DNA from: an uncultured Alphaproteobacteria bacterium
Lineage (GTDB): Bacteria > Pseudomonadota > Alphaproteobacteria > Rhizobiales > Rhizobiaceae
Length of the DNA stretch: 64,000 nt
Assembly (NCBI GenBank): GCA_963838565.1
Contig: CAWIRO010000006.1
Location: 6,595-70,594 of the forward strand
Direction: 5' to 3'
Position numbers and translations under genes: made by a program
Part shown: positions 1-64,000 of the stretch, piece by piece
Layout of the letters: each line of letters opens with the position of its first letter
How positions within the stretch are numbered: the first letter of the stretch is position 1
The notes under the pieces: model-generated
Database searches by the model: none
The model's input: the letters and a program-made list of their open reading frames with translations, nothing else
Told to the model about the DNA's origin: nothing

Positions 1-698
1 TCGGCCATTTCCGATGCCGCGGTATGGGCTGCCGGCGCGCCGATATTGATCGCCGCGACCGTGAGGCCGCTATCGTTTTCGACTGGGACCGCCATAGAGC
101 AAAGACCAATTTCGAGCTCCTGATCGATGATCGCGTAGCCTTGCGAGCGCACACGATGGAGTTCGGCGATCAGCTCTTCCGGATCGGTCTTGGTGTTCGG
201 CGTATTCGCCTTCAACTCGGTGCGGGCGAGGATCGCGCGCGCTTCGCTTTCCGGCAGCGCGGCGAGCAGCACGCGGCCCATGGAGGCGCAGAAGGCAGGC
301 AGGCGGCTGCCCGGCGTGAGATTGATCGACATGACCCGGCGCTGCGACGCGCGGGCGATATAGACGATCTCGGTGCCGTCGAGAACCGAGGCCGAGGCGC
401 TCTGGCCGGCTTTTTCGGACAATTGATCAAGATGCGGTTGGATCAGGACCGGCAGCGGTGTCGCAGAAAGGTAGGCATGGCCGAGACGGAGGATCTTTGG
501 CGTCAGCGTGAAGAACTTGCCGTCGTAGTCCGCATAGCCAAGTTCGGCGAGCGTCAGCAGCGAGCGGCGGACGGTGGCGCGGTCAAGTCCGGCGAGTTTC
601 GAGGCCTCCGTGATCGACAGGCGCTGTTTAGTCTCCCCAAAAGCCTCAATGACTTTCAGGCCGCGGGCGAAGCCGCTGACGAAATCCGTTTCACGCAT
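1..698 (-). CDS. pcaR: IclR-family regulator of the pca genes (3' end outside window)
   Basis: Read manually from ATG 698: MRETDFVSGFARGLKVIEAFGETKQRLSITEASKLAGLDRATVRRSLLTLAELGY..FTLTPKILRLGHAYL, an IclR HTH. Divergent from pcaIJF. Absent from the ORF track because it has no stop in the window. Confidence 0.9.
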   Translation of the reverse strand, partial: MRETDFVSGFARGLKVIEAFGETKQRLSITEASKLAGLDRATVRRSLLTLAELGYADYDGKFFTLTPKILRLGHAYLSATPLPVLIQPHLDQLSEKAGQSASASVLDGTEIVYIARASQRRVMSINLTPGSRLPAFCASMGRVLLAALPESEARAILARTELKANTPNTKTDPEELIAELHRVRSQGYAIIDQELEIGLCSMAVPVENDSGLTVAAINIGAPAAHTAASEMA

Positions 699-722
699 TG
701 ACCTCCAAACTGGCGTCCATTC

Positions 723-757
723 TGTGCGATATACGAACAAATGTCAAATAACGCACA
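723..757. promoter_or_regulatory. PcaR/PobR-type operator
   Basis: TGTGCGATATACGAACA (723-739) fits the IclR/PcaR GTNCG-N5-CGNAC palindrome. A degenerate second site GTCAAATAACGCAC follows, between the divergent pcaR and pcaI. Confidence 0.7.
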
Positions 758-828
758 AAGCATTTGACGGCGGATTGGAGGAAGCGCTTATTGGCTGCGA
801 CTTGAAGACGGATTTTTCAGGAGGGCTC

Positions 829-1678
829 ATGGCGAGGATCGTATCGCTTAAGGACGCGGTGGCGGAGAATGTGAAGGATGGAGACACTGTCGCCATGGAG
901 GGGTTCACGCATCTGATCCCTTATGCGGCGGGGCATGAGGTCATCCGCCAGGGGAGGAAAGACCTCTATCTGATCCGCATGACGCCGGATATTCTCTACG
1001 ATCAGTTGATCGGCGTGGGTGCGGCGCGCGGCATGAAATTTTCCTGGGGCGGCAATCCGGGCGTCGGCTCCCTGCACCGCTTCCGCGATGCGGTCGAGAA
1101 CCAGTGGCCCCGGCCGCTGGAAATCGAGGAACACTCCCATGCGGCGATGGCGAACGGCTATGAGGCGGGTGCCGCAAACCTGCCGTTTGCGATGCTTCGC
1201 GGCTATATCGGCGCCGATCTGCCCAAGGTCAATCCGAACATCAAATCCGTGACCTGCCCGTTCACCGGCGAGGTGCTGGCCGCGGTTCCGGCGATCCGGC
1301 CGGACGTCTCGATCATCCATGCGCTGCGCGCCGACCGGAAGGGAAATGTTCTGCTTGAAGGCATTGTCGGCGTGCAGAAGGAGGCGGTACTGGCCGCCAG
1401 GCGCTCGATCGTCACCGTCGAGGAGATCGTCGATGAACTCAACCCGCCATCGCCGAATTCCATCGTGCTGCCCTCCTGGGCAGTGACGGCAGTGGCGCAC
1501 GTACCAGGTGGGGCGTTTCCCTCCTACGCGCAGGGGTACTATGCGCGCTCGAACGCCTTTTACATCGCCTGGGACGAGATCGCCCGCGATCGCGACAGCC
1601 TTCCTGAAATGGATCGACGAGAACGTGATGCAGGCAAGCCCCGAAGACTTTGCCAAGCATGCGAAGAAGGTTGCGTGA
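829..1678 (+). CDS. pcaI: 3-oxoadipate CoA-transferase subunit A (glutaconate CoA-transferase-like); +1 frameshift near 1600
   Basis: MARIVSLKDAVAENVKDGDTVAMEGFTHLIPYAAGHEVIRQ..SWGGNPGVGSLHR. Removing one base near 1600 gives ..FLKWIDENVMQASPEDFAKHAKKVA* (TGA 1676-1678). Confidence 0.9.
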
Positions 1679-1688
1679 GGAGGCCAGG

Positions 1689-2472
1689 ATGAGCGACTTT
1701 ACCCCTACCGAAATGATGACCATTGCCGCAGCGCGTGCGCTGACAAATGATGACGTCTGCTTCGTCGGCATCGGCGCGCCATCTGCCGCCTGCAACGTGG
1801 CGCGGCTGACGCATGCGCCGGATATCACGCTGATCTACGAGAGCGGCACGGTCGGTACCAAGCCGGATGTGCTGCCGCTTTCGATCGGCGACGGCGAGCT
1901 TTGCGAAACTGCGCTCTTTACGGTCTCGGTGCCGGAGATGTTCCGGTACTGGCTGCAGGGCGGACGTATCACCACCGGCTTCCTCGGCGGTGCACAGATC
2001 GACAAGTTCGCGAACCTCAATACGACGGTTGTCGGCCCCTACGATCACCCGAAGGTGCGGCTGCCGGGCGGCGGCGGGGCACCGGAAATTGCCAGCAATT
2101 GCGGCCAGATATTCATCACCATGGCGCTTTCCAAGCGTGGTTTTGTGGAGAGGCTGAATTTCATCACCTCGATGGGCCATGGCGAAGGCGGCGATCATCG
2201 GAAGCGTCTCGGCATGACGACCAAGGGCCCGACGCGGGTGATCACCGATCTGTGCATCATGGAGCCCGACCCGGTGACCAAGGAGCTGACCGTCGTCTCG
2301 ATCCATCACGGCGTCACGCGCGAGGCAGATCATCGAGAATTGCGGCTGGGCGATCAAATTTGCCGACACGGTGATTGAGACGCCTGTTCCGACCGAGACG
2401 GAATTGCAGACGCTGCGCGACATCAACGCGCGCACCAAGAAGGCCCACCAGGGCGACAAGGAGGCTGCGTAA
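1689..2472 (+). CDS. pcaJ: 3-oxoadipate CoA-transferase subunit B; +1 frameshift near 2325
   Basis: VCFVGIGAPSAACN..LIYESG..GGAQID..RLPGGGGAPE. The C-terminus continues QIIENCGWAIKFAD..EAA* and overlaps the pcaF ATG (TAATG). Confidence 0.9.
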
Positions 2473-3677
2473 TGGCTGACGCTTTCATTTGCGATTACAT
2501 CCGCACGCCGATCGGGCGCTTCGGCGGTTCGCTTTCGTCGGTGCGTGCGGACGATCTCGGGGCGATCCCTCTGAAGGCGCTGATGGAGCGTAACCGTTCG
2601 GTTGATTGGGAAGCCGTCGACGACGTCGTTTTCGGCTGCGCCAACCAGGCGGGCGAGGACAACCGCAACGTCGCGCGCATGTCGCTGCTGCTTGCCGGCC
2701 TGCCGGTTTCAGTGTCGGGCACGACGATCAACCGGCTTTGCGGCTCGGGCATGGATGCTGTGATTGTTGCTGCGCGCGCCATTCGCGCCGGCGAGGCGGA
2801 GCTGATGATCGCCGGCGGTGTGGAGAGCATGTCGCGCGCACCCTTCGTGATGCCGAAAGCGGAGACGGCCTTTTCGCGCAATGCCGAGATCTACGACACG
2901 ACGATCGGCTGGCGTTTCGTCAATCCGCTGATGAAAAAGCAGTACGGCGTCGATTCCATGCCGGAGACGGGCGAGAACGTTGCGGAGGACTATCAGGTCA
3001 GCCGCGAGGATCAGGATGCCTTCGCCGTGCGCTCCCAGGCGAAGGCTGCCGCCTCACAAGCTAGCGGCCGGCTGGCGAAGGAGATCACGCCGGTAACGAT
3101 CCCGCAGCGCAAGGGCGATCCGGTCGTGGTCGAGAAGGACGAGCATCCGCGTGCGACGACGATGGAAGCGCTTGCCAAGCTCGGCACGCCTTTCAAGAAG
3201 GAGGGCGGCACCGTTACGGCAGGCAATGCGTCGGGCGTGAACGACGGAGCCGCGGCATTGATCATCGCCTCAGAGGCGGCCGCAAGGAAATACGGCCTGA
3301 GACCGATCGCGCGCATTCTGGGCGGCGCTAGCGCCGGCGTGCCACCGCGCGTCATGGGGATCGGGCCGGTTCCGGCATCGCGAAAGCTGATGGCGCGGCT
3401 TGGCATGACTGAGGGTCAGTTCGACGTCATCGAGCTGAATGAAGCCTTCGCCTCGCAGGGGCTGGCCGTGTTGCGCGAACTCGGCATCGCCGATGACGAC
3501 GCCCGGGTGAATCGCAATGGCGGCGCGATCGCCCTCGGCCATCCGCTCGGCATGTCGGGCGCACGGATCACCGGAACGGCAGCGCTGGAGCTTGCCGAAA
3601 CCGGCGGGCGGTATTCGCTCTCGACGATGTGCATCGGCGTGGGGCAGGGGATTGCAGTAGCCCTGGAAAGGGTTTGA
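2472..3677 (+). CDS. pcaF: beta-ketoadipyl-CoA thiolase
   Basis: Thiolase motifs NRLCGSG, NEAFA, GHPLG, CIGVGQG and the PcaF-typical [14 protein letters not shown]; pcaIJ context. Confidence 0.93.
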
Positions 3678-3749
3678 GGGGTTGGCTGCGGGAGGAGCCG
3701 GAAAAGGGCCGACAGGCGTCAGTTGCGATCGGCAATTTTCGACGTTCGG

Positions 3750-5135
3750 CTAACGCTCGCGCATTTTGCGGCTCACAAGATCGTCGCCTGCATTTGGTGG
3801 CAACCGCCAAAAAGTGATGACGCTCGATGCTGAAACGAGGCCGACGACCAAGAAGGCAATGTTAAAATCAGCGATTTCCAGCGTCCCGCCATGCAGGCTG
3901 CTGGAAATATCGAGCGATGCACCGGCGACCGCGACGCCCATGGCCATGGACAGACGCTGGGCGACCGCATTGATCGCTGTCGCCTGACCAGTGTCCGCAT
4001 CGTCGACATCGCCGAAGGCCATGGCATTGACGCCCGAAAAGGCCATGGAACGCAGCACGCCGCCGACGAGCAGGCAGGCCATGATCAGCCAGAGCGGCGT
4101 GCCTGGATGGAAGAGCCCGTTGATGGCGAGAAGGATGGCGGAGAGAAACGTTGTGACAATGAGAACGTTGCGGAAGCCGAAAGCGCCGAACATGCGTGCG
4201 GCCCCGAATTTCGAACTCAGGGAGCCGATTGCTGTGACGAATGTCACCATGCCGGATTGAAAGGGCGTCAGACCAAACCCCAGTTGCAGCATCAGCGGCA
4301 TCAGGAAAGGCAGGGCGCCCAGGCCCATGCGAAAATTCGAAGCGCCGACAATCGCTGCGCGAAACATCGGATAGCGAAACATCCTCGGATCAAGAAGCGG
4401 ATGTGCCGCGCGTCGCGCATGGAGCAGATAGAGCAGGCCGGACAGGACACCCAGCGCGATCGCTGCATACCCGTAGTACATAGGCACCGCCGGTAGGCTG
4501 ACGACGGAAATACCGAAGATAAAGGCGCTGAAGCTGATCGCCGAGAGGAAGAAGCCCGGAAAGTCGAGCGGCTTCGGAACACGCGCTTCGATGGGCGGAA
4601 GAAGTCTCGTGACCAGAATGATGCCTGCAATGCCGATCGGGACGTTGATCCAGAAAATCCAATGCCAGCTCAGATAGGTCGTGAGGAATCCGCCGACCGG
4701 CGGCCCGAGGATCGGGCCGACAAGGGCAGGGATCGTTAGCCACGCGAGCGCATCGACCAGCTGGTTGCGGGGGGTGCCGCGCACCAGAAGAAGCCTGCTC
4801 ACCGGCGTCATCATCGATCCGCCCGCGCCCTGGATGAGACGCGCGATGACGAAGGCCTCGATGGAATTGGAAAAAGCGCAGCCGATGGAGCCGATCATGA
4901 AAACCCCGATCGCCAGCCGGAAGATATTAAGCGCGCCGAAGCGATCGGACATCCAGCCGCTTATGGGGATGAAGACCGCAAGCGCCACCAGATAGCTGGT
5001 CACCGCGAGCTTCAGCGCGATCGGCGACGTGCCGATATCGGTCGCGATGGCGGGCAGGCTCGTTGCGATGATCGTCGAGTCCATCCGTTCCATGAACAGG
5101 GCGACTGCGAGGATGATTGGCGTGAGGCGTGACAC
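3750..5135 (-). CDS. DHA2 (14-TMS, MdtD/EmrB-like) MFS transporter
   Basis: ALFMERMDSTII motif, GWMSDRFG motif A, RLIQGAGG, GPILGPPVGG, WHWIFWINVPIG. Confidence 0.88.
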   Translation of the reverse strand: MSRLTPIILAVALFMERMDSTIIATSLPAIATDIGTSPIALKLAVTSYLVALAVFIPISGWMSDRFGALNIFRLAIGVFMIGSIGCAFSNSIEAFVIARLIQGAGGSMMTPVSRLLLVRGTPRNQLVDALAWLTIPALVGPILGPPVGGFLTTYLSWHWIFWINVPIGIAGIILVTRLLPPIEARVPKPLDFPGFFLSAISFSAFIFGISVVSLPAVPMYYGYAAIALGVLSGLLYLLHARRAAHPLLDPRMFRYPMFRAAIVGASNFRMGLGALPFLMPLMLQLGFGLTPFQSGMVTFVTAIGSLSSKFGAARMFGAFGFRNVLIVTTFLSAILLAINGLFHPGTPLWLIMACLLVGGVLRSMAFSGVNAMAFGDVDDADTGQATAINAVAQRLSMAMGVAVAGASLDISSSLHGGTLEIADFNIAFLVVGLVSASSVITFWRLPPNAGDDLVSRKMRER

Positions 5136-5281
5136 GAGAGGTCCTGATAGGAAATACGCCTTCCTTTAGAGCACGCATCGGCCGCGCGCCAGCCGAATAT
5201 TGCGGGAGGAAGGCTGCCGGGCGACGTCGTCACGCGGGTAGAGGAAGCGCTGTCACGCTGCAGGTCGGTGCCGAGCGCCTC

Positions 5282-6037
5282 CTACCTCGTTGCTTGGCGG
5301 ATGGGTATGGCGTGCCGGATGTCCGTCTCAGCCTTGTCGAGGAGTCGGTTCGTGGCCTCGCGAGCTGCAGATGCATCCCGCATTCGAATGCTCTCGAACA
5401 CCTCAAGATGGACGTGCAATGTCTGGGCCTCGGAGAGGGTCAATTTGTGAGTGATGAGGAACGTGGCCCTAAGCGCGGCGTCGATCGTGCCCATCAGTCC
5501 GCGTAGTACGATATTATGGCTGGCATAGAGCACGGCACGGTGGAAGTTAACGTCCGATTCACAACACGCCACAATGTCGTCAGGAAGCGCGCGCTCCATT
5601 CCCAGGTAGGCATTCTCGATTGTTGCCAGGTCGTTGCTGGTGGCACGTTGGGCCGCCATTTCAGCGGCCGCTGGCTCGATCAGCCGTCGAGCTTCCAAGA
5701 GATCTGTCAGTAGTTCCGAATCTTGGCTGATGTCCGGATGCCAGGAAAGAACAGCCGGATCAAGCAGCCTCCATTCGTCACGTGACCGAACGCGAACGCC
5801 GACGCGTTGGCGTGTCTCAATGAGTCCCTTGGCTGACAGGACTTTAATTGCCTCACGTATCGTGGTGCGGCTGACCTTGAATTCTTCCGCCAGCTCGTCC
5901 TCTCGCGGAATCGTCGTCTCCGGCGTGTAGATACCACCGAGCACGCGCTGCGCGATCGATCGCACCACTTTGTCATGGACCTTGCCGCCATCGCTCGCCG
6001 GCCCGGAATTCAGTCCCGCTCGATCTAGTGCTTTCAT
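5282..6037 (-). CDS. GntR/FadR-family regulator (DgoR-like)
   Basis: HTH IPREDELAEEFKVSRTTIREAIKVLSAKGL, DgoR-like RSRDEWRLLDPAVLSW, FCD motifs DVNFH and ASHN. Start taken at MKALDR. Confidence 0.85.
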   Translation of the reverse strand: MKALDRAGLNSGPASDGGKVHDKVVRSIAQRVLGGIYTPETTIPREDELAEEFKVSRTTIREAIKVLSAKGLIETRQRVGVRVRSRDEWRLLDPAVLSWHPDISQDSELLTDLLEARRLIEPAAAEMAAQRATSNDLATIENAYLGMERALPDDIVACCESDVNFHRAVLYASHNIVLRGLMGTIDAALRATFLITHKLTLSEAQTLHVHLEVFESIRMRDASAAREATNRLLDKAETDIRHAIPIRQATR

Positions 6038-6059
6038 GCTCACTCTCCCTGCGCCTTCC

Positions 6060-6200
6060 ATCGCTCTTGCACATGACGGCGAATATCAGAAGCGCGCCTT
6101 TGGTGAGCAGTTGACAGAATGTGCGGACGCTACTGAGGATCATCCCGTTGTTCAAGACGCCGATGATAAGGACACCAAGCATTGCGGCAGATGGGCCACG
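6060..6200 (-). pseudogene. C-terminal remnant of a sugar (RbsC-like) ABC permease
   Basis: AAMLGVLIIGVLNNGMILSSVRTFCQLLTKGALLIFAV matches the last helices of CUT2 permeases (G.LIIG.LNNG..L..V..F.Q...KG); the rest of the gene is missing. Confidence 0.65.
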
Positions 6201-6278
6201 GCTTCGGGGTGTCTCGATACGACGCCCTGAACCCGTGACGATTACACTCACCTGCCGGTTAGTCTGCCTGCGACTGCG

Positions 6279-7451
6279 TCACCAGTCGACGATGGTGCCG
6301 TCGGGCATCACGGCGTTGGAAGTGTGCAGAACTTCCGGTGCGAACGGATGTGCGTCGCAGATCCGTTCATCGATCTCAATCCCGAGGCCGGGCCGTTCGG
6401 GAACCTGCCAATGTCCATCGATCATACGGATGGGGCCGTCGACCACTTCGAAATACCAGGGAACCGCCCCCACCATTTCCTCCTGGATGACGTGATTAGG
6501 TGTGGACACGGCGAAGTGAAGCGCTGCGACACCAGCGATCGGACCAAGCGGGTTGTGAGGCGCGACGCCGATCGAGGCAGCTTCGGCCATTGCGGCGATC
6601 TTCTTGGCCTCCCACAGACCGCCACAGTGGCAGATGTCGGGCTGCACGATATCGATGGAGTTCGTTCGGAAAAGAGCGTCGAACTCAGGGCGATCGACCA
6701 GCCGCTCGCCAGTCGCGATCGGAACGTGCGTCTTCGAAGCCACCTGTCGCAGAGCTTCGTTCTCGCCCGGCGGCAGGACTTCCTCAACGAACATCGGACG
6801 GCCAGGCGCAACTGCATCGATATAGGCGATCGCGGCCGCCGCGGAGGCGGGACGCCCGTGGAAATCAACCATGATCTCGACCGCGTCGCCGACCGTCGAA
6901 CGGAGCGCCTGCATGAGTTCTGCGACCTTGTCGATGTCTTTCACGGTCGGCGAATAGTGGGTGTACGGGATAAAAACGGCCTTGAAGGCCTGATATCCGT
7001 TCTCTACGACTTGCGCCGCCCGCTGGACAAGCGGTTCCAGCTCCAAGGACTCGTAGACCGCCCGCATGTCGCCCAGCCCGAGATGGGTGTAGACCTTAAC
7101 CTTGTCCCGCACCTTTCCGCCGAGGAGCCGCCAGACAGGCTGGTCAAGGGATTTGCCGAGAATGTCCCAGAGCGCGAGCTCGATCCCCGAGATCGCCGAC
7201 ATCCCGATGACGCCGAGACGCCAGAAGGAGTGCTTCTTCAGGACGCGAACGATTTGTTCGATGTCGCGCGGATCACGGCCAATGATCAACGGCACGAGAT
7301 CCTCGATCGCGCCAACCACCGAGCGCGTCTTCCACTCAAGGGTCGCTTCGCCCCAGCCGTAAAGTCCCTGCTGATCCGTTTCAATGCGAACGAAAACCCA
7401 GTTGCGCATCTCGGCGTTGACGACACGCGTAGTGACATTGACGATTTTCAC
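6279..7451 (-). CDS. Mandelate racemase/enolase-superfamily acid-sugar dehydratase (galactonate dehydratase-like)
   Basis: GWGEATLE, SGIELALWDILGK, metal ligands MVDFHGR / FVEE / TGERL, QPD, APHN, IQE. Confidence 0.85.
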   Translation of the reverse strand: MKIVNVTTRVVNAEMRNWVFVRIETDQQGLYGWGEATLEWKTRSVVGAIEDLVPLIIGRDPRDIEQIVRVLKKHSFWRLGVIGMSAISGIELALWDILGKSLDQPVWRLLGGKVRDKVKVYTHLGLGDMRAVYESLELEPLVQRAAQVVENGYQAFKAVFIPYTHYSPTVKDIDKVAELMQALRSTVGDAVEIMVDFHGRPASAAAAIAYIDAVAPGRPMFVEEVLPPGENEALRQVASKTHVPIATGERLVDRPEFDALFRTNSIDIVQPDICHCGGLWEAKKIAAMAEAASIGVAPHNPLGPIAGVAALHFAVSTPNHVIQEEMVGAVPWYFEVVDGPIRMIDGHWQVPERPGLGIEIDERICDAHPFAPEVLHTSNAVMPDGTIVDW

Positions 7452-7480
7452 GTTTTCTTCCCGTCCGATATTTTGCTTAT

Positions 7481-7495
7481 AATTATCGTATAATT
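7481..7495. promoter_or_regulatory. Putative FadR-type operator
   Basis: Perfect inverted repeat AATTAT-CGT-ATAATT just upstream of the dehydratase in an AT-rich divergent region; a weaker copy TATCATACCATAATT follows at ~7502. Confidence 0.45.
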
Positions 7496-7704
7496 TTTTT
7501 CTATCATACCATAATTTTGGTTGTCAATGCGCCGTCGCTTGTCTAATAAGCTGCACAGGACAGAGAGACGTGATAAGGCAAAACCGAGCCTTGTCGTCCT
7601 TCGGTTTGCGCGAGCAGGGCAAATCGCCGCCGAGTTCTTCACAACAGTCAAGACCGCTTACCCCTGGCGTGAAAGGCAATCCCCAAAGTTAACGGAGGAG
7701 AAAC

Positions 7705-9057
7705 ATGAGGGAAAAGACAGCGTTGTCTGAAAATGAGGTTTATAAGAAAGTTACATGGAGGTTATTGCCGTTCATCGGCGTCTGCTATCTGGTTGCCTAT
7801 CTCGATCGCGTGAACGTAGGTTTCGCGAAGCTCCAGATGTTGAGCGACCTCGGCATGTCTGAAGCGGCGTACGGCTTCGGAGCTGGTATCTTTTTTGTCG
7901 GCTATCTTTTGTTCGAGGTACCGAGCAATCTTATCCTGCATCGGGTCGGCGCGAAAACATGGCTGGCTCGGATCATGATCACCTGGGGCATCATCTCCGG
8001 TGCCATGGCATATACGAGTCAGCTCAGTGCTTTAAGCGGCGTTAGCAGCGAGACGATGTTTTATATCTTGCGCTTCCTCCTCGGTCTTGCGGAGGCTGGA
8101 TTCTTTCCGGGCCTGATCCTGTACCTGAATTACTGGTATCCCTCGCATAGACAGGGTCGTATCGTTGCGCTGTTGATTGTTGCTCAACCCGTATCGTTCA
8201 TCGTGGGTGGGCCTCTTTCCGGATGGATCATTGACGCCTTTTCGGGTGCGGCACAGATGCACGGCTGGCAATGGATGTTCATTATCGAAGCGGTCCCCTC
8301 CATTCTATTGGGTCTGTGCATCCTGCTTTATCTCAGCAACGGCATCGAGGACTCCTCCTGGCTTTCCAGGGGAGAAAAGGACATCCTCATCAACAATCTC
8401 AAGAAGGAAAACAGAGTTAAATCGGACTACCCGCTGAGCCAATTGGTCAGGATCGGCATGGTGTGGATATTCGTCGCGATTTACCTGCTTCTTGTGATAG
8501 GGATTTACGGCATTAACTTCTGGCTGCCGTCTATTATCAAAGCAACGGGCATCCAAAGCAATTTTACCGTCGGCCTCGTCACCGCAATTCCTTATATCAT
8601 CAGCATCGTGATCATGATTTGGGCAACGCGGCATGCAGAGCAGGTCAATGAAAAACGCTGGCACACGACCATCGCGGCCGTTCTTGCGGGCCTAGGCCTC
8701 ATAGCAAGCGCCTACGTAGGATCAAACCTTGCATTGACCATCGCGTTCATCACGGTCGCGATCGCAGGAAGCCTTACAGTCAACGCTTTGTTTTGGAGTT
8801 TTCCTAGTTCGATGCTGACAGGTACCGCCGTGGCTGCCGGCATTGCGATGATCAATTCGATCGGAGCTCTTGGCGGCTTCTTTGGCCCAACACTCTTGGG
8901 TTGGCTCACTACCAGTCTCGGAAACACGAGCGCCGGGCTTGCTATCCTGGGAATTTGCTTGGTGGCAGCAGGCGTCCTTGTCGCATTGACATGCAAAAGT
9001 CATGGCCTCAGGCGAGATGAGTACATCGCCTCTGCTTCCCCATCGGTTTCAAAATGA
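7705..9057 (+). CDS. MFS anion:cation symporter (ACS; TtuB/RhmT-like acid permease)
   Basis: YLDRVNVGFAKLQM, FEVPSN, LRFLLGLAEAGFFPG, GWQWMFIIEA; good RBS (GGAGGAG); visibly lower GC. Confidence 0.9.
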   Translation: MREKTALSENEVYKKVTWRLLPFIGVCYLVAYLDRVNVGFAKLQMLSDLGMSEAAYGFGAGIFFVGYLLFEVPSNLILHRVGAKTWLARIMITWGIISGAMAYTSQLSALSGVSSETMFYILRFLLGLAEAGFFPGLILYLNYWYPSHRQGRIVALLIVAQPVSFIVGGPLSGWIIDAFSGAAQMHGWQWMFIIEAVPSILLGLCILLYLSNGIEDSSWLSRGEKDILINNLKKENRVKSDYPLSQLVRIGMVWIFVAIYLLLVIGIYGINFWLPSIIKATGIQSNFTVGLVTAIPYIISIVIMIWATRHAEQVNEKRWHTTIAAVLAGLGLIASAYVGSNLALTIAFITVAIAGSLTVNALFWSFPSSMLTGTAVAAGIAMINSIGALGGFFGPTLLGWLTTSLGNTSAGLAILGICLVAAGVLVALTCKSHGLRRDEYIASASPSVSK

Positions 9058-9062
9058 GAGTT

Positions 9063-9084
9063 GGGGGCCATAACCTTGGCCCCT
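9063..9084 (+). terminator. Hairpin after the MFS gene
   Basis: GGGGCCA-TAACCT-TGGCCCC stem-loop just after the stop codon. Confidence 0.45.
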
Positions 9085-9286
9085 GCTTCAACCCAGAGCG
9101 GGTTTGCGGTGCAAAGATAGGTCAAATGGTCTTTTCCGGCCCGTTATCGCCAGTCGCAGCGCTCGTTCCAAACCCTCCAGGACGGCTATGAGGCAGCTCG
9201 CCGTCGGGCTTCCGTTCTTAGTTGTCCAGGTCCGGCTTTATGAATCAATTGATCACGTCTCAAACCCACCAGAGGCTGCTTTCGAT

Positions 9287-9736
9287 ATGGAAAACGTGAA
9301 CAATCCAGATGTAGCCCACAATTCCCGCAGAGCAACAAACTTGGACGCAGTGATTGGATCACGTCTCAGGCTGGCTCGCATTAATGCAGGATTGTCACAG
9401 ACGACCGTCGCGGAGCGGCTCGGGATCACCTTTCAGCAAATCCAAAAATACGAAAAAGGCTCAAACCGGATCAGCGCTTCAACGCTGCATAGTATCTCCG
9501 CGATCTTTGGTCTGCCGATCACATTTTTCTTCCAGGACATCGAGAAATCGGCCGCTGCACCGAACCTAACGCTACGCAAAGCGGAGTTCGCGTTGACTAA
9601 ACGGGGACAAAGACTCCTCGAGTTTTTCCAGAGCGCGTCGCCGAAGGTTCAAGCAAGTATCATTGTGTTGCTGACCGCTGTAGCCGGAGGTAGTGACGAC
9701 GAAGACCTGGAGCTCGATGAGCAGCTCGACGAATGA
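9287..9736 (+). CDS. XRE-family HTH regulator (PraR/PhrR-like)
   Basis: IGSRLRLARINAGLSQTTVAERLGITFQQIQKYEKGSNRISAS..PITFFF, the alphaproteobacterial PraR-type signature. Confidence 0.8.
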   Translation: MENVNNPDVAHNSRRATNLDAVIGSRLRLARINAGLSQTTVAERLGITFQQIQKYEKGSNRISASTLHSISAIFGLPITFFFQDIEKSAAAPNLTLRKAEFALTKRGQRLLEFFQSASPKVQASIIVLLTAVAGGSDDEDLELDEQLDE

Positions 9737-9940
9737 CGAGAGGCTCGAAGTACTCGTTCCTGATTACGACTACGTCGTCGAACTCGTGCCACCTCAATCA
9801 ATGGTCGCGCCAACTATGAGGGCGCGATGATGCCAAAAATGTGGTGGACCTCATGGCCTGGCTGGCGGTTCTGAGCCGGCGCAGAAAACGTTGACGTACT
9901 GCTTTTGCAATACAACGGATGAGCGCGACGACCCGCAAGT

Positions 9941-11553
9941 CTATGTAATGTGGCTTGCGCCAGGTATGGCCGACAGCAATTCTCGCGTGTAATCGTGCTG
10001 CGGGTTGCGCAGCAGCTCCGCCGTTGCATTAATTTCCACGATCTCTCCGCGTCGCATAACCGCTATACGGTCACAGACCTGCCCTGCCACATGAAGATCA
10101 TGGGTGATAAAGAGCATGGCAACGTTCAGTTTGCCTTTCAGCTCTTCCAGAAGTTGGAGCACCTGGGCCTGAATGGTCACGTCAAGCGCCGAAACCGACT
10201 CGTCGGCAATAAGCACATCCGGCTTCAGGGCGAGCGCCCGCGCGAGGCCGATGCGCTGTCGTTGACCGCCGGAGAATTCGTGGGGAAGCCTTTCCACCGC
10301 ACGGCGATCAAGGCCGACGAGTTCCAGAAGCTCTGCCGCCTCCGCGACAGCCTCATCGTAGCTTGCACCATGGGCAAGCGGGCCGTCGGCGATGCTGAGG
10401 CCGACCTTGCGGCGCGGGTTGAGAGAGGCGAAGGGATCCTGAAAAACCATCTGGATACGTTTGCGCGCCTGGCGCAGCTGGGAGCCGCCAAGCTTGGTAA
10501 AATCGTCGCCTCCGAGCGTCACAATGCCGCTGTCAGGTTCGATCAGCCGTGTCACGAGCCGCGCCACTGTCGACTTGCCGGAGCCGGATTCGCCTATGAG
10601 GCCCAAGGTTTCGCCGCGCCGGATCGCGAAAGTCACATCCTTGACGGCTTGGGTGCGGCGCTTCGGCTGGAAAAGGCCCCCGCCGGAAACATAGGTTTTG
10701 CAGAGGCGCTCGGCCGCAAATGCTATGGGCTGCGCTTCCAGTGAGGCGCGGACCGGCGGAACGGATGAGGGCACCGCGGCAAGCAAGGCTTTCGTGTAAT
10801 CATGCGTCGGACGCGTGAGCACCGCCTCAGCCGTTCCCTGCTCGATAACGGAGCCCTTCTGAAGGACAAGCACCCTGTCGGCAATGTCCTGAACCACGCC
10901 GAAGTCGTGGGTGATAAAGATCACCGACATGCCCCGGCGCTGCTGGATCTCGCGAATGAGGCGCAATATCTGCGCCTGCGTCGTCACGTCGAGAGCCGTC
11001 GTCGGCTCGTCGGCGATCAGAAGTACCGGTTCCAGTGCGAGCGCCATGGCAATCATCGCGCGCTGGCGCTGGCCGCCGGAGAGCTGATGCGGAAACGAAC
11101 GGACGATCTGCTCCGGGTTCGGCAAGCCGACTTCCCGTGCGAGCGCCACAGCTTTGGCCTTGCGCTCCTCTCTCGTCAGCAGGTCATGTGCCTCGAAGAC
11201 TTCTGCAATCTGTTCGCCGATCCGCATTGAGGGATTGAGGGCGGTCATCGGCTCCTGAAAGATCATGGAAACACGCTTGCCGCGCAGATCGCGAAGGCGT
11301 GCCGGCGAAGCGCGTCGTAAGCTCGGCACCATCGAAGTGGATTTTGCCCGCGCTCGACCCGGATGACGTCGGGCAGAAGCCCCATGATGGTCTGGGCACA
11401 CAGCGATTTTCCGGAACCACTCTCGCCGACGATGCAGAGGATTTCCTTCGGCTGCAAGTCGAAGGTCAGACCCTGCAAGGCATATTTCCGGTCGGCTCCG
11501 TCGGGTAGCGCGAGGGTCAGGTCTTCAACGGAAATGATGCTGGAAGCTGTCAT
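9941..11553 (-). CDS. Fused double-domain peptide/nickel ABC ATPase; frameshift near 11360
   Basis: Two Walker A motifs (GESGSGKS), [16 protein letters not shown] signatures, [10 protein letters not shown]-terminus [12 protein letters not shown] lies in a different frame. Confidence 0.88.
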
Positions 11554-11563
11554 CGGATGCCTC

Positions 11564-13153
11564 TCAATAGCCGAGCGCAACGCCATCCTTGCGGTGATCG
11601 GATGCGCCGAGCAGAACGCCGCGTTCGTGGTCGATATAGATGGCCTGCGCACCGCCGAGCGGTTCGTCTGCCCATGCCGTTACATGGCCGCGCCGTTCGA
11701 GATCGGCGCGCACCTCTGCCGAAATTGTCGGCTCGAGGCTGAGCTTTCCATCGAAGCAGAAGCTACGCGGCTGGTCGCTCGCCTGCTGTGGATCGAGATC
11801 GCGATCAAGGATCTGGCTGAGCATATGGACGTGGCCGGTTGCCTGATACTGACCGCCCATGACGCCGAAGGTCATCCGCGTCTTGCCGCCCTGTGCGAGG
11901 ATGGCGGGGATAATCGTATGGAACGGCAGCTTGCCCGGACCGATCGCATTCGGATGGCCCTGCTTCACGGTAAAGCCCGCGCCGCGGTTCTGCAGCAGCA
12001 CACCGGCATTCGGCGCATAGATGCCGCTGCCGAAGGCGAAAAAGACGGAGTTGATCAACGAGATCGCGTTGCCGTCGCGGTCGACCACGGTCACGAAGAC
12101 CGTGTCCTTATGTTCCGGCCCATCCCAGGCAGATGCCGGCAGCGCCTTTTCAAGCGAGATCCTGCTCCGCATCGCATCAATTGACTTGTCGCCCAGCAGC
12201 TCGTCGATATCGAAGGTGATGTGTTTCGGATCGGCGATCAGTTCGTTGCGCTTGGCGTAGGCCGCTTTTGTCGCCTCGGCGAGCAGGTGGATGCGATCCG
12301 CCTCCGAAAGCTTGGGGTCGCGCAAGTCGAAGCCGTCCAGAATCCGGGCAATCAGCAGCGCTGCGAGCCCCTGTCCGTTCGGCGGGCATTCAAGAAGGTC
12401 GTTGCCGCGATACTTTGCCGAGATCGGCATGGTTTCAAAGCATTTGTAGTCCGCGAAGTCGCTTTCCTCGTGCAATCCCCCGAGCTGCCGGAGGGTCTCG
12501 ACGATCTCACCCGCAACATCACCGCGGTAGAACGCGTCGCGTCCGTCTTTCGCAAGCTTGCGCAGCGTCGCCGCAAGCGCCGGGTTGACCATGGTTTCGC
12601 CGGTTCGCGGCGCGCGGCCGTTGGGAAGGAAATAGGACGCGGAGGCCGGATGTTTTTCCAATCTGCTCGCATAGCGGACCCAGTCGAGTTCGACGCGGGG
12701 TGTTATGCAGTAGCCGCCTTCTGCCGCGGAGATCGCGGGCGCCAGAACGCGTTCAAGCCCAATCGATCCGTAACGTGATGTCAACGTGCACCAGGCATCG
12801 GCGGCGCCGGGAACCGTAACGGCATGTGCGCTGTCATCCGGAATAGAGGTAAAGCCGTTCTCGAGATAAAAGTCGAGCGTTGCTTTCTGGGGAGCGCGAC
12901 CCGAACCGTTGAGCGCTATCGGCGTGCCGCCGGCCGGTGAGTAGAGCGCAAAACAATCGCCGCCGATACCGGTCATATGCGGATCGATGACGGATTGCAG
13001 CGCGACGGCTGCAACGGCAGCATCGACGGCGTTTCCGCCTGCACGCAGGATGTCAACGGCTGCAAGCGTCGCCTGCGGATGGGAAGTCGCTGCCATGCCC
13101 TTGTCGGAAATGGCGACTGAACGGCCGGGCCTGAAGAAATCACGTTGCTGCAT
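11564..13153 (-). CDS. Gamma-glutamyltransferase-family (Ntn) hydrolase, apparently cytoplasmic
   Basis: GGNAVDAAVA, GIGGDCF, TVPGA, autoprocessing site HKD-T-VFVTVVDRDGN, GVMGGQYQ; no signal peptide visible. Confidence 0.9.
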   Translation of the reverse strand: MQQRDFFRPGRSVAISDKGMAATSHPQATLAAVDILRAGGNAVDAAVAAVALQSVIDPHMTGIGGDCFALYSPAGGTPIALNGSGRAPQKATLDFYLENGFTSIPDDSAHAVTVPGAADAWCTLTSRYGSIGLERVLAPAISAAEGGYCITPRVELDWVRYASRLEKHPASASYFLPNGRAPRTGETMVNPALAATLRKLAKDGRDAFYRGDVAGEIVETLRQLGGLHEESDFADYKCFETMPISAKYRGNDLLECPPNGQGLAALLIARILDGFDLRDPKLSEADRIHLLAEATKAAYAKRNELIADPKHITFDIDELLGDKSIDAMRSRISLEKALPASAWDGPEHKDTVFVTVVDRDGNAISLINSVFFAFGSGIYAPNAGVLLQNRGAGFTVKQGHPNAIGPGKLPFHTIIPAILAQGGKTRMTFGVMGGQYQATGHVHMLSQILDRDLDPQQASDQPRSFCFDGKLSLEPTISAEVRADLERRGHVTAWADEPLGGAQAIYIDHERGVLLGASDHRKDGVALGY

Positions 13154-13193
13154 AAACTGTCACCTTATCCTGGGCGCCTGACTGCCGCACCCT

Positions 13194-14396
13194 TTATGCC
13201 GTCTTTTCCAGCGCAGCCGCCGCAAAGTCGCCGCGTCCGGGAATTTCGAAGAGAGTCTCGCGGAACCGGTCAAGCGCGATGCCGACCGCACCCAGCAGGC
13301 CCGCCTGGCTGCCAAGCGTACTGACGGTACATGCAGGCGGCGTCGGGATGCACCGCGCAAGATGGAAGTTCACGCGTTCGACCAATTCGTTGCGCGCTCC
13401 GACACTTCCGCCAAAGATGACGGTCTCCGGGTCGACGACGCCGCAGATCGCCACGAGCGCCATCGCAAGAACGCGCGCAACTTCGTCAATGACAACGCCG
13501 ACGAGCGGATCGTCGTTTCGCTCGAACAGTTCCCTGACCGTGAGGCCCGGTGTCCCGCCCATCCCCTCGTACCGGCCTCTTATCGCGGCACTGCCAATTG
13601 CCGATTCGAGCGCCCCGGAAGCAAAGGTACGGGGATCGAAGGGGTCAGCGCCGATCGGTAGGATCGCGATTTCACCGGCGCCACCGCGAGCGCCACGAAC
13701 CAGGCGCCCCTCCGTGACTATTCCCATGCCGATACCGGTGCCGAGCGCCACGAAGACGAAATTGTCGATATCTCGGCCGTTGCCTTTCCACTGCTCGCCG
13801 CGCGCCGCGACGTTGACATCGTTTTCGAGGAAAACGTCGTAGCCCAGCCTCTCCGTCAGAAGCTCTTCGAAATCGAGTTCGGTGAGGCCGGCGATGTTCG
13901 GCACCATCGTGAGCTGCCGCGACCGCGGATGGACCGCGCCGGGAATGCCGATCGCGCCTGCCTTGATGCGGTCAGTGGAAATGCCGATCCTCTCCGCCAG
14001 CATGGAATTGATGCGAACGACCTGGTCGAGAACATGTTCCCCGCCGCGCGCATCGGTAAATTCCACCGTTTCCTCGACCACCGCGCCATTGAGATCGGCA
14101 AGCGCCGCATGGAGCTTGGTTCCTCCGATATCGGCGCCGAAAACGAAGGCCTTGTGCGGCTCGATTTCATAGGTAACAGCGCTGCGCCCGATCATTCCCT
14201 GGGTGCGGCCGGTCACGCGAAGCCAGCCGTCATCCTCCAGATCGCGGACAATTTCCGACATGCTCTGTTTCGACAGACCCGTCAGGCGAGCCAGTTCGGC
14301 CCGGGAGACGGGCGCATGCTCGAAGATAGACCGCAGAACGGCACGTGATGTAATCTGTCGCGTTAAAGGCGCGGTTGTCGAAATATCTGTCATCAT
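13194..14396 (-). CDS. ROK-family transcriptional repressor
   Basis: N-terminal HTH (SRAELARLTGLSK), DIGGT, LENDVN, GTGIGMG, GGAGEI. Confidence 0.9.
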   Translation of the reverse strand: MMTDISTTAPLTRQITSRAVLRSIFEHAPVSRAELARLTGLSKQSMSEIVRDLEDDGWLRVTGRTQGMIGRSAVTYEIEPHKAFVFGADIGGTKLHAALADLNGAVVEETVEFTDARGGEHVLDQVVRINSMLAERIGISTDRIKAGAIGIPGAVHPRSRQLTMVPNIAGLTELDFEELLTERLGYDVFLENDVNVAARGEQWKGNGRDIDNFVFVALGTGIGMGIVTEGRLVRGARGGAGEIAILPIGADPFDPRTFASGALESAIGSAAIRGRYEGMGGTPGLTVRELFERNDDPLVGVVIDEVARVLAMALVAICGVVDPETVIFGGSVGARNELVERVNFHLARCIPTPPACTVSTLGSQAGLLGAVGIALDRFRETLFEIPGRGDFAAAALEKTA

Positions 14397-14404
14397 TCAT
14401 CGCA

Positions 14405-14530
14405 TTGGTCAGGTTTGAGAACAAACTATCCAGATAGTCGTCGTCGTCAAGTCAATTATCCGCAAAATGTCGGCAATTATTTCAATGCTCGAAAAAATTA
14501 TTCGATCACTTAGTCAGGACGCTTTACAAT
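14405..14530. promoter_or_regulatory. Two putative ROK operators in the divergent promoter
   Basis: TTGGTCAGGTTTGAGAACAAA (14405-14425) and TTAGTCAGGACGCTTTACAAT (14510-14530) share TTRGTCAGG-N7-ACAA, resembling the TTAGT-N11-ACTAA ROK/XylR pattern. Confidence 0.5.
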
Positions 14531-14624
14531 GGCGACGATACATGCATCAATGGTCTTTGTATAAAAACTGGGCAGACGGAGTGCTCCTGCGCGGGATCGC
14601 TCTTACCTTGCAAGGAGAAAACGT

Positions 14625-16134
14625 ATGGGAACTTCCACTAAGATGCTGATGGCCGCCGTTGCGCTGACGATGGCGTTCGGCTCCGCAAATGCCGCAAGCC
14701 TGAGAATTGCTCTTCAAGACGATCCGGATGCACTCGATCCGGCCACCGGCGGCACCTATACCGGCCGCATCGTCTTCGCCGCACTGTGCGACAAGCTGGT
14801 CGATATCAATGCCAACCTGGACATCGTTCCGCAGCTTGCGACGGAATGGAAACTGAACGACACGGGCACTGAAGTGACCTTCACGCTTCGCAGTGGCGTC
14901 ACCTTCCAGGACGGCACCCCCTTTGATGCCGAAGCCGTGAAGTTCAACATCGAACGCATGAAGACGCTGAAGGATTCCAAGCGCAAGGCCGAACTCGCTC
15001 CGGTCGATTCCGTTGAGGTCATCGACCCGACGCACGTGAAGCTCACAGCTGAAGCAGCCGTTTGCGCCGTTGCTCTCCGTGTTGACGGACCGCGCCGGCA
15101 TGATGGTTTCGCCGACCGCGGCGAAAAAAGATAGCGAATTTGCCGCCCATCCGGTTTGCGCCGGCCCCTATACGTTCAAGGAACGCAAGGCACGCGACAC
15201 GATCACTCTGGAGAAGTATCCTGGATACTGGAATGCCGGCGAAATCGGTTACGACGAAGTCCAGTACCAAATCATCCCGGATTCCACTGTTCGCCTCTCC
15301 CGCCTTCAGGCCGGCGATCTCGAAGTTGCCGAGCGCATCGCGCCGACCGACCTTGCCGCCGTCCGGTCCGATAGCAAGCTCGCACTGCATAGCGCTCCGG
15401 GTCTGGCCGTCTCGCATCTGATGATCAATGTCGGCAGCGACGAGAAGGGCAAGACGCCGCTCGGCCAGGATGCGCGCCTTCGCCAGGCGCTTGAGCTCTC
15501 CCTCGACCGCAACGTCATCAATCAGGTTGCCTTCAATGGCGAGTTCATCCCGGACAATCAGATGCTGCCGCCGTCCAGCGTCTTCTACAGCAAGTCGCAC
15601 CCCGTTCCTGCGCGCGATATCGACAAGGCCAAGGCCCTCATCGCCGAAGTCGGCGGCGAAGCCCCGAAGCTTCAGATCACCTACGAAAACTCGCTGACGG
15701 ACGGTCGTGTCGCCCAGGTCATTCAGTCGCTCGCAGGCGAAGCGGGATTTCAGGTGGAATTGCTGCCGCTTGAGACCACCTCCGCCGTTGAGCGTTACCT
15801 AGCCGGCAACTTCCAGGCCTATATCGGCAACTGGAGCGGCCGCGCCGATCCTGATCCGACGCTTTATTCCTTCTTCGGATCCGACGGTAGCCAGAACGTC
15901 AACCACTACAAGAATCCGCAGATGGATGAGACGCTGCTTGCCGCCCGGAAGGAAATCGACGAGACCAAGCGCAAGGCGCTCTATGAGAAGGCAGCCGGCA
16001 TATACCTGACCGACCTGCCGACCATTCCGCTCTACCATCCGAACTGGTTCTACGCTGCGCGTGCGGACGTCGCCGGTATCACTATGTATCCTGACGGCAT
16101 TCTGCGCTTCACCGGCGTAAAGCCTGCCAAGTGA
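14625..16134 (+). CDS. Family-5 (Dpp/Opp) ABC substrate-binding protein; frameshift near 15045
   Basis: Signal peptide, LDPA, LATEW, TFQDGTPFDAEAVKFNIER; continues in the ORF at 15070 (CAGPY, PGYW, LRQAL). Confidence 0.88.
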
Positions 16135-16151
16135 TCTCGAGGTCGAGGACA

Positions 16152-16177
16152 ATGGTCAGCGCTTCGGCGCTGACCAT
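16152..16177 (+). terminator. Perfect 11-bp C(UUCG)G hairpin after the SBP gene
   Basis: ATGGTCAGCGC-TTCG-GCGCTGACCAT; likely an mRNA-stabilising or attenuating stem. Confidence 0.65.
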
Positions 16178-16193
16178 CGAAAAGAGGACGACC

Positions 16194-17135
16194 ATGCTTC
16201 TCTATATATTGCGGCGCCTTGCAATCGCCATTCCGACGCTGTTTCTCGTGTCGGTCATGGTATTCGGGCTGCTCAAACTACTGCCCGGCGATCCGGTGAT
16301 CGCGCTTGCCGGCGAAGAGCGCGATCCGGCCGTGATCGAATTCCTACGCCAGAAATACAGCCTCGATCAGCCGATCTACGTTCAGTATGGCAAATGGCTG
16401 GGCGGTGTCGTTCAAGGTGATTTCGGCCTTTCAGTCCGGACCCGTCTGCCGATCGGCGAGATGATCGTGGAGAGGCTTCCCGTCACCATCCAGCTTTCGG
16501 TCATGGCGATCATCATTGCCATCGCCATCGGCATACCGGCAGGCATCATCGCCGCGTTGAAGCGCGGCACGCCGGTCGATTACGGCGTCAGCATACTTGG
16601 CTTGACCGGCCTTTCAGTGCCGAGCTTCTGGTTTGGCATCATGCTGATCCTCGTTTTCGCGGTTCGTCTCGGCTGGCTCCCCTCCGGCGGCTATGTCGGG
16701 TTCTTTCAGTCCCCCTGGGAAAACCTTCGCTACACCCTGTTGCCGAGCCTCGTGCTGGGGACGGCTGCCGCCGCCATTGTCATGCGCCATACAAGAAGCT
16801 CCATGCTCCTCGTTCTGAAGCAGGACTATGTGCGCACGGCGCGCGCGAAAGGACTGAAGGAGCGGATCGTTGTGGTTCGCCATGTTCTTCGAAACGGCCT
16901 CATTCCCGTCGTGACAGTAAGCACGCTTCACTTCGGCGAACTTCTCTCCGGCGCGGTTCTCACGGAGCAGGTTTTCGGCATTCCCGGCTTTGGAAAGATG
17001 GTCGTCGACGGCGTCTTCGGTCGCGACTACGCGGTCGTACAGGCCGTGGTCCTTTGCTCGGCGGCAATGTTTCTGTTCATGAACCTGGTTGCCGATGTCG
17101 CCTATGTCATTCTCAGCCCGAGGTTACGCGGATGA
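16194..17135 (+). CDS. Peptide ABC permease (DppB-like)
   Basis: LPGDP, DFGLS, EAA loop DYVRTARAKGL, FGIPGFG, RDY. Confidence 0.9.
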   Translation: MLLYILRRLAIAIPTLFLVSVMVFGLLKLLPGDPVIALAGEERDPAVIEFLRQKYSLDQPIYVQYGKWLGGVVQGDFGLSVRTRLPIGEMIVERLPVTIQLSVMAIIIAIAIGIPAGIIAALKRGTPVDYGVSILGLTGLSVPSFWFGIMLILVFAVRLGWLPSGGYVGFFQSPWENLRYTLLPSLVLGTAAAAIVMRHTRSSMLLVLKQDYVRTARAKGLKERIVVVRHVLRNGLIPVVTVSTLHFGELLSGAVLTEQVFGIPGFGKMVVDGVFGRDYAVVQAVVLCSAAMFLFMNLVADVAYVILSPRLRG

Positions 17136-18007
17136 GCTCCACGGATACAACGCTTGCCATTCCTGCCGCACCCGCCAACCGCAAATCGACTTTGGCCCGA
17201 TGCCTCAGCCATCCGGGCACGATCATCGGCGGCTCCATCATCCTGTTCTTCATCGCGGTTGCCATACTGGCGCCGTGGATATCACCTTATGAGCCGAATA
17301 CGTCGAACTGGCTTGCTGTGCGCCAGGCGCCGTCGGCACTTCACTGGTTCGGAACCGACGATCTGGGGCGTGACATTCTTTCGCGCGTGATATTCGGAGC
17401 CAGGGCGTCGCTTCTCGTCGGCATCGTCTCGGTGGCGATCGCGATTGCGATCGGCGTGCCGCTTGGCCTGATCGCGGGTTACTTCGGCGGCATCATCGAC
17501 GTCGCGATTTCGCGATGCACGGATGCGCTTCTGGCTTGCCCCTTTCTCGTTCTCGCGATCGCCTTTGCGGCGTTCCTTGGTGCGAGCCTGCAGAATGCGA
17601 TGATCGCGATCGGCATATCGGCAATGCCCATCTTCGTGCGGCTGACACGCGGGCAGGTGATGTCGGTCAAGAACGAGGACTATATTGCCGCCGCCCGTCT
17701 GCTCGGCGTCTCCAACCTGAAGATCATGGCAGTCTATGTGATGCCGAACGTTTTGGCGCCGATCGTCGTGCAGGTCACCATTACCATGGCGACGGCGGTG
17801 TTGGCCGAAGCGAGCCTTGCGTTCCTGGGCCTTGGCCAGCGGCCGCCAGATCCGTCCTGGGGAACGATGCTTGATGTCGCGCGGCAGTTTCTGACGCAGG
17901 CTCCCTGGATGCCGATCTGGCCGGGCGTTGCCATCATCGCGCTGGTGATGGGCTTCAACCTGTTGGGTGACGGTTTGAACGACGCACTTGATCCTAGGGA
18001 ACATTGA
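17132..18007 (+). CDS. Peptide ABC permease (DppC-like)
   Basis: HWFGTDDLGRDILSRVIFGAR, EASLAFLGLG, PSWG, FNLLGDGL. Confidence 0.9.
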   Translation: MSSTDTTLAIPAAPANRKSTLARCLSHPGTIIGGSIILFFIAVAILAPWISPYEPNTSNWLAVRQAPSALHWFGTDDLGRDILSRVIFGARASLLVGIVSVAIAIAIGVPLGLIAGYFGGIIDVAISRCTDALLACPFLVLAIAFAAFLGASLQNAMIAIGISAMPIFVRLTRGQVMSVKNEDYIAAARLLGVSNLKIMAVYVMPNVLAPIVVQVTITMATAVLAEASLAFLGLGQRPPDPSWGTMLDVARQFLTQAPWMPIWPGVAIIALVMGFNLLGDGLNDALDPREH

Positions 18008-18035
18008 AGGGCTTGATTTCAATCAAGGAGGAAGC

Positions 18036-19280
18036 ATGACGGACTTGCCGAAGGAGAAACTGCGCATCGGTTTTGTCGGAAGCGGATTCATCGCAGAATT
18101 TCATCTGAAATCGCTGATCGGTGTCCGCAACTGCGAGGTAACGGGGGTGTTCAGCCGGAAGGCCGAAAACCGCGACCGCTTCGCGCGGCATGTGGGGGAG
18201 GCGGGCCTGGGTGTCTGCCGCGCACATGAAAGCCTCGAGGCCTTGTTCCAGGCGGATGATATCGACGCGATCTGGATTGTCTCGCCGAACTACACCCGGC
18301 TCGATATCATGCAGACGCTGCATGACGAAGTCATCGCCGGTCGCAGCAGGATCTTCGCTGTCGCCTGCGAAAAGCCGCTTGCCCGCACCGTGGCGGAAGC
18401 ACGCAAGATGCTGGAGCTTGCGGAGGGTGCAAAGCTCAATCACGGCTATCTCGAAAATCAGGTCTTCTGCACGCCGGTCCTGCGTGGCAAGGAGATCATC
18501 TGGCGCCGCGCTGCTTCGACGACGGGGCGGCCTTATCTCGCACGGGCGACCGAGGAACATTCGGGCCCGCACGAACCGTGGTTCTGGCAGGGCAATCTAC
18601 AGGGTGGTGGCGTGCTCTCGGATATGATGTGCCATAGCGTCGAAGTTGCGCGCCACATGCTGACGGCGCCTGACAAACCTCGCAATTCGTTGAAGGTAAA
18701 ATCGGTCAATGGAACGGTTGCGACATTGAAGTGGACGCGGCCGTCCTACGTCGAGCAGCTGAAAAGCCGCTTTGGAGCAGAGGTCGACTATCGCAATCGT
18801 CCCTCCGAGGACTTTGCGCGCGGAACGATTCTGCTCGAAGACGATGAAGGCAACGAACTCATTATCGAGGCAACGACTTCGTGGGCCTATGTCGGAGCGG
18901 GTCTCAGGATCCAACTCGAACTTTTGGGGCCGGAATATGCGCTTGAATTCAACTCCCTGAATACGGGATTGAAGATATTCATGTCGCGGGAAGTCCGTGG
19001 CAAGGAAGGCGAGGATCTGGTTGAAAAGCAGAATGCCGAGCAGGGTCTGATGCCGGTCCTCGAAGATGAACCGGGCATCTATGGCTATACAGACGAAAAC
19101 CGTCACATGGTCGAGTGTTTTCGCAAAGGACAGACACCCTTGGAGACGTTCGAGGATGGTGTTGCCGTTGTCGAAATCCTGATGGGGCTTTATCTCTCTG
19201 CAGAGCGCGGGGAAACGGTACGCTTTCCCGCGGTCGAGCTTGAAGATTACGTTCCAGCAGTCGCCCGGGTGCCTGGCTGA
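18036..19280 (+). CDS. Gfo/Idh/MocA-family NAD(P)-dependent oxidoreductase
   Basis: GSGFIA Rossmann motif, CEKPL, GGGVLSDMMCH. Confidence 0.88.
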   Translation: MTDLPKEKLRIGFVGSGFIAEFHLKSLIGVRNCEVTGVFSRKAENRDRFARHVGEAGLGVCRAHESLEALFQADDIDAIWIVSPNYTRLDIMQTLHDEVIAGRSRIFAVACEKPLARTVAEARKMLELAEGAKLNHGYLENQVFCTPVLRGKEIIWRRAASTTGRPYLARATEEHSGPHEPWFWQGNLQGGGVLSDMMCHSVEVARHMLTAPDKPRNSLKVKSVNGTVATLKWTRPSYVEQLKSRFGAEVDYRNRPSEDFARGTILLEDDEGNELIIEATTSWAYVGAGLRIQLELLGPEYALEFNSLNTGLKIFMSREVRGKEGEDLVEKQNAEQGLMPVLEDEPGIYGYTDENRHMVECFRKGQTPLETFEDGVAVVEILMGLYLSAERGETVRFPAVELEDYVPAVARVPG

Positions 19281-19421
19281 ACCTTTCGTGAAACGAGAGC
19301 CTCCGGGTACAAACCCGGAGGTCCAATCGCGGCATGAGCCGCCGTTTACTGCAAGTCCATAAGTCCCGACGACGGAACGAACATTCCCCAGCAGCAGATT
19401 GCGAGGCGTTGCAGCAATTCT

Positions 19422-19610
19422 GGCTCTGTTGCAAAATTTGAGGTAGCCGCGAGGCCGGGCGATTTCTGCGTATGCTCAGAAGGCGGCGGCCAGGTTTTCG
19501 AGCTGTTCGGCGGTTGACAGGCGGGTATGAGCATCCTGCAGCTGGCGCTTGCGCAGCATGTGGATCATCTCGATGCCGGACAATGTCGCCGCTGCGGATC
19601 TGAAAGGACT
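19422..19610 (-). mobile_element. IS6-family remnant (one terminal IR + transposase C-terminus)
   Basis: GGCTCTGTTGCAAA (19422-19435) is the IS6/IS6100-type terminal repeat; minus-strand FRSAAATLSGIEMIHMLRKRQ is the IS6 transposase C-terminal signature. Confidence 0.75.
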
Positions 19611-20035
19611 TGACCTACCGGGATTGGGGTGTCGGGAGCACGCATGGCGGGCAGGCCGAAGTATCTGGTGAGCAGAACGAACCCCGCGGGTCCGGCAGTC
19701 CGGCGACAAGCCCGCCTACCACGGCCGCATCACCAAACAAGGCCGAACCCACGCGCGATCGATGCTGGTCGAGGCGGCATGGGTCATTTCTGGCGTGCCC
19801 GGCCCGCTGCGCGCTTTCTTCATGCGCATCCGCGACAAGCACGGCAAGCATGTCGCCGCAGTCGCAACGGCACGCAAACTCGCGGTCATCGTCTGGCACA
19901 TGCTGATGAAGGAAGACGACTATACCCGGAGTCGTCCGGCGCTGCTCCAGTGGAAACTGCGGCATCTGGAACTGACGGCAGGTCATCCTTCTCACCGCGG
20001 CGGCAAGCAGAAGGGGTCGGCTGCAGCCTACAGTG
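19611..20035 (+). mobile_element. IS110-family transposase C-terminal fragment
   Basis: NPRVRQSGDKPAYHGRITKQGRTHARSMLVEAAW..AAVATARKLAVIVWHML; the N-terminal DEDD domain is absent. Confidence 0.75.
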
Positions 20036-20845
20036 ATCCGCCGGCCCGCCGATGCGGTGTTGGAAGCCATCGACATTGCCAAGGTCCGCAATGAAGTCCT
20101 GATCGAGGCGCCTGGCGACAAACGTCGTCGCCGGCTTTTGGTCATGAACACCCGCGTGGAGCATGATCGCTTGATCGAGGTTTTGCAGGCCTACGGACGG
20201 CCGGTTGTCTGCGCCTTCGAAGCAACAGGGAACTATCACCGGCCAATCGCCTGGCGTCTGGCCGAGGCCGGTTTCGAGGTCCGGCTGGTGGCGTCCCTTG
20301 CTCTCGCCCGCACACGAGAGGCGTTGCACAACAGTTGGGACAAGAACGATCCCAAGGATGCGCAGGAGCTGTCGAAGACGCATGCGGCGGTCGCCAAGGC
20401 CAAGACCGCGATCCAGCACCGGATCCTCACGCACTATCTGCCGCTGTATTTTCCCGAAGTCGAACGCTTCAAGGGCAACAGCCGCAGCGACTGGTTCTTC
20501 GCTTTCCTCGATGCGTTTCCGATACCCGCAAGCATTCTAACGCTGACGAAAGAGGAATTCATCGCGGCGGCATGGGACGTGGTCGGCCGCAAGGTCAGCA
20601 AGTCGCAGATTTTGATGGATATTTACGAGACGGCCCGCACGTCGATTGGATTGCCTTTGCCGATTGATGCCCCCGCCATTCGCATGTTACGGATGGTCAT
20701 TGCCGAAGCGCGCGGCCTGATCCGGCAGCGCAACGAGATCGAAACACAGGCCGATGAACTGCTATGCGACAGCCGGGACTATCAGCTCCTGCGCCAGATA
20801 CCCGGTATCGGACCGATCAATGCGCTGACGATTATTGCCGAGGCC
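20033..20845 (+). mobile_element. Second, different IS110-family transposase: N-terminal part, apparently internally deleted and truncated
   Basis: IDIAK, FEATGNYH, DKNDPKDA (DEDD residues), LLRQIPGIGPINALTIIAEA, then an abrupt end before the SG motif. Confidence 0.78.
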
Positions 20846-20847
20846 GC

Positions 20848-20888
20848 TGCCGATCTCAAGCGCTTCCTTCAAGATTTCGCCTTCCAGA
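20848..20888 (-). mobile_element. Tiny IS3-family orfA-like fragment
   Basis: Minus strand reads LEGEILKEALEIG, resembling the coiled-coil end of IS3-family OrfA. Confidence 0.35.
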
Positions 20889-21077
20889 CTTCGGCATTGT
20901 GGCCATCACTGGTCATGAGGGGCGGCTGGCCTGTTGGCTGAATCTCAGTAAGTCACATTCACACGGCGAGGTCTTGCAGCTCGGCGCAGTTCCCGAATTC
21001 GGGTTAACCACCCTTTTCCATTTGGAGGATCGGTGAGTGGCAAAGCGTCGCACCGGCCGCGTGGCTGCGTCATGGCC

Positions 21078-21106
21078 CTTGTGTTTGTTGCGCCGCAGCA
21101 TTAACT
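21078..21106 (+). promoter_or_regulatory. Putative sigma70 promoter of the sRNA
   Basis: CTTGTG-N17-TTAACT (alphaproteobacterial consensus CTTGAC-N17-CTATAT), ending ~7-10 nt before the first hairpin. Confidence 0.5.
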
Positions 21107-21112
21107 CCAATC

Positions 21113-21228
21113 TATCGAAGCGGTTCTCCTCCTCCCGAAGCGCTTCGGCCTGACGGACAGCGCTCCTCCTCCCAAGCTGTCGGTCATCTATTGAAGCCCG
21201 GCGCACCTCCTCCCGCGCCGGGCTTTTT
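21113..21228 (+). ncRNA. Cuckoo / alpha-r14 (NfeR1-like) small RNA with three CCUCCUCCC hairpins
   Basis: Three consecutive stems each present CCTCCTCCC (21128-36, 21165-73, 21206-14); the last stem AAGCCCGGCGC..GCGCCGGGCTT is followed by a U-run. Confidence 0.85.
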
Positions 21229-21357
21229 CGTGCCCGGGAAAATCAACAGTGGGATAAGCGGACGAAGGTGACGTGACACTGTTGCAGCGATCGACGCGCC
21301 GGAAAAACTGGCCCGCCGGCCAACCCGCGCCAGCGGGTGGGGATTAACCCGCGTCAG

Positions 21358-21700
21358 CTACCGCCGCACGGTCGCCGGCGCGTGCAGACCGTCGACCTTC
21401 AGCAGATCTTGAACAGGCAGGCCGCTTTCTACCGCCGTCTGGATGCCGTGCTGTGGATCCTCGGCCCGCTTGAGCGGATCGACGAGGTGATGGGCGACGA
21501 GTTTGAGCAGCAACGTCTCGGGCACCGCCAGGGGAGGGGCTTCCCGTGGCCACAGCAGGCTTCGAGGTATGCGAGGCTGGTCCCAGCGACCTGAGCGTAT
21601 TCCCGCCCACGCCTTCACCGCGAGATGCTTGAGCGTTGCGACATCCTGGTCCGTCAGCAATGGCGCCAGCTGGTCCGTGTGCCGACCCGTTTGCGCCGGC
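21358..21700 (-). pseudogene. N-terminal remnant of a rhizobial plasmid tyrosine recombinase
   Basis: LLTDQDVATLKHL..MGGNTLR..PETLLLKLVAHHL.DP..HAPATVRR across shifted frames; the catalytic domain is missing. Confidence 0.65.
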
Positions 21701-21918
21701 GCGCGTCGATGCCGAGGTAAGTGCGGGGGAGCGATGTCAGACAAAAGTCCGATCCTGCGCTAGCGTCACAGTTTGGCCCGATTCCCTAGAAATTTAGGGA
21801 GCGCTTCGATACTTCAATCCGTTCCATCCGGAACGGAACAAACAGCAGCACAAGTGGGCTGCATGAATGTCATCGGGAATATGCTCCGGCGAGGAGAGTC
21901 CCGAAGTTGGGGAGATTC

Positions 21919-23113
21919 ATGTCTCATGCGCGCGAACGGCAACTGGATGGACTTAGGATTCTCGCCATTTCAATGGTCCTGTACGACCATTTCTTAGCAG
22001 CCCAGGGCTCAGCTCTAGGCCATCTCGGCGTTCGTCTGTTCTTTGTACTCAGCGGCTTCCTGATCACTCGGCTGCTCTTGGAAGCGCGTCCCGCCATCCA
22101 CGATGAACCGGGCAATGCGCTTAAAACGTTCTATGTTCGCCGCGCGCTGCGCATATTCCCTCCTTATTTCGCGATCTTGGGCTTCGTCTGGTTTGTCAAC
22201 CTGGAAGGAGCTCGAGGCAGCCTTAAGTGGCACGCGCTCTATCTCTCGAACTTTTGGTATGCGCTTCGCGATGAATGGACGCCCTGGGTGTTGTGCCACA
22301 CCTGGAGCCTCAGCATCGAGGAACAGTTTTACGTCGCCTGGCCGCTGGTCATACTGCTGGCTTCGCGCCGGCTGATTGCAGCCGATTTGCGTCGCCGTCA
22401 TCACCTTCTCACTGGCCTATCGCTTCTACTGGCCTCTGACAGGCACACCGTCTCTTGCGCGCGATCTTCTTCCTCCAGCGTCGATGGATGCGCTCGTAGG
22501 AGGCGCGCTCCTTGCGGTCTATCGACGCAGGACCGAGGTTTGGCCACAATGGATACGGCTAGGCTGGGCGCCCTTGACTGTCGCCTCCATCATTTTCCTG
22601 TGGCTAAAATCAGTGCCCATGACACCTGCGCTCAATTGGCTGGCGTGGATCGGTCTGGAGCTTTCTCCCCTCGTACCACTCGTAATGCTGGTCGGATGTT
22701 GTTCATCAGGCTTGCGAGGGGCCTTCGGCCGAGCACTAGAACTGCCGCCGATCGTCGCAATCGGACGCGTAAGCTACGGCGTTTATCTTTTCCATCCAAT
22801 TGTGCTTTCGCTGATCGTCAAGGCTCAGCCCTGGATCCCGGTCAATGTTTCAGAGCAGGGCCCCGGACGTTTTGTGATTGGGACGGCAGCCACCTTGATG
22901 GTGGCGTCGATTTCTTGGCTGGCCTTCGAGAAGCCGCTCAACCAGCTCAAGCGCTACTTTCCCTATGTCAGCTCCAAAGCCCAGGCCCGCATTCCGTCGT
23001 CTGTCGGGCCGAGCGAGGTCAGGGGACCGGAATATGAAGCCTCAGCTATCGCCGCAGCCATACCAATCGCGGCGGCGGGCCAGAACGCTGACTCCGATGA
23101 ACATGTGAGCTGA
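21919..23113 (+). CDS. Acyltransferase-3 (OafA/ExoZ-like) membrane O-acyltransferase; frameshift near 22380
   Basis: LDGLRILAI, GVRLFFVLSGFLIT, RRALRIFPPY, HTWSLSIEEQFY, GRVSYGVYLFH, FEKP. Confidence 0.88.
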
Positions 23114-24220
23114 ATGATGTCTGTTCCATTGATCTCTGTGGTGCTGCCCGTCTACAACGGTGAACCATACGTTGCTGCCGCGCTCGAGAGCATTCTGCGG
23201 CAGGATTACCCGCATCTTGAAGTCATTGCGCTTGATGACGGCTCGACCGACCGCTCGCTGGATATCCTCAAACGGTATCGAAAAGCCGACGATCGCATCC
23301 GCATCGTATCGCGGGAGAATCGTGGGCTCGTTGCAACCTTGAACGAGGGCATCGCCTTGGCGAAAGGTGATCTTATCGCCAGAATGGATGCAGACGACAT
23401 CTCCTACCCATCCCGCTTCTCACGCCAGGTCGCACTATTTGCGCAGCAGCCTCAGCTCGCGATTAGTGGTACGGGCATCGATCAGCTTGTCGGCAATCGC
23501 GTGGTACTCGGTAAACCAGATCCGATCTATCAGTCCGGGGAGTGGCACATACTGTCGATGTTCTTTACGATCTTCATGCACTCGACCGTGATGTACAACC
23601 GCAAGGTCATCCCTGACGGCATGCTGGTATATGACGCCGGCTATGTGCATGCAGAGGACTTCGATCTCTTCAGGCGCATCGCGCGAGAGTTTCCAGCCGC
23701 CATGATCGATGAGAGCCTGGTCGCCTATCGTATTCACGACGACAGCGTCACAAGCAGGCATAAGCAGCAAATGCGTCGAACCCACTTGAAGATCGTTGCT
23801 GAGAACCTCGAACGGCAATCTCTTTGCGACGATCCGGACGCTCTTTATGACATCGGCGCAGCGGTCACGCCAGACACCGTACGCCGCGCCGCGAATTGCA
23901 TCCGCACGATCGAAAGAAGAATCGCTGAGCAAGTCGCGCCGACGTCCTCCAGCTATGCGGACGGAGTTTTGTGTTTCTTCTATTTCCTTTATCAGCTCAT
24001 TAACGATGAACAGCGACCGGAGCTGACGCACGCGTTTCTCACGCGAACCGGAAAGTGGCAGGTCATTCGGCGTCGAGAGCAATACGGGCATCGCTCCGCC
24101 GTTCACGCGCCCTGGCTGGGCCGGATGTCAGACCGCGCGACCCGGCGACTGGATGCGCTGGTGCGTTACTGTCAATCGGTGCCCATCGAAACCGTACAGC
24201 CGCTTCAGGGGCTCGCATAG
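23114..24220 (+). CDS. GT2 glycosyltransferase
   Basis: ISVVLPVYN, DDGSTD, ARMDADD, AEDFDL. Confidence 0.9.
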   Translation: MMSVPLISVVLPVYNGEPYVAAALESILRQDYPHLEVIALDDGSTDRSLDILKRYRKADDRIRIVSRENRGLVATLNEGIALAKGDLIARMDADDISYPSRFSRQVALFAQQPQLAISGTGIDQLVGNRVVLGKPDPIYQSGEWHILSMFFTIFMHSTVMYNRKVIPDGMLVYDAGYVHAEDFDLFRRIAREFPAAMIDESLVAYRIHDDSVTSRHKQQMRRTHLKIVAENLERQSLCDDPDALYDIGAAVTPDTVRRAANCIRTIERRIAEQVAPTSSSYADGVLCFFYFLYQLINDEQRPELTHAFLTRTGKWQVIRRREQYGHRSAVHAPWLGRMSDRATRRLDALVRYCQSVPIETVQPLQGLA

Positions 24221-24287
24221 TGGCTGGCGCGCAGTCACAGGTAAGCCAGATCATTCAGATAATTCGTCCGCTGAGGTCACAACCGTC

Positions 24288-26082
24288 ATGCTAGAATTCG
24301 TCACGTCGAGTTTTCAGCTATTGCGTCAGGCGCTGGGCAAGCGGCTGGGCCTCGTTGCGGTTGTCGTCGTTTTAGGACTAAGCAGCGCTGTCCTTGAAGG
24401 TACTGGCATTGGTCTCATTATTCCGATGCTCGGTATTATCGCCGGCGAGAAGGGTGCCTCGGGACTGGCCGGCCTCTCGGCGGTCTTCCAGCAAGTGGGT
24501 GCCGGTTTGGATGACCGGACAAGGCTGATTGTGATCGCTGCCGCCATCCTTGGATTGATCGCGCTGAAGAACGTGTTGGCGTTCGCCAATGCCGTGCTCA
24601 CCAATTTTATCTACGGCAGAGCTGGCCACGCGATCCGAAGCTCTCTTGCCGGCCAGCTTTTGACAATCGGATACCCGTTTTTCCTCCAGCAAAGCCCTGG
24701 GCGACTGCTCAACATCATCTCCAACGAATCCTGGCGGGCCTCGGATGCAATACAGACTGTCCTCGCGTCGATCGTCTACGCATCGGCCGTCGTCATTTTG
24801 CTCGCCTTCCTCTTGCTTCTTTCATGGCAGATGACATTGGGCGTCGCACTGGGGCTTGTTCTCATCCAGGCTATTCACGCAACCCTGTCAGCCACTCTGA
24901 AAGCCCTCAGCCGCAACGTCACGTCGTTCAACAGCGAACTTGCCGCCAGGATGCTCCATCTCGTACACGCCGGGCGGCTTATCCGTGCATTCGGACAGGA
25001 ACAGCGTGAGAAGGCAATCTTTGATTCCGCTTCAGATGCCGTACGAAAAGCGGGATTCGTTCTACAATCTCGCCAGGCAGTACTGCCGCCACTGACCGAG
25101 GTGCTGCATTCAGCTCTTTTCCTGACTGTTGTCGTCAGCGCGTGGCTTTGGGGCGTGAGTTTTCCGATTATTGTGGCTTTCGTGGTCCTGCTCTATCGGC
25201 TGCAACCGCATGTACGTGCGCTGCAAATGGCATGGAGTCAGGTGCAAAGCTGGAGCGGTTCTTTGGAAGAGGTCAGATGGCTCTTGGATTCATCTGACAA
25301 ACCGCAGGCCGCCAGCAGGCGATGGCGTGGTTCACGGGCTCCTCCAACAGATCAAATTCGATCGCGTGACTTTCAAATATCCGGGCTCTAGCTCGCGACC
25401 TGTGGTGCTGCGCGCCGCGAACTTCGAAATTCGCCAAGGCCGCTCGACGGCGATTGTCGGACGATCAGGCGCTGGAAAAACCACGATCGTCAATCTTCTG
25501 TGTCGATTTGTGGAACCCGATGAGGGGGATATTCTGATCGACGGCATCTCGCTGAATCGAATCGATCCTGTCCTATGGCGAAGACAAATTGCGCTCGCCA
25601 GCCAAGACCTTGAGCTGATTGATGGTACCATCCTGGAAAACATTACCTATGGCCACAATGCCTCGCTCGCCGAGGCGGAGAACGCAGCCAAGCTTGCTGA
25701 GGCGCACGAGTTCATCGAGAAGCTGCCTGAGGGATATGAGACCGTAGTCGGCTACAGGGGAGCTAGCTTTTCGGCTGGTCAGCGGCAGCGGATCGCGCTG
25801 GCACGGGCCCTGGTACGCGATCCCGAAATCCTCATTCTGGACGAGGCCACGAACGCCATGGACGGACTGTCCGAAGCAGCGATTGTCGAGACCTTGAAAT
25901 CAAGAGCCGGCCGTCGCGCGACGATCGTCATCAGCCATCACCGCAGCACCATTTCGTTTTGCGACGAAGTCGTCATACTCGATGGCGGCCGCGTCAGGAA
26001 TCAGACCCCTTTTGCCGAGGTCGCTACATTGAGCATGGACCAGCTCTACGAGCATGAATCGCTCTCTCCCCAGGTGCGGTGA
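24288..26082 (+). CDS. ABC exporter, TMD+NBD (MsbA/PglK-like flippase); frameshift near 25305
   Basis: Hydrophobic N-terminal domain, GRSGAGKTT, FSAGQRQRIALARAL, LILDEAT. Confidence 0.85.
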
Positions 26083-26439
26083 AGGACACCCGTCGACGGG
26101 ACCATTCGCGCCTCAATACACCTCGTTCTGACTGATGGCGTTAAGCGAAATTGCGTCGGCCTTGTAACTTGCGAAATATCACAAAATCGGTGGTTGCCCA
26201 AGGTACAATATCGCTGTTGATCGGCGTTCGCTAGATTGACCGCCATGAGTGCTTTCGCAATGCGCAGCGGACGCTCGGCCGGATGCCGTTGCCACTTGAA
26301 GGGCGTCCGAAATTTGAAATTGCTCCAGTTGTTTCGATTGAATTCAGAGTGAACACGCACCTGCGGCGCTCTTTGAATTTGCCGTCGTGCGTTTGAATGA
26401 ATCATCGTTCGGCCGGATATCACAACGGAGGAAACCAAG

Positions 26440-28124
26440 ATGAATCGCAAGATAATCTACGGCATCGGGGCATTGGCTGCCTCAACCGTTCTTTGGTGCA
26501 CATCCCCCCTGCAAGCCCAGGACGCGCAAAGAAACCCAACATCGTTGTCATCATGGGCGATGACGTCGGCTGGTTCAATATCGGTGCCTATCACCGGGGC
26601 ATCATGTCCGGGAAGACGCCCAACCTCGACAAGCTGGCGGCCGAGGGCATGATGTTCACCGACTATTATGCGGAGGCAAGTTGCACTGCTGGCCGGGCGA
26701 GTTTCATCACCGGAGAAATTCCGTTGCGCACCGGCCTGACGACTGTTGGTCAGGCGGGCGCAGACGTCGGCATGCCTGACAAGGCGGCAACCATCGCCGC
26801 CGCGCTCAAGACCGAGGGATACGCCACCGGCCAGTTCGGCAAGAACCATCTCGGCGATTTGAACAAGTTTCTGCCGACACTGCATGGCTTCGATGAGTTC
26901 TTTGGCTACCTCTATCACCTCGATGCGATGTCAGACCCCTACTGGTATTCGTTTCCGAATGACCAGTCGTACCGTGACAAAGTCGGGCCGCGCAATCTGG
27001 TCCACAGCTTTGCAACGGATACGGACGACACGAGCGAGCAGCCGCGTTGGGGCAAGATCGGCAAGCAGAGGATCGTGGACGAGGGACCTCTGGCGCCGTA
27101 CCCCGACATGTCCAACGTGCCGAACATGCATGACATCATGCCCAAGGCCAAGTACGACATGACGACCTTCGACGAAGTGCTGGTCAAGGCTTCGTGCGAC
27201 TTCATGGACAAGGCCAAGACCGACGGCAAACCGTTTTTCGTCTGGCACAACACGACGCGCATGCACGTCTGGACGTTTCTGTCGCCCAAATACCAAGCCC
27301 TTATGAACAGCGACAGCAACTATGGCCTCGAAGAAGCTGGCATGGCGCAGCTCGATGACAGCGTCGGCGCTATCCTGAAATGCGTGGAGGATGCAGGCGA
27401 GACCGACAACACCATCGTCATTTTCACCACCGACAATGGGGCGGAGGTGTTTACCTGGCCCGACGGTGGCATGACCCCGTTCAAGGGCACCAAGGGTACC
27501 GTGATGGAAGGCGGCTTCCGTGCACCGGCCATCATCCGCTGGCCGGGCAAGGTCAAGCCGGGTACGGTCGAGAACGGCATATTTTCGGCCCTGGATTGGT
27601 TCCCCACGCTGGTGGCGGCAGCCGGCAACACCGAGATCACTGACCAGTTGCTCAAGGGTGTGAAGCTGGGCGACAGGACCTACAAGAACCACCTTGATGG
27701 CTACAATCAGTTGGACCTGCTGTTGGGCAAATCACCATCCGCACGGCATGAATTTTTCTACTTCGGCGGCCCTTCTCTGGGTGCAGTTCGCATCGATAAC
27801 TTCAAGTTCCAGTTCTTCCAACAGCCGCAGGGCTGGCCCGGTGCGAAGGTAACGACGGACATGCCCACCATGGTCAATATCCGTCAGGACCCATTCGAGC
27901 GGACACCGTCGATTGGCGAGCAAAGCCTCAATGACCTTGGTGGAGGCTACATGAATGACTTCTTTGCTCGCGAGTTCTGGCGGTTCGTCAGCGTTCAGCA
28001 GGAAGTCGGCAAACTTGCGCTCACGGCGATTGACTACCCGCCGATGCAGGACCCGGCCTCCTTCAACCTGGATGCCGTGAAGAGGCAGATCGACGCAGCG
28101 ATCAAGAACAAGCCGGGCAACTAA
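26440..28124 (+). CDS. Secreted formylglycine-type (aryl)sulfatase; frameshift just after the signal peptide (~26525)
   Basis: Signal peptide MNRKIIYGIGALAA..LQAQ after an RBS, then KPNIVVIMGDD, SCTAGRAS (C-x-A-x-R), GKNHLGD, TTDNG. Confidence 0.88.
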
Positions 28125-28139
28125 GACGGGATCAACGCG

Positions 28140-28164
28140 ACGGGCGGTCTTTGCGGCCGCCCGT
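28140..28164. terminator. Hairpin between convergent genes
   Basis: ACGGGCGGTC-TTTGC-GGCCGCCCGT. Confidence 0.55.
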
Positions 28165-28173
28165 TCTCAGCGC

Positions 28174-28362
28174 TCACGCATAGAAACACGAAAGGCTCAC
28201 TTGGTGATCGCGGTTGAGCAGATCGACCAAGCTCTCAGCCTCTTCGGCGGTGAGCGCATCCATGACAAATCCATCGACGACGGCTGGCTGTCCAATGACT
28301 CCATCGAACACAGTCCAGTAGATGTTGAGGTTCTTGTGAACGCTATATCTTTGCGCTGCCAT
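28174..28362 (-). CDS. Small hypothetical protein of a type seen in rhizobia
   Basis: RYSV..WTVFD..GQPAVVDG..EEAESLVDLLN resembles small rhizobial proteins I recall; preceded by GAGG. Confidence 0.55.
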   Translation of the reverse strand: MAAQRYSVHKNLNIYWTVFDGVIGQPAVVDGFVMDALTAEEAESLVDLLNRDHQVSLSCFYA

Positions 28363-28785
28363 ATCGACCTGCCTCGGGTTCCGTGCGGTTTGCCCGACGT
28401 TACCCCTGATAGTTTGCTTCAGAGTTTGTGAGCGACCTGTCGAGATCAGGAACGCCTGATGGTGACACTGTCAGTCGCTCAGCAGAGCCATAAGGGCTTG
28501 CCTTGAGGGGTGGTGAACGAGCCCTTGCACCAGAGAGGGTGCGTTGGTTAGAGCATTTGTGTGCCCACTATAATAGAGATGCGTTCGCATCGGAGATGCT
28601 ATCCACTCGTATATCACCGTGCATTCGCAACTGGAAAACTCAAGATGGCTCCATGCCCAACCTGCGGCATGGTTCATGCGGCGCGGCGCTTAGCTTTACT
28701 GCACAAGACGCCGCGCGCTTACTTGGACACGCGGCGTTCCAGGTTGAAGCTCGCAAGGTAAATGTCTGTGGCAAGCGCGATGCCC

Positions 28786-29706
28786 TTACGGGCACTGAGC
28801 GCCCGTTGTCGTGACATAGACTGAATAAAGCGATCTCGTCGCTGTGATGAACAGCCGGTTGCGCCGCGGTCCGCCGAAAGTAAGGTTTGCGACGGTCTGC
28901 GGCACCTTGATCTTTCCGAGCAGCGCACCTTCCGGCGAGAAACAGTGAACGCCGTCTTCCGCGCTGGTCCAAAGATTGCCTGCTTCATCAAGCCGGAATC
29001 CGTCCGGAATACCCGTGTCGAGGCTGCAAAAGATCCTGCCGTTTGCGAGCCGTCTTCCGTCGATGACGTCGAAAACTCGGATATGGCGCGGTACCGTGAC
29101 ATCATGGCTGGAGCCGGATTCGGCGACGTAGAGTTTCGTCTCGTCGGGAGAAAAGGCAAGCCCGTTCGGCTGGCGGAAATCATCGACGACCGCATCGATT
29201 TCGCCGGTCTCAGGATCGAGCCGATAGACGTTGCGCGTCGGTTGTTCCGGCTCTGCCTTGTAGCCTTCATAATCCGACAGAATGCCGTAGGTCGGATCTG
29301 TGAACCACACGGTGCCGTCTGAACGGACGATCACGTCGTTGGGCGAATTTAGCCGCTTTCCCTTGTAGCTGTCGGCAAGTACGGTGATGGAACCATCGAC
29401 TTCCGTCCGGGTGACGCGGCGCGTCCCGTGTTCGCAGGAGACCAGGCGTCCCTGACGGTCCCGCGTGTGGCCGTTGGCGAAATTGGATGGCGAGCGGAAA
29501 ACGGACACGCCGCCCTCGGGCACCCAGCGCAAGATTCGCTGATTTGGAATGTCGCTCCAGAGAAGGCAGTTCAAATCCGAGAACCAAACGGGGCCTTCCG
29601 CCCAGCGGCAATCTGAGTAAAGTTCCTCAAGCGCCGCACTTCCGACCGTCAGGTGGCGGAACCGCTCATCGTGGATTTCATACAGAGACTGATTGTCCTG
29701 CGGCAT
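28786..29706 (-). CDS. SMP-30/gluconolactonase family protein
   Basis: WAEGPVW, WSDIPN, NSPNDV, FTDP, PNGLAFSPDE, PDG. Confidence 0.9.
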   Translation of the reverse strand: MPQDNQSLYEIHDERFRHLTVGSAALEELYSDCRWAEGPVWFSDLNCLLWSDIPNQRILRWVPEGGVSVFRSPSNFANGHTRDRQGRLVSCEHGTRRVTRTEVDGSITVLADSYKGKRLNSPNDVIVRSDGTVWFTDPTYGILSDYEGYKAEPEQPTRNVYRLDPETGEIDAVVDDFRQPNGLAFSPDETKLYVAESGSSHDVTVPRHIRVFDVIDGRRLANGRIFCSLDTGIPDGFRLDEAGNLWTSAEDGVHCFSPEGALLGKIKVPQTVANLTFGGPRRNRLFITATRSLYSVYVTTTGAQCP

Positions 29707-29778
29707 GGGCTTTTTCCTGTGTAGTGGAAGACGCAACAATTCCGACATTCGATGACGATCGCTGACGGGAGACAGATT

Positions 29779-30727
29779 TCATCGGGTCGCCTTCCGTCCG
29801 CCGGCGACCAGGATGACGGCGATGATGATCACGCCCGGTGAGGATCAGACGGAATCCTGCGCCAAAACCGTATGTGTTGAGCATCGAGACCACGAGGAAC
29901 ATGAAGAGGGAGGCGCCCCAGATGCCGGGAATATTGGAATCGCCACCTGCGACGGCCGTACCGCCGATGACCACGACGGCGATCGACATCAGCAGATATT
30001 CCGCTCCCATGTTAAGCGCCGCGCCGCCCGAGAAGCTTGCGAGCAGGTAGCCGCAGACGGCCGCAAGTACCGCGCAAAGGACATAGGTGGCCAAGCGTGT
30101 GCCGTCGACAGGAATCCCGGTCATTCGCGCCGCGAAGGTGCTCTGCCCGATCGCGGAGATCCAGCGGCCGTAGATGCTCTTTTCGAGAAGCAGCCACGCG
30201 ATGAGCGAAAGGACGAGGGCCACGATCGCGACACTGGGGATGCCGAAGACATCCGACGTGGTGAAAGTCGCAAGCAGCTCCGGCGGTTTGATGCGCAGGC
30301 CGCGGTTCGCCCAGATCGCTGTCGACTGCACGATGAAGCTCATCGACAGCGTGGCGATGATCGGCGGTATGCGGAGCAGCTTGATAAGGGCGTAGTTGCC
30401 GATGCCGACAACGACGCCAAGCAGGATCGACACGATGAGGCCGACCGCGATCATGCCGTCCTGCACGTCCATCACCTTCAGGGCGAGCGTGCCGGCAAGC
30501 GTCATGGTCGCAGGTACCGAAAGGTCGATATTGCCGGGTCCGAGCGTGATCACGAACATCTGGCCGAGGCCGACGATGACCGAGAAGGCAGCAAATGTCA
30601 GGGCGGCCTGCGAAAGGCTGAGCGAGCTTGCACCGCCCGTGAAAAGGACCGTGATCACCCAGACAGCCACGGTTGCGGCAAAGGACCAGATCCAGGGTTT
30701 CCTGGAAAGGAAGCGGATGGCGTTCAT
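29779..30727 (-). CDS. Sugar ABC permease; frameshift near 29835
   Basis: GPGNIDLSV, IPPIIATL, SIAVVVIGG; corrected end ..GGRKATR*. Confidence 0.87.
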
Positions 30728-31666
30728 CGATTTTTCTCCCGCTTCTCAAGCCGGTTTAGGGCGAGCCGAAGAGCCAGAACGACAATCAGGATCGCGCCTT
30801 GTGCGCCGATCTGCCAGTCCGGCGAGATATGCATGAAGGAAAGGAAGGATCCGGCCAGCGTCAGTGTCAGCGCGCCGATCACGGCACCGATCGGCGGAAA
30901 CGCGCCCGCCCACGAATTCGCCGCCGCCGAGAATGACGCCGGCGATCGACAGAAGCGTATAGCGCAGCGCAATGTTGGCGTCCGCTGACGTCGTCAAGCC
31001 GACCAGTGCGATTCCCGATAGAACAGCAAAGAAGCCGGCCAGCGCGAAAGTTCCGGCGCGTATGGCAATCACCGACCAGCCGGCGCGTTCGACCGAGCGG
31101 AAATTTCCGCCGACGCCGCGGATCAGGACCCCAAAGGACGACCGCATGATGACCTGCGTAATGACAGCGATCACAACGCTCGCCACGATTGCCATCGGAA
31201 CGAAAGGTGGCTTGGAGGTCATCAGCCAGCGGGCCCAGTCAGGCGCGTTCCCGCCGGGCGAAGGCAGCAGGAGCACGGCGAGGCCGCCCCAGACGAAACT
31301 CATGCCAAGCGTCACGACGATCGAGGGAATATCCCTGACATAGATGACGACGCCAATCGCGGCGTAGACCGCGATCGCGGCGGCGAGGATGAGAACGCCG
31401 ACGAGAGGTGAGGTCTGCAGAAGGGTCGCGGCGACACAGGCCGTAAAGCTGACGAACGTTCCCATCGACAGGTCGAGATCGTTGACGGCCATGATCAGCA
31501 TCTGGGCGACCGTCGCCAGCGCGATCGGCACTGCGAGATTGAACAGCAGGTTGAGGCCGGTATAGCTCATCGCGCGCGGCTGCATGTAGAATACCGCCAC
31601 GAGCAGGAGTGCGAGCGACACTGCCGGAATGATCAGGCGGATGGTGCCGGAGGAAAGCCGTATCAT
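30724..31666 (-). CDS. Sugar ABC permease; frameshift near 30895
   Basis: DLDLSMG, IPSIVVTLG, SIAGVILGG; C-terminus lies in ORF 30724-30972. Confidence 0.87.
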
Positions 31667-33128
31667 TCGCCTGCTCCCGAAAATGAGGCTTCGAGGACGT
31701 TCTTCTCGGTGATTTCGTCACCGGCGAGTTCGGCAACGATCACGCCGTCCCGGAAGACGTAGACCCGATCGCAAAGGCGGATCTCATCCATTTCCGTCGA
31801 ATACCATATGAAGGTACGCCCGCCCGCGGCTTCGGAACGCAGGATGTCATAGACCTCCTGCTTGGTGCCGATGTCGACCCCGCGCATCGGGTCGTCCATG
31901 AGGACGGTGGTCGCCGTCGTGGCCAGTGCACGGCCGAAGAGGACTTTCTGCTGGTTGCCGCCGGAAAGCGACAGAATCCGATTTTCCATGTCGGGTGTGC
32001 GGATCTCGATCTTCCTTTTCCAGCTCTCGCCGAGCGCATGTTCGCGCTTTCCGTCAACGAGATTTCGCGCCGAAAGATCGCCAAGGGAGGCGATGCTCAG
32101 GTTCTTCAGGATGCTCCACAGGGGAAACGTGCCGTTGAGGCTACGGTCGCCGGCGACAAACGCGATGTCGCGCTGACGGCCTGGCAACCAGTTGCTGTTG
32201 CGGGACAGATAAAGATCGAGAAGCGCTTCCGTCTGTCCGTGTCCGCCGAGCCCCGCAAGGCCGACAATTTCGCCGCGCATCGCCTTGAACGGCAGACCGT
32301 GGCCACGGCGCGGTTCCATGGACAGGACGACCGGAGCTGTCGTTCGCCGCGCGGGCGGATCGCTCCCATTTCTGCTCGCGCATCACGTTGCCCATCGCCT
32401 CGACGAGGGTGCGTGTCGTGAAGTCTGCGGCTGGCCGGTTCGCCACGACCTTTCCGTCCTTCATCACGACGATACGGTTCGCCGTCGACAGGATTTCGCC
32501 GAGCATGTGTGAAATCAGCAGGACCGATCCTCCGGCCGAAACGAAGCGGCGCACATATTCCATGAGCTGTGCTGCAAGTCCGGCGTCCAGCGATGAGGTC
32601 GGCTCATCGAGGATGACGAGTTTCGGCTGCTCGCCGACGCCGGCGAAACTGATGGCGATTTCCACCATCTGCCGTTCGGCGATCGAGAGTTCGCTGACCG
32701 TGCTGTTGCAATCGATGCCGTGACCGGGAAAGATTTCCGTGAGCTTGGTTTCAACGAGATCGAGTGCCAGCTTTCGCCAGTTCCAGCCCTTCAGATCGCT
32801 GTGCATGATGCGGGCATTTTCGTTGACCGCGAGATTGGGGCACAGGGAAAGCTCCTGGAACACGCAGCGCACTCCATGGCGGCGTGCCGCCATGATCCCA
32901 TGACCGCCGGCATTGCCGCCATAGGTGATCGTGCCGGCGTGTGGATTGAGGCCGCCGTTGATCACGTTGACGATCGTCGATTTGCCGGCTCCGTTGTGGC
33001 CGACGAGACCGACGCATTCGCCGGCCCGAATGATGAGGTCCGCTCCGTCGAGAGCCTTGACGGCTCCATACTCGACTCTTGATGCCTTTGGCGGCAACGA
33101 CCTCTTGTCTCAGCGCTGCGTCTGTCAT
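31663..33128 (-). CDS. Sugar ABC ATPase (RbsA-like); frameshifts near 33085 and 32330
   Basis: [35 protein letters not shown]. Confidence 0.87.
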
Positions 33129-33183
33129 GAATCCGTCATTACCGATGTTTTGCCGAAAACCTGCGGGGTGCCTTCACCAGCGA

Positions 33184-33209
33184 CCGGTGCCATGAGGCCA
33201 TGGCATCGG
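33184..33209 (-). terminator. Hairpin after the SBP gene
   Basis: CCGGTGCCATG-AGGC-CATGGCATCGG. Confidence 0.45.
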
Positions 33210-33236
33210 CCGCTTTTGACTGTGCAAACCAGGAGG

Positions 33237-34253
33237 TCACTTGGCTGCGTCGATAACCTTCTTGGCGTCTTCCAGCGTGTATTCCACATTGGCGACGCCA
33301 CCCTGCTGGGTGTTGGCCAGGTTGGTTTCCAGGTTGTCCTGGTCGATACGCAGGAAGGGGACGACGAGATCCTTCTTGACCGGCTTGCCGTCAAGGATCT
33401 GCTGGGCGACCCAGAAGGCCAGCGTCGAAACGCCCGGAGCGACCGAGACCGACATGGTCTGATAGCCGTTGGCGTCCTTCTGCTGTTTCCACCACAGGAG
33501 TTCGTCCTGGCGGTTGCCCATGACGATCGTCGGCGTCGGCCGCTTTGCGGCGGCGAAGGCCTGAGCGGCGCCGTAGCCGTCGCCACCCTGCGTCACAACC
33601 GCTGCGACGTCGGGCAGGCTTGGGAGGATGCCGGCGACGGCACGCTGTGCAACGTCCTGAGCCCAGTCACCATTGACCGAACCAACGATCTTGAATTGCG
33701 GGTTCTTTTCGACGCCCGCCTGAATGCCCGCATGCATAAGGTCGTCGACCGAGACGCCGGCCAGACCACGAATTTCGAGAACGTTGCCGCCCTTCGGCAT
33801 CGCCTTGGCCAGATAGTCGATTTCGCTTTCGCCCATCGCCTTGAAGTCTACACCGATACGCCACGCACAGGGCTCGGTGACGGTGCCGTCGAACGAGACC
33901 ACCGTGATGCCAGCGTCGCAGGCTTCCTTGATCGCGCCATTGAGCGCGGTCGGCGATGCGGCATCGATGACGATCGCGTCATAGCCTTGCAGGATCATGT
34001 TCTGGATCTGGGCTGCCTGTTCGGTCGCCTGATTCTCGCCCGTCGTAAACGGATCGGCTGCAGCCACCACGCCCGACTTCACGGCGTCCTTGGTGATCTT
34101 GTCCCAGCTCGTCAGCATCGCCTGACGCCAGGAATTACCTGCATAATTGTTTGAAAGTGCAATCTTCTTGCCGGATGTGTCCGCAAGAGCCGTAACCGGC
34201 ATTGCCGCGCACGCAACAGCGATCGATGCCAGAAGCATCTTCTTAAAAGTCAT
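33237..34253 (-). CDS. Sugar ABC substrate-binding protein
   Basis: Signal peptide MTFKKMLLASIAVACAA, SNNYAGNSWRQAM, QGYDAIVID, VVSFDG. Confidence 0.9.
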   Translation of the reverse strand: MTFKKMLLASIAVACAAMPVTALADTSGKKIALSNNYAGNSWRQAMLTSWDKITKDAVKSGVVAAADPFTTGENQATEQAAQIQNMILQGYDAIVIDAASPTALNGAIKEACDAGITVVSFDGTVTEPCAWRIGVDFKAMGESEIDYLAKAMPKGGNVLEIRGLAGVSVDDLMHAGIQAGVEKNPQFKIVGSVNGDWAQDVAQRAVAGILPSLPDVAAVVTQGGDGYGAAQAFAAAKRPTPTIVMGNRQDELLWWKQQKDANGYQTMSVSVAPGVSTLAFWVAQQILDGKPVKKDLVVPFLRIDQDNLETNLANTQQGGVANVEYTLEDAKKVIDAAK

Positions 34254-34403
34254 GTCTCTCTCCCTATCACATGCTTGATGTGATTTCCGGACCGCTCCTC
34301 GACGGGAAGCCGAAAATTCTTGTCGCACTGAGGCTCATTCGCTCAGTGAAGGCAGGATGGAAAAGATCTCAGGCCTTGTACAGGCGCATCCAAGCAACCA
34401 GAT

Positions 34404-34438
34404 TGCGGTTTCACGCGCAAAATATGCGGGTTCCCGCA
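34404..34438. promoter_or_regulatory. Tandem palindromes, candidate response-regulator sites
   Basis: Perfect TGCGGG-TT-CCCGCA (34425-34438) and degenerate TGCGGTTTCACGCG (34404-34417), 21 bp apart. Confidence 0.5.
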
Positions 34439-34539
34439 AGACGAAACAGCCTGGCCAGGCGCTTAATAGGCGCGTGAATTCGGGCCGTTTCGTCTTGCTT
34501 GGGGAGAAGCCCGCTGACGGCCCGGGAGGAAGCCTTCGC

Positions 34540-35763
34540 ATGCTCAATTCGGCGCCACGCTCTCTGTTCGATCACTATCTGGGCATATCGCGTCTTCTGG
34601 CGGGGCAGCTCGATTTTCACTCGATCACCCAGGCGGTGGCCGCAGAAATCAATCATATCATTCCGCACGATCATCTCGATGTCTGCATCAAGACTCTCGA
34701 CGGCAAATACCACGTTGCCTATGAGAGCGGCCTGCAGACGGATTGGAGCAAGCATCCTCCCGCGCTTCTGACCGGCAGCCCGATCCGAACGGTTCTCGCG
34801 GGCGAGGAAGACTTCATCCTGACGGCGGATGCCTGTTCAGACCCGAAGTTTCATTTTGACGGCGCCTTCTCGAGCCCCATCATCGCGCTCTCCTTGCGCA
34901 GTCGTATCAATGTGCCTCTGAAGGTGCAGGGCGACATCATTGGCGCCCTCAGCTGCTCGAGCCACGAGATCGGCCGCTACTCCATGGAAGATGTCGGAAA
35001 CGCGCGGTCGATCGCCGATCTGCTCGCACCCTATTTCTTCGCTATCCGTGCCGCCGAACAGGCGAAGCGCTCGGCAATTGTCGAGACCGAGACGCGCGCG
35101 AGAGAGGAGGGGCTAAGGGTCGGCGCGCTGAAGCTCACCGAGGCATTGGAGGCCGAAAGGCAGCGCATCGGGATGGACCTGCACGACCAGACACTTGCCG
35201 ACCTCACGCGGCTTGCCCGTCGAATGGAGAGACTGACCCGGGTACCCGATATGCCGGGCGAGGCGCTGGAGCCGTTGTTTCGCGGGCTGCAGCACTGCAT
35301 GCATGATCTCCGCCAGATCATCGAGGAGGCGAAGCCGTCGGTGCTGCAGCTTTTCGGCCTGGCCCAGGCGATCGAAAATCACCTCGACCGCTCGGTGCGC
35401 GATAGCGGCGCGGTCATCGAATGGCGGCTTGTCGACGAAACCGGTAGCATGGTCGACGGCCTTCATCAGACTGTGATCATCGCGCTGTTCCGCATTGCCC
35501 AGGAGGCGATCAACAATGCCATCCGCCATTCACAGGCCAGCCAGATTGTCGTGCGGCTGCGCGCCGGGGAAGGCAGCCTGTCGATCGAGGTCATCGATGA
35601 CGGAATCGGCATTGAAAATCCCCGCGACCGGATCGGCCACGGCATCGACAATATGAAGACACGCGCGCGGCTGATCTCGGCGAAGTTCGAGGTCGGCAGG
35701 AGTCGCGACGGTACCGGCACTTGTGTTAGCGTCATGCTGCCCACGCAGCGGCTGACCCCTTGA
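34540..35763 (+). CDS. Soluble GAF-domain histidine kinase (HisKA_3 type)
   Basis: GAF region (VPLKVQGDIIGALS), H-box ERQRIGMDLHD, QEAINNAIRH, DDGIG; no TM segments. Confidence 0.88.
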   Translation: MLNSAPRSLFDHYLGISRLLAGQLDFHSITQAVAAEINHIIPHDHLDVCIKTLDGKYHVAYESGLQTDWSKHPPALLTGSPIRTVLAGEEDFILTADACSDPKFHFDGAFSSPIIALSLRSRINVPLKVQGDIIGALSCSSHEIGRYSMEDVGNARSIADLLAPYFFAIRAAEQAKRSAIVETETRAREEGLRVGALKLTEALEAERQRIGMDLHDQTLADLTRLARRMERLTRVPDMPGEALEPLFRGLQHCMHDLRQIIEEAKPSVLQLFGLAQAIENHLDRSVRDSGAVIEWRLVDETGSMVDGLHQTVIIALFRIAQEAINNAIRHSQASQIVVRLRAGEGSLSIEVIDDGIGIENPRDRIGHGIDNMKTRARLISAKFEVGRSRDGTGTCVSVMLPTQRLTP

Positions 35764-36497
35764 TGGAAGAGAAAATGGAAGTCCTGATCGTGGAAGACGA
35801 TGCGTTGCACCGATCGTATCTGCATGAGGCCGTGCGCGCCGCGCTGCCCGAATGCGATACGGTGCTCGAGGCCGAGAATGGCAGGGTGGGCGAGCGTCTG
35901 GCTCGCGAATACCGCTCGGCCCATATCATCATGGACCTGCAGATGAGCGAGCGCAACGGCGTCGAAACGGCGCGCACCATCTGGAAGGAGCGGCCGGAGA
36001 CCCGGATTCTTTTCTGGTCGAACTACTCGGACGAAGCCTATGTGCGCGGCGTCTCGCGGATCGTGCCCGAAGGTGCCGCCTATGGCTATGTGCTCAAATC
36101 GGCCTCCGACGATCGGTTGAAGCTGGCACTCCGCAGCATTTTCATGGAGTCCCAGTGCGTCATCGACCGCGAAGTGCGCGGCATGCAGCAGAAAAGCCTC
36201 GGCAACGCGAACAGCTTTACCGATACCGAATACGAAATCCTCGTGGATATTGCGCTCGGATTGACCGACCGCACGATTGCACGCCGCCGGAACCTCTCGC
36301 TTCGCAGCGTGCAGAACCGCCTTCAACAGCTCTACGAAAAACTGGATGTCCACCGGGCGACGGCCGAAGAGGGCGACGACGGACGCTACAATCTGCGCGC
36401 ACGGGCGGTGACCGTCGCGTTTCTCCGCAAACTGCTCAACTACAGCGCGCTCGAACGTGCCGAGGCCGAATTGACGGAATGGATCAACCGTAGCTGA
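35763..36497 (+). CDS. NarL/LuxR-type response regulator
   Basis: VLIVEDD, MDLQM, YVLK, C-terminal HTH (LTDRTIARRRNLSLRSVQN). Confidence 0.9.
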   Translation: MEEKMEVLIVEDDALHRSYLHEAVRAALPECDTVLEAENGRVGERLAREYRSAHIIMDLQMSERNGVETARTIWKERPETRILFWSNYSDEAYVRGVSRIVPEGAAYGYVLKSASDDRLKLALRSIFMESQCVIDREVRGMQQKSLGNANSFTDTEYEILVDIALGLTDRTIARRRNLSLRSVQNRLQQLYEKLDVHRATAEEGDDGRYNLRARAVTVAFLRKLLNYSALERAEAELTEWINRS

Positions 36498-36767
36498 CCG
36501 AAGCTGAAACCGGAGCGCGATATCCAAAGCCGCGGTGGGTTCAACCGGTCAACGCAACCTGATCAATTTCATAGGCGTTCTAGGGGCTCGCAGAACGATC
36601 GCTAGGCCCGGCCTCTCAAGCGTGCCGAAAGCCGACCCCAGCATGCGCGCCGTAGCGCTAGGTATCACACAGCCTTGTGATGCACAGTAGAGCAACGCCA
36701 GAGCATCGGTCTTCGGCAGCCACGTTGCCAAAACGGCGCCGCATCGCTGACGCGTTGGCCACGGATT

Positions 36768-38458
36768 TCATAGGGTCGGTTCGTGGAGTTTTTCTGGTGC
36801 GCTCTCCTTTGGACGAACCGTCGACGATCCGTTCTGTTCCAGCGCCACGGCTGCTGCAAGAAGACCTTGCGTATACGGATGAGTGGGCGCGCTTAAGAGA
36901 TCTGCTGCCGCACCCTTCTCGACCACTTTTCCGGCTTGCAGGACGATAACACTATCACACAGCTCGCTTACGACGGCGAGGTCATGGCTGATGAAGACGA
37001 GGGTCAGTGAGCGTGTGCGTTGCAGCTCCTTGAGCAGCTTGAGCACCTGCGCCTGGATAGACACGTCGAGAGCGGAGACGATCTCGTCGCAGATCAGCAG
37101 CTGCGGCGACAGCGCAAGAGCGCGCGCGATGTTGACCCGTTGGCGCTGGCCGCCCGACAATTCGCGCGGCAGCCGATTGAGATGCATGCTCGATAGGCCG
37201 ACCTCCTCGAAGCAAGGCGACTACGGCATCCCGGCGCTGACGCCGGGGCATGCCGGAGATCGCGAATGGCTCTCCGACCGCTTGTTCGACGTTGAGCCGC
37301 GGATTGAGCGCACCGTAGGAGTCCTGGAAGATGTACTGGATGCGTGCGCGATAGGCTGCCGGCATCCGGGTCGGATCGGCCAGCGCCTGGCCATCGAAAT
37401 GGACGGCTTCCGGACTCGATCGCGCGACAGGCCGACGATGGACTTTGGCGACCGTGCTCTTGCCGCTGCCGCTTTCGCCGACAATGCCGAGCGCGCTGCC
37501 CCGCGGAACGTCGAAGGTGACCCGATCGACGGCCATGATCGGGCGGGCGAAAGGACCGCGGCCCGGATAGGAGACGACGAGATCGCGCGACGGACAGCAG
37601 GCTTGCCGGTCGCTGCTTCGGAGCCGGTTTGCGATGGAGCGGACGGACGCGTGCCGGCTGCGTGCACGCGCGGGCGTGCATTCGAGCAGCATGCGCGTGT
37701 AGTCCTGCTTCGGTGCCGTCAGCACCTCGCCGGCGGGGCCCTGTTCGACGGTCTTCGCCCTTCTGCAGAACCAGGACGTCGTCGGCGTAGTTGGCGACAA
37801 TGCCGAGATCGTGGGTGATCAGCAGCATGGCCATGCCGCGCGCCTGCTGAAGGCGCTTGAGCAATTGCAGGATCTGGGCCTGCACGGTCATGTCGAGCGC
37901 GGTCGTCGGCTCGTCGGCGATCAGCAGCGACGGATTGCCGGCCAGGGCGATGGCGATCGCAACGCGCTGCTGCTGGCCGCCGGACAGTTCGTGCGGGTAG
38001 CGCCGGGCTGCGTCGGGAACCTTATCGAGGCCCACCTCCGCCAGCAGCTCGGCAATGCGCCGCTCGGCATCGCCTTTGCGCCGCACGTCCTGCGGCAGGA
38101 CCTCGGCGATCTGGGAGGCAACGGTCATCAGCGGATTGAGCGCCGCCGACGGATCCTGGAATACAACGGCGATTTCGCGGCCGCGAACCGTGCGCAGCTC
38201 CTTCTCGGACAGGGTCGAGCAGATCGCGGTCCGCGAACATTGCGCGCCCGGACGTCGAAACCGTCGTACCCGCCGGCGTCAGGCCGATCAGCGACATGGC
38301 GGTCATCGACTTGCCCGATCCGGATTCGCCGACCAGGGCCAGGGTCCGGCCCCGCTGCGATGTTCGAATGAGACGCCGTCGACGGCCCGGACCGATCCGG
38401 AGCGACCGCTGATGGTGACGCGAAGATCGATGACGGAGAGGAGGGGAGCTTGGGTCAT
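36768..38458 (-). CDS. Fused peptide ABC ATPase, multiply frameshifted
   Basis: Pieces: [54 protein letters not shown]. Confidence 0.8.
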
Positions 38459-39394
38459 GCTTTCCTCAGGCGGGGATCGATGAAGTTTCTGGATGATGTC
38501 GGTGACGAGGTTGGCGAAGATGACGGCGAAGCCGAGCCAGATGATGATGGCCTGCACGACCGGATAGTCGCGACCCTTGATGGCCTGCAGCGTCATGCGT
38601 GCCGAGGCCGGGCAGGCCGAAGACGACTTCCATGGTGATGGCGCCGGTGAAGACCCCGCCAGCATCAGGCCGGCCAGCGCGATGACCACGGTCGAGCGCA
38701 TTCGGCAGCACGTGCCGCAGCGATGATGCGCGCGTGGCTGAGCCCCTTGGCGCGGGCGGTGCGGACGATATTCGGCGGACTCGATCATCCTTCATGTCCT
38801 CGTAGAGCAGCTTGGCGAGCGTGCCGGCGATGTCGATGCCGAGGATCAGGGCGGGCACGACGAAGTTGCCGATCGCCGGGATCCAGTGCAGCCAGACGGC
38901 AAAGACGATCACGCAGACGATGCCGATCGAGAAGGTCGGCATGGTGATCGACCAGATGGTGATCGCCTCGACCAGCCCGACGAAGATCGAACGCGGAAAC
39001 AGGCAGGCCAGCGTCGGCAGCGCGATGCCGAGCACGAGGCCGATGGCGAGCGCGGCGGCCCCCAGCATCATGCGTCGAGGGCAGGACCGTGGCGAGCAGG
39101 TCGACGATCGGGATGGCGAAGCGCGACGGACATGCCGAGATTGCCCGATAGCGATCATGCCGAGCCATTCGAAGAACTGCGTCGATCCAGGGCTTGTTGA
39201 GCCCGAGTTCGTCGCGCATCGCGGTCTGCTGCGAATAGGTCAGCGAGCCTTCGAGCCCGCGCACGTCGACCACGTCGCCGGGGATCATGCGGATGACGAA
39301 GAAGGTGAAGACGACGATGCCGACGGCAATGGCGAGCGACGCGCAGGACGTCGACGCCGATGCCGGCCAAGAGCCGCGTGAGATGCGGGTTCAT
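38455..39394 (-). CDS. Peptide ABC permease (DppB-like), multiply frameshifted
   Basis: MIPGD, ELGLNKP, HVLPNA, EVVFGLPGLG, RDYPVVQA. Confidence 0.78.
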
Positions 39395-40253
39395 AGGGTG
39401 ACACTCCTGCGGGAGACGTCGAAGCGCTGGCGCATCGTCGTTGCCGACGATGGCAAGGGCGAAGGTGACCAGCGACAGCGCGATGATGGGCGCCAGCGCC
39501 GCATGCGGCGCCTCCTCGATGTAGGGCGTGGCGCTGGCGATCATGCGGCCCCAGGTCGGGGTTTCGGGGGACACGCCGAGCCCGAGGAAGCTCAGCACCG
39601 ATTCCGATACGATGCAGCGCGGCAGGATGATGGCGAACTGCGTGATCAGGGCGCCGGCGATGTTGGGCAGCACATGGACGAGCGGCGACGCGCAGTCCGG
39701 CCCGCGCCCAGCACCTTGGCGGCGGCCGTATAGGGCTGCGCCATCTGCTGCAGGTAGGTGGCGCGCGTCATCGAGCGCGAAATTGGGGGCGAAGGAAACG
39801 CCGAGCGCGAGGATCACCGCGCCGACGCCGGGCTCGAAGGCGACGATGCAGGCCAGTGCGAAGAGGATGCCCGGCAGGGCACGGATGAGGTCGATGAGGG
39901 CGAACAGCGCGATCTCGGCCACCTTGCCGAGGGCCATGGCAAGCAGCGCGGCCAGGCGCCGATGCCCAGGGCGACGAGCGCCGCGCCCGGCGCCGTAGAG
40001 CAGGCTGAGGCCGGTGCCGACGATGAGGCGGGAATAGACGTCCTGTCCCTGCGTCGTCGGTGCCGAGGATATGGTCGTCGCTCGGGCGGCTGTTCATGTC
40101 CGCGCTGAACGTAGGGGATCCTGCGTGACCAGCAAGGGGCCGGCCACCGCGACGAACAGCGTGATGGCGACGATCAGCACGGCGATGATGGTCATGCGGG
40201 AGAGGCCCGAAAAGGGCAGGCTGCGGCGTTTCGAGCTGGGCTTCGACCGACAT
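39391..40253 (-). CDS. Peptide ABC permease (DppC-like), multiply frameshifted
   Basis: HILGTDD, HVLPNI, ESVLSFLGLG, PTWG. Confidence 0.78.
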
Positions 40254-40281
40254 GTTCGGGCCTTCCTTTGCGTTCGCTGGC

Positions 40282-41821
40282 TTACTTCTCGATCCAGGCG
40301 AAGGCGACGCCGCCATCGACACGATGGGCCGAGTAGTTGAAGCCGATCGTCATGTCGTGAACCTTCGGGCTGATGGCGATAGGCGGTCGGCGCCTGGCCG
40401 AGGCCGATGGTGTAGTACTTGTCCATCACCCGCTTCCAGGCCTGCGAGATAGAGTTGGCCCGGGTCTGCTGCGGATCGGCGGTCGAGATCGCCGACTTGA
40501 TCAGCGCGTCGAGCTCGGGATCCTGGATGCCGCCCCACAGGCCGGGATTCGGACCATCGCTCATCAGGCGCACCTAGCGCAGGAAGATGTCGTTGCGGGC
40601 GCCCGAACCACCGGGGAAGATGTCCCAGTCGTACTGCGGACAGCGCGCGCTGGTAGCCGAGGTCGTCGAACTCCTTGATGTCGACGTCGAAGCCCAGCTG
40701 GCGCAGGAGTCTGGGCCAGCGGCGGGCCGCTGCGGCTGCGCGAGCCGGTCGAGACCATGTAGAGGTTGTAGTCGCTCGGCTTGATGCCCTACTTCGGCGA
40801 TCAGCTGTCTTGGCGCGCTTCGCCAGATCCGGCTTCAGTTGTGCGGATCGTCGGCGGCGAGTGTCGGCGTCGTAGAAGAAGTTGCCCTTGCCGACCATCT
40901 GGTTGCCGGGAGTGCCGTAGTCGCCGTGCATCGACCTTCATGATCTGCGTCCGGTCGAGGGCGTAGGCGACCGCCTCGCGCACCTTGATGTTGTCGAAGG
41001 GCGGGCGCGGGTTGCGGTTGTTGAACGAGATGAAGTCCCAGCTCGTGCCGCCTGGAAGATCGATGGTGAAGCCGGCGTCCTTCAGCGTCTTGATCTTGTT
41101 CAGCGGAATGCGGGCCACGTCGTAGTCGCCGGCGCGCAGCGCCGAGCGACGCATCGGCGATCTCGCGCACGTCGAACTCGACGTCATCGAGATAGGGCTG
41201 CCCCTTCATCCAGTAGTCGGCGAACTTGTGGCCCTTGAGGGCAAGCTGCGGCGTCCAGCTGTCGAAGGTGAAGGGGCCGGTGCCGATCGGATGGGTGATG
41301 TTGTCGTCCCAGCCCGGCGATTCCGGCGCCAGGATCCAGGCTTCGGCGATGCAGGTTGAGGAAGGGCGCGAACGGCGCCTTCATCTTGACGACGAAGGTG
41401 TTGTCGTCCGGGGTCGCAGAAGCTCTCCACCTGTTCCATGGCGGTGGTCAGCCAGCCGCCCTTCGACCTTGTCGCGGATGCGCTCGAAATTCTTCATCAC
41501 GTCGTCCGCGGTCATGACGCGGCCGTTGTGGAACTTGACGCCCTGGCGCAGGTTGAAGGTGTAGGTCAGCGCCGTCGTGCGAGACCGTCCAGCTCTCGGC
41601 GAGCAGGCCCTTCGGGCTGCCGTCCTTGGAGATCGAGGTCAGCGTTTCGGCGAAGGAATGCGGCAGGGAGATGGTGCCGGTGTGACGGTGGAAGTCCGTC
41701 GTATCCAGCGTGCCCCATTTCAGGTGCAGAGTGCCGCCATAGACGGGCTGCTCGGCCGCAAGGCCGGCGCCGCTTGCCCGATCAGCAGGGCAGCGGCCAG
41801 GGATAACAGTATCTTTTTCAT
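40282..41821 (-). CDS. Family-5 ABC substrate-binding protein, multiply frameshifted
   Basis: MKKILLSLAAALL signal, PVYGGTL, LLAESWTVS, PIGTGPF, PYLD, PFDNIKVREAVAYALDR. Confidence 0.78.
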
Positions 41822-41863
41822 AACAGCTCCTGGGAGGTGATTCTGGGGAGGCAGTCGGGAGGG

Positions 41864-43184
41864 TCAGTTCTGGGGAAGGGCCAGTCCGTCCATGCCGGAT
41901 CTGGGAAGATCGAGAAAACGCAGGATCGTGGGCGCGATGTCGATCAGGCGGCGTGACGCCGTGCTTCGACGGTGCCCGGGGCAAAGCCGCCGCCATTGAC
42001 GGCGAGGAACGGGTGGCGCTCGAAGCCGCCGAGCCCGCCATGGCTGCCGAAACCTTCCGGCTTGCCGGGCTTCGCTTCGTCGACGCAAAGCGTGATCTGG
42101 CCGCGGCACGCCGAATTCGTTCGGCTCTTCGTTGCGCGCCATCGCCACGACGATGGCGAGGCCGTCGCCGGGGCGCTGGCCGAGATGCAGCATTTCGTCT
42201 CCGTAGAAGACTTCGGCGGCCCAGGGCTGAGCGCGCAGGAAGGACAGGATGGCCGGCGCACGATCCGGCCGCGCGTCGGCGAGATAGATCAGCCCGCTGC
42301 CGCCCTGCGGCGCCACCACGACATCGGTGCTGTCCGGGCCGTCCTTCAGTCCGGCTTCGATCGAGCTCGTCCGCAACGGCGATGCGGGCCGATGACGGTT
42401 TCCTGGCCATGGTCGGAGCCGGCGAGCAGCAGGATGTCCTCGCCCTCGGCGCGCAGGCGCTCGACGACAGTGTCCTCGACGCGGCCGAAGGCAGCGGTCA
42501 GCGCAGGCGATGCCGTCGAGATGGGTCTGCGAGCCGAGCTTGTCGGCGTGCATGGCGGAGTCCGGATTGGCGAGCCAGAGCACGGCAAGGCGCGGCTTGC
42601 GCTTCATCAGCACCTCGTCGCAGAACCAGTCGGCGAGCGCCTCGTCGCCGGCATAGTCATGGCTGACGACCGGCGCCTGATCGAGGCCGAGCACCTCGCC
42701 GCCGGGACCGAACGAGCCGGCGCGATGCACGACATGGCCGAAATGATCCGGATCCTGGAAATAGGCGGCTCCGGGAGAGACGTTGGAGGCGATGACGGCA
42801 CCGCCGTAAGGCGCCAGCCGCTCCGCCAGCGTCGGCACCTTCAGCGTCCGGCCGAAGGCATTGCGCAGTCTTGCCGACGAAGGCCGGATCGCCGACGTCA
42901 TGCACGCGCAAGCCGTCGCCGTCGGGCAGGCCCATGGAATTGCCGTGCAGGCCATGATTGGCCGGCCAGCAGCCTGTCGCGATCGAGGCCGCGCTTGCGC
43001 GTGTCGCCGAAGGGAAGATCGCCCGATGATTGGCGAAACTGCGCGAGCGGGAGACGAAATCGAAGATGCGCGGGCAGGTATCCTGCCGCACGAAATCGGC
43101 GCGATGGCCGTCGCAGATCACCAGGACCACGCGGCCCATGTCCTGCGCCTTCCCGGCGGGCTCGGATAGTGACGTCGAATTCAC
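41864..43184 (-). CDS. Alkaline-phosphatase-superfamily NPP/type-I phosphodiesterase-like hydrolase, frameshifted
   Basis: VVLVICDGHRAD, FPSATR (Thr nucleophile), NPDSAMH, GSDHG, GSHGG; no signal peptide. Confidence 0.8.
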
Positions 43185-44454
43185 AGTTGCACTCCATTGA
43201 TAGCGTAATCGAAGATGTCGAAATTTCTCAGCCCGGCTGCGGCGCGCGCGCCGAAGTCGGGATCGAGCCGATGGGAGAGAATGAAGGGCACCTTCTGCTC
43301 GCTGGTGCCGCCGTGCGAACGCAGCCGCTGACCGGCAAGCGCGGAGAGATCATGCTCTTGAGCGGTCGCGCCAAGCGCCACGCCGGGGCCGGCCACCACC
43401 ACGATGTCGCCTTCGCCTTCGAGCGGCAGCTCGTAGCGCACGCACGCTTCCGCGCCCGTCAAAGCGATTTCGACACCATCCAGCCCGGCAATGTGATGTT
43501 TCACGGCCTCCGCATCGATATCGTCGCGCATCAGGTAGACACGGACGAAGCCGCCGAGCGATGCGTGGTGACGCGTGAACGGATCGGTGATCGGGCAGAT
43601 GACGCGCGCCGCACCGGGACCGAACACCTTCTCGATCTCGTCCTGAACATAGAGCACGCGCGCAGCGCCATCCGGCAATGCCATGTCGTTCATGCCGTGA
43701 TCGGCGACGATGCCGACGACCGCGCCCAATGCCAGCAGCCGGGCGACCCGTCCGGTCGACCGCTCTCATGAAGGCAATCGCTTCCGGCTCTGCCGGCGCA
43801 TGCTTGTGCTGCACATAGTCCGACAGCGACAGATAGATGATGTCGCAGTCATGCCGCTCCATGCAGAGCAACGCCGGCATCGAGCACGAAGAGCGACAGG
43901 TCGGCGGAATATTTGTCTGGCGCGCCGGCCGTCTCGCCGATCGGGCCGATCGCCGCGATGGCATCTGCCGGCGATTCAGCCGACACGGCGATCCCCGTAT
44001 GCCCTCGCGCCAGCGCCTTCAGCAGCTTGTCCTTGGCTGTGACGATGGCGACGTTGGCACCGGCGGCGGAAAACCGCGCAAGAATTGTCTCGGCGCGCAT
44101 CTGATGCCCGTCGAGCACCATGACCTCGCGGCCGGTCTCGCGATCGAGATAGTAGTTGCCGGCGACGCCGGTCACCGCAGGCGGTGCGCCGCAGACGATG
44201 GCGATGTTGTTGGGATTGGTGAAGGTCGGCATCGCCGCAAGGGCGATGCCGTAGAAACCATCCGCCATCATTGCGGAGAGCGCCGGAATGGCGTCGGCTG
44301 CCTGGGCTGCCTCGAGATAGGCGGGATCGCATCCGTCAAAGCAGATCACGACGACCGGCTTCGCCGGCCGACGATAACTGCGACCATTGACAATCAACGG
44401 TTCGGTTGCGTGTTCATCTGATGCCAATTTCCCGCTCTCCGTGTTCATAAGCAT
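43181..44454 (-). CDS. phnA: Phosphonoacetate hydrolase; frameshifts near 43865 and 43765
   Basis: VNGRSYRRPAKPVVVICFDGC, MPTFTNPNN, GNYYLD, TAKDKL, YSADLS, DYVQHK, ADHGMN, PITDP, HHASLG, LRSHGG, all characteristic PhnA motifs. Confidence 0.88.
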
Positions 44455-44591
44455 GTCACTCGAATAGAAGTATGTTATCAGATTATAGTATTACCTACAG
44501 TAGTACTAAGTGTTGTCTTAGGTAGGATTGCAATATTCTCAGCATCAAGTAAATTGAGTTTTTGTTTGATCTGTGTGAGGTATCGGAACAG

Positions 44592-45515
44592 ATGAAAAGA
44601 AAACTTCCTCCGATGAAGGCTTTGATTGCTTTCGAGAGTGTTGTTCGTCATGGAAGTGTCACAAAAGCTGCGGAAGAACTATTCGTTACGCACGGCGCGA
44701 TAAGCAAACAGCTTGCAACGCTGGAAGAATGGCTCGGCCGTCCGCTCTTCGAGAAAAACCGCAAATATATGCAGCCGAAGCAGGAGGCGATGGTGCTGGC
44801 CTCTGCGGCGGATCAGGCCTGGGAACTGATAGCGGATGCGGTGGACGGCCTGCGCGTCAAAGAGGACGCGACAGTGCTGAAGGTTCTCGCGCCTTCGACT
44901 TTCGCCATGCGCTGGCTCATTCCACGGGTTTGGAGCTTTTCCGAGGAGCACAAGAGGATCGAACTGCAACTGCGCCAGACCGACAGCCTCGAGACATGGC
45001 TCGATATTCCCTTCGATGTCGCGATCCGTTCCAATCCGCATGCGCCCGGCCATCTCACGACAACGCCGTTTTTGCGGGACCAATTGATCCTGGCGATTTC
45101 TCCGAGATGCCCGATGCTGCAGCGACTCCGAACGCCCGCCGATCTGCTCTCATGCCATGTCTTGCGAGCAACGACCCGCTCGGGAGAACTGGAGGCATGG
45201 CTGGAAGCTGCCGGGCTCGGCGCAACACCGCTGAAAGCAACGTCATATCCGCATTTCTATCTGGCGCTTGAGGCCGCGCTGGCGGGAGGAGGACCGCTCG
45301 TGTGCCCTCGTGAAACTCTCGGCGATCTTTTGGCAAAACGTGAGCTTATCGAACCTTGGCCGGATATTCGGGTTGCAGGACCCACCTATACCGCAATCTA
45401 CGACGCCGGTTCGCCGCAGGCGAAATCCGCCGAAATTTTCGTAGGCTGGATCTCCGGGTGCCGTCGGTCGGAACGAAAGGCTGCGACGGACGATACCAGG
45501 TTGTTTGCGGGGTGA
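44592..45515 (+). CDS. LysR regulator (GcvA/TrpI-like), divergent from phnA
   Basis: LPPMKALIAFESVVRHGSVTKAAEELFVTHGAISKQ, TFAMRWLIPR, DVAIR. Confidence 0.9.
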   Translation: MKRKLPPMKALIAFESVVRHGSVTKAAEELFVTHGAISKQLATLEEWLGRPLFEKNRKYMQPKQEAMVLASAADQAWELIADAVDGLRVKEDATVLKVLAPSTFAMRWLIPRVWSFSEEHKRIELQLRQTDSLETWLDIPFDVAIRSNPHAPGHLTTTPFLRDQLILAISPRCPMLQRLRTPADLLSCHVLRATTRSGELEAWLEAAGLGATPLKATSYPHFYLALEAALAGGGPLVCPRETLGDLLAKRELIEPWPDIRVAGPTYTAIYDAGSPQAKSAEIFVGWISGCRRSERKAATDDTRLFAG

Positions 45516-45614
45516 GGTTAACTGCAGGTCAGGATTGAGCTGATATTCGCAGGCCGTGAGTGAACTGTCCGTCAGCTGCAAGCGTCAAGATCGACGCGCC
45601 AGCCGTCCACGCGG

Positions 45615-46180
45615 TCAAATCATCAGCCGCGCAGCCCGCCCCTGCTTGCGCTCGGCATCATTGTAGTAGCTTGCCGCCTGGGCGACGGATTTGTGCAGCG
45701 ACTGTTGCATCGCCGCCGGCAGCGGAATGCCGCGATTGGCGGCCTCGGTCAGATAGCCGGAGCGCAGGCCATGGGCGGAAAACAGCGCCGGATCGAGGCC
45801 GGCCTGGGTGCAGCGCTTCTTCAGCATCAGGTTGACCGATTGCGGCGTCAGCGCCCGGCGGTCGACATTGCCCCATTGATCGATGCGCCGGAACACCGGC
45901 CCGGCATCGATCTTCGCCTCGGCCAGCCAGTGTTTGAGGGCGGGGACCGGCCGGCCGATCAGCACGACCTGGGCGCCGTCATCGCCGCTGGTGGTCTTGG
46001 TGCGGCCGAGACGAATGGTCAGGCAGGGCAGGAGAGGGGAGTTCTTGTCCAAGGGATCGGCGCGCACCGGTTCCTCCTCGACCAGATCCTCGATGCGCAG
46101 CCCGCCAGCTCCGACCGGCGGCGGCCGCCGGAGGCAAACGCCGTCAGCAGCAACGCCCGATCGCGAAGACCAGGCTTCAT
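45615..46180 (-). pseudogene. C-terminal (catalytic) remnant of a tyrosine recombinase
   Basis: LRDRALLLTAFASGGRRRSE, RTKT, AHGLRSGY, HKS..YY; the N-terminal half is missing and the 5' break abuts the GntR promoter. Confidence 0.82.
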
Positions 46181-46210
46181 AGGATAAGTAAACATAAAAA
46201 GATAACTGAA

Positions 46211-46224
46211 AATTGTTGACAATT
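46211..46224. promoter_or_regulatory. GntR/FadR operator 1
   Basis: AATTGT-TG-ACAATT palindrome upstream of gntR-mmgE-tct. Confidence 0.75.
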
Positions 46225-46265
46225 AACATTCTGCATACTACACATCGGTAAAGGGAGCGCTGACA

Positions 46266-46938
46266 ATGACGTTGAATGCAATCGACATTCTTCGATCGAG
46301 CTCTCTGCCGATGTTGCTCGAGCAGGAAATCGAGCGTGTCATTCTCGGTGGCGGATTTGCGCCGGGAGATCACGTCAACGAGAAGGACCTGGCGCTGCGC
46401 TTCGGCATCAGCCGCGGTCCGGTGCGCGAGGCGTTGCGCTCGCTGGATTCGTCCGGCCTTGTCGAGCAGGTGCCAAATCGCGGCTTCTTCGTTCGCCGGC
46501 TGACTGCGGCTCAGGCCTGCGATGTCTACGATGTCCGTGCCGTGCTTTTCGGCCTTGCCGGAAAGCTGCTGGCCGAGCGTATCACCGATGAGGGAATCGC
46601 GCAGCTCAGGACCTTCGTCGCCGACATGGATGCGGCCGTCGCCGCCGACGATTTCGAAGCCTACGTCAAAATCAACTTTGCCTTTCACGAATTCATCGTC
46701 GTCAGCGCCGGCAATCCGACGCTGGCCCAGCAATATCTGACGTTGGTCAAGCAGCTCCGGCTCTACCGCGCCCGCAGCCTGATGCTCGGCGATTCGATGC
46801 ATGCGTCCCATCAGCGAGCATCACGCCATGGTCGATGCCGTCGCGGCGCGCGATCCGGCGAGGGCGCTTCTCGCCCATGCGCGGCATGTCGAGGCGGCCA
46901 AAGAGCGGCTGATGGCAACGGCCCCGAACCTCAAATAG
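46266..46938 (+). CDS. GntR/FCD regulator; frameshift near 46812
   Basis: NEKDLALRFGISRGPVREAL..PNRGFFV, NFAFH, AGN; corrected end EHHAMVDAV..*. Confidence 0.88.
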
Positions 46939-46959
46939 AAAACCAGGAGACTTGATCGC

Positions 46960-48404
46960 GTGAATACCATATCCGACATCACGGCCCAGGCCATACGTTT
47001 CATCGAGCGCACGACCTATGCTGATTTGCCGGATGAAGCCCTCGTCATCGGCCGCCGCTGCATGGTCGATACGGTCGGGCTCTATCTCGCCGGCAGCCAG
47101 GAGGCGTCGGTGCGGATCCTGATCGAAGATGCGCTTGCTCAAGGCGGACGCGGCGATGCGCCGCTGCCGGGTGCCGGCGCCAAGAAGGTGCCGGCGGCGC
47201 TTGCCGGCCGCGTCTGGGGCACCGCAGGACACGCCCATGACTGGGACGACACCCAGGTTTCCCACGATCCGGACCATGTCTACGGGCTGCTGACGCATCC
47301 CTCCGTTCCGCCGCTGACGGCAGCGCTGATCGTTGCCAGCGAGCTCGGCAATGTCGACGGCCGCGACGTCATGCTCGCCTTCCAGGTCGGGCTTCGAGGT
47401 CGAGTGCAAGATTTCCGAATGGATGACGCCGCGCCACTATCGCCGCGGCCATCATACCAGCGGCACGGTCGGCACCTTCGGCGCCGCCGCCGCCGCCGCC
47501 AAGCTGCTCGGCCTGAAGGGCGACAAGCTCGCTCATGCGCTCGGATTGGCCGCGAGCTTCGCCGCCGGCATCCGCGTCAATTTCGGCACGATGACGAAGC
47601 CGCTGCATGTCGGCCGCGCCTGCGAAAACGGCATCACCGCCGCCTTGCTGGCCTGCGCGCGGTTTCGAGGCCGATCCGGCAGCGCTCGACGGAACCTGGG
47701 GCTTCTTCTCCGTGATGGGCGAAGGTTTCGATGCCGACAAGGCAAAGGCAGGCTTCGGTGCGCCGCTGACGATCGTCACGCCCGGCGTCAGCGTCAAGCC
47801 TTATCCGTCCGGCATTCTCACGCATCAATCGATGGATGCGATGCTGAAGCTGGTGCTCGACCACGATCTCAAGGCCGAAGAGGTCGAGCGTATCCGTTTC
47901 TTCGCCGGCAAGAACATCATCGAGCCGATCCGCTATCCGATTGCGCGCAACCATCTGCAGGCGAAGTTCTCGATGCCGGCGCTGCTCGCGATGATCGTGC
48001 TGTGCCGCCGCGCCAGCCATCACGAATTCGAGGACGCCTTCGTCGCCGGAGAGGCGATGCAGGATCTGCAGGCGCGCACCGACGTCATCAACGATCTCGA
48101 GATCGATGCTCTCGGCTACGACAAGATCCGCTCGCGCATCGAGGTCCTCACCAAGGACGGCCGGACGCTGGTGCAATGGGCGGACGAGCGTTATCGCGGC
48201 GGACCGTCCAATCCGATCAGCGACGACGAGCTCGACGGCAAGTTCCGCATGTGCGCCGAAGGCGTCATCGATGCCGGCGCCCAGGACGAGTTGCTGGCGC
48301 TGGTGCGCGGCATCGACACCGGCGCCGATATCGGCCGCCTCGTATCACTGATCAGCGGCGAAGACGCGGCGGGCCATGCGGCGAAGGAGTCTGCCGCGGA
48401 ATAA
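46960..48404 (+). CDS. MmgE/PrpD-family protein 1; frameshifts near 47390 and 47655
   Basis: GHAHDWDDT, THPS, RHY..GHHTS, NFGTMTKPLH, KPYPSG, QAKFSM. Confidence 0.87.
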
Positions 48405-48461
48405 TCAAGACTAGAGGGAACGCCGTTCCGGGAGAAACGGCATTGAAACGGGAGAGAGAGC

Positions 48462-49435
48462 ATGACATTGATGAAATTGATCGGCAAGGCGGCATTCGGA
48501 ATTGCCGCGATCGGCCTTCTGTGCCGGCTAGCATCCGCTCAGGCGGACCCGCTGCCTTACCCGGCTAAGGTTGTGACCCTGGTCACGCATTCGAGCCCGG
48601 GCGGCGGCAGCGACGTGTTCCTGCGCGAGATGACGAAATATCTCGGCAAATACATCGACGCCACCTTCGTCGTCGAGAATGTCCAGGGCGGCAGCGGCGC
48701 CAAGGCGATGGCCCGCGTCGCCTCGGCCGACGCCGACGGCAGCGTCTTCTACGCGACGACGCCGACCTACATCTACACGTCGCTGATGAGCAAGCCGCAG
48801 AACACCTACAAGGACATGGAGCCGCTGGTGAACATCTTCGTCGACAGCGAGGTGATCTACACGCGCACGGACGGGCCGTTCAAGACCCTGCAGGACGTCA
48901 TCGATCATGCCAAGAAGGAGCGTGGCCGCTGGGGCGCCGCCAATCCGGCCTCGCTGGAGCGTCAGGCCGCAGAACAGCTGAAGGCGCGCCGCTGGCGTGA
49001 CGCCGGCCATCGTCACCCATGAGGGCGGCGGCGACATGATGCTGAACGTGCTCAACGGCACGCTCGATATCGGCATCGGCGAAATCCAGGAGGTGCGCTC
49101 GCAGCTCGATGCCGGCAAGATCACCCTGCTTGCCACCTTCAATCCGGAGCGTATCGCCGACAAAGCCGGATGTCCCGACGGTCAAGGAACTGGGCTTCGA
49201 CGTCACGCTCGTGAAGTTCCGCGGCCTTGCCGGCCCGAAGGGCATTCCGGACGAGACGGCCGCGATCTGGGACGAGGCTGTGAAGAACCTCCTCGCCGAT
49301 CCCGACTACAAGAAGGCCTACACCGCCGAGGTGCTGGTGCCGCAGTTCATCGGGCACAAGGACTATCCTGCCTTCGTCAACAATTTCGCGACCACGACGG
49401 AAGAGTTCCTGAAGTCGACCGGCGCCATCAAGTAA
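48462..49435 (+). CDS. tctC: Tripartite tricarboxylate transporter substrate-binding protein; frameshifts near 48985 and 49165
   Basis: YPAKVVTLV..SPGGGSD, VENVQGGSG, GGG, PDVPTVKELG, FRGLAGPKG. Confidence 0.85.
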
Positions 49436-49443
49436 CAGGCATC

Positions 49444-49463
49444 CGGGCCGGTTCGCCGGCCCG
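49444..49463 (+). terminator. Hairpin after tctC
   Basis: CGGGCCGG-TTCG-CCGGCCCG. Confidence 0.55.
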
Positions 49464-49490
49464 AACGCTTTCTTACCTGAGGGCTATCTC

Positions 49491-49970
49491 ATGAACAAAG
49501 ATCTTCTTAGCGGCGTAGCGCTGCTTGCGATCGCCGGCACTTACTACACCTGGTCCACACAGATCGCCGACAGCACCTTGTCGGACGAGGTTGGTGCCGG
49601 CGGTCTGCCGCAGGTCCTGTCCGTCATCCTCGCGATTCTGGCCGTCGTCCTCATCGCCCGAGCGCTGCTGGTTGCCCGGTTGCGGACCGCGGCAGCGGCG
49701 GGCTCCGACGACGAAGACGACAACGCCCGTCTGCCGCGCGCCGTCGGCTTCCTGCTGTTCGGCGCGGCCTATGTCTTCCTGCTGCCCTTCGTCGGCTACA
49801 TCATCGCCACCGCGCTGATGATCGGGGCGATCGCTCTCTACGAAGGCGCGCCGCGAACCTGGGTGGTCGCCGCAGCGGCGATCGGCGGCGGCGTCTTCTA
49901 TTGGGCGGTGTTCGTCAAATTGCTCGGTGTCCACCAGCCGATGGGCTCGATTTTTCAAGGATTGTTCTGA
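49491..49970 (+). CDS. tctB: TTT small membrane subunit
   Basis: 4-TM protein with VGAGGLP and LPFVGYIIAT, between tctC and tctA. Confidence 0.85.
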   Translation: MNKDLLSGVALLAIAGTYYTWSTQIADSTLSDEVGAGGLPQVLSVILAILAVVLIARALLVARLRTAAAAGSDDEDDNARLPRAVGFLLFGAAYVFLLPFVGYIIATALMIGAIALYEGAPRTWVVAAAAIGGGVFYWAVFVKLLGVHQPMGSIFQGLF

Positions 49971-51469
49971 TGACCACGCTCTGGGACATCATCCATCTTC
50001 TGACGGAAACGCCGCTGGTTTTCGTCGCCATCGCCGGCCTCACCTGGGGCATTCTCGGCGGCGCGCTGCCGGGCATCTCGGCCTCGATCACCATGGCGCT
50101 CGTGCTGCCGTTCACCTATACGATGGACCCGGCGCAGGCGATCGCGCTGCTGGCCTGCGTCTATATCGGCGCCGAATATGGCGGCTCGATCCCGGCGATC
50201 CTGATCCGGACGCCCGGCACCAATTCGTCCGCCGCCACCGTCATCGACGGCTATGAGCTGAACCGGCAGGGCCGCGCCGGCGAGGCGCTCGGCATCTCGC
50301 TGATGTCCGGCGTCGTCGGCAGCCTGTTCGGCCTCGCCATGCTCATCCTGCTGACCGAGCCGCTGTCCTGGCTGGCGCTCGCCTTCACGCCGGCCTCCTA
50401 TTTCGGTCTCGGCATTCTCGGCCTCAGCGTCATCGCCTCGATGAGCGGCGGATCGCTGATCAAGGGGCTCTCGGCCGCGGCGATCGTCGGCCTGATGATT
50501 TCGACCGTCGGCACGGACCCGATCTCCGGCGTCACGCGCTTCACCTTCGATATTCCCGATTTGCTCGGCGGCATCGAGCCGGTCCTCGTCATGGTCGGCC
50601 TGTTCGCGCTGACCGAACTGATGAGCCAGTCGGGCTCGACCACCGTGACGAAGCTGAACGCCAGCATCAAGATCAGGCTGCCGAGCCTGTCGCTGATGAA
50701 CAAGCTCAAGCGCTCGCAGTTCATCGGCTGCCTGCTCGGCCTGTTCGAGGGGCTGACGCCGGGCGGCGGCGGCTCGATCGCCGCCTTCATGTCCTATAAC
50801 GAGGCGAAGCGCTGGTCGAAGACGCCGGAGAACTTCGGCAAGGGCTCGGAAGAGGGCGTCGCCGCGCCGGAGGCCGCCAACAACACCGTGGCGAGCACCG
50901 CGCTCATTCCGCTGCTGAGCTTCGGCATTCCGAGCTCGAATTCCACGGCCGTGCTGCTCGGCGGGCTGCTGATGCACGGCCTGCTGCCCGGCCCGCGTCT
51001 GTTCGAACAGAGCGCCCAGGTGATCGACAGCATCTATGTCGGCTCCTTCATCGCCATCATCGCCCAGATCGGCATCGGCATCATCATCCTGCCGGCCTGC
51101 ATCTGGCTGGTGAACCGACCGCGGCACTATCGCTCCGGCTTCATCTTCGCGCTGATCCTGTCGGGCATCTATACGCTCAACAACAGCCTGTTCGACCTCG
51201 GCCTTGCGCTGGCGCTCGGCCTGGTCGGCTATCTGATGCGGCTGACGCGCTTCCCGGTTCTGCCGATGATCCTCGGCGTCGTCCTCGGCCACATGGTCGA
51301 ATCGAGCTATCGGCGTTCGCTGGTGCTGTCGGGCGGCGATCACATGATCTTCCTGCAGGATCCGATCGCCGTCTGCCTGTTGTCCCTCGCCCTTATCTTC
51401 GTCGTCTTCTCGCTCGGCCGCGAACTTCGCGATGCCCGCAAGAGCAAATTAGAGGAAGCCCATTCATGA
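49970..51469 (+). CDS. tctA: TTT large membrane subunit
   Basis: GALPGISA, EYGGSIPAILIRTPGT, APEAANN, GIP, PGP. Confidence 0.92.
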   Translation: MTTLWDIIHLLTETPLVFVAIAGLTWGILGGALPGISASITMALVLPFTYTMDPAQAIALLACVYIGAEYGGSIPAILIRTPGTNSSAATVIDGYELNRQGRAGEALGISLMSGVVGSLFGLAMLILLTEPLSWLALAFTPASYFGLGILGLSVIASMSGGSLIKGLSAAAIVGLMISTVGTDPISGVTRFTFDIPDLLGGIEPVLVMVGLFALTELMSQSGSTTVTKLNASIKIRLPSLSLMNKLKRSQFIGCLLGLFEGLTPGGGGSIAAFMSYNEAKRWSKTPENFGKGSEEGVAAPEAANNTVASTALIPLLSFGIPSSNSTAVLLGGLLMHGLLPGPRLFEQSAQVIDSIYVGSFIAIIAQIGIGIIILPACIWLVNRPRHYRSGFIFALILSGIYTLNNSLFDLGLALALGLVGYLMRLTRFPVLPMILGVVLGHMVESSYRRSLVLSGGDHMIFLQDPIAVCLLSLALIFVVFSLGRELRDARKSKLEEAHS

Positions 51470-52840
51470 ATGTAGCCGTTCCGACATCGACGCCCGTGGC
51501 CGCCAGGCTCGCGGCCTTTGCCGCCGAGGCATCGCCCTTCGGCTGCGGCAGCTGCGGTCTGCCGCCGCCTCGTTTTCGACGTCATCGCACTTGCGATCGC
51601 CGCACGCGACACGGACTATGTCCGCGCCGCTCTTCGCAGCGCCGTCGACGAAGGCTCCTGCACGGCCTTCGGTCACAGCACGGGCCTCGGCCTCTACGAC
51701 GCCGCGCTCGTCAACGGAACCGCCGCGCATGGCGAGGACTACGACGATACGTTCGAGGGCGGACCGATCCATGCCGGCGCAGTCATCGTCTCGGCGGTGC
51801 TTGCGATCGCCGAAAAGCGCGGTCTCGACGGCCGCGCCGTCATGCGCGGCATCGCCGTCGGCACGGAGCTGATGTGCCGCATGAGCCTGGTCGCGCCGCA
51901 GGCGACCCACAAGGCAAGCTTTCACCCGACCGCCATCTTCGGCGCGCCGGCTGCGGCTGCCGCCGTCGGCGCGGCACTCGGCCTCGACGCCGCAACGATC
52001 GCACGGGCGCTCGGCATTTCCGGAAGCCTTGCCTCCGGCATCATCGAATATCTGGCCGATGGCAGCTCGACAAAGCGTCTGCACGCCGGCGCCGCGGCGC
52101 AGGCCGGATTGCGCGCGGCGCTGCTGGCCGAAGGCGGCTTCACCGGTCCGCTGACGGTATTCGACGGCGTCAACGGCATGTACAAGGCCTTCGCGCCTTC
52201 GAAGGTCCCGGATTTCAGCCGGTTGCTCGACGGTCTTGGCGAGGACTGGATTCTCGAGACCCTCGCCTTCAAGCCCTATGCCTGCGGGACGATGACGCAG
52301 CCGTTCATCGATTGCGCCAAGAAGCTGGCGGCGATCAGGCGTCAAGGCGGAGGACATCGTCTCGATCACCTGCAATGTGGGCGAGGGCACCGTCCACCGG
52401 CTATGGGAGCCGCTTGCTGAAAAACATCGGCCGCCGAACGGCTATGCCGGCAAAGTTCTCGACGCCCTTCTGCATGGCGGTCGGCTTCATCGACGGAGAA
52501 GCGGGCCTCGGCCAGTTCACCGACGAGCGCGTCGATGGATCCTGCGGTCAGGGCGCTGGCGGCAAAGGTCTCCTATGAGATCGATCCGAACGATCCCTAT
52601 CCGCGCAATTTCACCGGCCACCTCAAGGCGGTTTTGAAAGACGGGTCGGTGCGCGAATTCCATCAGCCTCATATGCGCGGCGGCGCCCAGGAGCCGCTGC
52701 CCGATGCCGAACTGCTCGCGAAGTTCGAGGCCAATCTGCGCTTCGGCGGGTTTTCGGCGAGTGCGATCGAGGCTCTGCGTAAGGCGCTCGACCGGATCGC
52801 CGATGGCGGTCGTGTCGATCTCTCGGCGGCAAGAGCGTGA
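51466..52840 (+). CDS. MmgE/PrpD-family protein 2, frameshifted
   Basis: AHGEDYDDT..IHAG, FHPT, EYLADGSSTKRLHAG, KPYACGT, AKFSTP. Confidence 0.85.
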
Positions 52841-52852
52841 GCGGCGCGATGC

Positions 52853-53614
52853 ATGGAAAATCATGAACTGAAAGGCCGCGTGGCCCTGGTCACCGGCGCC
52901 TCGCGCAATATCGGCCGGGCCATTGCGCTGTCGCTCGCGGAAGCGGGCTGCCGCAATCGCCATCATCGCCCGGTCGGATCGGGCGGCGGCGCGAGGCGGT
53001 GGCGCGCGAAGTGGAGGCGAAAGGCAGCCCGGCGACCGTGCTGCTCGGCGACGTGTCGCAGGAGGAGGATGCCGCGCGGCTGGTCAGCCAGACGGTCGAG
53101 GCATTCGGTGGCCTCGATATTCTCGTCAACAATGCCGCCATCCGCCGCGAGACACCGGTCGAGGCGCTTTCCTTTGCCGACTGGCGCGAGGTGATGGGCG
53201 TCACCCTTGACGGTGCGTTCCTCATGAGCCGTGCGGCCATCCCGCATCTGCTGACAAGCGAGCCAGGGGACGATCGTCAATATCGGCGGCCTCACCGCCT
53301 ACACGGGCGCACTGCATCGCGCCCATGTCATCGCGGCAAAGGCCGGGCTCGACGGGCTGACCAAGGCGCTGGCCCATGAGCTCAGCCCGCGCGGCGTGAC
53401 CGTCAACCTCGTCTCCCCGGGGATGATCGACACCAACCGCCAGCATACGCCGACAGGCGCCGAACCGACCCACCACCAGACGACGCGCACGCTGGTCGGG
53501 CGTCGCGGCACGCCGGAGGAGGTGGCCGCGGCCGTCCGCTATCTCGCCAGCGCCAATGCCCGCTTCACGACCGGACAGACCCTGCATGTCAACGGCGGGG
53601 CATTCCTGCCTTGA
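52853..53614 (+). CDS. Short-chain dehydrogenase/reductase, frameshifted
   Basis: TGASRNIG, VNNAA, H-x-x-x-A-K region in place of YxxxK (HVIAAK), VSPG, VNGG. Confidence 0.82.
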
Positions 53615-53723
53615 CGACCCAAGGGAGACTCGGTCAGAAGGCGGCTCATGGCGGCCGCCCGGCCGTTCTCCGAAACGATGAACGCGTCCTGCGTCCAGAT
53701 TCCTTAGCGACGGACATTGCCCG

Positions 53724-54284
53724 ATGTCTCTTTCCGAACCTTCCCTCTCGCCTCCGCAGCCAAGCCTTCCCGCTCTGTTTCTCCTTTGCTTCAAGATTGG
53801 CGTTCTGAGTTTCGGCGGCGGCCTTTCGGGATGGATCTATCAGGCATTCGTGCTGCACAAACAGTGGATCGACGAGGAGGATTTCTCGAGCAGCCTGGCG
53901 ATTTCGCAGATGCTGCCCGGAGCCAATGTCGTCAATCTGGTGATCTGCATCGGCGAGCAATTGCGCGGACCGTCGGGCGCGGCCGTCTGTGTCGCTGGTT
54001 TTCTCGTCGGTCCGTTTTTCGCGGTCATCGGGCTTTACCAACTGTTCGATTTGTTTGCCGGCTTTGCACTGCTGCCCGTCATTTCCGATGGCGTGGCCTT
54101 TGCGGCGATCGGCCTGCTGCTCCTGATGTGCGTTCATGGCGTTCGGCGCGCCATGCGGTTTCCGCCGTCGGTGGTCATCATTGCCGTGACCGCCCTTTTG
54201 GTCGGCGTGCTGCAATGGCCGCTGATACCGGTGGCGCTTGCCATCGCACCGATCAGCGTCGCCATGGCCTGGCGGAGAAGCTGA
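53724..54284 (+). CDS. Short-chain CHR (chromate/oxyanion) transporter subunit 1
   Basis: IGVLSFGGG, WIDEEDF, SQMLPG. Confidence 0.85.
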   Translation: MSLSEPSLSPPQPSLPALFLLCFKIGVLSFGGGLSGWIYQAFVLHKQWIDEEDFSSSLAISQMLPGANVVNLVICIGEQLRGPSGAAVCVAGFLVGPFFAVIGLYQLFDLFAGFALLPVISDGVAFAAIGLLLLMCVHGVRRAMRFPPSVVIIAVTALLVGVLQWPLIPVALAIAPISVAMAWRRS

Positions 54285-54285
54285 C

Positions 54286-54839
54286 ATGCGCGACGATCTG
54301 CTCATCGGCCTGGCTCTGGTTTTCATCCCGTTTTCACTGACCTCGATCGGCGGCGGCGGCGCCATCATCGCCGGCATCCAGAACGAGACGGTCAATGTGC
54401 ACGCCTGGATCAGCGCATCCGATTTCATCCATCTCTTCGCGGTTTCACGGGCGGCCCCCGGGCCGGGGATGATGCTGGCAACGGTCATCGGCTGGAAGGT
54501 CGCGGGCTGGCTCGGAGCGCTGGTGGCATCGCTTGGCGCTTTTCCTGCCGTCGTCGCTGCTTTGCTACACGGTGTTCCGCTTGACGAACACGCATCGGCA
54601 GAAGAAGTGGCATCGCGCCATGCGCGAGGGATTGGCGCCCGTCGGCGTCGGCCTGATCATTGCCGGCGTGATCTCGCTGTTCCGCGTGGCCGATGGTGGC
54701 GTGCTCGCGCGTGGTGATCGCCTGCCTTACCGGCGCGATCCTCTACTGGATCCCGAAGTTCCCGGTATTGATCGTGCTGATCCTCGGCGGCCTGGGTGCC
54801 GCCGCAGCATCGGCCTCGCCCAATCTCCTGGGCTTTTAG
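54286..54839 (+). CDS. Short-chain CHR transporter subunit 2, frameshifted
   Basis: SIGGG, AAPGP, GWKVAG, FLPSS, GLAPV. Confidence 0.82.
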
Positions 54840-55857
54840 GCGTCGAGCCGTTTGAACTGGACGAGCCTGCTTGCCAGCCTGATGGCGTTCTCGAATGCGC
54901 GCCGGTATCGGCAATGCCCTTGCCGACGATGTCGAAGGCCGTGCCATGCGCCGGCGTGGTGAAGATGGTGTCGAGCCCGGCGGTCACCGTGACGCCGCGG
55001 TTGAAGCCGCGCATCTTCGTCGCGATCTGGCCCTGGTCGTGATACATGGCAAGCACGCCGTCATAGTCGCCGGCGAAGGCCTTCAGGTAGACGGTGTCCG
55101 ACGGGAACGGCCCCTCGCAATCGAAGCCCTTGGCAGCCATGGCTTCGACGGCGGGGCGGATGATCTCGATCTCCTCCATGCCGAACAGGCCGTTTTCGCC
55201 GGCATGCGGATTGAGGGCAGCGACCGCAAGCCGAGGCGAAACGATGCCGGCCTTGCGCATCATCGTCACGGCACAGTTCGATGGCGTTCTCGATCGCCGG
55301 CACGGTCGATCTGATCGACCGCCTGCCGTAGCGACACATGCGAGGTGACGCGCGACATCCATTGATTGTCGAGCACGTTCATCTCGCTGAAATAGCCGCG
55401 ATGGCCGAGCAGATGGGCGAACATCTTGTGCTCGTCCGGAAAATGCCAGCCGCCGTCATACATCGCCCGCTTGTTGAGCGGCGCGAAGGAAACGGCGTCG
55501 ACCTCGCCGGCCTTGGCGAAATCGATCGCCCGCGACAGGGTTTCGCCGGTGACGCGGCCGGACTCGGCGCTGCCGATGCCCGGCGGATAGAGCGACGGAT
55601 CGGTGTTGTTCGAGGTCGATGATCGGCACGGTCTCGTCCGACCAGTCGATGGCCGCAGGGCTGTGCATAGCGCCGGTATTCGCAAGGCGCACGCCGGCCT
55701 GCCGCATGCCGAGTTCGAGCACCCTGGCATCGCCGACCACGACGATGCGGGCAGTCTCCCTCATCCGGCCGTCGTGCAGAATGCGGGCCGTCTGTTCCGG
55801 TCCGATGCCGGTGCAATCGCCCGGGGTGAGGGCGATGATGGGAAGCTCTCGGCTCAT
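54836..55857 (-). CDS. PdxA-family decarboxylating dehydrogenase (non-canonical), frameshifted
   Basis: TPGDCTGIGPE, APLNK, TSHVSL, LNPHAGE, MYHDQGQ, TTPAHGTAFDI; DEH in place of the canonical GHTE. Confidence 0.82.
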
Positions 55858-56968
55858 GATTGCCTCGACGTCTGAGGGGTGGGGAGGGATGTCGCCAGAA
55901 GCGCTTCGGCGATGGCCTTGCCGCAGGTCGACGGTGTCGGCGCTGCCGCCGAGATCGCCGGTCCTCGAGGCGGGATCGGCGAGCACTGTCTCGATCGCCG
56001 AGACGATGGCTGCCGCCGCCTCGGGATGGCCGAGATGGTCGAGCATCATCGCGCCGGCCCAGATCTGGCCGATCGGATTGGCAATTCCCTTGCCGGCAAT
56101 GTCGGGCGCGGAACCGTGCACCGGCTCGAACAGCGACGGGAAATTGCGCTCCGGATTGATGTTGCCCGAGGGCGCGATGCCGATCGTGCCGGTGCAGGCG
56201 GGACCGAGATCGGAGAGGATGTCGCCGAAAAGGTTGGAGGCGACGACGACGTCGAAGCGATCCGGATTGAGCACGAAATGCGCGCAGAGAATGTCGATAT
56301 GGTATTTGTCCGCAGCGCACATCCGGATAGGCTTTCGCCATCTCCTCGACGCGCTCGTCCCAATAGGGCATGGTGATCGAAATGCCGTTCGACTTGGTCG
56401 CCGAGGTCAGGTGTTTCTTGCCCCGGCTCTGGGCCAGATCGAAGGCGTAGCGCAGGATGCGGTCGACGCCGATGCGGCTCATCACGGTTTCCTGCACGAC
56501 GATCTCGCGCTCGGTGCCGGGATACATCTTGCCGCCGATCGAGGAATATTCGCCCTCGGTGTTTTCGCGCACGACGAAGAAATCGATATCGCCGGGCTTG
56601 CGGCCGGCGAGCGGCGATGGAACGCCCGGCATCAGGCGCACCGGCCGCAGGTTGACATACTGGTCGAACTCGCGGCGGAACTGCAGGAGCGAGCCCCAGA
56701 GCGAGATATGGTCCGGCACGGTTTCCGGCCAGCCGACGGCGCCGAAGAAGATCGCGTCGTGGCCGCCGATCTGCGCCTTCCAGTCCTCCGGCATCATCCG
56801 GCCATGGGCGGCGTAGTAGTCGCAGGAGGCGAAGTCGAAATGGTCGAAGGCGAGGTCGATCTCGAATTGGCCGGCGGCCGCTTCGAGGACGCGCAGACCC
56901 TCGGGCACCACTTCCTTGCCGATGCCGTCGCCGGGGATGACCGCGATCTTCAGACGATTGGACGGCAT
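55854..56968 (-). CDS. Tartrate dehydrogenase/D-malate dehydrogenase (decarboxylating)-like, copy B; frameshifted
   Basis: PGDGIGKEV, VPDHISLWG, RENTEGEY, TKSNG, FGDILSD, EPVHGSAPDIAG. Confidence 0.88.
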
Positions 56969-56980
56969 GTCGGTCTCCCT

Positions 56981-58062
56981 TCATTCGTTGTCGCCGAGGA
57001 TGGCGGCGACAGACGGCATCCGTCACCATGTCGGTCGTGGCGGTGCCCTTGAGGTCCGGCGTGTGCAGCGACGGATCGGCGGTGACGCGCTCGATGGCGC
57101 GCATCAGCCGCGCCGCCGCCGCCGGTTCGCCGAGATGCTCCAGCATCATCACCGCCGACCAGAAGGTGCCGACCGGATTGGCGATGCCCTTGCCGGTGAT
57201 GTCGAAGGCCGAACCGTGGATCGGCTCGAACATCGAGGGAAACCGGCGCTCCGGATTGAGGTTGGCCGTCGGCGCGATGCCGATCGAGCCCGCCAGCGCA
57301 GCGGCAAGGTCGGAGAGGATGTCGGCATGCAGGTTGGTCGCGACGATCGTGTCGAGCGATTGCGGATTGCAGCGTCATGCGCACGGTCATGGCGTCGACC
57401 AGCATCTTGTCCCAGGTGACATCGGGAAAATCGGCGGCGACCTCGCGGGCGATCTCGTCCCACAGCACCATGCCGTGGCGCTGGGCGTTCGACTTGGTGA
57501 CGACGGTCAGAAACTTGCGCGGCCGCGATTGCGCCAGCTCGAAGGCGAAGCGCATGATGCGGCTGACGCCGGCGCGGGTGAAGATCGAGACTTCGGTCGC
57601 CACTTCCTCCGGCAGGCCGCGATGCGAGCGGCCGCCCTGGCCGGCATATTCGCCTTCGGAATTCTCGCGGACGATGACCCAGTCGAGATCGTCGGCCGTA
57701 ACGCCCGGCAGCGGGCTCCGGATGCCGGGCAGGATGCGGGTCGGGCGGACATTGGCATATTGGTCGAAGGGCTGGCAGATGGCGAGGCGCAGGCCCCAGA
57801 GCGTCAGATGATCGGGCACATCGGGCGCGCCGACCGCACCGAAATAGATCGCATCGAAGGCTTTCAGGCGCTCGATGCCGCCCTCGGGCATCAGCACGCC
57901 ATTGGCCTTGTAGTAATCCGAGCCCCACGGGAAATTCTCGACCTTCAGCGCGAACTGAGCCGTCGCGGGCAGCGCAGGCCTTCAAGGACCGCGAAGCCCG
58001 GCAGCGATGACTTCCTTGCCGATTCCATCACCGGGAATGGCTGCGATGTCATATGTCTTCAT
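56981..58062 (-). CDS. Tartrate dehydrogenase-like, copy A; frameshifted
   Basis: MKTYDIAAIPGDGIG, VPDHLTLWG, RENSEGEY, TKSNAQ, EPIHGSAFDI. Confidence 0.87.
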
Positions 58063-58119
58063 TGATTCAACTCCCCGCACTAACCGTGCATTTGCTATTC
58101 GGATGCCGAATTTTCGCGT

Positions 58120-58148
58120 AATTGTCAATTATAAATTGTTGACAATTT
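58120..58148. promoter_or_regulatory. GntR/FadR operator 2 (plus half-site)
   Basis: AAATTGTTGACAATTT (58133-58148) preceded by AATTGTCAATT, in the divergent promoter between the tartrate-DH operon and the dehalogenase-like gene. Confidence 0.75.
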
Positions 58149-58209
58149 ACCAAAATAGAGCGTGACCTGATCTAAGATTTCCGTTTTATCGACGTTAGAC
58201 AAGAGGAGA

Positions 58210-59173
58210 ATGCAATGTCGTTGCCCACCGAATAGGCCGATATCTGAAATGCCTTCGTTCTTCGAAGAGAAGGGCAAGCTGATGCATGGGTTCCGATACG
58301 AGCGCGTGCAGACCGCCGGTGCCGAGATCAACGTGGCGATCGGCGGCGAAGGGCCGCCGCTGCTTCTGCTGCACGGCAATCCGCTGACCCATGTGAGCTG
58401 GCACAAGATCGCGCCTGCGCTTGCCAGGAGCTTCACCATCGTCGCGCCCGACCTGCGCGGCTATGGCGACAGTTCGAAGCCTGACGGCGGCGAGGATCAT
58501 TCCGGCTACTCGTTCCGGGCGATGGGCGAGGACAATGCGGCCGTCATGTCGCATTTCGGCTTCGAGCGTTTCCAGGTCGCCGGCCATGACCGCGGCGCCC
58601 GCGTTGCCTTCCGCATGGCGCTCGATTTCCCCGAGCGGATCGAACGCGTTGGCGGCCCTCGACATCGTGCCCACGCACCATGCGCTGACCAATGTGACGC
58701 TCGGCTGGGGGCTCGAAGCCTATCACTGGTTCTTCATGGCGCAGAAGGCGCCGTTCCCGGAAAAGCTGCTGACGGCCGACCTCAGCTATTACATCGACTA
58801 CAAGCTCAACAAGAAAGGCGTCGGCCTCGAGATCTTCAGCCCGGAAGCGATGGCGGAATACAAGCGCTGCACGACGCCGGAGCAGATCCATGCGGTCTGC
58901 GAGGATTATCGCGCCACCGTCAGCGTCGATCTGGCCATGGATACGGCCGACTACGGCAAACGGACGATCGATTGCCCGGTGCTGGTCCTCTGGGGCTCCA
59001 ACAGCCATTGCGGCCGTCATTTCGCGCCGCTCGAGGCCTGGAAGCCCTGGGCACCTGATCTGCAAGGCTGGGCCGTGCCGACCGGGCATTATCCCGCCGA
59101 ACAGCGGCCGGATCTCATCTACGATGCGTTCTGGAAGTTCTTCAACGGACAGGATCCGATGCCGGCCGGTTGA
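58210..59173 (+). CDS. Fluoroacetate/haloacetate dehalogenase-like alpha/beta hydrolase; frameshift near 58650
   Basis: LLHG, DLRGYG, GHD-R-GA-R, ALDIVPT, YHWFF, EDYRA, TGHY; exact start uncertain. Confidence 0.83.
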
Positions 59174-59234
59174 TGAACGTCGCGTCTTCCGTCAGCCGCG
59201 GGCGGCGGACGGAAGATCGCTTCGGCAGGACGCG

Positions 59235-60305
59235 TCAGCCGAGCGCCGCAATGATGCCCTGCGTCATTCCGGCGGTGCCAGCGGTTCCCTTGATGTCGCG
59301 CGTGCGGGTCGCGGGGTTTGAAAGCGCCGTGGCGATCGCCTTCTGCATGATCGATGCCGCCTCGACGGCCTGCGGGATCTTGCGGTTGTGGCCCAGCCAC
59401 TCGATCATCATGCGGGCGGATTCGATCATCGCAAAGGGATTGGCGATGCCCTTGCCGGCGATATCGGGCGCCGAGCCGTGGGTCGCCTGGGCCATCGCCA
59501 GATTGCCTTCGCCGATGCACAGGCCCGGCGCCATGCCGAGGCCGCCGACGAGACCGGCCGCTTCGTCCGTCAGGATATCGCCGAACATGTTGGTGGTGAC
59601 GATGACGTCGAAGCTCTGCGGATCGCGGATAAGGCGCATCGCCATGGTATCGACGATGACCTCGTCGACGGTGACATCGGGGAATTCCTTGGCGACGCGG
59701 TGGCATTCCTCGACGAACATGCCGCAGCCGAGCTTGAAAACGGTGTTCTTGTGCACCAGCGTCAGCCGCTTCTTGCGCTGCTGCGCAATCTCGAAGGCCG
59801 CGCGCGCGACGCGCGACGAGCCGAGCCGGGTGATGACGCGCACCGAGATCGTCACGTCCTCCGTCGGGCGGAATTCGCCGGAGCCGGCCACGACGTTGCG
59901 GTCCGGCTGGAAGCCCTCGTTGTTTTCGCGCACGATCACCAGGTCGATGCCTTCGTGGATCGCGCCGAGGCCGGGAAAGGATTTCGTCGGCCGCACATTG
60001 GCAAAGAGGTTGAAGCCCTTGCGCATGATCGGGTGCGGATTGATGGCGCCCGGCACCTTCGGATAGGCCTGATGGCCGATCGGGCCGAGGATGAAGCCGT
60101 CCATCTTGGCGAGCGTTTCCATCGTGCCCTCCGGAAAGGTCGAGCCGATTGTGTCGAGCGCCGTCCTGCCGATCGGCATCGGCCGCCAGTCGATCTTGAG
60201 GCCGGTCTTGGCGGCGGCGGCGCGGGTGACCTCGACGGCGGCCGGCACGATCTCGTGGCCGATGTCGTCGCCGTTCAGGATCCCGATCACGAGATGGTGT
60301 GTCAT
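59235..60305 (-). CDS. Isocitrate/isopropylmalate dehydrogenase-family protein
   Basis: GDDIGHE, RENNEG, HKNTV, NMFGDILTD, HGSAPDIAGKGIANP. Confidence 0.88.
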   Translation of the reverse strand: MTHHLVIGILNGDDIGHEIVPAAVEVTRAAAAKTGLKIDWRPMPIGRTALDTIGSTFPEGTMETLAKMDGFILGPIGHQAYPKVPGAINPHPIMRKGFNLFANVRPTKSFPGLGAIHEGIDLVIVRENNEGFQPDRNVVAGSGEFRPTEDVTISVRVITRLGSSRVARAAFEIAQQRKKRLTLVHKNTVFKLGCGMFVEECHRVAKEFPDVTVDEVIVDTMAMRLIRDPQSFDVIVTTNMFGDILTDEAAGLVGGLGMAPGLCIGEGNLAMAQATHGSAPDIAGKGIANPFAMIESARMMIEWLGHNRKIPQAVEAASIMQKAIATALSNPATRTRDIKGTAGTAGMTQGIIAALG

Positions 60306-60317
60306 AGAGCAGTCCTT

Positions 60318-61422
60318 TCAGTCAGAGGAGGCGCCGAGGCGGCGCGAAAGGGTTTCGAATATCCGAAGCGTGAACAGGATCGTCGTCATCACGACGGCGA
60401 TGCGGGTGATCTGGAAGGCGGTGACGGTGGTGGCGTCGAGATGCATCGCCGTGGCGGTCAGCACCATTTCGGTGACGCCCGCCGGCGCGACGGCAAGCAG
60501 GCTGGTCACGAAGGAGAGGCCGGTGGCGTGCGGAAAGCAGCCAGGCGATGCCGGTGGCGACCGCGAGCAGGAAGGTCGTGGTGATCGAGTGCCGAGATCG
60601 TCACCCGCGACAGGCGGCCGAGCAGCGATCGCCGGAAACGGCAGCCGAGCCAGATGCCGATGACGATCTGCGCGATGGTGAGAACGATCGACGGAATGGC
60701 GAAGGGGCCAAAGCCGAACCCTGAAACGATGCCCGCGATGATCGCCGGCACGAGCAGCCAGGTGTTGGGCAGCTTCAGCCGCCGCGCCAGAAACGCCGCA
60801 ACGGCAGCGACGACAAAGAGGGCGATCAGCGGCACGGCGTCGGCGCGGAACGGGATCGCCACCGGCTGAATGCCTCCATCCTCGCCGAATATCGTCACAA
60901 GGAACGGCACGATCGTGACGATCGATGTGACCCGGATGAGATGAACCACGGCGACCGTGTCGCTGTCGGCGTTCTTCTGGTGCGCGACGACCGCCATCTC
61001 GGCAAGGCCGGCGGCGGCGGTCGCGAAGAATGCGGTCCTGCCGTCGATGCCGGCGAGCATTCGGATCATCAGGGCCGCGACCATGGTCGCGACGATGATC
61101 AGCACTGTCGACAGCAACATGAACGGCAGCAGCGTTGCAGTGGCGACGAACACCGCCGGCACGAAACGCGAGCCCGATCGCCAGGCCGACGGCGACCTGG
61201 CCGAGTTCCCGTCCATACGGCAAGCGGCGCAATGGGAGCGCCCGAAATCGCCGCCATGCCACAGGCCAGCAGCGGACCGAGCAGATAGGGAAGGGGCATC
61301 GCGATGCCCTTGGCGACGAAAGCGCCGGCGATGCCGATCAGGAGTGCCAGACCGATCCGCAAAACGGTGCGGCCGAAGACAGGCGTGCCGCCGCCAGTGC
61401 CTGCTAGTTCCGAATTCGGCAT
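60318..61422 (-). CDS. AbrB-family duplicated membrane protein, frameshifted
   Basis: MPLPYLLGP, AAGLAEM, HLIRV, APAGVTEM, FQITR (two repeats). Confidence 0.8.
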
Positions 61423-61438
61423 CGCGATGTCGATCGCG

Positions 61439-62857
61439 TCAGGCGACGGAGATCAGGCGGGCCGCCAACTCGTCGAGGGACTTCAGCGTCTCGAGCCTGC
61501 GCACCAGTTCGACGATCTCGTTTGCCTTGCCGTTGGCCATGCCGGCGAATTCTGCATTCTCGCGGAATTTGTCGGCGACCTCGTCGTAGCTCATCGGGAA
61601 TGCCGGGCTGCCCTTGCCGAAATCGGCGCGGCCGGAGATCTTGCGGCCGTCCTTGAGCTCGATGTCGATCAGCGTCGTCATCAGGTGGTAGCCTGCTGCT
61701 TCCGCCTCGTCGTCGATGACGAAGTCGACCTTCTCGATCATCGCCTTGCACGTCTTCGCGCTCGACGGCGGCGTCGGTGAATTCGTTGAGGCCGGCACGG
61801 CCTTCGAGCAGCAGGATCGCCATGCAGAATTCCATCGAGAACTTTGCCTGCAGTTCGTCCTTGGGACGATGATGGATCAGCGCGTTCGGCATGTTGGAAT
61901 TGGTGCCGACGCGGACATGCTTCACGTCTTCGGCGCGGATGCCGTTCTCCTTGATCAGCCGCAGCATTTCCGTCATGCCGGGATGCGTCAGCGAGCCCGA
62001 CGGATGCGGCTTGATGGAAATGCCGGGATTGGCGAAGGTCCACGGCGCGCCGAGCTTGCCGAAGATGGCATTCTGGTCGTAGCCGCCGCCCGCAGCGGCG
62101 AAGAAACCGCGCGGCGCCTCGAGGATGCGCGGCGTGGCTGTCCAGCCGTAGGAGGCAAACTGGGCGGCAGCGACGCCGCTTTCCGACGAACGCCCGGCAT
62201 GGAAGGGTTTCGTCATCGTGCCGAAGTTTTCACGCAGGCCGGCGGACTGGCTGCCGGCGATCGACAGCGCCCGCAGCGTGGTGTCCACGTCGAGACCCAT
62301 CAGCCGAGCGCTGGCGGCGGCCGCAGCGAACGTCCCGCAGGTGGCGGTCGCATGGAAGCCGGTCTGGTAGTGGCGCGGCGCGATCGCCTCGGCGATCTTG
62401 CACTCGACTTCAACGCCCAGATGATAGGCCAGCATGAAATCCTTGCCCGAGGATTTGAGCAGTTCCGCCATCGCGAATGCCGCCGGCAGGGCCGGAGCCG
62501 TCGGATGCGTCAGCAGACCATAGACGCGGTCCTTGGCGACGGCGAGCTGCGTGTCGTCGTAATCGTCGGCGTGGATGCCGACACCGTTGGCGAATGCAGC
62601 AAAGCGAGGCGCAACCTTGCGGCCGCCGCCGATGACGGTCGCAGTGCCGTCGGCAAGACCGAGATCGTCGAGATGGCGACGGACCAGTTCGCCGCTCTTG
62701 GCAACCGAACCGGAAAGAGCCAGACCGAAGCCGTCAAGTATCGATTTCTTGCCGAGTTCCACGACTTCTGCCGAAAGTGTCCTCGAACTGTCGTATCAAC
62801 CACGAACTCGGCAACATATTTCGTCAGCGCCACATCAACCGCTTTGTTCTGGTCCAT
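61439..62857 (-). CDS. MmgE/PrpD-family protein 3, frameshifted
   Basis: IHADDYDDT, THPT, RHY..GFHAT, NFGTMTKPFH, KPHPSG, QAKFSM, KGSP. Confidence 0.87.
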
Positions 62858-62918
62858 CCCAAATCCTCCTGTCGCAATGTCTAGTGAGTAGGTTCTCAGC
62901 GGCGACAGTGCTTTGAGA

Positions 62919-62938
62919 ATTGTTAATTGTCAACAGTT
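62919..62938. promoter_or_regulatory. GntR/FadR operator 3
   Basis: AATTGTCAACAGTT (62925-62938); the reverse complement AAACTGTTGACAATTAACAATTC closely matches AAATTGTTGACAATTAACATTC at ~46210. Confidence 0.72.
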
Positions 62939-63025
62939 TTTCGTTTACAAAATGAGGCGATGTCGATGACCAGACGGACGATGTCAGCGGGAATGACTTA
63001 GAGACGCGGCGGTGCGGCATGCCCG

Positions 63026-63712
63026 TCAGGGACCGGCCTGGCGGGTCCGAACAATGCCGTTGAGGATATGGGTGCGGGCGGCAATCAGGCTGCGAACGGG
63101 GTCACGAGCCTCGAGCGCATCGACGATCGCCCGATGCTCCTGGTTGGAGATATGCAGCACATCGTGGCTCGAAAGCGCGCGGTAGCGCTGGATATGCAGC
63201 TCGCGGACGAAACTCTGGTAGATCAGTTCCAGGCGATTGTTTCCCGCCATGTGCGCGATCTGCTTATGGAATTCGAGGTTGACGGGATAATAGATATGCA
63301 CATCGCCAAGCTCGACGATTTCGTCCATGCGCTGCAACAGCGCCCGCAGAATGGCGATCTGCGCATCCGTGATCCGCTCGGCCAGCATCATCGCCATGCA
63401 GCCGAAGACGCCGGCGCGCGCTTCTGAAAGGTCCTGGGCCTCGTCGTTGGTCAAGGCGCGAATGAAGAAGCCGCGGTTCGGGATGATCTCGATGAGACCC
63501 ATCGCGGCCAGCGCGCTGCAGGCTTCGCGGATCGGCCCGCGGCTCACGCCCAGGCGCTGCGACAGGCCGTTTTCGTTCACACGCTCATTCGGCTTCAGTT
63601 CGCCATCGATGATCATCCGCTCGATTTCGGCCTGCACCACATTCGCGAGCGAACGAGTGCGAAGGAAATCGATCGCGGACAGATTGGGCGGTAGGTTCGT
63701 TAAGTCCGACAT
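63026..63712 (-). CDS. GntR/FCD regulator, paralog of 46266
   Basis: NENGLSQRLGVSRGPIREA..PNRGFFI, NLEFH, AGN, EHRAIV. Confidence 0.9.
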   Translation of the reverse strand: MSDLTNLPPNLSAIDFLRTRSLANVVQAEIERMIIDGELKPNERVNENGLSQRLGVSRGPIREACSALAAMGLIEIIPNRGFFIRALTNDEAQDLSEARAGVFGCMAMMLAERITDAQIAILRALLQRMDEIVELGDVHIYYPVNLEFHKQIAHMAGNNRLELIYQSFVRELHIQRYRALSSHDVLHISNQEHRAIVDALEARDPVRSLIAARTHILNGIVRTRQAGP

Positions 63713-63863
63713 GAGCAGGCCATCGTTAAGGGTCCATTAGGAAGGAGTAGGAGCTGCAGCCTGCCGGCCTGCTGCTACGACTTCCATTTATCAGCAATTC
63801 CTGTCGTTGGCGATCCTGCCGACAACCGAGGTGCCTGCTGTCTTAAAGGAACCCGTAAATCGT

Positions 63864-64000
63864 TCAACCCCGCGCGTTCATCTGTGAACCGCCGAGAACA
63901 GGAACCCGGTTGGCGACAAAAACAACGGCAAAGGATGCAGCAAGCAGAATAATGCCGAGAACACATATTGCCCCGAGATCGCCGCTCTCGTTGAGATCGT
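63864..64000 (-). CDS. 3' end of an FbpB/ThiP-type ABC permease (gene starts outside window)
   Basis: Read manually: DLNESGDLGAICVLGIILLAASFAVVFVANRVPVLGGSQMNARG*. Confidence 0.55.
   Translation of the reverse strand, partial: DLNESGDLGAICVLGIILLAASFAVVFVANRVPVLGGSQMNARG

Follow-up and report, generated by a model that had tools for sequence, protein, structure and literature searches.

The window analysed here, a stretch of 64,000 nucleotides from a contig of an uncultured Rhizobiaceae bacterium, carries a lysR gene divergent from a minus-strand array that runs from 44454 down to 36768 and consists of phnA, an NPP-like gene, the gene of an SBP_bac_5 binding protein, two permease genes and a gene for a fused double ATPase. 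This layout had been proposed by a first-pass annotation made from the letters alone, and Pfam and TIGR02335 find every gene that it named where it had put it. On the minus strand, Pfam recognises two Phosphodiest (PF01663) genes, SBP_bac_5, two BPD_transp_1 permeases and an ATPase, and the upstream one of the two Phosphodiest genes is phnA according to TIGR02335.

The regulator gene (lysR, 44562..45515, plus strand; Pfam HTH_1 and LysR_substrate) is intact and has an alternative ATG start at 44592. Its product is 66% identical over 312 amino acids, without frameshift, to that of an orthologous Devosia locus (L014), whose top NCBIfam match is GcvA, under the model cutoff; the window regulator can be called GcvA-like in that sense. 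Between lysR and phnA lies an AT-rich region (44455..44561), read from the sequence as a divergent promoter region and partly conserved with the locus L018 of a Rhizobium sp. MAG. On the minus strand follow phnA (43181..44454), encoding the phosphonoacetate hydrolase and carrying two one-base insertions, and the NPP-like gene (41864..43184), which has a GTG start, is recognised in its N-terminal piece by Pfam Phosphodiest and encodes a cytoplasmic enzyme of the alkaline phosphatase superfamily. The stop of the former and the start of the latter share the GTGA at 43184-43181, an overlap already pointed out in the first-pass annotation.

The rest of the operon is a Dpp/Opp/Nik-type importer by its Pfam set (SBP_bac_5, two BPD_transp_1, oligo_HPY ATPase), and the matches of its orthologues to Nik, Opp, Gsi and Dpp components in NCBIfam all stay under the equivalog cutoffs. 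It comprises, all on the minus strand, a periplasmic SBP_bac_5 (cluster C) binding protein (40282..41860, start approximate), a DppC/NikC-like permease (39391..40253; BPD_transp_1 and NCBIfam matches of the orthologue), a DppB/NikB-like permease (38456..39394, end approximate; BPD_transp_1 on fragments) and a DppD-DppF/YejF-like ATPase (36768..38455; two ABC_tran and two oligo_HPY matches), the internal repeat of which, with a spacing of about 830 nt, corresponds to two fused halves. The N-terminus of the orthologous binding protein is hydrophobic and signal-like, and the nearest solved relatives of the binding protein are GsiB/YliB and AgaA. On the other side, lysR is flanked by a phage-integrase-family gene (45615..46811, minus strand; a weak Pfam Phage_integrase match of 30 bits), a neighbour that suggests an acquired island. 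The GC content is 0.65-0.69 in the operon and 0.56-0.62 in the flanks, and a DNA search of 24 genomes of the same genus did not find the operon.

Frameshifts in the operon

About 54-57 one-base indels break the frames of the operon between 37209 and 43863, an error-dense block of ~6.7 kb (8.5 per kb) delimited by frameshift-aware protein-to-DNA alignment and by a DNA alignment of seven sequences, the latter giving 51 single-base insertions and six single-base deletions specific to the window. One end of the block lies inside the ATPase gene and the other inside phnA, where the two insertions, near 43862 and 43755, were pinpointed against L018. The NPP-like gene has 7-8 one-base insertions, the binding protein gene about 14 frameshifts, the DppC/NikC-like permease gene 9, the DppB/NikB-like permease gene 12 and the fused ATPase gene 10.

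Taken at face value, such a density, together with the integrase beside what may be an acquired and perhaps dispensable island, would mean that the operon of this strain is decaying into pseudogenes. We regard this as highly improbable. The frameshift-aware alignment meets no in-frame stop and no large deletion in the operon, and the frame-corrected proteins share 72-86% identity with their intact Devosia counterparts (PhnA 79%, the NPP-like enzyme 86% over 432 aa, the binding protein 76%, the DppC/NikC-like and DppB/NikB-like permeases 83% and 82%, the ATPase 72%). In addition, nearly all of the indels insert a single base outside repetitive sequence, both ends of the block fall within genes, and the essential rpoB and rpoC are broken in the same assembly. 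Genome-wide there are about 4000 putative frameshifts, or ~1.05 per kb where control loci have 0.06, and they become denser as GC increases. The first-pass annotation had allowed that the frameshifts be real and the unit dead; with rpoB and rpoC broken too and a rate 17 times that of the controls, they are assembly errors and not gene decay, and the operon is therefore almost certainly alive. Given the many GC-dependent indel errors, apparent pseudogenes in this assembly should not be taken as biology.

A separate PhnA clade and its conserved partner

The window PhnA matches TIGR02335 in three pieces (model positions 3-184, 182-221 and 221-408; 209, 39.5 and 223 bits), none of which reaches the cutoff of this NCBIfam equivalog, 407.55 bits, owing to the frameshifts. 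The intact Devosia orthologue, at 495.5 bits, lies above it. The window protein scores ~331 bits to the S. meliloti PhnA (PDB 3SZY), and its translation holds both the nucleophile motif PTFTNPNN and VTAKDKLL with the Lys pair (TAKDKL), which align to the sequence of that structure and do not vary among 25 family members. In PhnA, this Lys pair stabilises the carbanion (aci-carboxylate) leaving group (PMC10574752). In the PhnA tree, a split with 98% support separates 51 of the 54 NPP-linked PhnAs from all 18 phnWY-linked ones. From sequence, the window protein is a genuine phosphonoacetate hydrolase family member, in a clade apart from the enzymes of phnW-phnA-phnY clusters.

The NPP-linked PhnAs are only 41-46% identical to those of the phnWAY type, and they score nearer the TIGR02335 cutoff (495 bits for the Devosia copy and 443 for another, against 482-597). 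One could read this as a sign that the linked clade does not act on phosphonoacetate, and that the pair degrades some different organophosphorus compound in two steps, for instance a phosphonolipid or phosphonoglycan head-group ester with another phosphonate. We find this very unlikely, as the nucleophile motif, the metal ligands and both Lys are invariant across the two clades, and the Devosia orthologue exceeds the equivalog cutoff.

The S. meliloti phnW-phnA-phnY pathway for 2-aminoethylphosphonate (AEP) shares with the present operon the family of its final enzyme and a LysR regulator. Unlike in that pathway, phnW and phnY were found (TIGR02326 and TIGR03250, above cutoff) neither in the organism's own assembly, which is 65.5% complete, nor in four of the five genomes with an intact operon, and no NPP-linked locus has either gene adjoining phnA, all of which agrees with the earlier description of phnA without phnW and phnY and supports a module independent of these two genes. 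Microvirga brassicacearum has both systems, on different contigs, and they are therefore separate modules.

The same gene order is found intact in Devosia, Microvirga, Prosthecomicrobium, Chelativorans, roseobacters and Bordetella, so the arrangement of phnA and the NPP-like gene is not due to chance; intact orthologous operons occur in many Alpha- and some Betaproteobacteria, from soil as well as from the sea. A survey of phnA and NPP neighbourhoods, as the first-pass annotation had proposed, finds, of 49 related phnA loci that could be assessed, 34 in which the NPP-like gene immediately follows phnA. Species-representative genomes contain at least 564 loci of the NPP-like family itself; of the 105 non-redundant ones examined, 55 have phnA as the gene immediately upstream and 46 (about 44%) have no adjacent phnA. 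The active-site invariants are unchanged in the latter, and the reaction of the family therefore need not yield phosphonoacetate. Four of five genomes with an unlinked copy have phnA elsewhere, in one case (G047) adjoining a second NPP-like copy. In an even draw of 200 Alphaproteobacteria, phnA is present in three of the four genomes with a strong NPP-like match, as opposed to 16 of the 196 others (hypergeometric p about 0.003, calculated by hand and ignoring relatedness).

The partner enzyme belongs to a family with no characterised or solved member. Its N-terminal piece in the window scores 46.3 bits against Pfam PF01663 (cutoff 23), and an intact Bradyrhizobium orthologue 103.5 bits. The family has as invariants D21, T57, R58, N78, D204, H208, D252, H253 and H375, plus an NVSPGAA motif; for D21, T57, N78, D204, H208, D252, H253 and H375 this holds in 34 sequences and in 101 of the 105-sequence set (55 phnA-linked and 46 unlinked). 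T57 and N78 align to residues of NPP and ENPP4, and the two-metal ligands, the Thr nucleophile and the phosphoryl-contacting Asn are all kept. The AF2 model (pLDDT 95) has VIA-align Z scores of 34-35 to Xanthomonas (Xac) NPP, ENPP7, ENPP6 and ENPP4, with 355-364 residues aligned, and of 29.3 to PhnA. Unlike the NPP/ENPP enzymes, to which it is only 15-19% identical, the NPP-like enzyme is cytoplasmic and has invariant NVSPGAA and DPD motifs of its own. Directly after the nucleophile it carries an Arg in place of the Phe that lines the nucleotide slot of NPPs, which makes a nucleotide substrate doubtful. Where PhnA has the TAKDKL loop, the partner has NVSPGA, and so lacks the Lys pair, by an ungapped reading of a profile alignment at 20% identity. 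Overall, the partner is an NPP-branch enzyme of the cytoplasm with two metals and a Thr nucleophile, and its structure is closer to that of phosphodiesterases than to that of PhnA.

Since both enzymes belong to the same superfamily branch, it could be argued that the partner, too, hydrolyses a C-P bond, alongside PhnA, and that its substrate is a related phosphonate with a beta-carboxy group or an alpha substituent (2-phosphonopropionate, hydroxyphosphonoacetate, phosphonoformate or phosphonopyruvate, for example); the operon would then serve a small family of free phosphonocarboxylates. The invariant Arg58 by the nucleophile could stabilise a carboxylate or aci-carboxylate, and the P. fluorescens PhnA cleaves 2-phosphonopropionate less than phosphonoacetate (PMC10574752), leaving room for a dedicated enzyme; variable transporters of small anions (TRAP, ChrA-like), described below, would also suit such substrates. 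The absence of the carbanion-stabilising Lys pair, the retention of the NPP-type Asn78 and the higher structural similarity to P-O phosphodiesterases, however, render this reading unlikely.

Proposed function and its implications

A divergent LysR gene, phnA without phnW and phnY, and a dedicated transporter are also found in phnR-phnA of P. fluorescens 23F (PMC10574752, PMC3266647), where LysR-type, substrate-induced and phosphate-independent control of phnA is already known (PMC10574752, PMC3266647). By analogy, phosphate-independent control is expected for the present operon, the PhnA of which, unlike that of strain 23F, falls in the separate clade. To our knowledge, no NPP-like second enzyme has been reported for strain 23F, and its transporter is said to be a GlpT-like MFS protein (phnB), reportedly from work by Kulakova and colleagues in 2001. 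One could extend the parallel further, with the importer taking up free phosphonoacetate, PhnA doing all the relevant chemistry and the NPP-like protein being an accessory cytoplasmic phosphodiesterase with a different and perhaps general role. Operons in which a LysR-regulated phnA is accompanied by a transporter only, without phnW or phnY, do exist (PMC3266647, PMC10574752), and NPP-like genes also occur away from phnA. Even so, we judge this distinctly unlikely, for the order of phnA and then the NPP-like gene, with overlapping stop and start, is constant across 55 loci from several clades, the two families strongly co-occur per genome, and the linked PhnAs form a clade of their own that co-evolves with the partner.

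The transporter beside the pair differs by lineage: it can be a Dpp-type ABC, a CUT1 ABC, a TRAP (DctPQM) or a ChrA-like system of the chromate transporter family, the TRAP transporters being downstream of the pair in Rhodovibrionaceae and Tepidamorphaceae. A DctP-family system implies a substrate that bears a carboxylate. This variety of transporters argues for a small carboxylate-bearing anion and makes less likely the large sugar, nucleoside or peptide conjugate imagined in the first-pass annotation. Free phosphonoacetate could, for that matter, simply be what a TRAP system or a ChrA-like carrier imports. The agrocinopine system of Agrobacterium (acc) offers an analogy of logic, with SBP_bac_5/Dpp-type import of a phosphodiester-type compound followed by its splitting by the cytoplasmic phosphodiesterase AccF, and the acc binding protein AccA is among the distant solved relatives of the one in the window (E about 1e-13). 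The acc system does not deal with a C-P bond, however, the window protein is nearer to GsiB/YliB and AgaA than to AccA, and AccF is of another enzyme family than the NPP-like partner.

Because the partner is constant, translationally coupled to PhnA, cytoplasmic, equipped with phosphodiesterase-type residues and more similar to NPP than to PhnA, the best reading of its role is a hydrolysis step that feeds PhnA, and the idea of ester hydrolysis followed by C-P cleavage, already put forward for this locus, looks plausible. In such a scheme, drawn from homology and synteny, the binding protein and the ABC importer would take up a phosphonoacetate derivative with a free carboxylate and a phosphorus blocked as a P-O monoester or an anhydride, or perhaps as a P-N amidate. 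The blocking group would be stripped off by the NPP-like enzyme, with the invariant Arg beside the nucleophile holding the carboxylate, and PhnA would next cleave the C-P bond to acetate and phosphate, whilst the LysR protein would turn the operon on with the substrate or phosphonoacetate, independently of Pho. That the locus is a LysR-controlled operon for the uptake and mineralisation of a small anionic phosphonate related to phosphonoacetate, with the steps just given, has, in our estimate, slightly less than an even chance of being right. Somewhat more tentatively still, the NPP-like family may unblock a natural phosphonoacetate derivative and, with the dedicated PhnA clade, form a second, AEP-independent route to phosphonoacetate.

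No natural P-O ester of phosphonoacetate turned up in the literature searched, and we know of none. About 6% of ppm neighbourhoods are clusters predicted for phosphonoacetate-derived products, mostly of unknown structure (PMC8942020). The natural source of phosphonoacetate outside AEP breakdown is still uncertain, and few genes of phosphonate catabolism are as abundant in the ocean as phnA (PMC10574752).

In conclusion, an operon pairing PhnA with an NPP-like enzyme and an importer suggests that phosphonate breakdown includes a step not yet described. A conserved, coupled and uncharacterised enzyme beside a separate PhnA clade, in genomes in which no AEP route was found, offers a handle on the source of phosphonoacetate. 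Intact copies in cultured strains (Microvirga brassicacearum, Prosthecomicrobium pneumaticum, Yoonia vestfoldensis, Antarctobacter heliothermus, Bradyrhizobium spp. and Bordetella bronchiseptica) make the operon directly testable. The substrate of the partner enzyme would reveal a new natural phosphonate or a new mode of its delivery and, if the proposal is true, a blocked phosphonoacetate derivative with a free carboxylate would be widespread in soil and sea.

The operon, its surroundings and its frameshifts

The gene set described in the first-pass annotation was confirmed, together with its divergent regulator and its internal overlap. An intact lysR (44562-45515, plus strand), with HTH_1 and LysR_substrate domains, is divergent from a minus-strand operon made of phnA (44454-43181, matched in pieces by TIGR02335 over model positions 3-408), a second Phosphodiest-family gene, here called NPP-like (43184-41864, GTG start), the gene of an SBP_bac_5 binding protein (about 41860-40282), two BPD_transp_1 permease genes (40253-39391 and 39394-38456) and a fused ATPase gene with two ABC_tran and two oligo_HPY domains (38455-36768). 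The phnA stop overlaps the GTG start of the NPP-like gene in the GTGA at 43184-43181, and the 3' end of the operon showed no promoter- or terminator-like sites. A phage-integrase-family gene adjoining lysR (45615-46811, minus strand; a weak Pfam match of 30 bits), the absence of the operon from 24 same-genus genomes in a DNA search of 40 relatives in all, and a GC content of 65-69%, above that of the flanks, together suggest an acquired island. The sole DNA match among the 40 relatives, at 65-69%, came from one distant MAG; a search of plasmid records for near-identical DNA matched only ABC-ATPase fragments and one 75% phnA fragment, and neither a tRNA gene nor att-like direct flanking repeats were found at the island borders.

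On the side of the operon away from the integrase gene are a response regulator and a histidine kinase. Beyond the integrase gene, an MmgE/PrpD-family gene (46960-48404, plus strand) is split into two overlapping ORFs for its N and C domains, probably by another of the frameshift errors discussed below, and is followed by a TctA tricarboxylate transporter gene (49901-51469, plus strand). Synteny does not support a link between these two genes and the operon, for in about 150 related loci they do not adjoin it, and the integrase gene intervenes.

In a frameshift-aware alignment with the six proteins of L014, a Devosia MAG locus with an intact operon, 54 frame changes are needed in the window (two in phnA, seven in the NPP-like gene, 14 in the binding protein, nine and 12 in the permeases and ten in the ATPase). 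It was earlier held that, were such frameshifts real, the unit would be dead. This is most improbable, since the alignment holds no in-frame stop, the corrected products are 72-86% identical to those of L014 over their full lengths, and rpoB and rpoC are broken as well, being both fragmented and duplicated in two contigs of the source assembly (C23:3-7750 and C11:130191-135930). In a DNA alignment with six orthologous operons, 51 insertions and 6 deletions, each of one base, are peculiar to the window; the inserted bases (17 G, 16 C, 12 A and 6 T) are mostly not in homopolymers, and both insertions in phnA could be pinpointed within otherwise conserved sequence against L018, a Rhizobium sp. 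MAG contig of 83.7% DNA identity. The errors crowd a block that extends from about 37209, within the ATPase gene, to 43863, within phnA, leaving lysR and the outer ends of these two genes clean.

Errors of this kind are spread over the whole source genome, where a purpose-written six-frame dicodon Viterbi tracker counted 4023 putative frameshifts (1.05 per kb), 17 times the 0.06 per kb of control loci (350 kb from other assemblies of similar GC). Their density climbs with GC (Spearman 0.53), from 1.1 per 5 kb below 58% GC to about 9 at 64% GC and above, and 27% of 5-kb windows hold 8 or more. With its GC of 65-69%, the operon is one among many badly called stretches. Its frameshifts are assembly errors. 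Several aldehyde dehydrogenases of the assembly (3.85 Mb, 28 contigs) are split too; its rated completeness of 65.5% may in part be an effect of broken marker genes, and the double rpoB/rpoC copies suggest two strains or a duplicated bin. Same-strand pairs of long ORFs overlapping in different frames at 30746-33097 (minus), 24153-26082 (plus) and 55379-57897 (minus), which include a sugar or Liv-type ABC operon, are probably more frameshift errors. The window copy of the operon is poorly assembled, and cultured carriers are the better place to follow the lead.

PhnA and its separation from the phnWAY route

The PhnA orthologue encoded at L014 scores 495.5 bits against an NCBIfam equivalog cutoff of 407.55, and matches the S. 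meliloti and P. fluorescens PhnA structures with E of about 1e-96 to 1e-98. Its PTFTNPNN nucleophile motif and the Lys pair of TAKDKL are conserved, and visible in the window translation. In the PhnA tree, a split supported at 98% places 51 of the 54 NPP-linked enzymes on one side (clade I) and all 18 phnW/phnY-linked enzymes on the other, along with three NPP-linked exceptions, whose loci are TRAP- or CUT1-associated; NPP-linked and phnWAY-type PhnAs are 41-46% identical. Such a division might be read as clade-I PhnA and its partner acting on a different organophosphorus compound, which we regard as very unlikely; the residues of the nucleophile motif and of the Lys pair are invariant across both clades.

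The earlier suggestion that this phnA works without phnW and phnY stood up: neither gene was found in the source assembly, an incomplete genome (65.5%), or in four of five genomes with an intact operon. In the fifth, Microvirga brassicacearum, the two systems occupy separate contigs, the cultured strain CDVBN77 carrying a lysR/phnA/NPP-like/SBP5 ABC operon (L017/L066) and a canonical phnW-phnA-phnY cluster (L163). Among the phnA operons known in 2012, 71 of 89 contained phnW and phnY, and the remainder were like the LysR-controlled type of P. fluorescens 23F (Villarreal-Chiu et al., PMC3266647). The 23F type is likewise a LysR-controlled phnA operon devoid of phnW and phnY, but the literature searched, including papers on the recurrent genes of phosphonate-degradation clusters, mentions no phosphodiesterase or alkaline-phosphatase partner of phnA.

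The NPP-like partner enzyme

Of 50 fetched loci of PhnA relatives, 49 could be assessed (one contig ends inside phnA), and in 34 of these the NPP-like gene lies directly downstream of phnA, in Devosia, Microvirga, Prosthecomicrobium, Rhodoplanes, Mesorhizobium, Ancylobacter, Starkeya, Acuticoccus, many Bradyrhizobium, Stellaceae and Burkholderiaceae. Seen from the partner, an alignment search over species-representative genomes gave at least 564 loci, and among the best 80 of them phnA was immediately upstream in 30 and absent from the flank in 47. The neighbours in the absence of phnA are mixed (MFS, aldehyde dehydrogenase, luciferase-like monooxygenase, acyl-CoA synthetase) and give no clear substrate clue. 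Where the first-found NPP-like gene was not beside phnA, phnA occurred elsewhere in four of five such genomes, three times in a phnW/phnY-type cluster and once beside a second NPP-like copy. A tree of 105 non-redundant proteins spreads the 55 linked to phnA over several well-supported clades, and in the clade of the window type (Devosia, Microvirga, Chelativorans, Prosthecomicrobium and roseobacters) all 12 are linked and an SBP_bac_5 importer is always present. Among 200 alphaproteobacterial genomes drawn evenly, each at least 90% complete, phnA occurred in 19, namely in three of the four with a strong NPP-like match versus 16 of the 196 others (hypergeometric p about 0.003, calculated by hand and with kin not independent). 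The complete genome of Devosia sp. RCC3390_8c has two paralogues (L075 and L144), one not next to phnA and the other directly beside it and 43% identical to the L014 protein.

The partner matched no NCBIfam family, a PDB sequence search returned weak ENPP4 and NPP matches only, and the ESM Atlas offers just the automatic name 'alkaline phosphatase family protein'. It lacks a signal peptide, because its first metal ligand is already at residue 21. Its invariant residues (D21, T57, R58, N78, D204, H208, D252, H253 and H375) and the motifs N130-V-S-P-G-A-A and D140-P-D are alike in phnA-linked and unlinked members. With a confident AlphaFold model (pLDDT 95.4), Foldseek placed ENPP1/3, Xanthomonas NPP, ENPP5/6 and PhnA at similar TM, about 0.65, and the exhaustive VIA-align search used to separate them gave Z 35.0 for Xac NPP, 34.7 for ENPP7, 34.4 for ENPP6, 34.1 for ENPP4 and 29.3 for PhnA (1EI6).

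The kinship with PhnA raises the thought that the partner may itself cleave C-P bonds, as a second hydrolase for a related free phosphonocarboxylate, a reading we hold to be unlikely. In a profile alignment of 20% identity the helix and strand preceding the Lys loop align ungapped, and on our reading TAKDKL would correspond to NVSPGA, so that the partner would lack the Lys pair. The NPPs, close as they are in fold, have Phe after the nucleophile where the NPP-like family has Arg. That Phe, in NPP structures, forms part of the wall of the slot taken by the group that stays on phosphorus; Arg at this position would match the carboxylate that a phosphonoacetyl group carries.

Carriers, substrate and proposed pathway

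The carriers that follow the phnA/NPP-like pair differ by lineage: an SBP_bac_5 ABC importer in the window, Devosia, Microvirga, roseobacters, Bordetella and, in divergent form, Mesorhizobium delmotii; in Bradyrhizobium an ABC system of the SBP_bac_1/8 kind whose ATPase has a TOBE domain; TRAP DctPQM in Rhodovibrionaceae and in Tepidamorphaceae/Azospirillaceae MAGs (L023:11889-15170, L105:9097-12561); and in Stellaceae a chromate-transporter-family gene whose start overlaps the NPP-like gene end (L121:9272-10528). DctP-family proteins use a conserved Arg to recognise a carboxylate, and CHR carriers transport small tetrahedral oxyanions. That both types follow the same gene pair speaks for a small anion whose carboxylate is free, and against the large sugar, nucleoside or peptide conjugate imagined at first. 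The nearest solved relatives of the SBP_bac_5 protein are GsiB/YliB (glutathione) and AgaA (agropinic acid), AccA (agrocinopine) being much more distant. In Bradyrhizobium (L032-L040; L036:3000-16100 in B. lablabi) an amidase-family gene and a Liv-type ABC system (Peripla_BP_6, fused BPD_transp_2 and two ATPases) come before the pair and the CUT1-type system (TOBE ATPase, two permeases and SBP_bac_1/8) after it, with SorC- and IclR-type regulators close by; the presence of an amidase may point to a substrate with an amide link.

We tentatively favour, at somewhat less than an even chance, a pathway in which a phosphonoacetate derivative with its phosphorus blocked and its carboxylate free would be imported first, the NPP-like hydrolase would unblock it and PhnA would then cleave the product, LysR controlling the operon. 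That free phosphonoacetate is what enters, with the partner, linked to phnA in so many lineages, a mere accessory, seems quite unlikely. The first interpretation survives in part, as a phnWY-independent module, and its large conjugate becomes less likely.

A PhnY-like step to phosphonoacetate is encoded in about 6% of ppm neighbourhoods, whilst the phosphonoacetate-derived pathways characterised are two only, those of the fosfazinomycins and of O-phosphonoacetic acid serine (PMC8942020); this biosynthetic genomics gives independent support to the existence of phosphonoacetate-derived products of unknown kind. The phnA operon, whose widely conserved partner enzyme is uncharacterised, is a variant within the known phosphonoacetate hydrolase operons, and Microvirga brassicacearum CDVBN77 is a handy organism in which to tell the two routes apart.

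Follow-up and report, generated by a model that had tools for sequence, protein, structure and literature searches.

A gene cluster of root-associated Hyphomicrobiales that probably serves the co-regulated breakdown of a hydroxy-polycarboxylate

The locus described here is a real gene cluster, an accessory regulon of root-associated Hyphomicrobiales. With high confidence, we regard its genes as truly co-regulated and as serving the catabolism of a hydroxy-polycarboxylate yet to be assigned. The best overall explanation, which we give nearly an even chance, is that its genes provide co-regulated import and stereo-convergent conversion of 2,3-substituted succinates.

Results

Pfam profiles and tblastn searches with intact orthologues recovered every gene that the original prediction had listed in the window (the whole 64,000-nucleotide stretch analysed), and bore out their claimed order. 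The left part on the + strand reads gntR1, mmgE1, tctC, tctB, tctA, mmgE2, an SDR gene and two chr genes. The middle part contains tdhA, tdhB and a pdxA-like gene on the − strand, followed by an alpha/beta hydrolase gene on the + strand. The right part, on the − strand, consists of gntR2, mmgE3, an abrB-like gene and an IDH-like gene. The claimed right end at 63712 was wrong, because an ABC importer that belongs to the cluster continues it on the − strand (tblastn). This importer follows gntR2 at window-equivalent positions 63867–67737 (− strand; 86–92% to Phyllobacterium zundukense, tblastn on the contig). The 3′ end of its fused permease is found at 63867–64000 (− strand, tblastn), and the binding protein and ATPase lie beyond the window. 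An integrase fragment and an IS6-like transposase flank the cluster. In complete records, the regulon is plasmid-borne.

Thirteen of the 20 genes are frame-broken in this copy. These shifted frames could be read as an array of pseudogenes, that is, a cluster that is decaying and non-functional in this organism, but this reading is hardly credible. Relative to intact orthologues, the frames are broken by about 40 insertions and 5 deletions of one base each, and large deletions are absent from the broken genes. ORFs are fragmented across the whole genome (mean 198 aa), and the cluster genes retain 73–97% amino-acid identity to their orthologues. Since rpoB shows the same defect, being likewise split into two frames and partly duplicated on another contig, the frame breaks are sequencing or assembly errors, not gene decay.

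A common operator upstream of three transcription units had also been proposed, and this feature proved real. The sequence AATTGTTGACAATT occurs as an exact palindrome (O1, 46211–46224, AATTGT-TG-ACAATT) upstream of the gntR1 operon and as an exact copy (O2, 58134–58147) between the divergent tdhA and hydrolase genes; a copy with one mismatch (O3, 62925–62938) precedes mmgE3. The chance expectation for the window is 0.11. The entire 3.85-Mb assembly contains only these three copies (at most one mismatch), all at promoters of this cluster. The pattern AATTGT-NN-ACAATT is kept at orthologous promoters in at least five genera: loci of Rhizobium, Phyllobacterium, Ancylobacter and Bosea have the O1 site ahead of gntR1/mmgE1, the O2 position is kept in Phyllobacterium and Rhizobium loci, and the O3 position in P. 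zundukense and Chelatococcus. Judged by sequence, one putative FCD-type GntR operator fronts the three units. A weak operator-like site lies by the ABC importer (window-equivalent 67817), and a fourth transcription unit is possibly under the same putative operator. Both regulators are of the FCD type: gntR1 (46266–46955, + strand; Pfam GntR and FCD) has an insertion error at 46814 and is 82% identical to its orthologue in Rhizobium sp. BG4; gntR2 (63026–63712, − strand; Pfam) is intact and 97% identical to that of P. zundukense.

Lack of co-conservation had been named as a possible refutation; we found strong co-conservation, both in gene neighbourhoods and in the operator at orthologous promoters. 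Plasmids of P. zundukense and Neorhizobium sp. NCHU2750 carry the full layout, intact and in synteny; a compact counterpart is present in Rhizobium sp. BG4, and a Rhodobacterales plasmid holds the same families in different order with six MmgE/PrpD genes. We counted neighbours at the 54 MmgE1 loci that have flanks of 6 kb or more on each side: tctCBA, mmgE2 and the SDR gene are kept at 43–44 of them, gntR1 at 39, and an Iso_dh-family module is present at 30. In 13 loci, mmgE3 and the IDH-like gene form a tightly linked pair.

The modules also occur separately. The core operon stands alone in many genomes. In many, the core mmgE1-tctCBA-mmgE2-SDR has no tartrate dehydrogenase nearby and is linked instead to the IDH-like/mmgE3/ABC module; the core may therefore act on a substrate other than tartrate. 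A tdh pair accompanied by pdxA-like and chr genes is restricted to Rhizobium and Phyllobacterium, and only 1 of 18 genomes searched within the same genus carries the cluster. Together with the mobile-element flanks, this distribution would fit a reading in which the 17.5 kb are small, unrelated operons that chance has gathered on a mobile island and that share no common pathway. We consider such an origin very improbable, since a single operator precedes all three units, is absent elsewhere in the assembly and is kept across genera, and since the same combination of families recurs, reordered, in Rhodobacterales.

Several genes code for transport proteins. The TTT system comprises the binding protein TctC (48462–49435, + strand; Pfam TctC, tblastn in three frames, insertion errors at 48984 and 49164) and the intact TctB (49491–49970, + strand; Pfam TctB) and TctA (49970–51469, + strand; Pfam TctA, E 6e-127), the latter 92% identical to its P. 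zundukense orthologue. Two short proteins of the chromate-transporter family follow further downstream, the first intact (53724–54284, + strand; Pfam Chromate_transp), the second with insertion errors at 54533 and 54711 (54286–54840, + strand; Pfam, tblastn). The "AbrB" gene (60318–61422, − strand; tblastn in five pieces, 4 insertion errors) can be ruled out as a regulator: its intact orthologue matches TIGR03082 (206 bits), which identifies an AbrB-duplication membrane protein and putative transporter.

The three MmgE/PrpD genes of the cluster are the only ones in the assembly. The mmgE1 gene (46960–48400, + strand; Pfam MmgE_PrpD_N in two frames, insertion errors at 47392 and 47653) is 85–90% identical to intact orthologues of 473–481 aa (tblastn). 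For mmgE2 (51466–52840, + strand; tblastn and indel map, insertion errors at 51538, 52452, 52533 and 52764), the value is 73–74% over aa 24–452 of intact orthologues (tblastn), and for mmgE3 (61439–62857, − strand; Pfam and tblastn, 2–3 insertion errors) 95% to the P. zundukense orthologue (tblastn). MmgE1 and MmgE3 are 39% identical and share an 8-residue insertion (paralogue alignment). Among solved proteins, all three are closest to iminodisuccinate (IDS) epimerase, at 140–160 bits and about 30% identity (E 9e-44 for MmgE1), and none reaches the PrpD equivalog (53 bits vs 950). Every characterised MmgE/PrpD member acts via an enolate on a C4-dicarboxylate substructure. Two of the four catalyse epimerisation or isomerisation, and the founding member of the family, PrpD, removes water from 2-methylcitrate (PMC12290011). 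In three genomes, genes for an FMN-dependent 2-hydroxy-acid dehydrogenase and a TPP decarboxylase come after relatives of MmgE1, an arrangement that follows the mandelate pathway in its succession of racemase, dehydrogenase and decarboxylase.

The kinship with IDS epimerase raises the question as to whether the substrates are hetero-atom-substituted succinates, such as iminodisuccinate- or EDDS-like aminopolycarboxylate chelators or phosphono-, sulfo- or thio-succinates. In that case the MmgE proteins would act as epimerases, and the oxyanion set free would leave the cell through the Chr pair. Tetrahedral oxyanions are the cargo of chromate-family transporters, both GntRs score 190–219 bits on the phosphonate-associated phnR_burk model, and the best NCBIfam matches of the ABC parts are PhnU2, PhnS2 and PhnT2. 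However, the regulator matches stay below the curated cut-off and those of the ABC parts far below it, the epimerase identity is low, the contig contains no Lyase_1 (C-N lyase) gene, and 80 neighbourhoods contain no conserved C-P- or C-S-cleaving enzyme. This explanation would also leave four hydroxy-acid dehydrogenases without a substrate, and we regard it as improbable.

Two of the dehydrogenases link the cluster to tartrate. The orthologue of TdhB (55899–56968, − strand; Pfam Iso_dh, 2 insertion errors) passes the curated tartrate-dehydrogenase model TIGR02089 with 572 bits (cut-off 470), and so does that of its paralogue TdhA (57009–58062, − strand; Pfam Iso_dh, 1 insertion error near 57370; 51% identical to TdhB) with 560 bits. 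They are accompanied by a PdxA-family dehydrogenase (54839–55857, − strand; Pfam PdxA in two ORF pieces, tblastn, at least 3 insertion errors), whose orthologue remains below the NCBIfam PdxA and PdxA2 equivalog cut-offs, and by a FabG-like SDR oxidoreductase (52853–53614, + strand; Pfam adh_short, tblastn in three pieces, insertion errors near 52949–52992 and at 53261).

An intact beta-decarboxylating dehydrogenase of the IDH/IPMDH/homoisocitrate-dehydrogenase kind (59235–60305, − strand; Pfam Iso_dh, E 1e-87) reaches no NCBIfam equivalog. It is closest to homoisocitrate and isocitrate dehydrogenases, with the homoisocitrate dehydrogenase of T. thermophilus as best solved relative, and has polar Asn and His residues at positions where IDH binds the distal carboxylate. 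These features, and the tight linkage of its gene to mmgE3, would suit a substrate of the citrate/isocitrate family (isocitrate or methylisocitrate stereoisomers, homocitrate, hydroxycitrate or aconitates). Citrate is a classical cargo of TTT systems, and PrpD itself is a 2-methylcitrate dehydratase; after TTT import, the MmgE/PrpD proteins could act as Fe-S-independent dehydratases, hydratases or epimerases, and the IDH-like enzyme would form a 2-oxo acid. We consider tricarboxylates unlikely nonetheless. Pro occupies the position of Arg85, the residue with which homoisocitrate dehydrogenase binds the distal carboxylate, the other two Iso_dh enzymes are of the tartrate-dehydrogenase type, the MmgE proteins score far from the PrpD equivalog, and the Asp-nucleophile hydrolase would have no obvious role.

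This hydrolase (58222–59161, + strand; Pfam Abhydrolase_1, 1 insertion error at 58647) is of the fluoroacetate-dehalogenase/epoxide-hydrolase type. Its PDB matches are fluoroacetate dehalogenases and PA2086 (E 1e-75 to 1e-86), and an alignment shows the Asp nucleophile, a DRGAR clamp, and HW and GH motifs. Asp nucleophile, Arg-x-x-Arg carboxylate clamp and His-Trp motif are common to this protein, fluoroacetate dehalogenases (RPA1163, FAc-DEX) and the epoxide hydrolase PA2086, to which it is similar at E 1e-75 to 1e-80. Across the genomes checked, at least four distinct arrangements place the hydrolase gene beside that of tartrate dehydrogenase. The two genes diverge in this cluster and in loci L097 and L099, and run in the same direction in L096, L106, L120 and L123; L096 additionally has a LysR gene and a TTT system. 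A conserved pairing of this kind with tartrate dehydrogenase and TTT genes is not known for fluoroacetate dehalogenases.

Discussion

A match to an already characterised pathway had been named as another possible refutation; we found no curated NCBIfam equivalog and no paper that assigns this neighbourhood to a known pathway, in line with the original prediction. The absences it listed also stood: the assembly contains no prpB above cut-off, ttuD and ttuE are not conserved in the neighbourhood, and the C-N lyase was not found on the contig.

Among the closest known systems, ttuABCDE of Agrobacterium vitis and RL0995/RL0996 of Rhizobium leguminosarum share the TtuC-type tartrate dehydrogenase/decarboxylase with this cluster. 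They are likewise plasmid-borne in plant-associated Rhizobiaceae and relevant to the rhizosphere (PMC3333776). In contrast to the ttu systems, this cluster has GntR instead of LysR regulators, a TTT instead of an MFS transporter, and neither ttuD nor ttuE; its extra genes encode the three MmgE/PrpD proteins, the SDR, the PdxA-like and IDH-like dehydrogenases, the dehalogenase-like hydrolase and the ABC importer. IDS epimerase from Agrobacterium tumefaciens BY6 (PDB 2HP0/2HP3), from the same bacterial order, belongs to the same fold family as MmgE1–3 and shows that this family can epimerise succinate-type substrates, but the scores are modest, no C-N lyase partner was found, and the neighbours here are hydroxy-acid dehydrogenases. 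The (S)-(R)-methylsuccinate isomerase of the itaconate/methylsuccinate cluster is an MmgE/PrpD protein that inverts the centre beside a carboxylate for a stereospecific downstream enzyme (PMC12290011). The same stereo-inversion logic is proposed here, although that pathway proceeds via CoA esters, and the cluster lacks its genes for Ict, Mcd, Ich and Ccl. The 2-methylcitrate cycle (prpBCDE) also employs an MmgE/PrpD-family enzyme, as dehydratase, but besides the missed PrpD equivalog and the absence of prpB, prpC and acnD are not conserved nearby. The mandelate pathway (racemase, FMN dehydrogenase, TPP decarboxylase) follows stereo-inversion by stereospecific oxidation and decarboxylation with an enolase-superfamily racemase and other enzyme families; the likeness is one of mechanism, not membership.

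A funnel that epimerises or dehydrates its substrates and then decarboxylates them had been proposed. It stands as the most economical reading, and gains indirect support because the hydrolase-tartrate dehydrogenase pairing recurs and MmgE1 relatives sit in a racemase-like context; its substrate and catalytic steps we infer. The TTT system would mediate uptake, and the AbrB-like membrane protein and PhnS2T2U2-like ABC importer may serve the second module. The hydrolase, with its carboxylate clamp, could open an epoxide or displace a halide beside a carboxylate to give a hydroxy-dicarboxylate. The three MmgE/PrpD paralogues may then use enolate chemistry on the succinate skeleton to epimerise or dehydrate "wrong" stereoisomers. 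Finally, stereospecific TdhA, TdhB, PdxA-like, IDH-like and SDR enzymes would oxidise and decarboxylate the products to pyruvate, D-glycerate, oxaloacetate or a 2-oxo acid.

Against the tartrate family, the IDH-like enzyme's closest relatives hint at a tricarboxylate, the GntRs and the ABC importer appear nearest to phosphonate-associated families, though below cut-off, and ttuD and ttuE are not conserved in the neighbourhood. The SDR, the Chr pair and the PdxA-like enzyme are left without an assigned step. Our best but tentative assignment is that 2,3-substituted succinates are degraded stereo-convergently, with tartrate stereoisomers and D-malate as the most likely substrates and epoxy- or halo-succinate as precursors. 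The cluster most likely imports a family of acids resembling tartrate or malate and degrades them along a route not yet described; tartrate use matters in the rhizospheres of legumes (PMC3333776).

Results and Discussion

Gene Content and Assembly Quality

The gene content of the cluster was established by Pfam scans of open reading frames and by tblastn with intact orthologues (window located at G000:C6:6595–70594 in the source assembly). Both approaches recover the genes named in the original prediction. The plus strand carries gntR1, which encodes a GntR protein with an FCD domain, followed by mmgE1, tctC, tctB, tctA, mmgE2, a FabG-like SDR gene, and two short genes of the chromate transporter family (chr pair). 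The tartrate-dehydrogenase-type paralogues tdhA and tdhB and a PdxA-fold gene lie on the minus strand, an alpha/beta hydrolase gene on the plus strand, and gntR2, mmgE3, a gene for an AbrB-duplication membrane protein, and an IDH/IPMDH-like dehydrogenase gene again on the minus strand. The three MmgE/PrpD genes of the cluster are the only ones in the whole assembly. At one point we read the PdxA-like gene as a third Iso_dh gene, but Pfam analysis of the correct reading frames reveals a genuine PdxA fold at 54839–55857, as first annotated. The right boundary, predicted at 63712, was set too short: tblastn locates the permease, binding protein, and ATPase genes of an ABC importer on the minus strand at window-equivalent 63867–67737, beyond the window end. 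The resulting cluster of about 21.7 kb is bracketed by mobile-element remnants, with a phage-integrase fragment on the left (45615–45950, minus strand) and an IS6-like transposase to the right of the ABC genes (window-equivalent ∼68000 on contig C6). A LysR regulator gene (44562–45515, plus strand) sits between the cluster and a phosphonoacetate-hydrolase operon; the adjacency of this operon to the cluster is not kept in Phyllobacterium zundukense.

With the intact orthologues as tblastn queries, 13 of the 20 genes read in two to five frames. Alignment of the DNA to intact copies shows 17 one-base insertions vs 1 deletion in the left half of the cluster, where about half of the insertions fall outside homopolymers, and 23 insertions vs 4 deletions in the right half, where all 4 deletions are intergenic. 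The essential rpoB gene is broken into two frames (G000:C23:3700–7750), and a partial second copy at the end of contig C11 (G000:C11:134501–135930) has a frameshift and two TGA stops. Reading frames are short genome-wide (mean 198 aa, about 50% coverage, vs 336 aa and 96% at a relative's locus), and the assembly is 3.85 Mb and 65% complete, vs 6–7.5 Mb for same-genus relatives. The proteins encoded by the cluster are still 73–97% identical to their orthologues. The fragmented reading frames suggested real pseudogenes, as in the genome of an eroded symbiont. We rejected this idea because the breaks are +1 insertions, rpoB is split, and the relatives are 6–7.5-Mb Rhizobium genomes; the frameshifts in the cluster are assembly errors. 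Errors have been left uncorrected in the assembly, and some of its contigs are redundant or strain-mixed.

A Putative Shared Operator Links the Transcription Units

Two exact copies of the sequence AATTGTTGACAATT are present, one in front of gntR1 (46211) and one in the tdhA–hydrolase intergenic region (58134), and a copy with one mismatch is found at 62925 upstream of mmgE3. The chance expectation for this sequence in the window is 0.11, and no other copy with at most one mismatch exists in the whole assembly. The operator is an inverted repeat of the form AATTGT-NN-ACAATT, a kind of repeat that FCD-type GntR proteins bind. Members of the FadR/FCD group are defined by a winged helix-turn-helix followed by an FCD domain and by an operator with a TGT-N-ACA core; Pfam identifies both domains, and the putative palindromic operator stands at three promoters. 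In loci from Rhizobium, Phyllobacterium, Chelatococcus, Bosea, Ancylobacter, and Beijerinckiaceae, the same motif stands at the promoters of the orthologous genes. The predicted sharing of one operator by three transcription units therefore holds, and co-regulation of these units is well supported by phylogenetic footprinting. The ABC ATPase gene is preceded, at a distance of 80 bp, by a weaker operator-like site. Directly upstream of the site at 58134 we found a degenerate operator-like half-palindrome, AATTGTCAATTATA (58120–58133), and in Phyllobacterium mmgE1 is preceded by two sites side by side. Operators of this kind may generally occur in tandem.

Distribution of the Cluster

Among 18 same-genus genomes searched, only that of Rhizobium sp. 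BG4 contains the core operon, and all complete copies of the cluster that we found are plasmid-borne. Plasmid NZ_CP104969 of P. zundukense A18/3m carries the full arrangement intact, lacking gntR1 only and followed by the permease, binding protein, and ATPase genes. The copy on plasmid pNCHU2750a of Neorhizobium sp. NCHU2750 follows this arrangement, with a single tdh gene. On plasmid NZ_CP044126 of Rhizobium sp. BG4, the series gntR1-mmgE1-tctCBA-mmgE2-SDR-chr-chr is directly followed by the IDH-like gene and gntR2. Plasmid pDY25-A of the marine Rhodobacterales species Pacificitalea manganoxidans (L127, 8100–22769) encodes six MmgE/PrpD paralogues within a 14-kb cluster, together with IDH-like, AbrB-like, SDR, TctCBA, and FCD-GntR genes in an order that differs from that of the window.

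We retrieved 80 loci with MmgE1 orthologues (67–89% identity), 54 of which extend at least 6 kb to each side. In this set of 54, tctC, tctB, tctA, mmgE2, and the SDR gene are each found near mmgE1 in 43–44 loci and gntR1 in 39. Any module of the Iso_dh family is present in 30 loci, the IDH-like orthologue in 17, the chr pair in 14, and mmgE3 and the tandem tdh pair in 13 each. The tandem tdh pair was found in Rhizobium and Phyllobacterium. The mmgE3 and IDH-like genes of Bosea, Chelatococcus, and Microvirga go with a gntR2-like gene and an ABC importer. A rhodanese gene in Bosea was dismissed as a cluster member, being convergent with and overlapping the IDH-like gene. Unsupervised clustering of the reading frames at the MmgE1 loci revealed no further conserved enzyme family (no aldolase, lyase, CoA-transferase, or kinase).

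Comparison with Known Pathways

Membership in the MmgE/PrpD superfamily is defined by the domains MmgE_PrpD_N and MmgE_PrpD_C over about 450–480 residues. The window copies match MmgE_PrpD_N, the intact orthologues match both PF03972 and PF19305, and the HxxDxDD, His, and Lys positions are kept across the paralogue alignment. MmgE1 and MmgE3 are 39% identical and have in common an 8-residue insertion after DDTQ; MmgE2 is 30% identical to either. None of the three proteins reached an NCBIfam equivalog. A 2-methylcitrate dehydratase (PrpD) is expected to exceed the cut-off of the curated equivalog and to have prpB and prpC as neighbors. The scores against NF042438 are 53 and 33 bits vs a cut-off of 950, prpB and prpC are not conserved across the 80 MmgE1 neighborhoods, and no prpB match reached the cut-off in the whole assembly, in line with its absence from the window as noted before. 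Degradation of iminodisuccinate would require close similarity to iminodisuccinate epimerase and an adjacent C–N lyase of the fumarase/aspartase family. This epimerase is the nearest solved structure for all three proteins in the PDB, at only 140–160 bits, and contig C6 contains no fumarase-family (Lyase_1) match, which agrees with the earlier failure to see such a lyase. Finally, an Agrobacterium vitis-type ttu operon combines the LysR gene ttuA, the MFS gene ttuB, and ttuD/ttuE beside ttuC. The regulators of the cluster are of the GntR/FCD type, its transporter is of the tripartite tricarboxylate type (TTT; Pfam TctC, TctB, and TctA in order, with tctB and tctA intact), and no other conserved enzyme families lie nearby. 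By gene content, the cluster is thus neither a ttu operon, nor a prp operon, nor an iminodisuccinate pathway, and for these three systems the claim that it matches no known pathway stands. Our literature search, with most subscription journals outside its coverage, found no paper that describes or assigns the cluster. An mmgE gene on a succinamopine Ti plasmid was considered as a related case and set aside, as its context is unrelated. The cluster is a repressor-controlled catabolic regulon built from known folds rather than a new kind of system. It stands out by having three to six paralogues of MmgE/PrpD.

Enzymes and Candidate Substrates

Orthologues of TdhB and TdhA score 572 and 560 bits against the tartrate-dehydrogenase model TIGR02089 (cut-off 470), and the window copies are 87–93% identical to these orthologues. 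By this curated model, TdhA and TdhB, which are 51% identical to each other, are predicted TtuC-type tartrate dehydrogenases/decarboxylases. The alpha/beta hydrolase resembles fluoroacetate dehalogenases and the epoxide hydrolase PA2086 (E values of 1e-75 to 1e-86). A fluoroacetate dehalogenase is marked by an Asp nucleophile, an Arg-x-x-Arg carboxylate clamp, a His-Trp/Tyr halide pocket, and a catalytic His; the alignment of the hydrolase shows the motifs GHDRGAR, YHWFF, CEDYRA, and GH. The nucleophile, clamp, and His-Trp motif are kept in the alignment. Since Alr0039, a PDB entry without assigned function, shares these motifs, they do not fix the substrate. An Asp-nucleophile hydrolase with a carboxylate clamp would convert 2-halo or 2,3-epoxy acids into 2-hydroxy acids, and d-malate and tartrates would be the obvious products acceptable to a tartrate dehydrogenase. 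The two genes adjoin each other in several layouts: divergent in the cluster and at L097 and L099, and co-directional at L096, L106, L120, and L123. Locus L096 (G027:C4:2229000–2248900, 9267–14987), from another family of the same taxonomic order, is a compact module in which LysR, hydrolase, and tartrate dehydrogenase genes share one strand and tctC and tctA are divergent from them. With its TTT system, this small module could represent the hydrolase–dehydrogenase step in its simplest form. Seven loci from one genus of the same taxonomic order (L111, L114, L117, L118, L121, L122, and L124) have a dehalogenase-like hydrolase gene (∼50% identity) with a tctC-family binding-protein gene on either side.

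The large MmgE/PrpD family occurs in about 19% of GTDB species, with only four characterized reactions, all of which act on a succinate substructure via an enolate; two of them are epimerizations (PMC12290011). At three loci (L061, L062, and L066, from Methylocella, Terripilifer, and Rhizobiales 62-17; ∼9900–16300), an MmgE1-like gene (72–73% identity) is followed by genes for an FMN-dependent 2-hydroxy-acid dehydrogenase, a TPP-dependent decarboxylase, and an Amidohydro_2 enzyme, with divergent tctC and an acyl-CoA synthetase gene nearby. In its racemase–dehydrogenase–decarboxylase logic, this context parallels the mandelate pathway. In the pea rhizosphere, the competitiveness of Rhizobium leguminosarum is influenced by tartrate uptake (PMC3333776). 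Based on the enolate chemistry of MmgE/PrpD enzymes, the pairing of hydrolase with tartrate dehydrogenase, the racemase-like context of MmgE1 relatives, and tartrate use in the rhizosphere, we favor a stereo-convergent route for the breakdown of 2,3-substituted succinates.

A simple tartrate reading faces several difficulties. In many genomes, no tdh genes accompany the core operon. Among solved structures, the IDH-like enzyme, which reached no NCBIfam equivalog, is closest to homoisocitrate dehydrogenase from Thermus; Pro occupies its Arg85 position, and Asn and His are close by. This enzyme leans toward tricarboxylates, and a tricarboxylate substrate is an unlikely but serious alternative. 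Weak similarities connect the regulators and the ABC importer with phosphonate-type systems: GntR1 and GntR2 resemble the phosphonate-associated model phnR_burk, both below its cut-off, and the ABC parts match PhnS2/T2/U2 best, far below cut-off. We consider a hetero-atom-substituted succinate the least probable of the substrates discussed here. Lastly, the SDR, the Chr pair, and the PdxA-like enzyme are left without a step in a tartrate pathway. To be assigned to PdxA or PdxA2, which are 4-phospho-hydroxy-acid dehydrogenases, the latter would have to reach equivalog level and be accompanied by pdxJ or by a partner kinase (DUF1537). The protein matches the Pfam PdxA fold and scores below both TIGR00557 (261 vs 290) and the d-threonate-4-phosphate dehydrogenase model (244 vs 583), and no partner kinase is conserved near its gene in the MmgE1 neighborhoods or at the P. 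zundukense locus. PDB searches with this protein and with TctC returned distant relatives only and no clue as to a ligand. Because of these points, our confidence is high only for the broader statement that the cluster is a genuine co-regulated catabolic system for a hydroxy-polycarboxylate; the tartrate/epoxysuccinate family is our tentative choice of substrate, at somewhat below an even chance.

A more specific and more doubtful proposal is that the regulon provides an Fe–S-independent, stereo-convergent route for tartrate-family acids. Tartrate epimerase, trans-epoxysuccinate hydrolase, oxaloglycolate reductive decarboxylase, and meso-tartrate dehydrogenase are old activities to which, to our knowledge, no gene has been assigned. 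If the proposal is true, an MmgE/PrpD paralogue would be a candidate tartrate epimerase, the dehalogenase-like hydrolase a candidate trans-epoxysuccinate hydrolase, and a Tdh paralogue, the PdxA-like enzyme, or the SDR would be candidates for the latter two activities. The MmgE/PrpD family would then gain a fifth, perhaps sixth, reaction type.

In one conserved arrangement, the three to six MmgE/PrpD paralogues of the cluster are joined by four dehydrogenases of the beta-decarboxylating type and by a dehalogenase-like hydrolase, and its intact copies in the cultivable strains P. zundukense A18/3m, Neorhizobium sp. NCHU2750, and Rhizobium sp. BG4 make the question of its function directly testable. 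An answer would turn several widespread "family protein" annotations into functional assignments, might supply genes for old orphan activities of tartrate metabolism, and would bear on the use of plant and fungal organic acids by root-associated bacteria.
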